A stretch of 53,139 bases of DNA from Chiloscyllium plagiosum (taxonomy: Eukaryota), in the NCBI RefSeq assembly GCF_004010195.1, contig NC_057718.1, positions 1,564,881-1,618,019 on the forward strand, given 5' to 3'. The notes below the pieces were generated by a model. That model was given only the letters and a program-made list of their open reading frames with translations. It made no database searches and was not told the origin of the DNA. Each line of letters begins with the position of its first letter. The first letter of the stretch is position 1. Of the stretch, positions 1 through 53,139 are shown piece after piece. Made by a program: the position numbers and the translations under genes.

Positions 1-109
1 ATCTTGCATTCAATACCTTGACCAATAAAGGCTGGTTTCTGGAGGTCAATCATCTCAATCCCAGCTATTTCAGCAGTAGTTCATCAAGGTGCCACATAGG
101 ATGCTGCTA

Positions 110-580
110 AGTAAGATGTTAGTGACGAGGTACTGGCATGGATAGAGGTTTGGCTGACTGGCAGAAGGCAGAGATTAGGGTTAAAGAGATCTTTTGCATG
201 ATGTCAACTGTTGACTTGTGGACTACCACAGAGATCTGTATTGGGACCACAACTATTCATGTTATACATTAATAATCTGGACAAAGCAACTGAGGGCATT
301 GTTGGAGGGGCCGATAAGTGGAGGGGTAGGGAGTATTGAGGAGGCAAGAAGGCTTCATAAGGATTTGGGCCGGTTGACAGTGTGGGCAAAAAAGTGACAA
401 ATGGAATATAATGTAGGAAAGTGAGACGTTACACACTTTTGTAGGAAGAATAGAGGCATAGCCTATTTTTTTAAATGGAAAACATCTTCCAAAATCTGAA
501 ACACAAAGGGACTTAAGAGTCAGGATTTTCTTAAGGTTACATGTAGGTTCCATTCACAGTTAGGAAGACAAATGTGATGT
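110..580 (+). mobile_element. Decayed CR1 LINE RT fragment
   Basis: Degenerate WIExWL…GxPQxSVLGPQLFMLYINNLD RT segment with stops and frameshifts. Confidence 0.7.
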
Positions 581-656
581 TTAGAACATAGAACATTATA
601 ACATAGTACAGGCCCTTCGGCTGACCTGTGGAAAGGATCTGAAGCCCATCTAACCT

Positions 657-942
657 GTTGTGGTTCTGTTCGCCGAGCTAGGAATTTGTGTTGCAGACGT
701 TTCGCCCCCTGTCTAGGTGACATCCTCAGTGCTTGGGAGCCTCCTGTGAAGTGCTTCTGTGATGTTTCCTCCGGCATTTATAAATGCCGGAGGAAAGATC
801 ACAGAAGCACTTCACAGGAGGCTCCCAAGCACTGAGGATGTCACCTAGACAGGGGACGAAACGTCTGCAACACAAATTCCCAGCTTGGCGAACAAAAGCA
901 CAACAACGAGCACCTGAGCTACAAATCTTCGCACAAACGTTG
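657..942 (+). mobile_element. Fold-back Penelope-like element end (family A) with hammerhead motifs, inserted in CR1 3' UTR
   Basis: Inverted arms centred at 780/781 (ccggcattta|taaatgccgg) with a ~37-nt unpaired tail. TSD agcccatctaacct at 643-656 and 943-956. Confidence 0.88.
829..868 (+). ncRNA. Minimal type I hammerhead ribozyme motif (PLE-associated)
   Basis: gca-CTGAGGA-t-gtcacct(agac)aggggac-GAAA-c-GTC-tgc. A mirror copy lies on the minus strand at ~693-732. Confidence 0.75.
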
Positions 943-3900
943 AGCCCATCTAACCTACACTATTCCATTCTCATCCATATGTGTATCCAATGACCATTTA
1001 AATGCCCTTAAAGTTGGCGAGTCTACTACTGTTGCAGGCAATGCATTCCATACCCCTATTACTCTCTGAGTAAAGAAACTACCTCTGACAGCTGTACAAT
1101 ATCTATCACCCCTCAATTTAAAGCTACATCCTCTCACGCTAGCCATTGCTATCTGAGGAAAAGGGCTCTCACTGTCTACCCTATGTAACTGTCAGGTTAT
1201 CTTGTATGTATCAATGAAGTCACCTCTCAATCTTCTTCTCTCTAACAAAAACAGCCTCACGTCCCTCAGCCTTTCCTCATAAGACTTTCCCTCCATACCA
1301 GGCAACATCCTCGTAAATCTCCTCTGAACCCTTTCCAAAGCTTCCACATCCTTCTATAATGCAGCGACCAGAACTGTATGCATCAATCCAAGTTGCGGCC
1401 TCACTAGAGTTTTGTACAGCTGCAGCTACAGATGATTTCATGGTTCTGAAACTCAATCTCTCTACCAATAAAAGCTGACACACCATATGCCTTCTTAACA
1501 ACTCTATCAAGCTAGGTGGCAACTTTCAAAGTTCAATGGACCTAGACACCAAGAGCCCTCTGCTCATCTACATGACCAAGAACCTTACCACTAGCCCAAA
1601 ACTCTGTATTCCTGTTACTCCTTCCAAAGTGAATGACCTCACACTTTTTTGCATTAAACTCCATTTACCACCTCTCAGCCCAGCTCTGCAGCTTGTCTAT
1701 GTCCCTCTGTAACCTACAATATTCTTCTGCACTATGCACAACTCTACCGACCTTAATGTCATCCACAAATTTACTAACCCATCCTTCTGCGCCCTCATCC
1801 AGGTCATTTATAAAAATGACAAACAGCAGTGGATCCAAAACAGATCTTTGTGGTACACCACGAGTAAATGACCTCCAGAATGAATATTTCCCTTCAACCA
1901 CCATCCTTTGTCTTCTTTCAGCTAGCCAATTTCTGATCCAAACCCCAAAATCACCCTCAATCCTATGCCTCTGTATTTTATGCAATAGCCTACCGTGGTG
2001 AGCCTTATCAAACACCTTACTGAAATCCATATACACCACTTCAACTGCTTTCCCCTCATCCATCTGTTTGGTCATGTTCTCAAAGAACTCAATAAAATTT
2101 TTGAGACACAACCTACCCTTCACGTTGACTATGCTTAATCAACTTATTCCTTTCCAGATGATTATAAATCCTATCTCTTTCACCCTTTCTGACACTTCAC
2201 CCACAACCAAAGTAAGGCTCACTGGTCTATAATTACCAAGGTTGTCTCTACTCCCCTTCTTGAACAAGAGAACAACATTTGCTAATCTCCAGCCTTCTGG
2301 CACTATACCTGTCAACAATGATGACATAAAGATCAAAGCCAAAGGCTCAGTAACCTCTTCCCTGACTTTCCAACGAATCCTAGGATAAACCCCATCTGGC
2401 CCAGGGGACTTATCTATTTTTAGACTTTCCAGAATTGCTAACACCTCCTCCTTGTGAGCCTCAATCCCATCTAGTCTAGTAGCTTGTATTTCAGTATTCT
2501 CCTCAACAACATTATTTTTTTCTCATGTGAAAACTGATGAAAAGTATTCGTTAAGCACTTCCCCTATCTCCTCTGACTCCATGTACAACTTCCCACTACC
2601 ATCCTTGATTGGTGCTAATCTTACCCTCATCATTCTTTTATTCCTGATAAACCGATAGAAAACCTTAGGGCTTTTGTTGATCCCATCTGCCAATGACTTC
2701 TCAAGTCCCCTCCTGGCTCTTCTTAACTCTCGTTAGGTCTTTCCTGGCTAATTTGTAACTCTCAAGCGCCCTAACTGAGCCACCACATCTCATCGTAACG
2801 TAAGCCTTCTTCCTCTTGACAAGAGATTGAACTTCCTTAGTAAAGCACGGCTCCCACGCTCAACAACTTCCTCCTTGCCTGACCGGTACATACTTAGCGA
2901 GGATTTGCAGTAGCTGTTCTTTGAATAAGCTCCGCATTTCAATTGTGCCCATCCCCTGCAGTTTGTTTCCCCATCCTAAGCATCCTACATCCTGCCAATT
3001 TGCGTCATAATTGCCTTTCCCCCAGCTATAAGTCTTGCCCTGTGGTATATACCTATCCCTTTCCATCGCTAAAGTAAACATAACCAAATTGTTGTCACTA
3101 TCACCAAAGTGCTCACTTACCTCCAAATCTAACACCTGGCCAGGTTCATTACCCAGTATCAAATCCAATGTGGCCTTGCCCCTTGTTGGCCTTTCTACAT
3201 ACTGTCAAGAAACCATGCTACACAAATTGGACAAAAACCGATCCATCTAAAGTACTCAAACTATAGTATTCCCAGTCAATATTTGAAAAGTTAAAGCCCC
3301 CCATGACAACTACCCTGTTACTCTCACTCCTATCGAGGATCAACTTTGCTATCCTATCCTCGACATCTCTGGAACTATTTGGAGGCCTATAGAAAACTCC
3401 CAACAGGGTGACCTCTCCTTTCCTGTTTCTAACCTTAGTCCTTACTACCTCAATAGACATGTCCTCAAAAGTCCTTTCTGCAACTGTATTACCGTCCTTG
3501 ACTAACAATGGCACACCTCCCCCTCTTTTACTATCTTCTCTGTTCTTATTGAAACATCTAAACCCCAAAACCTGCAATAACCATTCCTGTCCCTGCTCTA
3601 TCCATGTCTCTGAAATGGCCACAACATCGAAATCCCAGGTACCAACCCATGCTGCAAGTTCACCCACCTTATTCTGGATGCTCCTGGCATTGAAATAGAC
3701 ACACTTCAAACCAATTTCTTGCTTGCCGGTACCTTCTTGCGCCCGTGAAACCTTATTTCTGACCTCTTTACTCTCAAACTCCCATATACTTAAACTACAA
3801 TTCAGGTTCCCATCCTCCTGCTGAATTAGTTTAAACCCACCTGAGGAGAATTAGCAGATTTCCTCCTCAAGATATTGGTGAAGCAGACTTGATGTCATTC

Positions 3901-3964
3901 TCCTGCCTTTTCTTTTGGCCTTATAGTCTAAGGTAGAGTCCCCAGCTAATTGTTTTTTACTAAC

Positions 3965-4285
3965 TGATGAATTTGGGCATTACTGACTGGGCTTGCATTT
4001 ATTTATCATTCCTAATTTCCCACACGGCAATTCAAACTCAACCACATGACTGTACGTCTGAGCTCTCATGTAAATCTGACCAGGAAAGGCTGGCAGATTT
4101 CTTATAATGAACACTTGTGAACCAGATGACTTTTTAACAAGGATTGATCATCATTATCTGGTTGTCATTCGGCTAGCTTCATTCATTCCAGATTTTCATT
4201 GAATTCAAAATTCATCATCTGTATGGTCAGATTTAAGCTCAATTCCCTTGAACCATTAGCCTCGGGCTTTTGATTTCTAGTGAAG
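3965..4285 (-). mobile_element. Old SINE-like repeat (same family as 50880-51240)
   Basis: Its reverse complement resembles 50880-51240 (…catctggttcac…gaaatctgc…). Degenerate. Confidence 0.5.
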
Positions 4286-4289
4286 TGCC

Positions 4290-6265
4290 ATCCCTTACAA
4301 AGTTGCCAGAAAATGTTGCAAGTCTTAGTATTTTGAGAATTTTGGAATTCAGTAAAGATGAGCCAGAAAAATGCTAAGGGGAGAGTAGAATATGAATGTA
4401 AAATACCAAGAAACATAAAAAATGAATTGTAAAATACTCTGTTGCAATGTTAAAACATAAAGAATAGCAAAGCAAAATATGTGTCCATTACATTTATATC
4501 AGGAGACAGAGAAATGGCAGAGAAACTAAATAAGTACTCTGTGTTTGTCTTCATACAAGAAGACACAAGAAGCCTCAGTGAAATGTTTAAGATCCAAGGG
4601 CCTCGTGACAGTGTGGAATGGAAAGAATTAGTATTAGTCAAAAAAAAGTAGTATTGTGGAAATTAATGGTACTAAAATATAACAAATCTAGGAAATCCAA
4701 TGACTTTCACCCAGAGCACTGAAGGAGCTGGTCACAGAGACACTGGATGCATTAGTGATCACAGGCTCAGTCAGACAGATGAATGACTGTCGGGACAGAT
4801 AGGAAGGTAGCTCAGCAATGTCCTGTGGCTATTCCTGCCTCGAACAGAGATCCAGTTTTGGGTGCTTTTGAGGACGATAATCTCTCGGAGGAAAATAGAA
4901 GTTGCAGCCAGATCTCGGGCACCAAGAATAAATCTTAAGCAGAGTTTGTTGAGATTCAAAAGAGTAATTGTTACAAGGCACTCTCCCATCAGGGGCACAG
5001 ACAGGAGATTCTGCGGGCGTGAGCATGAATTCAGGATAGCATATTGCCTCCCTGATGCTACAGTCCAGGACGTCTCTAAACAATTGCAGCAGTTTGTAAA
5101 AGGGGAGAGCGAGAAGCTGGGAGTTGTTGTTCACATTGTTAAAAGCGACATAGTTATGGAAAGAGTTGAGGATTTGCAGAGTGAACATCGGAAAATTTAT
5201 GTAGAAGATTAAAAAGTAGAATTTGTAAAAGGTAGTGATCTCTTGATTACTCCCAGTGCATTTGCTAGTGAGAGTAGGAATGATAGCATACGGCAGATAA
5301 ATCAGTGGCTGAGGAGATGGTGCAGTGGTCAAGGATTCAGATTGTTGTATCATTGGAACCTCTTCTGGAGCAGAAAATACATGTTCAAAAGGGTGGGTTT
5401 CACCTGAACTGGAAGGGAACTAATATTCTGGTGGGGAGATTTACAGATCTTTTACAGATTACATTACAGTGTGGAAACAGGCCCTTCGGCCCAACAAGTC
5501 CACACCGCCTCGCTGAAGCGCAACCCACCCATACCCCTACATGTACCCCTTACCTAACACTACGGGCAATTTAGCATGGCCAATTCACCTGACCTGCACA
5601 TTTTTGGACTGTGGGAGGAAACCGGAGCACCCGGAGGAAACCCACGCAAACACAGGGAGAATGTGCAAACTAGGGCTTTTTGGGAGCCTTTAAATTAGTA
5701 GGGGTGGGAGTGCTGTGATGTGATGGATCCTAAGTGGTAATGAGAATGGGAAGACAGATGAGATGGTCCTGAATTAAAAATGAGCAAGTTAATTAGAAAA
5801 GGCAGGCAACAGTAAGTCAGCTAAATGCAGGCAAATAGGACTAGTTTAGTTTGGAAAATGTGAATGGCATTGATGAGTTGGACTGAAGGATCTGCTTCCA
5901 TGCTTTACGATTCTATGACTGTATCTTTAAAAATTCTACCTGTTCTGCAATAGAAGGCTGCAAATGTAATCCTACTATTTAAGAAAGGAGGGAGAGAGAT
6001 AAAAACAAGGAATTGTAGACCCGTTGTAAAGCTAGACATTACAGACACTGAAGATCTGAAATGAAAACAGTATGTGCTGTAGATATGCAGCAAGTTTGGC
6101 AATATCTCTGGATACAAAATCAGAGTTAATCTTTTAAATCTGATATGTCTTCTTCAGAACTGTTCTTTAGGAATGTGGTGGTGAGATGATTGATGAACTA
6201 AGATCTAAAATCGTAGATTAGGCTCAAGGGGCTGAGTGGCCAAATCCTGCTCCTGTGTTCTTCTG
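4290..6265 (+). mobile_element. Decayed CR1 ORF2 fragments hosting an internally deleted CR1 (4762-5921)
   Basis: The host reading DALVI|IFKNS…ANVILLFKKGGRE is split at ~4761/5922. The insert carries ORF1 esterase-like sequence (SPIRGTDRRFCG…HLNWKGTNIL) followed by a 3' tail. Confidence 0.7.
5440..5672 (-). mobile_element. HE1-type (V-SINE) fragment, 5' truncated
   Basis: Matches 35262-35590 (acagtgtggaaacaggcccttcggcccaacaagtccacacc…ggaggaaaccggagcacccggagg). Confidence 0.85.
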
Positions 6266-6327
6266 ATCATCCTTCCATCCTTTCAAGTAGGATCACCCTC
6301 AGACTACCTGTAATTCATCCTGTCCAG

Positions 6328-6890
6328 CACAGCTCAGTGGGCTTCACTGTGTTCTGAGTCAGAAGATTGCAGTTTGCATATCATTTTGCTGGCTTGAGAA
6401 CATGATCCAGTCTGTCACTCTCATGTCAGAACATTGCATGGGTTAATGTGCTGGATGAAACATTAAATTGTAGCTATTCATGCTCCTTAAGGTAGATGCT
6501 AATATGTTAAAGAGTTATTGAGAAATGAGCTGTGGAGGTGCCTTTAGTAAAAACTTAAAGAACTGCAGATGCTGGAAATCAAAAGCAAAAACTGAAATTG
6601 CTGGAAAACTTAGCAGTTCTGGCAGGATTTGTGGAGAGAAATCAGAGTTAATGTTTTGGGTTCAATGACTCTTCCTCAGAACTGATATTTTTAGTGTCTG
6701 GCTAATAGTTATCCCAAAACCAGCATCATCGTGGCTAATTAAACGTCGATGTTTATGGGATATTCTTGTGTGTAAATTGGCTGCCATATTTCCACATTGC
6801 AATGGTTAAATAAGTACTTGATTGTATGTAAGGAACTTTGGAACATGTGTAAGTAGTGAAAAGCATTAGAGAAAAGCAACTTTTCCTTGT
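6328..6890 (+). mobile_element. Degenerate Deu-domain SINE (SacSINE1/AmnSINE-like) interrupted by a PLE end at ~6545-6690
   Basis: tRNA-like head cagctcagtgg…ctgagtcagaag, Deu-like ggatgaaacattaaa…ggtagatg…gtctggctaatagttatccc and L2-like tail ctttgg…tgaaaagc. Recognised from recalled consensus only. Confidence 0.5.
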
Positions 6891-7012
6891 AACTATTCTG
6901 TGAAATGTGCCATATCATTGATCATTGGCCTTGCAGTTCATCCAGCACATGGCAGATACCTTGCCACCACCTCCACATTTTGTAATCAGAATGCTTTGTG
7001 TTGCTGTTACAG

Positions 7013-7162
7013 GTTTATGTCAAACTGCTGTTGCTGCTTTGTATGAACCTTGCCAGTCTTTTTATAAGCTACCTTTCTGTCCGGGCACAACGAATGGCAT
7101 TCTTGGAGACCAGGAAAAACATTGAAGGCCGACTCCTGCTGGAGGATGAAAATCAAAGACAG
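7013..7162 (+). CDS. ADCY8: Adenylate cyclase type 8-like, internal coding exon A (150 bp, phase 0/0; TM6 and start of helical/coiled-coil region)
   Basis: Acceptor ttgctgttacAG and donor cag|GTaaaa. Translates [50 protein letters not shown], resembling the ADCY8 pattern [25 protein letters not shown]...RLETENQRQ (recalled). Orthologue versus paralogue is unresolved. Confidence 0.9.
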
Positions 7163-7317
7163 GTAAAAGAAGTGGGGGAGGCATATTGATTTCCACAGAT
7201 TATGAGTTACTAAGTATGTTTTTTGCTGAGGATTTCCCATAGTTCCATCCTCCTACCCTCTGACCACATCCCCCAGTCCCACTACTCACAGCATCATCAT
7301 ATTATTCAGTCACTGTG

Positions 7318-7480
7318 CCCTTCAATCCCACTGACTCACCTTCTTACTATATCCCTCCATACAGCATAGTCACCTTCAATCTCACTGACATATCCTCCTC
7401 CTCATATCCTCAGTACTTTTGGTCACCTTCAATCCCACTGACTCACCTCCTTACCATATCCCTCAGTACTGACTAGTCAA
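7318..7480. repeat. Minisatellite, ~54 bp unit x3
   Basis: ccttcaatc(c/t)cactgac…atatcc(c)tc…gtca occurs three times in tandem. Confidence 0.8.
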
Positions 7481-8429
7481 CTTTATACAGTACCCCTCAT
7501 TCCCAGCTGCTTACCTTGGAGTGGAATGTGCGGGTGGTGACATTCTCAGCTGCCCTTATTCTTCAAGGTGGTAGATTCATAGACTTGGAAGATGCTACTG
7601 AAGGAGAGTGAGTGAGTTGCTGCACTGCATTTTGTACCACACACTGTTCTTTCCGGGAGTCTGCCTGTGATGGAGGATGTGAATGTTTAAGGTGGTAAAT
7701 GTTTTGGCAGTTAGGTGGACTTCTTTGTCCTGAAGGCATGGGGATAATACAACACAAAAGGAGGTTATTTCAACCTATCAAGTAAATGCTAGCACTTTGC
7801 AGAATAGTCCAGTCAATTCCATTCCCCCAGTCTACCCAGGTAAGGTTCAAGGAATTAAACAGGAAATTGTTGGGTTCAGGTTAGTTTTTTTTCGGAGAGG
7901 GGTGATGTCGGCATTTTTAAGGAGAGAGAATCAAGACTTAAAGAGAGAACATCAGTCACAATATCAGCTAACAGCAGAGGATGCTGGGTATCCAGTAGTT
8001 CAGTGGGAATAAACCTGGGGGATAAATAGGTACATCTCATGGATAAAATGGGTTTAGAGAGAACATAGGGACAATAGGTCAGGGACTGGAGAAAGGTGCA
8101 AATTCAGGCTGAGGGTGGAAGGAGCTTAAATAAAGTGTCATTTGTATTCGTTGAAGTGAGGGGCAAGGCAGAAGCAGTTGATTGGATTTTCTTGACCACA
8201 AAGTCCTGACCACCTCACACTTGATGGAAGTTAGGCTAGGGTGGCAGATGGATTCCAAAGGCAGCTTATGACAGAGAAAAGATGCACTTCTTTTCTTTTG
8301 TGTTTATGAGCAGTAAAAGCAGACCATACGAAGCAAGGATGTACAGATCAAAAAGACCTAGACAGAGGTATACAGGTTACATTGCACAGGGGCATGTGCT
8401 AGGCGACATTGATGTTAGCAAGATCAGCG

Positions 8430-8850
8430 TTATTTAAGGCTGGAGAGTCCATTCGTCATTCTAATAATAGCTGGGAAGAAGCTGCTCCTGAACCCACTGG
8501 TGCATGTGTTCAGGCTTCTGTATCTTCTGCCTGATGGAAGAGGTTGTAGGAGATCATTACTGGGGTGAGATGGGTTTTTGATGATGGTTCGCAGCCTTTC
8601 CACAGCAGCGAGCTGTATAAATGGAGTCCACGAATGGAAGGTTGTCTTCTGTGACAGTCTAGGCTGTGCCTGAGAGAAACTTCTGTAGTTTCTTATGATC
8701 CTGGGCAGAGCAGTTCCCATACCAGGCTGTTATGCACCTGGACAGTATGCTCTTAATGGTACATCTATAGAAGTTGATGAGGGTCCTTATGGACATGCCA
8801 AATTTCCCTAGCTGCTCAATGAAGAAGAGGCTGTCTTCTAGACTGTCGCG
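8430..8850 (-). mobile_element. Rex1/Babar-type LINE 3' end
   Basis: LxxFYRCTIKSILSRCITAWYGNCSAQD…IIKNPSHP…LPSGRRYRSL…RSSFFPAIIR is typical of the Rex1/Babar RT C-terminus. Confidence 0.8.
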
Positions 8851-10404
8851 TCTACATGGGGGAAATGTTGTAAACAAGACCAAGGCTAATCCCCTAGGAT
8901 ATGGGTTCAAATCCCAAAAAATGGGAGCTGGTGAAATTTAACTTCAGCCATTACATCTCGATGACAAAGCTAGCCTCAGTGAAGGTGACCATAATAACTA
9001 TGTTTCGTGTGGGGTTGGACGGGAGTGTCTGTTCAGTTCTATGGAAAATGATAAGGTAGTTCCAAAGTTTGCAGCAGCTCACCTCTATCAAATAGATATT
9101 TTGTTTTTGGAACTGTTGAAGGGGATAGTAAAATGGAAGGGCCAATCAGTTTTCGGACACTTGGAATGATTTTTATGTTAGGCAACGTTTGACAAGATTT
9201 AATAGAATTATTGTTATAGGGGACTCGCCTATCAGGGGCACAGACAAGAGATTCTGTGGCAGTGAGTGTAAATTTAGGATGGTTTGCTGCTTTGCTGGTG
9301 CTAGGATTAAGGACGTTTCTAAACCTTTCAAGCATTTTGTTAAAGGTGAGATTGCCAGAAAATGTTGTACACGTTGGTAAGAATGACATTTTTAAGGAAA
9401 AGATTAAAGCAGTACAGTGTGAATTTAAGACATTAGGTAGAGGGTTAAAAAATAAAACCTTAAAAGTAGTCATTTCTAGTTTGCTCCCAATGCCAAACTC
9501 AAAAAAGGAAAGGAACAAGAAGTTAAAGAGTTAAATCAATGGCTGAAGAGCTGTTGTATTGTTCAGGGATTCAGGTTTTTAGACAATTTGAAGGTCTTTT
9601 GTGAAAGAAACAACTGTTCAAAAAGGATGGGTCTAATCTAAACTGGAAAGGGATCACTATCTTAGCAGGGAAATTTGCTCAGCCTTTAAAAGGAGACTTT
9701 ATACTGTTTGAGAAGGCGAGTGAAGGAATTCTCAGTAGCAGTGTAAATGGAAGGATCGTTGGGTAAGGTTGTGAATGTGACAGCATGTCAATTAGAAAAG
9801 AAAGACAAGAGAGAGTCAGAGTATGTAGTAACTCTGAAGAACTAAATTGCATTTATTTCACTGCAAGTGGTCTTAGAGTTAAGGCTCATAAACTCAGGGC
9901 ACGTTTAAGAACATGGGATTAGAACATCAACTATTACAGAAACTTGGCCAAGAGATGGACAAGACTGGTAGCTTAATGTTCCGGGTTTTAGATGCTTTAG
10001 GAAGCATAGAAAAAGAGACAAGAAAGGAGGGCGTTAGTGTTTTTGATTAAGGAATATATTACTGCTGTAACTAGGAAAGATATTTCTGAAAAATCATCCA
10101 GTGAAAATATATTGGAAGATATTTCAAATCAGAAAGGAAAAATCACTTTGTTGGGATTGTACCATAGGGTCCTCCAATAGTAAGAGAGAAATTAAGAAAG
10201 AAACATGTAGGGAGATCTCAGATATATGTAATAATGGAAATTTTAATTTTCCTAACATTGACCGGAGCTACCATTGTGTCAAAGGTTTGGATGGTGAAGA
10301 ATTTGTTAAATGTGCTCAAGAAATTTTTCTTTATCAATATGTGGATGCTCCTACTGGAGAAGGAGCAAAACTAGACCTTCTTTTAGACAATAAGGCAGGG
10401 CAGG

Positions 10405-10543
10405 ATTTAGATTAGAGTAGTCATGGAAAAGCACAGCAGGTCAGGCAGCATCTGAGGAGCAGGACAATCCACGTTTCGGGCAAAAGCCCTTCATCAGGAA
10501 TGAAGGCAGGGAGCCTCCGGGGTGGAGAGATAAATGGGAGGGG
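10405..10543 (-). mobile_element. PLE 3' end (family C), non-fold-back
   Basis: TSD ggcagggcagg at 10394-10404 and 10544-10554. Minus-strand CTGATGA-a-gggc(tttt)gccc-GAAA-c-GTG has a mutated cleavage triplet. Confidence 0.8.
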
Positions 10544-10805
10544 GGCAGGGCAGGTGACTGAAATAAAAATGGGGGAACACTGTGGGTCTAGTGATCATAA
10601 TTCTATTAATTTTAAACTGGTTGGGGAAAAGGATAAGCCTTTCATAAATCTTAAAGTTTTTAATTGGATTAAGGCAAATTTTAATGGTGTGAGACAAGAA
10701 CTTTCAAAAGTTGATTGAAATAGACTGTTCACAGGTAAAAGAATACCTGACAAGTGGGAGGAGTTCAAGAGCTTGATGACGAGAGTTCAGAGGTATTTGT
10801 TTCTG

Positions 10806-11447
10806 CTGTGGTTCTGTTCGCCGAGCTGGAAGTTTTTGTTGCAAAAGTTTCGTCCCCTGGCTAGGCAACATCATCAGTGCTTGGGAGCCTCCTGCGAAGC
10901 GCTTCTTTGATGTTTCCTCTGGTGTTTATAGTGGTCTGTCCCTGCCGCTTCCGGTTGTCAGTTTCAGCTGTCCGCTGTAGTGGTTGGTATATTGGGTCCA
11001 AGTCGATGTGTTTGTTGATGGAGTTTGTGGATGAATGCCATGCCTCTAGGAATTCCCTGGCTGTTCTCTGTCTGGCTTACCCTGTGATAGTAGTGTTGTC
11101 CCAGTCGACTGGGACAACACTACTATCATAGGGCAAGCCAGACAGAGAACAGCCAGGGAATTCCTAGAGGCGTGGCATTCAGCCACAAACTCCATCAACA
11201 AACACATCGACCTGGACCCAATATACCAACCACTACAGCGGACAGCTGAAACTGACAACCGGAAGCGGCAGGGACAGACCACTATAAACACCGGAGGAAA
11301 CATCAAAGAAGCACTTCGCAGGAGGCTCCCAAGCACTGATGATGTTGCCTAGCCAGGGGACGAAACGTTTGCAACAAAAACTTCCAGCTCGGCGAGCAGA
11401 ACCACAGCAACGAGCACCCGAGCTACAAATCTTCGCACAAACTTTGA
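10806..11447 (+). mobile_element. Fold-back PLE (family A) with ~300 bp arms, including the GIY-YIG C-terminus
   Basis: Centre at 11106/11107 (cccagtc|gactggg). The right arm encodes DWDNTTIIGQARQRTAREFLEAWHS…INKHIDLDPIYQPL. It has a 38-nt tail and TSD gtatttgtttctg at 10793-10805 and 11448-11460. Confidence 0.92.
11333..11372 (+). ncRNA. Minimal hammerhead motif (GUU triplet)
   Basis: gca-CTGATGA-t-gttgcct(agcc)aggggac-GAAA-c-GTT-tgc. Confidence 0.65.
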
Positions 11448-12968
11448 GTATTTGTTTCTGTTAGAGTGAAGGGTAAGGCTGGTGAAGGAACAATGGATGA
11501 ATAATGATATTGAGGTTCTAGTCAAGAATAAAAGAGAATCTTACTTTAGATATAGACAATATGGTTCAATTGAACCTCTTAATCAATATAAAAAGTGTAG
11601 GGCCATTCTTAAGAAAGAAATCCAGAAGGCAAAGAGGGATATGCGATAGCATTTGCAGAAAAGGTTAAGGATAATCCAAAGAGATTCGACAAATACATTC
11701 AAAGCAAAAGAGTAACTGGAGACAGGGAAGGACCTTTTAAAGATCAAGGAGGTCATCTTTGTGTTGAACCCCAGGAGATGGGAGAGATAATAAATGAATA
11801 TTTCACATCAGTTTTTACTGTGGAGAAAGAAATTGAGTCTGCAGAATACAGAGAAATAAACTTTAATGTTTTAAAAACAGTTCACATTACAGAAGATGTC
11901 TTAGACAATATAAAGGTGGATAAATCTCCACTACCTGATCTGATCTATCCCAGATTGTCGTGGGAAGTAAGGGAGGAAATTACGAGACCTCTTACAAAAA
12001 TGTTTGCATCATCTATAACCACAGGTGAAGTGCCTGATGACTGGCGGGTGACTAACGTTGTACCTTTGTTTAAGAAAGGTTTTAAGGATAAACCAGGAAA
12101 CTCTTGACCTGTGAGTCTGACTTCGGTGGGTAAATTGTTGGAGGTGATTATAAAAGATAGGATGCGTGGACATTTAGAGATGGAAAAATTGATTAGGGAT
12201 AGTCAGCATGGTTTTGTGTGAGGAAAATCATGTCTCACAAACTTGATTGAGCTTTTTTGCAGAAGTTACCAAAAAGGTTGATGATAGCAGAGCAGTAGAT
12301 ATTATTTGGACCTCAATAAAATATTTGACAAGATTCCACGTGGTAGACTACTTAGTAAAGTTACACTACATTGGGTTCAGGGTGAGCTTGCCAATTGGAT
12401 ACATAATTGGCTTCACAGCAGGAGACAGAGCGTAATGGTGGAGGGTTGCTTTTCAGACTGGAGACCTGTGACCAGTGGTATTCCACAGGGATTGGTTCTG
12501 GATCCTTTTTTGTTTGTCATTTATATAAATCATTTGGATGAGAATACAGAAGGCATGGTTAGTAAATTTGTGGATTACACCAAAATTGGTGGCATAGTAG
12601 AGAGTGAAGGAGATTTCTAAGTTTACAAAGGAATCTTAATCAAATGGGTCAATGGGCTGAAAAATGACAGAGGGAGTTCAATCTGGATAACTGCAAGGTA
12701 TTGCATTTTGGCACAACAAACAAGGGTAGAGCTTATACAATGAATGGTAGAACAGAGGGACCTAAGGGTACAGGTATATAATTCTTTAAAATTTGTGTCA
12801 CATATAGACAGAATGGTTCAGAAGGCATCTGGCATGATTGCCTTCACTGATCAGTCCTTGGAGTACAGGAGTTGGAACATTATGTTGAGATTGTACAGGA
12901 CATTGGTGAGGCCCCTTCTAGAATACTGTGTCCAGTTCTGGTTGCCTAGTTACAGGAAGGATATTATC

Positions 12969-13896
12969 ATGAGCAGATGAACAGACAGATCTCAGTGTCC
13001 AGGTGCATAAATCCCTGCAAGTTGCCACCCAGGTTGAGAGAGTTGCTAAGAAGGCTTACGATGTGTGGTGTTTATTGTTAAAAATCACACAACACCAGGT
13101 TATAGTCCAACAGGTTTAATTGGAAGCACACTAGCTTTTGGAGCGACGCTCCTTCATCAGGTGATTGATGAAGGAGCATCGCTCCGAAAGCTAGTGTGCT
13201 TCCAATTAAACCTGTTGGACTATAACCTGGTGTTGTGTGATTTTTAACTTTGTACACCCCAATCCAACACCGGCATCTCCGAATCATGATTGGTGTTTAT
13301 TGGTAGGGGGATTGAGTTTCAGAGCCACAAGGTCATGCTTCAGCTGTACAAGGCACTGGTAAGGCCACATTTGGAGTATGGCGTACAGTTCTGGTCACCG
13401 CATTATAGGAAGGATGTGGAAGCTTTGGAAAGGGTTCAGAGGAGATTTACTAGGATGTTGTCGGGTATGGAAGAAAGGTCTTACGAGGAAAAGCTGAGGG
13501 AACTAAGGCTGTTTTTGTTGGAGAGTAGAAGGTTGAGAGGTAACTTAATCGAGATGTATAAGATAATCAGAGGGTTAGATAGGATGGACAGTGAGAACCT
13601 TTTTCCTTGGATGGTGAAGGCTAACATGAGGGGACATTGCTTTAAATTGAGGGGTGATAGATTTAGGACAGATATCAGGGGAAATTTCTTTACTCAGAGA
13701 GTAGTAGGGGTGTGGAACGGCCTGCCTGCAACAGCAGTAGATTCGCCAACATTAAGAGCATTTAAATGGGCATTGGACATACATATGGATAATAATGGAA
13801 TGGTGTAGGTTAGATGGGCATCAGATTATGTTCACAGGTCAGCGTAACCTCGAGGGCTGAGGGCCTGTACTGCGCTGTAATGTTCTATGATCTATG
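12969..13896 (+). mobile_element. Nested 5'-truncated CR1 3' end (same subfamily as 581-1560 and 26000-30097)
   Basis: ORF LYKALVRPHLEYGVQFWSPHYRKDVEALERVQRRF…WNGLP plus a 3' tail. It splits the host at RKDII|KLHR. Confidence 0.88.
13078..13290 (+). mobile_element. Fold-back PLE end (family B)
   Basis: Arms at ~13077-13159 and 13166-13248 with a ~42-nt tail. TSD tggtgtttattg at 13066-13077 and 13291-13302. Degenerate hammerheads (TGATGA-a-ggagc..gctcc-GAAA-g-CTA) sit at the hairpin apex. Confidence 0.9.
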
Positions 13897-14150
13897 TAAG
13901 CTGCACAGGATTCAGAAGAGATTTCCCAGGATGTTTCTGGGTATGGGAGGCTTGAGTTATAAAGAAAGGGTGGATAGGCTGGGACCTTTTTCAACCTTTT
14001 TCTGTGGAGTATAGGAGGTTGAGAGGTGACCTGATAGAAGTTTGTAAAATAATGAGAGGTATGGATAGGGTTAATGGTAATTGTCTTCTCTCTTTGATAG
14101 GAAAATTCAAGACTAGGCGGCACATTTTTAAGGTGAGAGGAGAGAGATTT

Positions 14151-14296
14151 TTAGATTAGATTCCCTACAGTGTGGAAACAGGCCCTTCAGCCCAACAAGT
14201 CCACACCGACCTTCCGAAGTGTAACCCACCCAGACCCATTTCCCCCTGACTAATGCACCTAACACTATGGGCAATTTAGCATGGCCAATTCATCAG
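14151..14296 (-). mobile_element. HE1-type SINE 3' fragment
   Basis: ttagattagattccctacagtgtggaaacaggccc…gggcaatttagcatggccaattc. Confidence 0.8.
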
Positions 14297-15499
14297 AAAT
14301 CATAGAGTGTTTGTGGGTAGAGTTGAGGAACTGAAATGGAAAAAAGGATCCTGACGGGCCTTATGACCAGGCTTCCCAACAGTAGTCAGGTTGTGGGGCA
14401 GAAAATAAATTAGGAGATGGAAACAACATGTAAGAAAGGCACTGTTGTAAGACTCATGACAGACTGGGAAAATCAGGTTAGTAGTAGATCCCAAGAAAAG
14501 GAATTCGTGGAATGATTGGAACAATATCAGCCAGGTAGACCTCATAGAATATGAGTTCCCTGACTGGGATTTTTAACCTGATCCAACTGGGGAGTCCTGG
14601 CTGACAAGCTTGATCCTGGTTTCTGTGCTCAAAGTTTAGAGTGGGACTTGAATTCATAACCTTCTGAAATGATCTAAGGCTAACAAAATTAGATAATAGA
14701 AAGATGATAAAAGTAAATTTATATTCTTACTTTAGTATCCCAAGATAGCAAGAATAGGATAAAAAACAAATTCAGATCCAATAAACATTATCAGACAACA
14801 AATTGTCAGTATAATCGAGAACAATTGTGGTTTTAAAACACAAATTAATGGGACTGAAGAAATTAGCTTCATTGGATTAAATTAATTTATGTAGTTAGCT
14901 GGAGACAGTACTAATTAAAATCATAACTGAATTTCTGCACAGGTTATATGATTTTCAATATACACCTGGATATCAGATAATAGTGAAAAGCTGTCCAAAT
15001 CAAAAGGAAGTCCATTATGCTGGACTCACATTTAAAATATTAAGAAAAATGTTGTTAAAGTTGATCTATTTTAATTAAGGAAATTCAACTAAAGACGGTT
15101 GTGAAACTCGAGTGGATTTATTGCATGCCATTCCTTTTAAAGTGTTTATTATACTTGGGTTAAACAAACCATCCAGAGGTCAAGGAGCAGCTGCATACAT
15201 AATCGCGTTGTCTTTTCCCAGTCTATTGATAAAAAGTAAAATATCCAAGTTGCGTAAGACATGATCAAAAATATATAGCTGACAATAGTATCTCTAAGTT
15301 CCATTTGGAGAGTGGACCTCAGAGGTCCATGTGTGGCATTGACCTCCTAAATCATAGGTCAGAGGTTATTCTGTCAGCACTGGTATTTGCAGAACCTCAT
15401 AGGAACCTTGGAGCAGTGGTTGCACAGCTTAAAAGGAGCATTGGCTGAAGTCTCTTTTCAATATATTTTCAAATCAACCTGTTCGGAAGTTATTACAAA

Positions 15500-15805
15500 G
15501 CACGGTGGCTCAGTGGCTAGCACTGCTGGGACCTAGGTTTGATTCCAGCCTTGGGTGACTGACATTCTCCCTGTATCTATGTGGGTTTCCTCCAGGTGCT
15601 CCGGTTTCCACCCGCAGTCCAAAAATATGCAGGTTAGGCAGATTGACCGTGATAGATAGCCCTGTAGTGTCCAGGATGTGCAAGGTAGGTGGAGAAGGCT
15701 TAGTAAATGTGGAGTTACAGGAAGATGGTGCCGGCTGGATCTGGTTGAGGTGCTCTTCGGAGAGTTAGTGTAGACTCAATGGGCTGAAGGGATTCTATGA
15801 TTCTG
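15500..15805 (+). mobile_element. HE1/V-SINE (older copy)
   Basis: A box tggctcagtgg, B-box-like ggtttgattcc and V domain gtgggtttcctcc…aggttagg. Confidence 0.8.
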
Positions 15806-16199
15806 TCTCTGGGCAGGTGGGACTTGAACCCAGGCTTGTACAATAACATAAAACAATTTGCACAGTATATCAAGTCAACGATATATACCATAAATTGTCA
15901 AAACGTGTATCATTTCATTTTGTTGCCTTGTCAATACAAGAAATCAGTTTATTTCCTCATTATATCACCAACCTAACCTCAAGATTTCAAAACAAATACA
16001 CTATGATTCCCACAGGATAATCAATTCAAATCACTAATGATCACATCATAGATTTCAATCATTTCATCAGCTTTTCAGTTGGAGGAGAGAAAATGCCTAA
16101 CCTCAACAGCTCTAATGGTGTTGCCAAATCTCCGCCTGAAGCATTACACTTTGCACAATAAGCCCGAACTCAGGGTTTTTTTGTATTGGAGAAATCAAG

Positions 16200-16540
16200 G
16201 ACTTGATGTGCATATACATCCCTGAAGGTAACAGGGCAGGTGGATAAAGTGGTTAAGAAAACATATGGTATTCTTGCCTTGATTAGTCAAGGCATAGAGT
16301 TTAAGAGCTGGAAGGTCATGCTGGTAGGATATAAAATGTTGTTTAGGCCACAGCTAGAGTATTGTACACATTTCTGGAATCCATATTATAGAAGCAATGT
16401 GATAGCACTGGAGCGTGTGCAGATGAGACTGAACAGGATGTTGCCTGGGTTGTAGAGTTTCAATTATGAAGCAAGATTGATCAGACTGGGGTTGATTTCC
16501 TTAGAACAGAGCAGATTGAGAGGGAACATGTTTGAACGTG
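16200..16540 (+). mobile_element. CR1 3' fragment (continues at ~19400-19720)
   Basis: VVKKTYGILALISQGIEFKS…RPQLEYC…ALERVQ. The remainder (FFTQ..VGIW) follows the minus-strand insert. Confidence 0.75.
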
Positions 16541-19265
16541 GAACATAGAAAAGTACAGCACAGAACAAACCCTCTAGCCCACAATGTTGTGCCGAGGATT
16601 AATCCTAATCTAAAATAAAATAACCTAACCTACGCACCCCTCAATTCATTGCTATCCATGTGCATGTCCAGCAGTCGCTTAAATGTCCCCAATGACTCTG
16701 CTTCCACCACCACCGTGGGAAATGCATTCCATACATTCACAACTGTCTGCGTAAAGAACCTACCTCTGATGTCTCCTCTATACCTTCCTCCTAACACCTT
16801 AAAGCTATGACCACTTATGCCAGTCAATCCTGCCCTGGGAAACGTCTCTGGCTATTGACTCTATCCATACCTCTCATTACCTTGTACACCTCGATCAGGT
16901 CTCTTCTTTTCCTCCTTCTCTCCAGAGAGAAAAGTCTGAGCTTTGTCAACCTCTCTTCATAAGACAAACCCTCCAGTCAAGGCAGCATCCTGGTAAACCT
17001 TCTTTGCACCCTCTCTAAAGCCTCCATATCTTTCCTATAGTAGGACGACCAGAACTGGACACAATATTCCAAGTGTGGTCTCACCAGGGTTTTGTAGAGC
17101 TGCAGAAAAACCTTGTGGCTCTTAAACTCGATATCCCTGTTAATGAAATGCTTTAAGCATCCATCTACTTTCTTAATAACCCTATCCACGTGGGTGGCAA
17201 CTTTGAGGGATCTATGTACTTGAATCCCGCTGTTCCTCCACACTGCCAAGAATCCTGTCTTTAATCCTATATTCAGCATTCGAGTTTGACCTTCCAAAAT
17301 GCATCACTTCACATTTATCCAGGTGGAACTCCATCTGGCATTTCTCAGCCCAGCTCTGCATCCTGTCTACGTCGCACTGCAGTCTGCAGTAGCCCTCAAT
17401 ACTATCAACACCTCCAACCTTTGTGTCATCACCCACCCCTCAACCTCCTCATCCATGTCATTTATAAACTCTACAAAGAGCAGAGGCTCAAGAACAGGTC
17501 CCTGTGGGACACCACTCACCACTGACCTCAAGGTGGAATACTTTCCATCTACGACAACTCTCAGCCTTCTGTCAGCTAGCCAATTCTGAATCCAGATAGC
17601 CAAATCTCCCTGTATCCTATACTTCCTGATTTTATGAATGAGCCTACCATGGGAACCTTATCAAATGCCTTGCTGAAGTCTATATACACCACATCCACTG
17701 CCCGACCTTCGTCAATCTATCTCATCACCTCCTCAAAGAATTCAAGATTAGTGAGGCAAGACCTGCCCCTCACAAAGCCATGCTGACTGCCTTTAATCAT
17801 GCTATGCTTTTCCAAATAGTTATAAATCCTATCCCTCAGAATTCTTTCCAAAATATTGCTGACCAGAGATGTAAGACTGACTGGTCTGTAGTTGCCAGGG
17901 ATTTCCCTATTACCTTTCTTGAAAAGAGGAACAACATTCGCCTCCCTCCAATCCTCCAATACGATTCCCGTGGAGAGTGAGGAAGCAAAGATCTTCACCA
18001 GCAGCTTAGCAACCTCCTTTCTCGCTTCCCAGAGCAGCATGGGATAAATCAGGTCTGGCCCTGGGGACTTATCAATCTTAATGTTTGCCAAAATTTTCAG
18101 CACATCAACTTCATCAATCTCGATCTGTATCCCAGCTCCTCAAAGTTCTCATTCACCAAGGTCCCTTTCCTTAGTGAAAATCAAAGCAAAAACCTCATTT
18201 AGGGCTTCCCCTATCTGCTCAAACTCCACGCACAAGTTCCCTACACTATCCCTGATTGGCCCAACCTTCTCCCTGATCATTCTCTTATTCCTCACGTATG
18301 AGTAAAATGCCTTTGGGTTCTCACTAAACCTTCTTGCCAAGCCTTTTTTGTGCTCTCTCCTGGCTCTCCTCAGTCCATTTCTGAGCTCCTTTCTAGTAAG
18401 CCTGTAATCCTCTAAAGCTGTGCTAGATCCTTCCTTCCTCCACCTTACAAAAGCTGCCTTCTTCCTTTTGATGAGAAGCTCCTCTGTTCTCGTCATCCAA
18501 GGTTCCTTAATCTTACCCCTTCTTGCCTGTCTCAGTGGAACAAATTTGTGCATCACTCGCAAGAACTGCTCCTTAAACAGTCTCCACACGTCTGCTGTGC
18601 CCTTTCTGTGGAACAATTGCTCCCAATCTGTACTTCCCAACTCCTGTCTGATAGCGTCATAATTTCCTTTTCCTCAATTAAATATCTTCCCTTGGTAACT
18701 GCTCCTTTCCCTCTCCAAGGCTGTGGTAAACGTGAGGCAGTTATGGTCATTGTCACTAAAGTGTTCTACCACCGCGAGATTTGTTACCTGTCCTGGTTCA
18801 TTGCCGAGCACCAAATCCAAAATGGCCTCCCCCCTCGTCGGCCTGTCTACATACTGAGTAAGGAAACCCTCCTGAACACACCTGACAAAAACAGCTCCAT
18901 CCAAACCACCTGCACTAAGGAGGTTGCAGTCAATATTGGGAAAGTTGAAGTCACCCATAACAACAACCCTGCTATATCTGCATTTTTCCAGAATCTGCCA
19001 GCTTATGAGTTCTTCGATCCCCCTACTGCAATGAGGGTGTCTGTAGAAAACCCCCAGTGAGGTGGCTGCTCCCTTGATGTTCCTAACTTCCACCCATATT
19101 GACTCAGTAGAGAAACCTTCCTCAACAACCTTCATTTCTGTAGCTATGACGCACTCTCTGATTAGCAATGCAACACCCCCTCCTCTTTTTCTGCCCTCCC
19201 TGTTCTTTTTAAACATTCTAAACCCTGGAACATCTAGCAACTATTCCTGCCCCTGGGTCACAACA
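16541..19265 (-). mobile_element. CR1 LINE ORF2 (EN-RT), frameshifted, 5' truncated
   Basis: GGGVALL…MGDFNFP…LDLVL (EN), NYRPVSLTS…QHGF and GVPQGPVLEPLLF (RT), plus a 3' tail. Confidence 0.92.
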
Positions 19266-20121
19266 TCATAGTCCAATGGCTGATCCCAACTTGGCCTCAA
19301 CTTCATTTTCCTGCCTGCCCTCCCATAATCCTTCAACCGAGTTTTAATTAAAAATCCTTTATCTCCTCCTTACATTTACTCAATGTCCAAAGATATAGTT
19401 TGAGATGGACAAAATTATGAGGGGGATAGATAGGGTAGACAGGGAGGAGTTGATGGAGTGATCAATGATTGGGGGCATAGATTTAACATAAGGGACAGAT
19501 TTTGAAGAGATATGAGAAAAATCTTTTTCACTCAGAGTTTGGTGGGAATCTGGAGCTCACTGCTTGTGAAATGGTGGAGACAGAATCCCTCATAACATTG
19601 AAATAGTATTAAGGTGTGCACTTGCGATGCCGAGGCACACAAGGCTATGGATCAAGTGCTGGGCAATGGGATTGGAATGATTCGGTACCTGTTTCTAACA
19701 AGCGCAGATGTGATATTGATCTTTATGACAACACATTTCAATATGTTATGATTTTTACCAAATTTTTCCTCCGATTCTATTTTAATAATAATGCTTAATT
19801 CAGGTTTTCATCCACAAGACTAAACTTCTAATCTTTGGATTTTATGATATTAAGTCCATACTGAAGCAGCCCTATGAATGTTATGATTCATGTTAGTTAA
19901 ACTATTCTTGAAAACAAACTCATAAGCATTTATTCAATTTTTAACCTTCTATGTAAGATGGTCTAGTTATTTAGCTTATTCATTGCTTAAACCTACTTGC
20001 CACTGCTTTTCAGAAGAACTTAGTAGGAGGAAGACCAGTTTTGAAAGTGGTATTGAGATGAAAATATATAATTCAAACTGCAAATATGATAGAATATTCC
20101 ACAGGTTACAGTGCAGCATAG

Positions 20122-20837
20122 TGTTATGAAGTTGTAGGTATGTACTGTACCTTTAAGAGAGTTGCAAAGCTGGCAAACCTGTCATGTGACTGACTGCAAT
20201 CACAGAGTGTGCTGAAAAATTTAAAAATGTAACATTTAGCTGTGAAATAAATAGCTGAGTTGAGTTGTTATGTCCCACAACAATTCAAATTTAGCCAATC
20301 AGTTTAAATTATGCCCCAAGATACCAAAACCCAATTGAATTTGAATTTTACTGGTTTGACGACATCAAACCAATGAGGCAATCTGATGTTTTGGGGAATA
20401 AAAATCAGGCATTTTGAACAGTTAGCCAGAGAAGCAAAGAGCACCAATACAGACTGCCCACAGACCCCCTCTCTGAAAGGTACATTTATCAGTGAATGAC
20501 CTGTGCAACAGAAGACCAAAGAAAAGACACCAGAAAGTCTACACAGGAAGATTGACAGCTGGCTGGTTTTGTAACTTGATTTTTTTGTAAATCTTAATTG
20601 GGGTTTTTTTTGGATCAGTATATTGTAAAGTGAGAGGTAAATGGAGGCTTACAGTGTAAATAGCTGTTGTTTAATGTTCTCTTTTCTTGGATGTTAAAGA
20701 ATAAACTGTTATTTTTTTTCTTTAATTAGTGGGATTTGGGTAGTTCTTTGTTACTCATACTTAACAGATTACCAGGTGAGGTGAGCTTTTCTGTGGGTCT
20801 GGTTTAAATTTGCAGAAAGATTTACTGGGTCATAACA
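20122..20837 (+). mobile_element. Solo LTR (716 bp), probably Gypsy-type
   Basis: Termini TGTTATGA…TCATAACA form a perfect 8-bp inverted repeat. The 4-bp TSD ATAG is at 20118-20121 and 20838-20841. Internal CCAAT boxes and AATAAA at ~20700. Confidence 0.8.
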
Positions 20838-21070
20838 ATAGCCAGATGGACAGAAATTGCTTCTATTCACTACGACAGTTTATGAATTGAGATGATTTCT
20901 TAAATCAGTGCTGATAAAGGAAAAGCTTTGCCTTACAACGTAGTGATACAATCACTTTCAAAAATCTTCATTGTATCAATATAATGTTTTGGCAGGAATT
21001 AGAGAAATTCATGTTTACTAAAACTCTACAGTAGTTACGTTAACCTAACATGTGATCTTTGTGCATTTTT

Positions 21071-21120
21071 CATTTCTTATTTAGATCTAATTAAGCATTT
21101 CTTATTTAGATCTAATCAAG
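21071..21120. repeat. 25-bp tandem duplication
   Basis: catttcttatttagatctaat(t/c)aag x2. Confidence 0.85.
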
Positions 21121-22117
21121 TCCAGGTTGTTTTACTTAGCAACTTGCAAAACTAGTGACTAAAGTTCAATCATCTTACATTTTCATAAGCACTCTGAAAT
21201 AAGCCTGCAAGTAAACTTCACCTACGAATGAAGTCTCCTATGTTATAGCAACAATTAAGCTATACAGGAGCTTCCTTTGATTTAAAGCTATGATGTGTTG
21301 AGGTCATGAATGGGTGTTGTATACATGCAAGTTATTTATTTCCAAAAGTACTATTTACTATTAATCACAACTTTCATGCATTATCTGTGCCACTTTATTG
21401 GATCAATGACATTCAAACTACAATACATATAGTTTTTAGAGTCTTTAAGAGGGAGGTGGGGAAAGAGTAGATCAGGAGTTTTGCCTGATTGTTGTCCTGG
21501 TCTTCTTGACATCGAGTATAGACAATGGATGTTCAGTTAGTCTAATGCATCCTTTGCTTAAATAGCTTGCCAACATTCATCAATGAGGATGTACGCTTAG
21601 AGAAGGGGCTACTGGTTTACATCAAACTCAAAATATACCATGTACTTTTAATTGGAATAGGGCAATGGGATAGAACAAACCTTACTGAAAACTGGAAGCT
21701 CATTTCACTAGAATGAAACATCCAATTTTAAGAATACAAATAGAATTTATGGGTGGCTGTTGTACCCTTTTGTCTCTTTTGTGTAAAGCATACTCTCAAA
21801 TCCACTGTGCTGATCTTTTGATCTATTCTGGATGCTACATGGGTAGAGATGAAAAGGCATTGGAGTGAAATAATCTATTATAGTTGCTATTGTAAACCAA
21901 TCATTTAATAACTGCTACCAGTAGATTTCTAAAAGCAAGCCTGTGCTTGCTTATTTTACAAATAAGTTTGATTTGAATTGATCTAATAAGCATTATGCCA
22001 CCAAACCAGTAAATCAATGCTGTTGATATCACTCAGCATTGCAAACCAATCATCTAGCCAACTGAGTTAACCGACCCCCCCAAAGACAGGTGAATCAGGT
22101 ACCTTCTCACTGCTATC

Positions 22118-24025
22118 AAAGAACAAAGAACAAAGAAAATTTACAGCTCAGGAACAGGCCCTTCGGCTCTCCAAGCCTGAGCCAATCCAAATCTACTGTC
22201 TAAACCTGTCGCCCAATTCCTAAGCATCTGTATCCCTCTGCTCCCCACCTTCTCATCTGTCCAGACCCATCTTAAATGAATCTACCGTGCCTGTCTCTAC
22301 AACCTCTGTTGGCAACGTGATCCAAACACCCACCACCCTCTGTGTGAAGTACTTGCCGCATGTATCCCCCTTAAACTTTCCACCTCTCACCTTGAAAGCG
22401 TGACCTCTTGTTATTGAATCCTTTACCCTGGGAAAAAGCATGTCTCTATCCACACTTTCTATCCCCTTTATGATTTTGTAAACCTCAATCAGGTCCCCCC
22501 TCAATCTCCTTTTTTCTAATGAAAACAAACCTAACCTACTCAACCTCTCTTCATAGCTAGCACCTTCCATACCAGGCAACATTCTCATAAACCTTCTCTG
22601 CACCCTCTCCAAAGCGTCCACATCCTTTTGGTAATGTGGCGACCAGAACTGTACACAGTATTCTAAATGCAGCCAAACCAATGTCTTGCACAATTTTAAC
22701 ATGACCTGCCAGCTCTTATACTCAATATTGAACTCCATCTGCCACTTTTCCGCCTAACTCTCCAGTCTATCTATATCCTCCTGTATTCTCTGACAGTCCC
22801 TGCTTTCTGCTACTCCACCAATCTTCGTGTCATCTGCAAACTTGCTGATCATACCAACAGTGCCCTCTTCCAGATCATTCATGTATATCACAAACAACAG
22901 TGACCCCAACACTGACCCCTGCGGAACACCACTGGTCACCTTTCTCCATTTCGAGAAACTCCCTTCAACTACTACTCTCTGTCTCCTGTTGCTCAACCAG
23001 TTCTTTATGCACCTAGTCAGAATACCCTGCACACCATATGACTTCACTTTCTCCATTAGTCTACCACGGGGAACCTTATCGAACACCTTACTACAGTCCA
23101 TGTATATGACATCAACGGCCCTTTCTTCATCTATCAACTTGGTCACTTCCTCAAAGAACTCTATTAACTTTAGAAGGCACGATCTCCTCCGCACAAAACC
23201 ATGTTGCCTATCACTGATAAGCCCATTCTTTTCTAAATATAAATAGATCCTATCCCTCAGTACCTTCTCCAGCAACCTTCCCACCACTGACGTCAGGCTC
23301 TCTGGTCTGTAGTTACCCGGAATATCCCTACTACCCTTCTTGTACAGGGGGACAAGATGAGCAACCCTCCAGTCCTCCGGCACCTCACTTGTGTTTAAGG
23401 ATGCCACAAAGATATCTGTCAGGGCCCCAGCTATTTCCTCTCTCGCCTCCCTCAGCACTCTGGGATAGATCCCATCCAGTCCTGGGGATTTGTCCACCTT
23501 AATAACCTCTTGTCTACCCAACACATCTTCCCTTCTTATGTCAACATGATCCAGACTAATCAAACTTCTATCTCTAATCTCAAGATTCATCATACAATGA
23601 AAGCAAATTACTGCAGATGCTGGAATCTAAAACCAAAAGACCAAAATGCTGGAAGATCTCAGCAGGTCTGGCAGCATCTGTAAGGAGAGAAAAGAGCTGA
23701 CCCTTTGACAAAGGGTCAGTTAGACTCGAAACATCAGCTCTTTTCTCTCCTTACAGATGCTGCCAGACCTGCTGAGATTTTCCAGCATTTTCTCATTTGG
23801 TTCAAGATTCCATCATGTTCCTCTCCTCAGTGAACACTGAGGCAAAGTAATCATTCAGAATCTCACCCATTCTCTCAGGTTCAACACACAGCCTTCCTTC
23901 ATTATCCTTTAGTGGACCAATCCTTTCTCTAGTTACCCGCTTGCTTCTTATATAAGAATAAAGTGCTTTGGGATTCTCCTTAATTCTGCTCGCTAACGCT
24001 ATTTCATGACCTCTTTTAGCCCATG
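22118..24025 (-). mobile_element. CR1 LINE RT/3' end, 5' truncated, internal deletion near 22730
   Basis: 279-aa RT ORF with GVPQGSVLG…FADD. The 3' end appears as (aaagaac)n repeats on the + strand. Confidence 0.92.
23594..23801 (-). mobile_element. Fold-back PLE end (family D)
   Basis: Arms aaccaaa…aagagctga / tcagctctt…tttggtt with a ~37-nt tail on the left. TSD tcaagattc(c)atcat at 23580-23593 and 23802-23816. Degenerate hammerhead tgacaaa-gggtc(agtta)gactc-GAAA-c-ATC. Confidence 0.85.
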
Positions 24026-24054
24026 TTGGCCTGAAGAACAAGATGGTTTATCAA

Positions 24055-25795
24055 ACATAGAAACACAGGAAATAACAGCAGGAGTAGACCATTTGGCCTT
24101 TTGAGCTTGTTCTACCATTCGTTATAATCAAGGCTGATCATCCAACTCAATATCCTGTTCCTACTTTTCTCCTGTATCCTTTGATTCCTTTAGGTCAAAG
24201 TGCTGTACCCAACTCCTTTATATTATGCTTTGGCCTTGACTGCTTTTTGTGGCAGAAAATGCTGCAGGCTCATCATTCTCTGGGTGAACACATTTCTCCT
24301 CACCTCAATCCTAAATGACCCACTCTGTAGCATTAGATGATTATCTCATATCCTTAGATTGTGACCTCCTGGTTTTGGACTTCCCTGTCATCAGTAACAT
24401 TCTTCCTGCATCTACCCTGTTAGAATGTTATAGGTTTCTGTGAAACCGCTCTCATTCCTCTAAACTGCAGTGAATACTATCTGAACAGACTTAATCTTTC
24501 CTCATACACCAATCCTATCTTCCCAAGAATCAGTCTGGTAAACCTTTGCTGCACTTCCTGTTTGACAAGAACATCCAAGGAGACTGAAACTGCTCACGAT
24601 ATGCCACTGTCTCTTCATCAATGCCCTGCATAATTGCAGTAGGATATTCCTGCACTTGTACTCAAATCCTCATGCTGTTAAGGCCAACATACCATTTACC
24701 TCTTAACTATCTCCTGCATCTACATGCTTACCTTCGGTGACTGGTGTGCAAGGACACTCAGCTCTCGTTGCACATCCCCCTGTCTCAATTGAGAACTATC
24801 CAGATAATAATCTGCCTTCCTGTTTTTGTCCCAAAGTGGGACACATTATCCTGTCCCTGCCATGCATATGCCCACTCACTCAGCCTGTCCAACTCACACT
24901 GCAGCATCTCTGTACCTTCCTCACAGCTCACCCTCTCATCTGGCTCTGCGACATCTGCAAATTTGGAGACATTACATTTAGTTCCCTCATTCAAATCACT
25001 GATATATATTGGGAATAGCTAGGATCCAAGCATTGATCCCCCCCCGGCAATCTCTTATGTGGGACTTTGTTGTAAGTCTTGTGAAAGGCCAAATAAGCCT
25101 CAGCCAGTGATCCCCCTCATCAGCTTTACTGGTTACATCCTTGACATCCAATAGATTTATCAAACCCTTTCATGAATTCAGACTGATTCTGTTCGATCCT
25201 GTCGTTATTTTCCTAGTGCTCAGCTATTACATCTTTTTTAATGAACTCCAGTATTTTCCCATGCACAATGTCAGATTCGCTGCTCAATAAATCCCGGTTT
25301 TCCCTCCACTTCCCTTCTTAAGTTCTGAAATTTTGGGTTATATTAGCCACTCTCCAAACTATAGAAAGTCTTCTAGAGTTGATAGAATCTTTAAAAGTGA
25401 CCATCAATGCATCCACAATTTTGAGGGACACTTTCTTAAGTACATGTGGAATGTAGGTTATCAGGCCCTGAGGGTTTATTGGCCTTAAATCTCATCAATT
25501 TCAACAACATTTCCCTACAAATACTGATTTTCTTCAGGTCTGTGCTATCACTAAACCTTGTCTTCTCCAACACTTCTGAGATGTTAATTGTGTCCTTCTT
25601 TGTGTACACAGTATGTATTTATTTGCTTACCCATTCCCTTGTTCTCCATTATAAATTCCCCTGTCTCGAACAAAGGGACTTACACCTGTCTTCTTTTTTT
25701 TCCCTTCACTGAGCAATAGAAAATGTTATGGTTAGGCTTTATGATCCCTGCAAGCATACTCCCAAAATCTATTTTCCCTTTCTTAATCAGTTCTT
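24055..25795 (-). mobile_element. Old decayed CR1 (continues ~30098-30190)
   Basis: CNVSKFADV…LDRLSEW RT remnant and 3' tail aggagtagaccatttggcc. Confidence 0.75.
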
Positions 25796-25799
25796 TATC

Positions 25800-25997
25800 G
25801 AAGAGTGTGGTGCTGGAAAAGCATAGCCAATCAGGCAGCGTCCAAGGCACAGGAAAATCAGCTTCATTCCTGATGAAGGGCTTATGCCCAAAACATCGAC
25901 TCTCCTGCTCCTCAGATGCTGCCTGACTGGCTGTGCTTTTTCAGCACCACACTCTTCAACTCTGATCTCCAGAATCTGCAGTCCTCACTTTCTCCTA
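25800..25997 (+). mobile_element. Fold-back PLE end (family C)
   Basis: Arms gaagagtgtggtgctg… / …cagcaccacactcttc with a ~39-nt tail. Hammerhead CTGATGA-a-gggc(ttat)gccc has GAAA mutated to AAAA. No clear TSD. Confidence 0.8.
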
Positions 25998-25999
25998 AT

Positions 26000-28900
26000 C
26001 AAGCATATTTCAGTCAGGCATTTGATAAGGATCCCCATGGTAGACTATTGCACAAAATACGGAGACATGGGATTGAGGGTGATTTAGTGGTTTGGATCAG
26101 AAATTGGCTAACTGAAAAAAGACAGAGGGTGGTGGTTGATGGGAAATGTTCATCCTGGAGTTCAGTTACTAGTGGGGTAACACAAGGATCTGCTTTGGGT
26201 CCACTGCTGTTTGTCATTTTTGTAAATGACTTGGATGAGGGCATAGAAGGATGGGTTAGTAAATTTGTGAATGACACTAAAGTCGGTGGAGTTGTGGATA
26301 GTGCTGGAGGACGTTGCAGATTACAGAGGGTCATAGGTAAGCTGCAGAGCTGGGCTGAGAGGTGGCAAATGGAGTTTAATGCAAAAAGGTGTGAGGTGAT
26401 TCACTTTGGAAGGAGTAACAGGAATGCAGAGTATTGGGCTAATGGTAATGTTCTTGGAAGTGTAGATAAACAGAGAGATCTCGGTGTCCAGGTACATAGA
26501 TCCTTAAAAATTGACACCCAGGTTAATAGGGTTGTTAAAAAAGCATACAATGTGTTAGCTTTTATTGATAGAGGGATTGAGTTTCGGAACATGAGATCAT
26601 ACTGCTGCTGTAAAAAACTCTGGTGCGGCCACATTTGGAGTATTGCGTACAGATCTGCTTATTATAGGAAGGATGTGGAAGCTTTAGCGAGGGTTCAGAG
26701 GAGATTTACTAGGATGTCACCTGGTATGGAAGGAAGGTCTTATGAGGAAAGGCTGAGGGACTTGAGGCTGGTTTTGTTATAGACAATAGACAATAGACAA
26801 TAGGTGCAGGAGTAGGCCATTCTGCCCTTCAAGCCCGCACCACCATTCATTATGATCATGGCTGATCATCCTTAATCAGTATCCTGTTCCTGCCTTATCT
26901 GCATAACCCTTGATTCCACTATCCTTGAGAGCTCTATCCAACTCTTTCTTAAATGAATCCAGAGACTGGGCCTCCACTGCCCTCTGTGGCAGAGCATTCC
27001 ATACACCCACCACTCTCTGGGTGAAGAAGTTTCTCCTCATCTCTGTCCTAAATGGTCTACCCCGTATTTTTAAGCTGTGTCCTCTGGTTCGGCACTCACC
27101 CATCAGCGGAAACATGTTTCCTGCCTCCAGAGTGTCCAATCCTTTAATAATCATATGCGTCTCAATCAGATCCCGTCTCAGTCTAGTAAACTCAAGGGTA
27201 TACAAGCCCAGTCGCTCCAATATTTCAACATAAGATAATCCCGCCATTCCAGGAATTGACCTCGTGAACCTACACTGCACTCCCTCAATAGCCAGAATGT
27301 CTTTCCTCAAATTTGGAGACCAGAACTGCCCACCAGACCCTTGTACAGCTGCAGAAGAACCTCTTTGCTTCTATACTCAGTCCCTCTTGTTATGAAGGCC
27401 AGCATGCTATTAGCTTTATTCACTACCTGCTGTACCTGCATGCTTGCCTTCATTGACTGGTGTACAAGAACACCCAGATTCTTTGTACTGCCCCTTTACC
27501 TAACTTGACTCCATTTAGGTAATAATCTGCCTTCCTGTTCTTGCCACCAAAGTGGATAACCATACATTTATCCACATTAAACTGCATCTGCCATGCATCT
27601 GTCCACTCACCTAACCTGTCCAGGTCACCCTGTAATCTCCTAACATCCTCCTCACATTTCACCCTGCCACCCAGCTTTGTATCATCAGCAAATTTGCTAA
27701 TGTTACTATGAATACCATCTTCTATATCATTAATATATATTATTAAAAGCTGCAGTCCCAGCACCGATCCCTGCGGTACCCCACTGGTCACCGCCTGCCA
27801 TTCCGAAATGGAGCCGTTTATCACTACTCTTTGTTTCCTGTCAGCCAACCAATTTTCAATCCAAGTCAGTACTTTGCCCCCAATACCATGTGCCCTAATT
27901 TTGCTCACTAACCTCCTATGTGGGACTTTATCAAAGGCTTTCTGAAAGTCCAGGTACACTACATCCACTGGATCTCGCTTGTCCATCTTCAGAGTTACAT
28001 CCTCAAAAAATTCCAGAAGATTAGTCAAGCATGATTTCCCTTTCATAAATCCATGCTGACTCTGACCTATCCTGTTACTGCTATCCAGATGTGTCGTAAT
28101 TTCATCCTTTATAATTGACTCCAGCATCTTTCCCACCACTGAGGTCAGACTAACTGGTCTATAATTTCCTGCTTTATCTCTCGCTCCTTTCTTAAAAAGT
28201 GGTACAACATTAGCCACCCTCCAATCCGCAGGAACTGATCCCGAATCTATCGAACTCTGGAAAATAATCACCAACGCATCCACGATTTCTCGAGCCACCT
28301 CCTTCAGTACCCTGGGATGTAGACCATCAGGCACCGGGGACTTATCAACCTTCAGACATAGCAGTCTCTCCAACACCAATTCCTGGCAAATATAAATTTC
28401 CATCAATTCAGGTCCTTCAGCCACTGTTGCCTCAGGGAGATTGCTTGTGTCTTCCCCAGTGAACACAGATCTGAAGTACCAATTCAACTCTTCTGTTGTT
28501 TCTTTGTTCCCCGTAATATATTCCCCTGTTTCTGTCTTCAAGGGTTCAATTTTAGTCTTAACTATTTTTTTCCCTTTCACGTACCTAAAAAAGCTTTTAC
28601 TATCCTCCTTTATATTTTTGGCCAGTTTACCTACGTACCTCATTTTTTCTCTGCATATTTCCTTCTTAGTAATCCTCTGTTGTTCTTTAAAAGCTTCCAA
28701 GTCCTCCGTTTTCCCACTCATCTTTGCTATGTTATACTTTTTCTCTTTTGACTTTATCTGTTTCTTAACTTCCCTCGTCAGCCACGGCCACCCATGCCCC
28801 CTCCTAGGATCTATCTTCCTTTTTGGAATGAACTGATCCTGCATCTTCTGATTTATACCCAGAAATATGTGCCATTGTTCCTCCACTGTCATCCCTGCTA

Positions 28901-30097
28901 AGGTATTGCACCATTGAACTTTGGCCAGCTCCTCCCTCATAGCTCCATAGTTCCCTTTATTCAACTGAAATATTGTCACTTCCGATTGTACCCTCTCCCT
29001 CTCAAATTGCAGATTGAAGTTTATTGTATTATGTCACTACTTCCCAATGGCTCCTTCACTTCGAGGTCCCTGATCAATTCTGGTTTGTTGCACAATACCA
29101 GATCCAGAATTGCCTTCTCCCTGGTAGGCTACAGCACCAGCTATTCTAAGAATCCATCTCAGAGGTACTCCACAAAGTCTCTTTCTTGAGGTCCAATACC
29201 ATCCTGATTCTACCAGTCTACCTGCATGTTGAAATCCCCCATAACAACTGTAGTAATATCTTTGCAACAGGCCAATTTCAGCTCCTTATTCAACTTACAC
29301 CCTACATCCATACTACTGTTTCGGGGCCTGTAGATAACTCCCAAGAGGGTCTTTCTATCCTTAGAATTTCTCAGCTCTATCCATACTGACTCTACATCCC
29401 CTGATTCTCGGTCCCCCCGCGCAAGGGACTGAATATCATTCCTTACCAACAGGGCCACCCCACCCCCTTTGCCCGTCAGTCTGTCCTTATGATAGCACGT
29501 ATAGCCTTGAATATTCATTGCCCAGGCCCTGTCCACTTGAAGCCACGTCTCAGTTATCCCACAATATCGTAGCTGCCAATTTCCAAAAGAGCCTCAAGCT
29601 CATCCATCTTATGTCTAATGCTTCGTGCATTCATATATAGTATTTTTAATTTGTTACTGCCCTCACCTTTCCTATCAACCCCTATTTCACTCAACCTTAC
29701 AGCATGATCCCTTTTTGAGTTTTCTGCTTCATTGATAGAAGAGGGTTGAGAGGTGACTTAATTGAGACATATAAGATAATCAGAGGGTTAGATAGGGTGG
29801 ACAGGGAGAGCCTTTTCCCTCAGATGGTGACAGCTAGTAAAAGGGGACTTAGCTTTAAATTGAGGGGTGATAGATATAGGACAGATGTCAGAGGTAGTTT
29901 CTTTACTCAGAGAGTAGTAGTGGCGTGGAAAGTACTGCCTGCAACAATAGTAGACTCACCAACTTTAAGGGCATTTAAATGGCCATTGGATAGGCACATG
30001 GATAAGAATGGAATCGTGTCGGTTAGATAGACTTCAGATTGGTTCCACAGGTCGGCTGAAGGGCCTGTACTGCATTGTAATGTTCTATGTTCTATGT
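26000..30097 (+). mobile_element. 5'-truncated CR1 RT/3' end split by a younger antisense CR1
   Basis: FSQAFDKDPHGRL…RLRDLRL (26000-26780) resumes as RGDLIETYKIIRG… at 29738-30097. Confidence 0.88.
26781..29737 (-). mobile_element. Relatively young CR1 LINE, complete ORF2 span with few frameshifts
   Basis: EN start LKILYMNARSIRHK at ~29650. The 509-aa ORF 27450-28979 contains YLDFQKAFDKV, GVPQGSVLG and FADD. The 3' microsatellite reads (atagaca)n on +. Confidence 0.95.
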
Positions 30098-31145
30098 TCA
30101 ATCCTTTGTCCTACTTTGCTGAATTCAAAACTGCTCCCATTTCTCATGTTCATTAATGTTTTTCTGGCCAACTTGAATGCCTCTTCTTTGGATAAGAAAC
30201 AGAAGAAGTAGGCCATTCAGCCCCTCAAGCTTGCTCCACCATTGAATACAATCGTGGCTGATCCAACATTTCTTCCACATTTTTGTACCCTTTCACTGTA
30301 ACAGTTGATGCCCTGACTGCCACAGAGCATAAGATACAGGAGCAGAATTAGGCCTGTAATCTGCTTGGCTGTTCAATCATGGTTGACATATTTCTCAACT
30401 CCCATTCTCCTGCCTTCTCCCTGAAATCCTCGATCCACTCACTAATCAGGAATGTATCTATCTGTCTTAAAAAACCCTCAGTGACTTGGCCTCCACAGCT
30501 CTCTGTGGCATTCAGTTCCACAGAATCACCACCCTCTCGCTGAAGAAATTCCTTCTCATCTCAGTGCCAAAGGATCATCACTTCACTCTGAGGCTGTGCC
30601 TCCAAGTCCTGGTCTCTCCTACTAGTAGAAACATTCACTCCACATCCACTCTATCAAGGTCCCTCACTATCCTGTAAATTTCGATGAGATTTCCCCCTCA
30701 TCCTTCTAAACTCCATTGAGTACAGACCCAGAGTTCTCAACCACTCCTCATATGACAAGCTCATTATCCCCAAGATCATTCTTGTAAACATCCTCTGAAC
30801 CCTCACCAACATCAGCATATCCTTCCTTAGGTACGGGACTCAAAACTGCTCACCATATTCCAAATGTGGTCTGACCAGAGCCTTATAAGCCTAGCTTTAC
30901 ATCCCTGCTCTTATTTTCTTGACTTCATGAAATGAATGTAAACGTTGCATTTGCCTTCCTAATTAATAATTGAACCTGCATCTTAACCTTAAGGGAATCC
31001 TAAGGTAGAACTCGTAAATCCCACTGCACTTCAGTTTTCCGATTCCTTTCCTCATTTAGAAAAAGTCGAAGTCTCTATTCTTCCTACCAAAATGTACATT
31101 CCCATAATTTGCCACATTGTATTCTGACTGCAAGTTCTTTGTACA

Positions 31146-32137
31146 GTGTGTTTTGAGAAGATTTGTAGCTCACTTTGAGGCTTTGGATGTTCATTTGCTT
31201 GCTGAGCTGGAAGGTTCATTTCCAGACGTATCATCACCCTACTAGTGGGCCTCAGGTGAAGTACTGCTGAAAATTTCTGCTTTCTGTTAATATGTTTGGT
31301 TTCTTTGGGTTGGTGATGTCATTTCCTTTGGTGATGTTAGTTCCTGTGGTGAAGTCGCTTCCTGTTCTTTTTCTCAGGAGGTGGTAGATGGGGGTCTAAC
31401 TCGATGTGTTTATTGATAGAGTTTTGGTTAGAATGCTATGCCTCTAGGAATTCTCGTGCGTGTCTCTGTTTGGCTTGTCCTAGGGTGGATGTGTTGTCCC
31501 AGTCAAAGTGGTGTCCTTCCTCATCCATATGTGAGGATACTAGTGAGAGAGGGTCATGTCTTTTTGTGGATAGTTGATGTTCATGTATCCTGGTGGCTAG
31601 TTTTCTGCCTGTTTTCCAATGTACTGTTTGTTACAGTTCTTGCACAGTATTTTGTAAACGATGTTAGTTTTGCTCATTGTCTGTATAGGGTCTTTCAAGT
31701 TCATTAGCTGCTGTTTTAGTGTGTTGGCAGGTTTGTGGGCTACCATGATGCCAAGGGGTCTGAGTAGTCTGGCAGTCATTTCTGAGAAGTCTTTGATGTA
31801 GGGGAGAGTGGCTAGGGTTTCTGGATGTGTTCTGTCTGCTTGTTTGGGTTTGTTGCTGAGAAATCTGTGGACTGTGTGTTCATTGGGTACCCATTTTTTT
31901 TGAATACACTGTGTAGGTGATTTTCCTCTACTCTGTGTAGTTCCTCTGTGCTGCAATGTGTGGTGGCTCGTTGAAACATATAAATAGGAAGCAGAAATTT
32001 TCAACATTGCTTCGCCTGAGGCCCACTGAAGATGTTACCTAGCATGGTGATGAAACGTCTGGAAATGAACCTTCCAGCTCAGTGAGCAAGCCTACATCCA
32101 GAATCTCAACCTGAGGTATAAATCTTCTCAAAACTCT
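31146..32137 (-). mobile_element. Penelope-like element 3' part (GIY-YIG) bounded by inverted pLTR ends
   Basis: Minus ORF TLPYIKDFSEMTARLLRPLGIMVAHKP…KDP…NIVYKILCKNCNKQYIG (GIY-YIG). Inverted ends ttttgagaagattt… / …aaatcttctcaaaa. Confidence 0.9.
32023..32062 (+). ncRNA. Intact minimal hammerhead ribozyme motif, sense to host pre-mRNA
   Basis: cca-CTGAAGA-t-gttacc(tagcat)ggtgat-GAAA-c-GTC-tgg has all core nucleotides, a fully paired helix II (with G-U pairs) and helix I cca/tgg. Confidence 0.78.
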
Positions 32138-32927
32138 TTAGCATTTTTCATAAGACAATCCCTCCATACCAGGGATCATCCTAGTGAACCTTCTGTGAAC
32201 TACCTCCAATAAGATGATATCTTTCCTTAAATAATGGAACCAAAAATGCTCTTGGTGCTCCAGATGTGGTCTCACCAGTTGCAATAAGCATTCCCTACTT
32301 TTATACTCAAACTGTCTTGAAATAAGTACCAACTTTCCATTAGCCTTCCTGATAACTTGTTATCCATGTGTGCTCGCTTTCTGTGTTTCATACATAAATA
32401 CGCCCAAGCCCCTCTGTGTTGCTGTTTCCTGCAGTTTTTCTCCATTTGAATAATATTCTGATCTTTTGCTCTCCCACCTAAATTGAGCAGCTTTGCATTT
32501 TCCCACATTATACGCCATTGACAATTTTTTGCCCACTGATGTAACTGATTAATATCTCTCTGTAAACTCTTTGTATTCCTCTCACAGTTTACCTTCCCAT
32601 CTATTTTTGTGTTTTCTACAAATTTGGCTGCAATACTTTCATTTCCTTCCAGTACTAACTCCAGTTTCCCTGTAGGTCTTGCTTTGGCCACCTTTCCTGT
32701 TTTGTTTTTATTTACCCGACAGGAACACACAATTATTGTAGTTCAACCATGCACTCTTTGAATGTTTGCCATTACCTTACCACCATCATCCTTTTTAGTA
32801 ACACCCACCCCCTGAATTTGTCATAACCAACTTGCACCTCAGATCATTGTAATGTACTCTATTTAGACTGAGGATCCTAGTCTGGGATTCAGCTAAGTCA
32901 CTTTTCATACTAGTTACGAATGAAAGG

Positions 32928-33240
32928 GGTGGCACAGAGGCTCAGTGTCTCACACTGCTGCTTCACAGCATGAGGGACCCAGGTTTGATTCCAACCTCAG
33001 TTGACTGTCTGTGTGCAACTTGCACATTCTCCCTGTTTCTGCATAAGTTTTCTCCAGGTTCTGTGGTTTCCTCCCACAACCTAAAGATGTGCAGGTTAGG
33101 TGGATTGGCCATGGGACATTGCCATAGTGTCCAGGGATGTGCAGACCAGGTGGATTAGCCCAGGGAAATGCAGGGTTCTAGGGCGGGTCTGGATAAGATG
33201 CTCTTCAGAGAGTCGGTGTGTATTGATAGGCTGAGCGGCC
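32928..33240 (+). mobile_element. HE1/V-SINE (older copy)
   Basis: ggcacagaggctcagtg…ggtttgattcc…aagatgtgcaggttaggtggattggccat. Confidence 0.8.
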
Positions 33241-33378
33241 TGACCCCGAAAGGGGCCTCATCAACTAGATTGTCACTCATTCCTTACTCATTACACAACA
33301 TCCAGTCAAAGGTGGCCTGTTTTTCTCATTGGTTCCTCAATCTATTGGTAAAGAAAACCATTCTGTATACCATTAAAG

Positions 33379-34127
33379 CCAACACTAACTGTGGTTTGAA
33401 AGTCTCCTTAATACATGGAATCAAAAGCACACAAATGCCATTTTATGTGACTCAATAATAGGTAATTCCATACTCAAATAGTAAACTATCTAACTTGTAC
33501 ATAGAATCTACTTTTCTGGAATTTGTCGTCTGCTACACTCGACATTCTGAAACATTGCCACTTGGTGGTGCTGTAAGTAACATTTGATTTGGAGATGCCG
33601 GTGTTGGACTGGGGGGTACAAAGTCAAAAATCACACAACACCAGGTTATAGACCAACAAACCTGTTGGACTATAATCTGGTGCTATGTGATTTTTGACTT
33701 GGTAACATTTGAAATCATGATGTCTCTAAGCAAGCAAATACAAGATTTCATCCCAGGGAACACACCTAGAAATACAAGGTGATGTATATTGGGAGGATGA
33801 GAAAAATGATACCCACACTGAAGGGCAAGTGCAGAAAAACTTCAGGCTCAGAATTAAACACATAAGGGGAAGGAAAAACTGGTGAAATCCTTTGAGGGAG
33901 TGCAGAGTGAGTCATTATGATACGATGAATAAGGTTTTCTCATTATAAAATTGGTGAAGGTTAGTGGTAGATTAAAAAAAGAAACAATTTTAGAACTAGC
34001 AAAATAAGACAAAAAGGGACAAAAGATGAGTATGAGAGAAAGCTAGCTTTAAAGATGGTAAATAGTCCATGTTCCTACAAGTATTTAAATGGGAAAAAGA
34101 GTTATTAAAGCTACTCAAATGGAAACA
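33379..34127 (+). repeat. Local duplication, copy 1 (pairs with 45996-46604)
   Basis: Near-identical to 45996-46604 apart from a 114-bp insertion and small differences. Confidence 0.93.
33588..33701 (-). mobile_element. Minimal fold-back PLE end (family B), hammerhead absent
   Basis: Arms aagtcaaaaatcacac…ccaaca / tgttgg…gatttttgactt with a ~33-nt tail. TSD gtaacatttga at 33577-33587 and 33702-33712. The site is empty in the duplicate copy. Confidence 0.9.
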
Positions 34128-35261
34128 TAGAAACAGCAGTAGGCCATTCAGCCCCTGAAACCTGCTTCACCATTCAATAAGATCATAGCTGATCTGTGGT
34201 TTAACTCTCAAGGTGCCTGACTCGTGTCCTTATCCCTTGATGCCCTTGTTTAATAAACAGTTGTCTATCTCAAATTTAAGTTTGACAATTGCATTAACAT
34301 TGACCACTCTTTGAGGAAGAAAGTGCCAAATGTCCATGACTATTTGCATTTAGAAGTGCATCCGAATATCTCTCCTGAATGGCCTGGCTCTAAACCTTAG
34401 ACTATGTCCACAGTTCTAAAATCTTCAACCTGGGGAAATAGTTTATCTTTATCTACCCTGAGTTTCCCCATTAATATCCCGAACACCTTGATTAGATCAT
34501 TCCTTAACCTTTTCCATCTTCAGAGAAGAAAGGCCTAATTTGTTCAATCTCTCCACATAATATAACCCCTGAAGTCCAGGTATAACCCTTGTAAACCTGT
34601 GTTGAACTCCCTCCTCAGATATGGTGCCTAGATCTGTTCATAGTACTCTTAGTGGAGCCTAACTTCGGTTTTGTGTAACTGCAGCATTTTGTCTACATCC
34701 CTGTACTCCAGCTCTTTAGATATGAAGACCAGCATTCCATTAGCCTTCTAATTTCTGCATCTGTCCTTGGCATTTTAAAGAGACCCCCTAATCTTGTTGG
34801 AAATCCGCTGTATTTAACTTTATGCCATATAAATACTACCCATTTCTATCAATTTTTTGGTCTGAAATGGATAGCCTTGCACTTATTTATAAGAAAATCC
34901 ATCTGCCACAGCTTTGCCTATTCATTTAATCTATCGATATCCTGCTGTAATTTTATGCTGTCACCAACACTGTCCGCAATGCTGGCCAATTTTGTTTTGT
35001 TAATGGGTATTGTGAGCAATTAAGGCCCCAAAACAGATCCCTACTTTCATATCCTGTCAATTTAGTACTTACCCATTAATCAAATTCTCTGTTTCCTACC
35101 CATATCAGTAATTTGCCCTCATTTCTATGGGCTTCCACCTTAGCTAACATTCTCTTGGGTGGGAATTTATCAAAATGTTGCTGCAAGTTCATATAAACAA
35201 CATCCATCGACTTACTTCTGTCCACCACCTTTGTCAATTCTTCAAAAACCTCGATGAGTTT

Positions 35262-35590
35262 TAGATTAGATTAGATTAGATTAGATTAGATTACAGTGTG
35301 GAAACAGGCCCTTCGGCCCAACAAGTCCACACCGACCCGCCGAAGCGCAAACCACCCATACCCCTACAGTTACCCCTTACCTAACACTACGGGCAATTTA
35401 GCATGGCCAATTCACCTGACCTGCACATCTTTGGACTGTGGGAGGAAACCGGAGTAACCGGAGGAAACCCACGCAGACACGGGGAGAACGTGCAAACTCC
35501 ACACAGTCAGTCGCCTGAGGCAGGAATTGAACCCGTGTCTCTGGCACTGTGAGGCAGCAGTGCTAACCACTGTGCCACCGTGCCGTCCCT
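35262..35590 (-). mobile_element. Full-length young HE1 (V-SINE)
   Basis: Minus strand: tRNA head with A box tggcacagtgg and B box gggttcaattcc, V domain, CR1-like tail and (TCTAA)n end. Confidence 0.92.
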
Positions 35591-37405
35591 GTCAAGCATG
35601 ACTTACCCTTCATGAATCCATGCTGACCCTCCCTTCATTAACGGAATTTTTTGAGGTGATCAGTTACCCTATCCTTGATTGTAGACCACAATAATTTCTC
35701 CATCACAGATGTTAAGCTAATTGGCATATAATTCCTTGGTTTCCCTCTGTCACCCTCCTTAAAGAGCAAAGTGTCATGAGGAAATTTCCAGTCCAGAGGT
35801 ACAACTCCCAAATGTAGGGAGCTATGAAAGATTATGCTAAGGGCATCAACAGTGTCCTCTCCCACCTCCTTTAACACCAGTGGATGGAAACAGTCAATTC
35901 TAGGGATTTTTCACTCTTTAGTTCCATTAATTTCCCCATTACTAATGATTTACTTTAGCTAATTTTATTCAGACTCTATCCATGATCCTCTGTTAATTTC
36001 TTTGGGACTTTGGGAAAACTGTCCTCCTTTACTTCTGTGAATGCTGCAGCAAAGTAATCGTTCAGCGTATTTGTCATTTCCCTGTGGTCATTGATAGTAT
36101 CCCCAGTCTCAGCCCTCAGTGGACCAATCGTACTCTTAGCCAGCCACATTTCTTTTATATAGCCATATTGTCCCATTGTGTGTACTGTTCTTTGCATTTT
36201 ATATACCCCTGTTATTTAAGTTTATGCTGTCCTGTACCACTTAGATGTCCATTGCTATTTTTTTGATTAGGTGGAGCTTTTCCTTCACATGGATATGATT
36301 TGCTTCTAAATAGCATTCAATGTTCCTTTGATCACCTTCCATTGTTCCTCGATTGCTTTACCTTATAGCAGAGATTCCCCATTTACTATGGATAATCTCT
36401 GCCTCATTCCATTAAAGTCTACCTGACTTAAACTTAAAATTCTAATATCCAATCTTTGCTTATCTCTTATAAATTTGATCATGTTATGATCACTATTTGA
36501 CAAATGCTTATGAACAACTAGGTCACTAATTACATCAGGCTCATTGCTCATTACTAGGTCCAATATTCCTTGTCCCCTTGTCACATCCTATTACTGGAGG
36601 AAACTATCTCGGACATACTCCAGAAATTCACAACCTGCTGGCAGGCACTTGTTAGTCTATTCCAGTCAATGTTAAGATTAAAATTCACCTATTTTGCTTT
36701 TGCTACATTGTTGCCTAATTTCAGCTTTTATAAATTTAATGAAGCACTTCTGAGCTGCAATCAGGTGGTTTATCTATGACATGTATTGTGGTTTTAGTTC
36801 CTTTATGGTTCCCCAGTTCCACATATAAGGTCCTCACTTGGCCTACTCCCCTCATTACATCCTCCCTCACCATAGAAATAGTCTTGTTTCTAATCAGCAA
36901 TACCACTCCACCCCATCTGCTGGTTTCTCTATCCCTCCTTTGATCCTTATCACCTGACATGTTTAGTTCCCAGTCCTGACCAGCCTGTAGCCCTGTTTCT
37001 GCCATGGATACAGTAGCATAGTTTCAATTTGAATTTGTGTCTGCAGTTCGTGTAATTTGTTCCTTACACTCTGTGCATTTGTATAAAGACCTCTTATTTT
37101 ACCTGTACGCTCTATCCTATCCTTCAGCATCTTTTTGTTATTTCTCTCTCTTGTCTTATTCAAAACATTATTTATAACCTTGCCTTGTTCATTAAACGGG
37201 CTCTGCTTTTTCATCCTATTAACCTCTCTACCTACTCCTCACGTGCTGACCTGCTGCTCTGGTTCCCATGCCCCTGCCATATTAGTTTCATCCGTCTCAA
37301 GTGGCATGAGTGAATTTTCATGCAAGGATATTGGTGCCCTTCCAGTTTAAATGCAATCTGTCCTTCTTGTGTGGGTCCCACCCGACCTGGAACAGATCCT
37401 GATGA

Positions 37406-37686
37406 TTCGATTCCCTACAGTGTGGAAACAGGCCCTTCGGCCCAACTAGTCCACACCAAGCCTCTGAAGAGTAACCCACCCAGACCCATTCCCCCTAACT
37501 AACGCACTAACTCTACGGGCAATTTAGCATAGCCAATTCACCTAACCTGCACATCTTTGGACTGTGGGAGGAAACCCACGCAGACACAGGGAGAATGTGC
37601 AAACTCCACACAGACAGTTGCCCGAGGCTGGAATCAAACCCGGGTCCATGGTGCTGTGAGGCAGCAGTGTTAACCACTGAGCCACA
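37406..37686 (-). mobile_element. HE1 (V-SINE)
   Basis: Same architecture as 35262-35590. Confidence 0.88.
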
Positions 37687-38332
37687 GATACCTGAATCCC
37701 TCTTTAGCTATGTATTTAGCTGTACTGTCTTCCTATTTCTGGCCTCACTGTGTGGCATGGGGATTAATCTTAGAGGTAAAAACAGAGAATGTTGGAGAAA
37801 CTCAGCAGGTCTGGCAGCATCCAGAGAGAAACAAAGTTAAAGTCAGATAGAATGTTTGGATGGTTGTTCTTGATTGGTACAAATTCAATGGGCCATAGGA
37901 ACATTTTCTATGCTGGAGATGTCTATGACTATATGACTTGTAAGTAAATATTTTGAGTTGACATGACACTTCAGGACTGAAGAAAGCTGGAAAATGGTGA
38001 TTTTGATGCTGTTGACAGGGGCAGGGGGTGGAAACAAATCGAACAGAATGGGGTGGGTCCTCAGAGTAAAAATGAAAGTCAGTGCTAATGGTGTAAAGGA
38101 GGAATAGAGATTCAAAATAGTGTAAATGATCGACGTAAAAAGGATAAAATGGATCAGCTGTACTGAAAGCCAAGTCGACAAATTTGATCTGACCAAAGTG
38201 GGGGGGGTTGGGGAGGAAGGGGTGAGGGAGGTGGGCTGTAATCAATTGTTGGGCAGAGGTCATGCTCTGAAATTGTTTAATATTGAGTCCTAGAATCTGC
38301 AAAATGCTTAAGCAGAAGACAAGGTGGTATTT

Positions 38333-38845
38333 AAAGGATTTTGAGAAGATTTGTAGCTTAGGTTGAAGTTCTGGATGTAGGTTTGTCCACTGAGCTGGAA
38401 GGTTCATTTTCAGACGTTTCATCACCAACTAGGTAACATCTTCAGTGAGCCTCTAGACGAAGCACTGCTGGTGTTTCCTGCTTTCTATTTATATGTTTGG
38501 ATTTCTTTGGGTTGGTGATGTCATTTCCTGGTCTTTTTCTTAGAGGGTTGTCAATGGGGTCCAAGTCAATGTGTTTGTTGATAGAGTTCCAGTTGAAATG
38601 CCATGCTTCTCGGAATTCTTGTGTGTGTCTCTGTTTGGGTTTCCCTAGGATGGATGTGTTGTCCCAGTCGAAGTGTGTCCTTCCTTATCTGTATGTAAGG
38701 ATACTAGTGATAAATAGAACATATAAATAGAAAGCAGGAATAATCAGCAGTGCTTTGTCCGGAGGCTCACTGAAGATGTTTCCTAGTATGGTGATGAAAC
38801 GTCTGAAAATGAACCTTCCAACTCAGCGAGCAAACCTACATCCAG
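38333..38845 (-). mobile_element. Fold-back PLE (same family as 31146-32137) nested in an older PLE remnant
   Basis: Inverted arms at ~38371-38497 and ~38718-38845 with a 38-nt tail on the left. TSD agg(t/c)ggtattt at 38322-38332 and 38846-38856. Hammerheads lie on both strands. Confidence 0.9.
38767..38806 (+). ncRNA. Minimal hammerhead motif
   Basis: tca-CTGAAGA-t-gtttcc(tagtat)ggtgat-GAAA-c-GTC-tga, with one helix II mismatch. An intact mirror lies on the minus strand at ~38410-38448. Confidence 0.7.
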
Positions 38846-39029
38846 AGGCGGTATTTCTCCAGTTTACATTCAGCTTCATTGGAACACCTGCAGCTGGCTC
38901 AGCTTGGATTTGTTAGCATGCTAGCAAGATGATTTTCTAAACTCAGCTATTAGATTCTCAGTGTCATCTCCATTTTGATTACATATCCTTCTCAATAATC
39001 AATACGACCAACTTTCCCACTTTCTTTCC

Positions 39030-40052
39030 TTTTCTCTCCAATCCTTGACATTCGATGGTGTTACTATCACTGAATCTCCGTCTATCCACAACATGGGATT
39101 TAACATTGACCAGAAACTGAAATTAAATTAGACTAGCCATAAAAATACAGCGGCTACAAGAGTAGGTCAGAGACTAGGAATACTGCCATTAGTAACTCAC
39201 CTCTTGACACCTCGAAGCCTGCCCACCATCTACAAGGCACAAGTCAGGAGTGGAATGGAATACTCCCCACTTGTCTGGATGGGTGCAACTCCAACAACAC
39301 TCAAGAAGCTTGACATTATCCAGATTAAAGCAGCCCCACTTGATTGGCACCATATCCACAAGCATCCACTCCCTTCACCACTGATGCTCAGTAGCAGCAG
39401 TGTGTACCATCTACAGAAATTCACTAAGGTTCCATCGGTAGCAACACCTTCCAAACCCATGACCACTTCCATCGAGAAGGGCAAGGGCATCAGATACATG
39501 GGAACACCATCACTTGCAAGCTCCACTCCAAGCCACTCACCATCCTGACTTGGAAATATATTGTCATTCCTCTGGTGTCATTGCATAAAATCCTGGAATT
39601 TCCTCTTGAATGGCATTAGGGTCCATCTACACCACATGAATTACAGTGATGTAAGAAGATAGTTCACCACTTTCTGAAGGACATCTTGGTAAGGGCAGCA
39701 CAGTGGCTCAGTGGTTAGCACTGCTACCTCAAGGCACCAGAGCTCAGGTTCGATTCCACCTTCAGAAGAATGCCTTTTGCAGTTTGTACATTCCCCCCTA
39801 GTCTGCGTGGGTTTCCTCCAGGTGCTCCGGTTTCCTCCCACAGTCCAAAGATATGTAGGTTAGGTGGATTGGCCAATCTAAATTATCCATAGTGCCCAGG
39901 GATGTGCAGGCTAGGTGGATTAGCAATGGGAAATACAGGCACAGGGTGGGGTTGGAATACTGTTCAGAGGGTCAGTGTGGACTTGATGGGACTGTAGGGA
40001 TTGTATGAATAAGTGCTGGCCTAACCAGTGATGGCCATATCCTGTGAATGAC
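39030..40052 (+). mobile_element. L2/CR1-group LINE 3' end interrupted by a V-SINE (39693-40008)
   Basis: TIYKAQVRSGMEYSPLVWMGATPTTLKKLDIIQ, with tail aataagtgctggcctaaccagtga…gtgaatga. Confidence 0.75.
39693..40008 (+). mobile_element. HE1/V-SINE
   Basis: ggcagcacagtggctcagtggttagcactgct…ggttcgattcc…gtgggtttcctcc. Confidence 0.88.
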
Positions 40053-41212
40053 TTGCCCTTCTTTGAGCTAGATCACTGTTACCATCAGAACACCATACTA
40101 TCATGTGACAGCCTATGTCTCTAACTCAGCAATCTTAATTTACCACAATCCATACATTTATATACATTCAATATAATCCTAATTTTATTACTTACCATCT
40201 CGTGCTGAATTTCCAAAAATTCTTTGCCCCTTGATATCTCACTTTTGTATTTTCTTCTGGTTATCATATCTCTTTCAAGTTTGATTGAACACTCTCAAAC
40301 AGCACTAGCAAATTTCCCCACCAAGAATCAGATCTGCATAGGTCCCTTCTCTCTCAGAACTGATATCAAGCTCCTAAGAATCTGATGGCCTTCCTCCTGC
40401 ACCATTTCTTCAAGCAAACATTCATTTACTGTATACTTCTAATTCGATACTCATTTGCATGCATTAACTTTTATGCATTATTTTTAATCCTATATGACCT
40501 TGTTTGAGCTTCTAATTCCATATTCTTTCCACTACAAAGATTATTGCCTCCCTCTAAAATATCTTGTTTTAATTCATCCATCACTGTTGCCCCACCCCAG
40601 CTCTGTGATCTGCAATAGCCCAAAGTTCGCTCAGAACACTGCTCCCCTCTCTCCAGGTACTTACACATGCTCACCGCCAAGGCTCTACCATCAGTGCTCA
40701 TGCTAATCAGGCTGCTTGACCTCCAAGCTCTGGAGTTTCCTCGTTCTCCTGACCTACTGTATCTCTCTTCTAACTCTCTCTGTCCTCCTTCAAGATCCTC
40801 TTTACATCTACATTTTTGATAAGCTTTTGATCCCCAATAGCATACATCCTGGCTCAAGAAAGTGTAGGACTGGGTATTAAATATGTTTGGAGACAAGGTT
40901 TTCAGGAAAGAGAGGAAAGACCTAGGGTGGCTTGAATTCAAAACTCTTTTGAAATGTTTGGAATTTTTTATCACCCTAAAATGCAATATGAGTGCTAGTT
41001 CTAATGGTGCACACTGCTTTCTATAAAAGTGTAATTTTATTCGCATTTAATATTATTTGATTTCAAACCAGTCAAGGATCAGGAGGTCCTTTTGACTGGT
41101 TTCTGGAAATGGAATGTATCCCATGCACGGAGTGCAGACTCTGCAACTAAGAGGCCTGGACTGCGGTGCCCAGTCACATGATTAGGTTAGTAGCTGTCAC
41201 TTATCACTCAAC

Positions 41213-41436
41213 TGCTGGAAATGTGTTGCTGGAAAAGCGCAGCAGGTCAGGCAGCATCCAGGGAACAGGAGAATCGACGTTTCAGGCATAAGCACTTCTT
41301 CAGGATTCCTGAAGAAGGACTTATGCCCGAAACGTCGATTCTCCTGTTCCCTGGATGCTGCCTGACCTGCTGCGCTTTTCCAGCAACACATTTCCAGCTC
41401 TGATCTCCAGCATCTGCAGACCTCACTTTCTCCTCA
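41213..41436 (+). mobile_element. Fold-back PLE end (family C)
   Basis: ~92-bp near-perfect arms centred on 41306 with a 38-nt tail. TSD acttatcactcaac at 41199-41212 and 41437-41450. Hammerhead tc-CTGAAGA-a-ggac(ttat)gccc-GAAA-c-GTC-ga at ~41307-41338. Confidence 0.92.
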
Positions 41437-41975
41437 ACTTATCACTCAACCACAGACAGTCCCTCTCTTCAAAAAAACATCATTAATGTTTACTGCTTGA
41501 CCTGCAAAATGTGCTGTCAAGGTGAAGGGTGGGTGATGAGAAGAGAATTGTGGGGTGCAATTGTGAACTAACAGAGAGTGCAGGATAAGACCCACGAAGA
41601 GGTGGAGCACTATTGAGAGTGATGGAGGAGGGCAGGGACAAAGAAGATTGAGAAAATGTTATGGAACAAGTTGGGGAAGCACACATACTCTCCTGGCACC
41701 CTGGCAACTATTTTGTTTTTAAATGTGCTCAACAAAGGATGGTGTCTCTCTTTTAAATCTTTTGTTGTCAGCCTTGACTGCTTTTTCAATTGTTGTAAAC
41801 ATCATCTTCTGCTGTTCAGCTCCTGGTCATTGTCTGCTCAAATCTTGGAGGTGTGTCAGTTTGTGTGAGACTTCAGCCATCCTGCTTTGTGTCTGGAAGA
41901 AAGGAAAAGTGAGTTCCCATATCTCTATCTGATTCTCACCTAAAGATAATTTGCACTTGTTTCATTTTTGAACAG

Positions 41976-42100
41976 GAGAGGCTGGTTCTCTCGGTGTTAC
42001 CACGTTTCATGATGTTGGAGATCATTAATGATATGTCTGACGCAGAAGAAAAGCAAGGGGCATTCCACAAAATCTATGTTCATCAATATCAGAATGTAAG
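41976..42100 (+). CDS. ADCY8: Adenylate cyclase type 8-like, exon B (125 bp, phase 0/2)
   Basis: Acceptor ttcatttttgaacAG and donor ag|GTgagt. Translates [41 protein letters not shown](S), continuing in frame from exon A (…[16 protein letters not shown]). Confidence 0.92.
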
Positions 42101-43079
42101 GTGAGTACCTATAGGTGAGCACTGAAATCAAGCTGGACACTGAATGAAATGTTGGACCATGTACATTGGGAGGAGTCATTCAGGTACAGAAGGAGTCCCA
42201 TCAATTGTACCATCAGAGAATGGGAATAGCTTCACTTTGTTTACCTGATCTGAACCTGTTATAATCTTGCGCAGTTATATTAAATCTCCTCTCAATCTCC
42301 TTTGCTCCACCCATGAGCATACAGATTAGGAGCAGGAGTAGGCCTGTCAACCCCTTGAGCTTGACCATTCAACAGGATTATGGCGAATCTGATTATTCTA
42401 CATTCTCCCATACCCACAATGACCTTTCACCCCTTGCTTATCAAAGGGGAACAAGCCTATTTTTTCCAACCTATCCAAATAGCTGAAATCTCCCATCTCA
42501 GGAGCCATTCCGATATATCTTCTCTGTGGATTCTCATGGACCCTTCCATCTTTCCTAAAGTGTGTTTGATGCATTACTCCAGTGTGGATCCGAATGATAC
42601 ATGGGGCCAAACATCCATTAGTAGGAAGACAGTGAAATGGGAAGGTGTGTTCATGTTGGTAGGACAGATGGTGGCAGTAATATGTAATGGGGGTGGGGGG
42701 GTGGGGGGGTGTGAATAGACAGGTGGTGGTAGATGATAGATAGAGAGGGCAGACAGGCATTGCTAGGATGAGGGATGTGGGCAGAGAGCATAAAGATGTA
42801 GATTAGAGTTTGTGTTGAGGTTAGGAGAGGGTGTGGGGAAGATGGGCTTCATAGCACAGAGGGTGCCAGAATGGTAATGGCAGGAGAGACAGTACAGGTG
42901 AGCATCATATGATGTTGGGGTGTTGAAGGGTATTAGTAGGATTTGGAGGGAAGGGCATTAGGATGGGGGTAGAAATTAGCTTTTGTAGCATGGTTGGGAA
43001 TAGATGTGTGCTGATAGCACAGATGAAGCAGACAGCTGTCAGAAGAATGTGTGGGGAGAAGTGCAGATGGAAATTGATA

Positions 43080-45925
43080 ATGGTTGTGGTGAGTGAATTT
43101 AACATCCCATATATTAACTGGGACACCCTTGGAGCCAGGGGTTTGGATGGGGGGAGATTTGTTAGGTGCGTCCAGCAGGGTTTCTTGAAGAAATATGTAA
43201 ACAGTTCAAATAGGCAATGAACCCAGCCAGGTGATTGAAGTTTTAGTGGGGGAGCATTTTGGGAACAGTGACCATAAACCCATAAATTTTAAGTTATTTA
43301 TGAACAAGGACATGAATAATCCTTGGGTGAACGTATTATATTGGGAGAAGTTTAACTATGACAATTTTAGGCAGAAACTGAGAAATGTCGATAGGGGTGG
43401 CTGTTTGAGGGTAAATTCACATCTCGTATGTGGGAATCTTTTAAAGACCAATTAATTAAAGTTCAGGACCTGCATGTTCCTATGAAATGGAGGATAAAGA
43501 TGGCAACATTTGGGAACCTTTGATAACAAGAGAAATTTTGAGGTTAGTCAGAAAGAAACAGAGGCATAAGTAAGGTTTAGGAAAGTGAAGACAGACAGAG
43601 CCCTCAAGGAGTATAAGGAAAGCAGGAAAGAACTCAAACATGATTTAGGAGGGCTGAAAGGGGCCAGGAAATAACATTGGTAAATAGGATTAAGGAAAAT
43701 CCTAGGGCTTCTTATACAGGTATAAGAAGTAACTAGGGGAAAAGATAGGTCCAGTTACTAACAAAACAGGTAACTTATGCTTGGAGCAAGAGGATGTGGG
43801 TGAGGTCCTTAGTGAATACATTGCATTGGTATTCACAACGTTGAAAGACATGGGTGAATGATGAGTCTCAAGAGGGGTATGTTGATATTCTATGGCATGT
43901 TGATATGTAAAAAAAGGTGTTGGTTGTTTTGAAAAGAATTAAGGTAGACAAATTCCTAGGAGCTGATGGGATCTATCCCAGAATACTGAGGGAGGTGAGT
44001 AAAGAAATCTGCTGGGACTTTCTGTGAAATCTTTGAATCATCTTTAGTCAGAAGAGAGCTCTTAGAGGCCTGGAAAATAATCAACCTTGTTCCCTTAGAA
44101 AAGCAATTAGTGATAGTTTGGGAAATTACAGGTTGGTGAGCCTTTTGTCAATGGTAGATAAATTATTGGAGAAGATTCTTAGGGACAGGTTTTATTCAAA
44201 TTTGGAAAAATATGGACTTACTAGCAACAAGCAGCATGGCTTTGTGTAGGGGAAGTGGTGTCTCACAAACCTGCTTGGGTTTTTTGAGGAAGTGACAAAG
44301 ATGGTTGATGAGGGCAGGGCAAGGAGTTATGTTTACATGGATTTTGACAAGATATCCCCATGGTACGTTGATACAAAATGTGAAGTCACCTGGGATCGCC
44401 TTGTGAGCTGGTAAGATGGATACAGAACTGGCTTGGTCAGAGAAGAAAAAGAGTAGCGGTGGATGGCATTTTTCTGACTGGAGATCCATGACCAGTTGTG
44501 TCCCACAGGGATAGGTGATGGGACCCTTGTTGTCTGTAGTATATATATACCATTTGGAGATGAATGTAGGTGTTCTGATTAATACATTTATGGATTACAC
44601 AAAGTTTGGGTGGACCTGTCGGTAGTGAAAAGGATTACCAAAGCATATAGATTGGCTGGAGACTTGGGTAGAGAAATGGCAGATGGAGTTTAATCCAGTC
44701 AAATGCAAGGTGATGTATTTTGGGAGATCTAATGCAGGAGGGAAGTGTATAGTAAATGGCAGAAACTTCAATAGCATCAACATGCAGAGAGATCTAATTG
44801 TAAAGATCCACAATTCTCTGAAGTGGCGACAAGTGGACAAGGTGGTGAAGAAGGCATATGACATGATTACATTCATCATTCAGGGCATAGAGTGTAAAAA
44901 CAAGCAAGTCATGGTGCAGCTATATAGAACTTTAGTTAGGCCACATTTGGAATATTGTGCACAGTTCTTGTCCCACATCACCAGAAAGCCTAACATATGA
45001 TGGTCGGCTGAGGATCCTGGGATTGTATTCATTAGAGTTTAGAAGGTTGAGGGGAGATCAAATAGAAACTTACAAGATAATGCATGGCTTAGAAAGGGTG
45101 GATACTGGGAAGTTGTTTCCGTTAGGTGGGAAGATTAGGACCTGTGGGCATCACCTTAGAATTAGAGGGGGTCAATTCAGAATGGAAATGAGGAGACATT
45201 TCTTCAGCCAGAGAGTGGTGGGCCTATGAAATTCATTGTCACGGTGTACATGGAGGCCGAGACGTTGGGTGTCTTCAAGGTCGAGATTGATAAATTCTTG
45301 ATCTCGCAAGGAATTAAGGGCTATGGGGAGAGTGCGGATAAATGGAATTGAAACACCCATCAGTTATGATTAAATGGTGGAGTGGACTCGATGGGCCGAA
45401 TGGTCTTGCTTCCACTCCTATGTATTATGGTCTTATGTGGAGGCTTTGGAGAGGGTACAGAATCAGATTACCAGGATGTTGTCTGCTTTGGAGGGTATTA
45501 GATATGAGGAGAGATTATTATATAGAACAAAAATCTTGGTATGTTTTCACTTGAACAATGGAGGCTGGGGGCAACCTGATAGAATTTTACAAAATTATGA
45601 GAGACACAGATAGAATGGATTGTTGGAGTTTTTTTCCCCAGGGTTGAACTGTCAATTACAAGGGGTCATAAGTTTAAGTAAAAAGGGGAATGTTTAAATG
45701 AGCTGAGAGAGGCAAGGCTTTTTTACAGAGGGTGGGAAGTAGCTGGTATGCAAGAGGAGAAGGTGGAGGTGGATACAATATCAATGTTTAAGAGACATGT
45801 TGACAGATACTTGAAAGACAGGGAATAGGATGATACAGACTGTGTAGGGGCATAAAGATTTTAGTTTGGAAAGACATCATGTCTCAATGCAGGCTTAATA
45901 GGCTGCAGGGCCTGTTCGTTGTACT
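43080..45925 (+). mobile_element. Decayed CR1 ORF2 with a nested CR1 3' end (~44985-45435)
   Basis: SEFNIPYINW…GEHFGNSDH (EN), RT remnants and LYRTLVRPHLEYC. Nested LGLYSLEFRRLRGD…FFSQRVV. Confidence 0.85.
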
Positions 45926-45995
45926 TTGTGTGGGGCAGACAGGAATAAGGTGGGGTAGCAATGAAGGTCTTAAATACATGATGTTATTTTTAAAA

Positions 45996-46604
45996 CCAAC
46001 ACTAACTGTGGTTTGAAAGTCTCCTTAATACATGGAATCAAAAGCACACAAATGCCATTTTATGTGACTCAATAATAGGTAATTCCATACTCAAATAGTA
46101 AACTATCTAACTTGTACATAGAATCTACTTTTCTGGTGTAGTTTGCTACACTCGACATTCTGAAACATTGCCACTTGGTGGTGCTGTTAGTAACATTTGA
46201 AATCATGACGTCTCTAAGCAAGCAAAAATAAGATTTCATCCCAGGGAACACACCTAGAAATACAAGGTAATGTATATTGGGAGGATGAGAAAAATGATAC
46301 CCACACTGAAGGGCAAGTGCAGAAAAACTTCAGGCTCAGAATTAAACACATAAGGGGAAGGAAAAGCTGGTGAAATCCTTTGAGGGAGTGCAGGGTGAGT
46401 CATTATGATACGATGAATAAGGTTTTCTCATTATAAAATTGGTGAAGATTATAACAGGAAACATTTTTAGAACTAACAAAATAAGACAAAAAGGGGTGAA
46501 AATTGAGTGTGAGACAAAGCTAGCTTTAAAGATGGTGAATAGTCCATGTTTCTACAAGTATTTAAATGGGTAAAAGAGTTATTAAAGCTACTCAAATGGA
46601 AACA
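45996..46604 (+). repeat. Local duplication, copy 2 (pairs with 33379-34127)
   Basis: Starts ccaacactaactgtggtttgaaagtctcc and ends ctactcaaatggaaaca, as in copy 1. Confidence 0.93.
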
Positions 46605-46776
46605 AAATACATGACGTTGTAGGTCTGAAATAAAAATGGTCTGGTAGCATTTGTGGAGAAACAAAAGTAAAGTCAATTAGAATATTTAGATGGTTGTCCT
46701 GGATAGGCACAGACTCAATGGGCTGAAGGGACATTTTCTATGCTGGAGAGCTCTATGACTGTATGGCTCTACCCAT

Positions 46777-47177
46777 TTCACCAGTTTCCTCATTTCTCCT
46801 CCCCCCACCTTTCCCCAGTTCCAACCTTCCAGCTCAGCACTGTCCTCATGACCTGTCCTACCTTCCTATCTCCCTTCCCACCGATCCTCTCCACCCTCCC
46901 CTCTGACCTATCACCTCCATCCCCACCCCCAATCACCCATTGTACTCTTTGCTACCTTCCCCCAACCCCCCTCTCTGACCTATCACCTCCATCCCCACCT
47001 CCATTCATCTATTGTACTCTTATGCTACTTTCTCCCCACCCCATCCCCCTCTCATTTATCTCTCCACCTTGGAGGCTGCCTGCCTCTATTCCTGATGAAG
47101 GGCTTTTGATTTTCCTGCTCCTCGGATGCTGCCTGACCTGCTGTGCTTTTCCAGCACCACTCTGTTCTAAACCCTGA
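46777..47177 (+). mobile_element. PLE 3' end (family C), C-rich pLTR
   Basis: TSD ctctacccat at 46767-46776 and 47178-47187. The hammerhead is partly deleted (cctgatgaagggcttttg|attttcc). Confidence 0.82.
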
Positions 47178-47189
47178 CTCTACCCATCC

Positions 47190-47747
47190 CCCTGCAGAAA
47201 GCTTCAACATTGATCTTGAGTTTATATCACGCTACATGAAACCCCACCACACGGTTCTGTACTGTCATTACTGTCCTGTTTTAACACCATCACCTTGATA
47301 ACTTGTTGTGGCCTCTCTACCCTAATTAGTTTGAATTTGTTTCTTTAATAGACCCTCAGAATGTGACTTTATACCTATCATGTTATTCCTGTCACTTAGT
47401 TTGTCTCCAGCATCACAGTTTTAAAAATGTTTTCTAATTATCTGTCTGCCTCAATTAATTGGATTATAGGTAATCTCTTCAATTCCTATTCAACTAGTGA
47501 CACTTTACTCACACTCTAACATTCTGGTCACCTGCAGAGACTTACTATTCAACACTCCACTCACACCATTGTATGATTTTTTAAATCTCTCTGCCTATAT
47601 ATCCTGTGTCTGAATGCTTTTCTTTACTTCATCTGATGAAGGAGCAGCGCTCTGAAAGCTTGTAGTTTCAAATAAATCTGTTGGGCTAGAACCTGGTGTC
47701 GTGTGACTTCAGATCTTGTCCATCCCAGTCCAACACCAGCACCTAAT
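47190..47747 (+). mobile_element. PLE 3' end (family B) with hammerhead motif
   Basis: CTGATGA-a-ggagc(agc)gctct-GAAA-g-CTT at 47633-47661, with family B tail …cccagtccaacaccagcacct. Confidence 0.75.
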
Positions 47748-47956
47748 TAAAGTAGATGTTTTGTGACTGGTATGACACTTCTTAGAACTGAAGGGAGCTG
47801 GAAAATGGTGATTTTAATATTGTTGACAAAAGGGGAAGGATCGAATGGAACAGAATGGTGAGGATGCCTAGAGTAAAAGATAAAATGAGTGGTAACGGTG
47901 ATATAGGATACTATCTGGATCACCTCTGGGATAACATCTGGAGAGGTGTCCACAAA

Positions 47957-48667
47957 TGTTGGAGAATTGAGCCTAATTGAACAGAGATCACACAAGCCAG
48001 ATTGGGTAAAATTGACAAGCTGTTTATTGTAAACGATATCGCTGGAAGAGAAATTGATTAGGCTGACACAGAACTGACAGTGTGTACGGGTAGGTCAAGG
48101 ATTCTCCTCCCTGAGCTGAGAAACCAGATTTTATAGGAATACAGTACAATGATGCTAATTAAAAATAGTGAAAATACTATGGTCAAGTAACCCAGTTACC
48201 ATGGTGATAATCACAATGCAGTTATCAGAAGAATATCCTAAATGTAGATACAATGAGACATCCGGCAGCAACAACAGTTCTTAATGGGATCAGGAAATTC
48301 CAGCTCCCTTCGAGGGGAAGTGAGAAGGTCCCTCCCTTTTCTTGGCAGTAAGATGAGTGAGGTATTTTGGTGTCTCTCCGTCTGATCTGAGCTTTGTGTG
48401 GCTTTGGTATCACTGGAGTACGAGACTGCCCTTAAGGCTTTGGGAGAGCTGTGTTTATTGGGTCCAGGAAGCTTATTGCCAGTTTGTCTTGGGACGTGTA
48501 TTCCCTGGTCTGCGAGTGACTATGGTCATGTCTGGTTTCCCTTATCAGCCTGTTTGGTCAGTGCTGAGACATTCTGGGTGTTTCTTGTATGGTTTGGACA
48601 GGCTTGGTTTCTGTGTTCTGTGTAGCCGTGCTGAGGGTAGGCAGAGGGCAGATGATCTTATCCCACA
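47957..48667 (-). mobile_element. LTR-like element (~711 bp), possibly retroviral
   Basis: The minus strand begins TGTGGGATAA and ends TTCTCCAACA. TATA (cctataaaa) at 48129-48137 precedes AATAAA at 48023-48028 in U3-R-U5 order. No TSD found. Confidence 0.5.
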
Positions 48668-48689
48668 ATAATGTTGTTTTTCTTTTCTT

Positions 48690-50060
48690 ACATAAGAACA
48701 TAGAGCTCAAGAACTAGGAGCTGGAGTAGGCCATTCAGCCCCTCAAGTCTGCGCCACTATTCAGTACAATCATAGTTCATCTCATCTCAGCCTCAAATCA
48801 ACTTGCCTACGCATTCTCCATAACCTTCCACTCGTTAATAATTCAAAATCTCTCTATCTCTTCCTTAAATTTACCTAATGTTCCAGTATCCACTGCAGGC
48901 TATGATAGCACCTCTCCCTTTGAGAAAAATCATTTCTCCTCATCACTGTTTTAAATTGCTTAACAACCAAATCAAACTAAACTCATCCTAAAATATAACC
49001 TCTTGTTCTAGATTGCCCTACATGAGGTAACATTCTTTCTACGTATACTCTTGTATACTTCATTAGATCTGCTGTCATTCTTCTAAACTCCAGAGGGCAT
49101 AAACCTAAATTGCTATATCTCTCTTCAAAAAAATCTGTCATTTCTGGGATCAGTCCAGTGAACTTCCTCTGAACTCCCTCCATTACAACTACATTCTCCT
49201 CAATTAAATGTGCGCAGTACTCCAGATGCAGTCTCACTAATGCATTTTACAGTTGCAGAAACACTTCCCTACTTTTATGCTCTATTTAGAGAATAGTATA
49301 GTCACAGAGTCATAGAGATGCACAGCACAGAAACAGACGCTTTGGTCCAACCCGTCCATGCCGACCAGATATCCCAACCCAATCTAGCACCCGGCCCATA
49401 TTCCTCTAAACTCTTCCTATTCATTTACCCATCCAAATGCCTTTTAAATGTTGCAATTGTACCAGCCTCCACCACTTCCTCTGGCAGCTCATTCCATACA
49501 CGTACCACCCTCTGCGTGAAAAAGTTGTCCCTTAGGTCTCTTTTATATCTTTCCCCTCTCACCCTAAACTTATGCCCTCTAGTTCTGGCTTCCCCCACCC
49601 CAGGGAAAAAAACTTTGTCTATTTACCCTATCCATGCCCCTCTTGATTTTATAAATCTCTATAAGGTCACCCCTCAGCTCCCAAAGCTCCAGGGAAAACA
49701 GCCCCAACCTGTTCAGCCTCTCTCTATAGCTCAAATCCTCCAACCCTGGCAACATTCTTGTAAATCTTTTCTGAACTCTTTCAAGTTTCACATCTTTCTG
49801 AGAGGAAGGAGACCAGAACTGCACGCAATATCTCAACAGTGGCCTGTACAGCCGCAACATGACCTCCCAACTCCCAAGTCCTAATAAATAAATACATATC
49901 AACATTTAGTTTGTACTCCTCATTACCTGCTGTACCTGCATACCCATTTGCCTACAATTCATCACGAGGATACCCAGATCCTTCTGCACCAATCTGAAGT
50001 TTATTTCCATTTAATTAATAAGTTGCCTTTCTATTCCTCTGAACAAAATGAAAAACCTAG
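48690..50060 (-). mobile_element. Old CR1 3' end with a nested younger CR1 3' end (~49298-49882)
   Basis: RLHLEYCA…GVQRKFTGLIP and YCVQFWSP…LERVQKRFTRMLPGL. Confidence 0.85.
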
Positions 50061-50157
50061 TGAATTTGAGGTAACAGTCATGGGGTCATTTATTGACTGA
50101 CTGGTGCCATTTGGATCACACAGAATCAAGGACTAGTGTGTAAATATCTGAGGACTT

Positions 50158-50700
50158 GCGTGTGTGTGCACGTGTGTGTGTACGTATGTATGTGGGTATG
50201 TGTGTGAGCACATGTGTGTACATGTGTGTGCATACCAGTGTGTGTGTGTACTGGTATGTATGTGTACATGTGTGTATGTGTGTGTGTATGTGTATGTACG
50301 TGTGTGTATGTACGTGTGTGTGTACTTGTTTGTGTACTTGTGTGTTTGTGTGTACATGTGTACCTGTGTGCGTGTGTGTGTATGTGTGTACCTGTGTGCG
50401 AGTGCGCGCGTGTGTGTGGGTGTACATGTGTGTGTGTGTGTGTCTGTGTGTGGATNNNNNNNNNNNNNNNNNNNNNNNNNNNNNNNNNNNNNNNNNNNNN
50501 NNNNNNNNNNNNNNNNNNNNNNNNNNNNNNNNNNNNNNNNNNNNNNNNNNNNNNNNNNNNNNNNNNNNNNNNNNNNNNNNNNNNNNNNNNNNNNNNNNNN
50601 NNNNNNNNNNNNNNNNNNNNNNNNNNNNNNNNNNTGTGTGTGTGTGTGTGTGTATGTGTGTGTGTATACGTGTGTGTGTGTGTGTGTGTACCTGTGTGTA
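50158..50700. repeat. Compound (TG)n microsatellite containing an assembly gap (N, 50456-50634)
   Basis: TG/TA/CG-interrupted dinucleotide run with 179 Ns. Confidence 0.97.
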
Positions 50701-50729
50701 CTGTAACTAATGATCTGTTCGTTTTCCAG

Positions 50730-50841
50730 TATTATTTTCGCAGATATCAAAGGTTTTACCAACCTGTCCATGGGCCTTTCACCACAGCAGTTAGTCCTCC
50801 TGCTAAATGAACTCTTTGCACAGTGTGACGATCTGGCTGAG
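50730..50841 (+). CDS. ADCY8: Adenylate cyclase type 8-like, exon C (112 bp, phase 2/0; start of C1a catalytic domain)
   Basis: Branch-point-like taactaat at ~50704-50711, acceptor gttttccAG and donor gag|GTtagt. Translates (S)[37 protein letters not shown], the class III cyclase SILFADxxGFT…LNELFxxFD motif. Phase matches exon B. Confidence 0.93.
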
Positions 50842-50879
50842 GTTAGTTGAATTCCATTCTGCACATTTGCACTTGTGTC

Positions 50880-51240
50880 GTCACTGATTTCATCCAGAGA
50901 CCCAAGGTAATGCTTTGGGAACAATCCCAGAATGGTAGACGATGAGATTTAAATTTGGTTAATAAAAAGGTCTGGAATTCAGAGCTAGTTTCTATAATGC
51001 TGATCTTAGAACTATCTTTGATTATTGTTATAACTCATCTGGTTCACTATTAATGAAGGAAATCTGCTATTTTGCCTTGTCTGACCAATAGGTGACTCAA
51101 GTCCCCCAGCAATATGGTTGTCTTTGAACTGCCTCTGAAGTAGCTGAGTAAACTACTCAGTTCAGGGGCAGTTAGAGATGGACAACAAATGCTGGCCAGT
51201 CATAGCCAGAAACACCCATATTCCACAAAATAATAATAAG
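50880..51240 (+). mobile_element. Old SINE-like repeat with LINE-type tail
   Basis: Tail aaatgctggcc…cccatattccacaaaataataa resembles the end of the 39-40 kb LINE. The body resembles 3965-4285 inverted. Confidence 0.5.
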
Positions 51241-51341
51241 ATACATGACCAGCTGGGAGGATTGTTGCCTGTGCCAGTGGGAGTGTGTCGCAGAGAATAG
51301 TGGCTCCTGGGAAAGCAGGAAAGTTACACCCATTCCTTGTG

Positions 51342-51785
51342 GTTAAAAATCACACAACACCAAGTTATAGTCCAACAGGTTTATTTGGAGGTACAAGCTT
51401 TCAGAGCATTGCTCCTTCATCAGGTGGAGGAGGATCATAGGGCACAGAATTTATAGCAAAAGATCACAGTGTCTTACACTGTTGTGATAAGTTGAAAAAA
51501 CCTAGATTGCTTTCATCTTTTAGAATGGGTTGCAGGTTTCCATGCATTAATATGTAAATCCCAGAACTTCTTTCAAGTCATATTCCCAAGATAACTTAAG
51601 GTTTTACAAAAAAAAATCTGCATTGCAGAATTATGTTTGCAGATATATTCTATTTTGTTCAAAGAGCATGCAATCTGTAGGCTGTCAACATTTTTAATAA
51701 TCCATATATTCCTACTTTCCGAATTCCTACTTTGGAAATAGAACCAGTCTGACCCAAGGTTGGGATACAGGCGGACTGTAACCTA
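51342..51785 (-). mobile_element. PLE 3' end (family B)
   Basis: gttaaaaatcacacaacacc…, with minus-strand cac-CTGATGA-a-ggagc(aat)gctct-GAAA-g-CTT at ~51390-51425. Confidence 0.78.
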
Positions 51786-52112
51786 ATTTTCTAAGAGGTC
51801 TATGTTCACTTTGATCTCTTGCTTCCTTTTGATACTTTTCAAGAACTCTGATTGTCAGTTTTTGTATTGTTCACAGGTTTGCCTGGTAGTTTTTTTTCTC
51901 TCATTATTTGTTTTGGCATCCTTTACTGGATTTTGAAGTTATCTCAATCTTTGGGACCATCGCTGACTTCTGTCTCCTTACACAATGTTTTTTTCAACTT
52001 AATACTATCCTTAATTTCCTTAGTTAGCCCATGTTCAGTTTACCTCTCTCTTAGAATCTTTCCTCCTCACCGGGGTGTATTTTTGCTGAGATCATAAATT
52101 AACTTCTCCAGT

Positions 52113-53139
52113 TACAGGTTCCGCCCCCAGTCCCAGCTCCACACGCACACCAGATCCCAGCTCTCAGCAAAGGACTCACCTTCATCCCCCTCCGTCCACG
52201 CATCAATGAATTTAATACACGCTGTGATGTCCAACACTTCTTCCATCGCCTCCGCCTCCGAGCTTACTTTCACAGTCAGGACTCCCGCCCACCTTCCGAG
52301 GACCCCTTCGCCCACCTCCAACACACTGCATCCACCTGGACACCCCGCGCTGGACTATTACCCGCCCTCGATCTCTTCATTTCCAACTGCCGCCGGGACA
52401 TTAACCGCCTCAATCTGTCTACCTCCCTCCCCCACTCCAACCTCTCACCGTCACAACGCGCAGCCCTCCAATCCCTCTCCTCCTATCCCAACCTCACCAT
52501 CAAGCCAGCGGACAAAGGGGGCGCAGTGGTAGTCTGGCGCACTGACCCCTACATCGCTGAAGCCAAACGCCAACTCGAGGACACCTCTTCCTACCGCCCC
52601 CTTGACCATGACCCCACCCCCCATCACCAAACCATCATCTCCCAGACCATACACAACCTCATCACCTCAGGAGATCTCCCACCCACAGCTTCCAACCTCA
52701 TAGTCCAGGAACCCCGCACTGCCCAGTTCTACCTCCTTCCCAAGATCCACAAGCCCGACCACCCTGGCCGACCCATTGTCTCAGCATGCTCCTGCCCCAC
52801 CGAACTCATTTCTACCTACCTCGACACTTTCCTATTCCACCAGTCCAGGAACTCTCCACATACGTTCGAGACACCACCCACGCCCCCCACCTCCTCCAAG
52901 ACTTCCGTTTCCCCGGCACACAACGCCTCATCTTCACCATGGATATCCAATCCCTCTACACCCCCATCCGCCATGACCAGAGCCTCCAAGCCCTCCGTTT
53001 TTTCCTCTCCAGACGTTCCCAACAATACCCCTCCACCGACACTCTCATTCGTTCGGCCGAACTGGTCCTCACCCTTAACAATTTCTCCTTCGAATCCTCC
53101 CACTTCCTCCAGACCAAAAGGGTAGCCATGGGCACACGT
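52113..53139 (+). mobile_element. Penelope-like element reverse transcriptase (N-terminal part, frameshift near 52830, runs off window)
   Basis: LSKGLTFIP…IKPADKGGAVVVW…FYLLPKIHK…GRPIVS, then in another frame FTMDIQSLYT…LTLNNFSF…QTKRVAMGT. These are diagnostic PLE RT motifs. Confidence 0.93.

What the first reader, a model, noticed from the sequence alone, without database searches (positions are those of the whole stretch)
657..51425. A family of hammerhead-ribozyme-bearing fold-back mini-insertions scattered through the ADCY8-like introns
Seen: at least nine fold-back inserts (657, 10806, 13078, 23594, 25800, 31146, 33588, 38333, 41213) and several single-arm PLE ends, from at least four sequence families. 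Most show a CUGANGA-hairpin-GAAA-N-NUH motif with a palindromic helix III (GAAACGUC, GAAAGCUA/U), intact or visibly decayed. Established: Penelope-like elements carry minimal type I hammerheads in their pseudo-LTRs, and these cleave best as dimers. Inference: these ~110-1000 bp hairpins are a recurrent product of PLE mobilisation in this genome, possibly propagating as non-autonomous, retrozyme-like units. They seed ribozyme cores and long dsRNA stems in a host pre-mRNA.
Basis: partly seen in the sequence, partly recalled or inferred. Interest (0 to 1): 0.72.

Follow-up and report, generated by a model that had tools for sequence, protein, structure and literature searches.

The report
Head-to-head Penelope retroelement end copies
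The hairpin-shaped inserts are real: each is two inverted copies of the hammerhead-bearing tail end of a Penelope-like jumping gene laid down in a single insertion, a layout already described for these elements, here in thousands of copies.

Summary
All nine fold-backs sit at the stated coordinates. A strict minimal-hammerhead descriptor hits the window 10 times, against 0.01 expected.

They are insertion products of Penelope-like elements (PLEs). Each is a head-to-head pair of the element's 3' module, running from the hammerhead to the reverse-transcription start. Each pair has its own target-site duplication. A 36-40 nt "tail" lies on one arm only: 38 of 40 in a position-ordered sample, and all 60 fetched copies plus 3 window copies in similarity-selected sets.

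Exact-anchor counts in the 3.56-Gb genome are 4343 (family A), 431 (D) and 32 (B-short) loci.

Apex junctions fall within about 10-15 nt in each family but differ from copy to copy. The commonest type is 28-30% and many are singletons. The two arms of a copy share sub-family variants and even rare variants, so both arms come from one template.

The fold-back is therefore most likely re-made at each insertion. Unit copying of hairpins is not shown. Nothing is retrozyme-like: there are no direct tandems.

Rfam hammerhead models find nothing, as expected for loop-less helix III. Cleavage is untested, and a fold-back transcript would bury the motif in a stem of about 90 bp.

The ADCY8 label is unverified. 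Earlier notes of this scan on other windows of this genome reached the same "known kind" verdict.

The parts
657..942 (.). Fold-back, family B (short form). Left arm about 657-780, right arm 781-905, tail 906-942 on the right arm only. Target-site duplication AGCCCATCTAACCT at 643-656 and 943-956. Minimal hammerhead motifs start at 832(+) and 729(-).
10806..11447 (.). Fold-back, family B (long form). 303-nt arms meet at 11106/11107 inside the endonuclease-coding remnant. Tail about 11410-11447 on the right arm. Duplication GTATTTGTTTCTG at 10793-10805 and 11448-11460. Motifs at 11336(+) and 10877(-); the latter has lost the palindromic helix III word.
13078..13290 (.). Fold-back, family D. Arms about 13078-13159 and 13166-13248, tail on the right arm. 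Duplication TGGTGTTTATTG on both sides. Apex CATCAGGTGATTGATG gives CCUGAUGA on one strand and AUUGAUGA on the other.
23594..23799 (.). Fold-back, family E. Tail on the left arm. The left arm carries an 18-nt deletion between two TCAG repeats, and the right arm lacks the CUGANGA box. A duplication of about 15 nt (TCAAGATTC(C)ATCAT) was read by eye.
25800..25996 (.). Fold-back, older family A. The left arm (25806-25859) starts exactly at the predicted hammerhead cut site. The right arm (25868-25996) is full, with tail. The core is decayed (GAAA to AAAA, GUC to AUC).
31146..32175 (.). Fold-back, family C. The long inverted left arm (about 31150-31970) holds the PLE endonuclease-like ORF remnant (31612-31812, minus strand). 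The right arm is short (31974-32134+). Tail-like sequence lies on both sides. Motif at 32026(+). No clear duplication found.
33588..33701 (.). Fold-back, family D, with short arms (about 42-47 nt). Its apex is 3' of the hammerhead, so it carries no motif. Tail on the left. Duplication GTAACATTTGA at 33577-33587 and 33702-33712.
38333..38846 (.). Fold-back, family C. Left arm about 38333-38670 with tail, right arm 38718-38846 without. Motifs at 38445(-) and 38770(+). Duplication GG(T/C)GGTATTT.
41213..41436 (.). Fold-back, young family A. Arms 41214-41305 and 41307-41398, tail 41399-41436 on the right arm. Duplication ACTTATCACTCAAC at 41199-41212 and 41437-41450. Motifs at 41309(+) and 41303(-).
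10424..10499 (-). Single family A arm that continues upstream into a longer linear element. The motif is decayed (H17 = G).
47108..47160 (+). Single family A arm in a longer linear element, with an internal deletion that removes the 3' half of the hammerhead.
47634..47741 (+). Single family D-like arm with a complete motif (GAAAGCUU).
51342..51423 (-). Single family D-like arm with a complete motif (GAAAGCUU).

Best explanation
Each fold-back is one retrotransposition event of a Penelope-like element, or of a short non-autonomous derivative that consists only of the PLE 3' module. That module runs: minimal hammerhead, about 60-90 nt, inner reverse-transcription start, tail of about 38 nt, outer start.

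Shown:
- The insert is flanked by a duplication of about 7-14 bp.
- Its two arms are inverted copies of the same module, joined 5' end to 5' end.
- Exactly one arm carries the tail.
- The two arms carry the same sub-family and rare variants, so both were copied from one template.
- The inner ends fall in a narrow zone specific to each family.

Inferred:
- Both cut target strands prime cDNA synthesis on the same short RNA or RNP. One starts at the inner site and the other at the outer site. Alternatively, the first cDNA is copied back on itself.
- The two cDNA 3' ends are joined with little or no homology, which gives the small apex differences.
- The fold-back is thus re-made at each insertion. 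What multiplies is the arm module, mobilised in trans by autonomous PLEs that encode RT plus a GIY-YIG endonuclease.

The hammerhead motifs are passengers of that module. In a fold-back transcript the motif would be locked in a stem of about 90 bp.
For: One insertion each.
- Duplications flank 7 of the 9 window fold-backs (23594 read by eye).
- A duplication of 7 nt or more was found in 31 of 40 position-ordered genomic family A fold-backs.
- Duplications are also visible in the copies I inspected by eye in the alignments (not tallied for all 60).

Tail on one arm.
- 38 of 40 in the position-ordered sample: 21 left, 17 right, 1 both, 1 none.
- All fetched copies plus the window copy in each similarity-selected set, 21 of 21 for A, B and D.
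- The tail-less arm ends at arm positions 90-97 in 30 of 40.
- The literature I read matches this. [quoted passage not shown] The tail is the stretch between two RT start sites, the PLE protein cleaves and extends both strands, and a template from +20 to +172 suffices (PMC11167929, passages).

One template for both arms.
- Among those 40 copies (35 with 60 or more comparable positions), 6 rare variants (present in 4 arms or fewer) sit on both arms of the same copy, in 5 copies. 54 rare variants sit on one arm only.
- Four alleles seen exactly twice are both times in one copy.
- Common sub-family variants were scored on both arms 46 times and on one arm 41 times; many of the latter are at CpG sites.

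PLE identity.
- The minus-strand ORF in the long arm at 31597-32034 aligns at 52% over 67 aa to residues 553-619 of P0003. That stretch runs into P0003's GIY-YIG match at 603-637.
- P0001 and P0003, found with a genomic relative of that ORF, carry RVT_1 followed by GIY-YIG.
- The ORF has 40,346 first-look candidates in the genome, of which 150 were scored.

Motif. It fits the published min-HHR features (PMC4209133, text read).

Abundance and apex zone.
- 4343, 431 and 32 loci match exact-anchor apex patterns, against controls of 1, 0 and 0.
- In a sample of 20 arms chosen by an arm-internal 37-mer, 9 continue at least 125 nt upstream as a linear element. The other 11 all end within about 3 nt of one position.
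Against: - The cause of the sharp inner-end zone is unknown. No transcription start or processing site was demonstrated.
- Raw reads from one single-cell poly(A) RNA run showed no pile-up of starts or ends on the family A element. 143 reads ran on upstream into the long linear element.
- Two-strand priming and copy-back synthesis cannot be told apart from these data.
- Pfam found no domain in the window's own PLE ORF remnants or in the PLE part of L106. The RT + GIY-YIG assignment therefore rests on homologues, and P0003's GIY-YIG score (22.2) lies just under the cut-off of 22.6.
- 41 common-variant states sit on one arm only, and one copy (L121) has arms of different sub-families and a tail on both.
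- The apex-pattern counts only see fold-backs whose apex lies inside the chosen zone, so the share of fold-backs with other apexes is known only from small samples.
- For families A, D and E no coding parent was fetched. Their PLE assignment rests on the motif, tail and layout.
Confidence: 0.75

Rival explanations
1. The fold-backs multiply as units. A read-through hairpin RNA (both arms plus tail) is reverse-transcribed from the tail through the apex, so new copies inherit the apex. The tip of the palindrome is then remodelled by small central deletions or template slips.
For: - Some apex types recur: CAGGAWTCCTG in 14 of the first 50 family A loci, CATCAGGTGATG in 15 of the first 50 family D loci, and the window's family D apex in 4 of those 50 and in 16 of 20 similarity-selected copies.
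- A single tail per copy follows automatically from this model.
- The free 3' tail of the folded RNA would be accessible for priming.
- Many shorter apexes could be central deletions of a longer one.
Against: - Rare variants sit on both arms of single copies. Unit copying cannot create these, because a new mutation in a master would stay on one arm.
- Some apexes hold more parental sequence than others of the same sub-family.
- Monomers with the same 5' end exist.
- Recurrence of an apex type is also expected if 5' ends cluster at a few positions.
- The T/G arm asymmetry that looked like unit inheritance (20 of 21) disappears in the position-ordered list: 0 of the first 50 loci. About that many such copies are expected from random mutation in a family this large; this is my estimate, not a computed test.
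Confidence: 0.15
2. They are DNA-transposon-type miniature inverted-repeat or fold-back elements that only resemble PLE ends.
For: Terminal inverted repeats with a flanking duplication and high copy number.
Against: - The whole element is the inverted repeat, and the arms equal the 3' end of a retroelement whose longer copies run into an RT/GIY-YIG-type ORF.
- There is an asymmetric 36-40 nt tail on one arm.
- Duplication length varies from about 7 to 14 nt.
- Monomers and 5'-truncated forms of the same arm exist.
Confidence: 0.02
3. The palindromes are assembly artefacts or arose by DNA rearrangement after insertion of single copies.
For: - Short-read contigs of an independent run did not span the whole 41150-41500 stretch.
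- The PLE literature warns that such structures trouble assemblies (PMC8557442, passage).
Against: - The duplication flanks the complete fold-back rather than one arm, at 31 of 40 loci and in the window.
- The same architecture occurs at thousands of loci on many contigs.
- The unique flanks on both sides are covered by the independent run's contigs.
Confidence: 0.03

Closest known systems
Insertion units of endonuclease-bearing Penelope-like elements (Penelope/Poseidon, Neptune, Naiad), with an inverted 5'-truncated copy next to the element and a 30-40 bp tail at one end (PMC8557442, PMC3846280, PMC11167929; passages read)
   Same: Head-to-head inverted arrangement, a one-sided tail of 36-40 nt, flanking duplications, heavy 5' truncation, a hammerhead near the 3' module, and palindromic or near-palindromic inverted junctions.
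   Different: Here most units are only about 180-290 bp. They have no ORF and no direct pseudo-LTR. The inner ends cluster within about 10-15 nt per family, and one family has at least 4343 such dimers. In families B and C the ORF ends inside the hammerhead, whereas in the anole element PAc the ORF starts there.
Minimal hammerhead ribozymes of metazoan PLEs (Cervera and De la Pena 2014, PMC4209133; main text read apart from the last two parts)
   Same: Core boxes, an extra unpaired base between positions 9 and 10.1, G10.1 pairing, no helix III loop with palindromic 15.2-16.2, a short helix I, and sequence families with differing but paired helix II. That paper also reports pairs of motifs about 100-700 bp apart on opposite strands in Schistosoma.
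   Different: Helix II here is 4-6 bp rather than 7-8 bp. Several families have G10.1-U11.1. No cleavage data exist for these sequences.
Animal non-LTR retrozymes (PMC7229834, abstract seen in a search listing; bioRxiv 10.64898/2026.07.22.740005, abstract and passages read)
   Same: Short non-autonomous hammerhead-bearing repeats linked to PLE pseudo-LTRs.
   Different: Retrozymes are direct tandem repeats that yield circular RNAs. The units here are inverted pairs or monomers. No direct tandem occurs in the window, and no evidence for circles was sought or found.
Twin-priming 5' inversions of LINE-1 (recalled, no paper read; a search for 'Penelope' + 'twin priming' + 'inverted' listed 2 unrelated papers)
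   Same: Both target strands serve as primers on one RNA, giving an inverted segment within one duplication-flanked insertion.
   Different: In twin priming the second primer anneals internally, so the two segments are different parts of the RNA. Here both arms cover the same part of the template.

Membership tests
PLE minimal hammerhead (min-HHR, PMC4209133) | Conserved core: CUGANGA, helix II, GAAA, then UH cleavage site | tested here: met
   12 of 16 arms examined have the whole motif. The strict descriptor gives 10 hits against 0.01 expected.
PLE minimal hammerhead (min-HHR, PMC4209133) | [quoted passage not shown] | tested here: met
   Present in all 12 complete motifs: A or U.
PLE minimal hammerhead (min-HHR, PMC4209133) | G10.1-C11.1 closing pair of helix II | tested here: inconclusive
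   G-C in 6 of 12 and G-U in 6 of 12. All family C copies and two family D-like copies have G-U.
PLE minimal hammerhead (min-HHR, PMC4209133) | No helix III loop; palindromic positions 15.1-16.1 (dimer-forming) | tested here: met
   ACGU or AGCU in 11 of 12 complete motifs; one is decayed to ACUU.
PLE minimal hammerhead (min-HHR, PMC4209133) | Self-cleavage, as dimers | not testable with these tools
   No assay was possible. RNA reads showed no ends at the predicted site, as also reported for PAc (PMC11167929, passage).
Rfam hammerhead families (types I, II, III, HH9, HH10) | Covariance-model score at or above the gathering threshold | tested here: not met
   0 matches at gathering over the whole window. 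No hammerhead family at E up to 10 over the window or over 81 nt around the best copy.
Endonuclease-bearing Penelope-like element insertion | RT plus GIY-YIG endonuclease ORF in the parent element | tested here: inconclusive
   The window ORF remnant aligns to the start of the GIY-YIG region of P0003. P0001 and P0003 carry RVT_1 + GIY-YIG. Pfam finds nothing in the window's own remnants. Shown for families B and C only.
Endonuclease-bearing Penelope-like element insertion | Optional 30-40 bp tail at one end of the unit | tested here: met
   38 of 40. All fetched copies plus the window copy in each of three similarity-selected sets, 21 of 21.
Endonuclease-bearing Penelope-like element insertion | Inverted 5'-truncated copy adjacent, within one target-site duplication | tested here: met
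Endonuclease-bearing Penelope-like element insertion | Direct partial tandem (pseudo-LTR) | tested here: not met
   No same-orientation adjacent arms among the window's copies. These mini-units lack it.
Non-LTR retrozyme | Direct tandem repeats, each with a hammerhead, giving circular RNA | tested here: not met
   No direct tandem in the window. Circular RNA was not tested.
MITE / fold-back DNA transposon | Symmetric termini and a fixed-length duplication typical of a transposase family | tested here: not met
   One-sided tail and variable duplications of about 7-14 nt.

The most novel reading that the evidence does not exclude
The hammerhead-to-tail module (about 130 nt) is a discrete, SINE-like non-autonomous PLE unit, and its normal insertion form is a head-to-head dimer made from a single RNA. 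The sharply defined inner ends mean that the template RNA really starts at the 5' edge of the hammerhead. One possible reason is that in a fold-back each arm supplies the upstream sequence, an antisense pseudo-LTR promoter, that drives transcription of the other arm. Fold-backs would then be self-contained, self-renewing source genes. The population signature would be the first in vivo read-out of the two staggered RT start sites and two-strand priming so far seen only in vitro. That signature is: one tail per dimer, identical arms, and an apex at the RNA 5' end.
Probability: 0.15. Interest if true: 0.6.

Novelty: new member of a known kind. Interest (0 to 1): 0.3.

Why it matters
The inverted and tandem structures of PLE insertions are still called mechanistically undefined in the papers I read (PMC8557442). 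This genome offers thousands of very short, young, duplication-flanked dimers. Three rules can be read directly from them: one tail per dimer, both arms from one template, and a narrow apex zone. These rules constrain integration models to two-strand priming on one RNA at staggered starts, or to copy-back synthesis. They also agree with the minimal template mapped in vitro for the anole element. For genome annotation, the hairpins should be masked as PLE-derived repeats and not called as microRNA precursors; Rfam gives only weak sub-threshold microRNA-hairpin hits on them. As a ribozyme finding it adds no new class.

Tried and rejected
- Rfam at the gathering threshold, at E up to 10 on the whole window, and on 81 nt around the best copy: no hammerhead family. 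Only sub-threshold microRNA-hairpin matches on the fold-backs and on a TG-rich stretch at about 50.2-50.7 kb.
- Arm asymmetry as proof of unit inheritance. In the 20 best genomic matches plus the window copy, 20 of 21 had G on one arm and T on the other at arm position 12. I rejected this after the position-ordered pattern list showed G/G in all of the first 50 of 4343 loci. The T variant also occurs in linear elements and monomers: 9 and 3 of 20 sampled.
- Loop 'flip/flop' of family D relative to the tail (16 against 4 of 20). It is explained just as well by joining one short and one longer arm, so I did not use it.
- 5' ends at the hammerhead cut site. The left arm of the 25800 fold-back starts exactly there, one genomic arm (L100) starts 1 nt after it, and one fragment (L088) ends there. 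Three cases give no statistics. The apparent case at 47108 is an internal deletion.
- Genome search with the outer 100 nt of the family A arm returned nothing, because its words are too common to be indexed.
- A random census of 200 kb could not be fetched. A census of 45.7 kb of non-N sequence gave 2 family A fold-backs and 4 single family A arms, plus 1 family E fold-back and 2 single family E arms. This is too few for proportions.
- Pfam on the PLE ORF remnants of the window and of L106 found no PLE domain. The RVT_1 match in L106 belongs to a LINE piece fused in frame.
- Sequencing-run index: no RNA holder listed.
- Single-cell RNA run X20: 0 reads laid.
- Contigs of runs X1 and X15 cannot show RNA ends, and none spanned the stretch.
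- Host gene: no cyclase domain in the 60 longest ORFs.
- The Lunse, Weinberg and Breaker 2017 paper on dimeric PLE hammerheads is not held. Its title phrase appeared only inside other papers, so what I say of it is recalled.
- Supplementary figures of PMC4209133 and PMC11167929 were not opened. They may hold vertebrate or cartilaginous-fish motif families and junction data that bear on novelty.

Full report
**Observation**

The repeat finder recovers inverted repeats at all nine stated places. The arms run from 42 to 303 nt and are 83-98% complementary. Most have 0-38 nt between the arms. The two family C copies hold several hundred extra bases in one arm.

Reading the sequence and searching the flanks shows that seven of the nine reader coordinates are exact insertion boundaries. 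Target-site duplications of 10-15 nt flank 657-942, 10806-11447, 13078-13290, 23594-23799, 33588-33701, 38333-38846 and 41213-41436. I found no clear duplication for 25800 or 31146.

A BLAST of the window's own arms against the window sorts the copies into five families:
- A: 41213, 25800, and single arms at 10424 and 47108.
- B: 657 and 10806.
- C: 31146 and 38333.
- D: 13078, 33588, and D-like single arms at 47634 and 51342.
- E: 23594.

B and C are related, and A and E share a short stretch.

**The motif**

Of 16 arms examined, 12 carry the complete string YUGANGA, one extra base, a helix II hairpin, GAAA, two bases, then UH. The other four are decayed or truncated.

A stricter descriptor gives 10 hits on the window, against a mean of 0.01 and a maximum of 1 in 100 first-order Markov controls. 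The hits are repeat copies, so this is about four independent families and not ten events.

Helix II differs between families but stays paired: GGGC/GCCC, GUCACC/GGGGAC, GUUACC/GGUGAU and GGAGC/GCUCC. The helix III word is the palindrome ACGU or AGCU in 11 of 12.

These are the traits that Cervera and De la Pena list for PLE minimal hammerheads: the extra base between 9 and 10.1, G10.1 pairing, palindromic 15.2-16.2 and a short helix I (PMC4209133).

Rfam finds no hammerhead at the gathering threshold, at E up to 10, or in an 81-nt search. However, the published class has no helix III hairpin and was itself found with a purpose-built descriptor, so I do not count this against the motif. Catalysis remains untested.

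**What the arms are**

In families B and C the sequence upstream of the hammerhead is an ORF remnant. The minus-strand frame at 31597-32034 has 40,346 first-look candidates in the genome. A relative with a longer open frame (L106) finds eight long proteins. Two that I scanned carry RVT_1 followed by GIY-YIG. The window frame aligns at 52% over 67 residues to the stretch of P0003 that runs into its GIY-YIG match.

Pfam sees nothing in the window's own remnants, so this assignment is indirect. It covers B and C only. For A, D and E the PLE assignment rests on the motif, tail and layout.

**Anatomy across the genome**

The window lies in a 3.56-Gb assembly. Similarity searches with whole fold-backs returned about 40 full-length matches each for the 41213, 657 and 13078 types. 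I fetched 20 copies of each and aligned them.

The copies share three features:
- The copies I inspected by eye sit between their own duplications.
- All have fixed outer ends.
- All carry 36-40 extra bases on one arm only.

This is the PLE "tail": an optional 30-40 bp extension, often at one end only (PMC8557442). It has been shown to be the stretch between two reverse-transcription start sites of a protein that cleaves and extends both target strands (PMC11167929). That paper also maps a sufficient RNA template from about the hammerhead (+20) to +172. This is the same span as the arms here.

**A correction to my first reading**

The top-40 lists are ranked by likeness to the query. That misled me. 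In the family A set, 20 of 21 copies had G on one arm and T on the other at arm position 12, in either orientation relative to the tail. I first took this as proof that an asymmetric hairpin is inherited as a unit.

Exact-pattern counts are not ranked by likeness, and they show otherwise:
- The family A apex pattern matches 4343 loci (control 1), and the first 50 listed are all G/G.
- The T-bearing arm occurs 103 times.
- Of 20 T-bearing arms sampled, 9 run on into a longer linear element, 3 are monomers and 8 are fold-backs of various kinds.

In a family of this size, a few dozen copies sharing one random change with the query are to be expected. That is my estimate, not a computed test. I therefore withdrew the asymmetry argument.

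**Do identical apex junctions recur?**

Partly.
- Family A: 14 of the first 50 loci have CAGGAWTCCTG and 3 have CAGGAATTCCTG. The rest are mostly singletons.
- Family D: 431 loci. Of the first 50, 15 have one apex type, 4 have the window's type and 2 have a perfect palindrome. The rest vary.
- Family B-short: 32 loci, of which 4 have the window's minimal apex.

The inner ends of the arms thus fall within about 10-15 nt in each family but are joined differently from copy to copy. Some apexes hold more parental sequence than others of the same sub-family.

The zone is real and not an effect of the pattern. Among the 20 arms sampled by an arm-internal 37-mer, 9 continue at least 125 nt upstream. 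The other 11 all end within about 3 nt of one position.

**One template for both arms**

I fetched the first 40 family A loci of the position-ordered list.
- The tail is on exactly one arm in 38 (21 left, 17 right), on both in 1 and on neither in 1.
- The tail-less arm ends at positions 90-97 in 30 of 40.
- A duplication of 7 nt or more is found in 31.
- The two arms of a copy nearly always carry the same sub-family variants.
- Six rare variants (present in at most 4 of about 75 arms) sit on both arms of the same copy, in five copies. 54 rare variants sit on one arm only.
- Four alleles seen exactly twice are both times in one copy.

New mutations arise on one arm. A variant on both arms therefore means that both arms were copied from one sequence at insertion.

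**Mechanism**

Shown:
- One event per fold-back.
- Arms joined 5' end to 5' end.
- One tail per fold-back.
- One template for both arms.
- A narrow apex zone in each family.

Inferred:
- The two cut target strands both prime on one short RNA or RNP. One starts at the inner site and the other at the outer site, the latter displacing the former. Alternatively the first cDNA is copied back on itself, as Arkhipova and colleagues suggested from palindromic junctions (PMC3846280).
- The cDNA ends are then joined with 0-2 nt of homology.

I cannot tell these two routes apart. I also cannot say what fixes the RNA's 5' end at the hammerhead's edge.

Raw reads of one single-cell poly(A) RNA run place 1603 reads on the family A element in both directions. 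143 of them run on upstream into the long linear element. There is no pile-up of starts or ends, and none at the predicted cut site. The PAc paper likewise found no reads ending at its cut site.

**The hammerhead in a fold-back**

The 41213 unit with its tail folds into a near-perfect hairpin: -184.7 kcal/mol, z = -24.9. The motif is base-paired to its complement and only the tail is free.

The two motifs of a fold-back lie on opposite strands, so a fold-back does not supply the direct dimer that these ribozymes are thought to need. No direct tandem occurs in the window. "Retrozyme-like" therefore does not fit.

**Context and verdict**

The 60 longest ORFs show only LINE reverse-transcriptase and endonuclease pieces and no cyclase domain. 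The ADCY8 label stays unverified.

Earlier notes of this scan on eight other windows of the same genome describe the same families and reach the same "known kind" verdict. Two of them also say that very abundant short repeats begin with the motif. I tested these points here independently.

The finding is correct as an observation. Its main inference is right that these are products of PLE mobilisation, and right that the arm module multiplies non-autonomously. Its bolder part, self-propagating retrozyme-like hairpins, is not supported.

What is modestly new is the quantitative picture of thousands of minimal head-to-head dimers and the three rules they obey. These rules bear on the still unsettled PLE integration mechanism.

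Noticed in passing
window 1668-2138(-), 3221-3850(-), 12288-12617(+), 17720-19240, 22757-23626(-), 25877-26779(+), 27453-29033(-), 29213-29593(-): Fragments of LINE-type elements (RVT_1 and Exo_endo_phos domains) fill much of the window. The longest open frame is 527 aa at 27453-29033(-).
   Followed up: partly
window about 50178-50709: A TG/CA-rich low-complexity stretch gives several sub-threshold Rfam microRNA-hairpin matches (mir-297, mir-3149). I take these as spurious.
   Followed up: no
L106 301-1386 (-), genome place C7:107150300-107153300: A 361-aa open frame fuses a LINE reverse-transcriptase piece (RVT_1, residues 10-140) in frame with the C-terminal part of a PLE ORF. This is probably a PLE fragment inserted into a LINE.
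   Followed up: partly
L086, L087, L090, L091, L093-L095, L097, L101 (genomic loci): A longer linear element shares the young family A arm. It carries T at helix II position 10.2 (a U-C mismatch) and at least 125 nt of pyrimidine-rich upstream sequence. Its exact 37-mer occurs 103 times, whereas the short G form has thousands of copies.
   Followed up: partly
window 23673-23761, 41259-41352, 33618-33703, 749-814, 11063-11151: The fold-back tips score as weak microRNA-precursor look-alikes in Rfam, all far below the gathering thresholds. Hairpin-based microRNA predictors would probably call them.
   Followed up: no
runs X2-X14: Contigs of runs labelled as four other organisms (B-E) hold 12-21% of the sampled words of the 41100-41550 stretch. 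This suggests that the family A repeat is shared with other species.
   Followed up: no
window (whole): The window holds 179 N. Their position was not examined.
   Followed up: no
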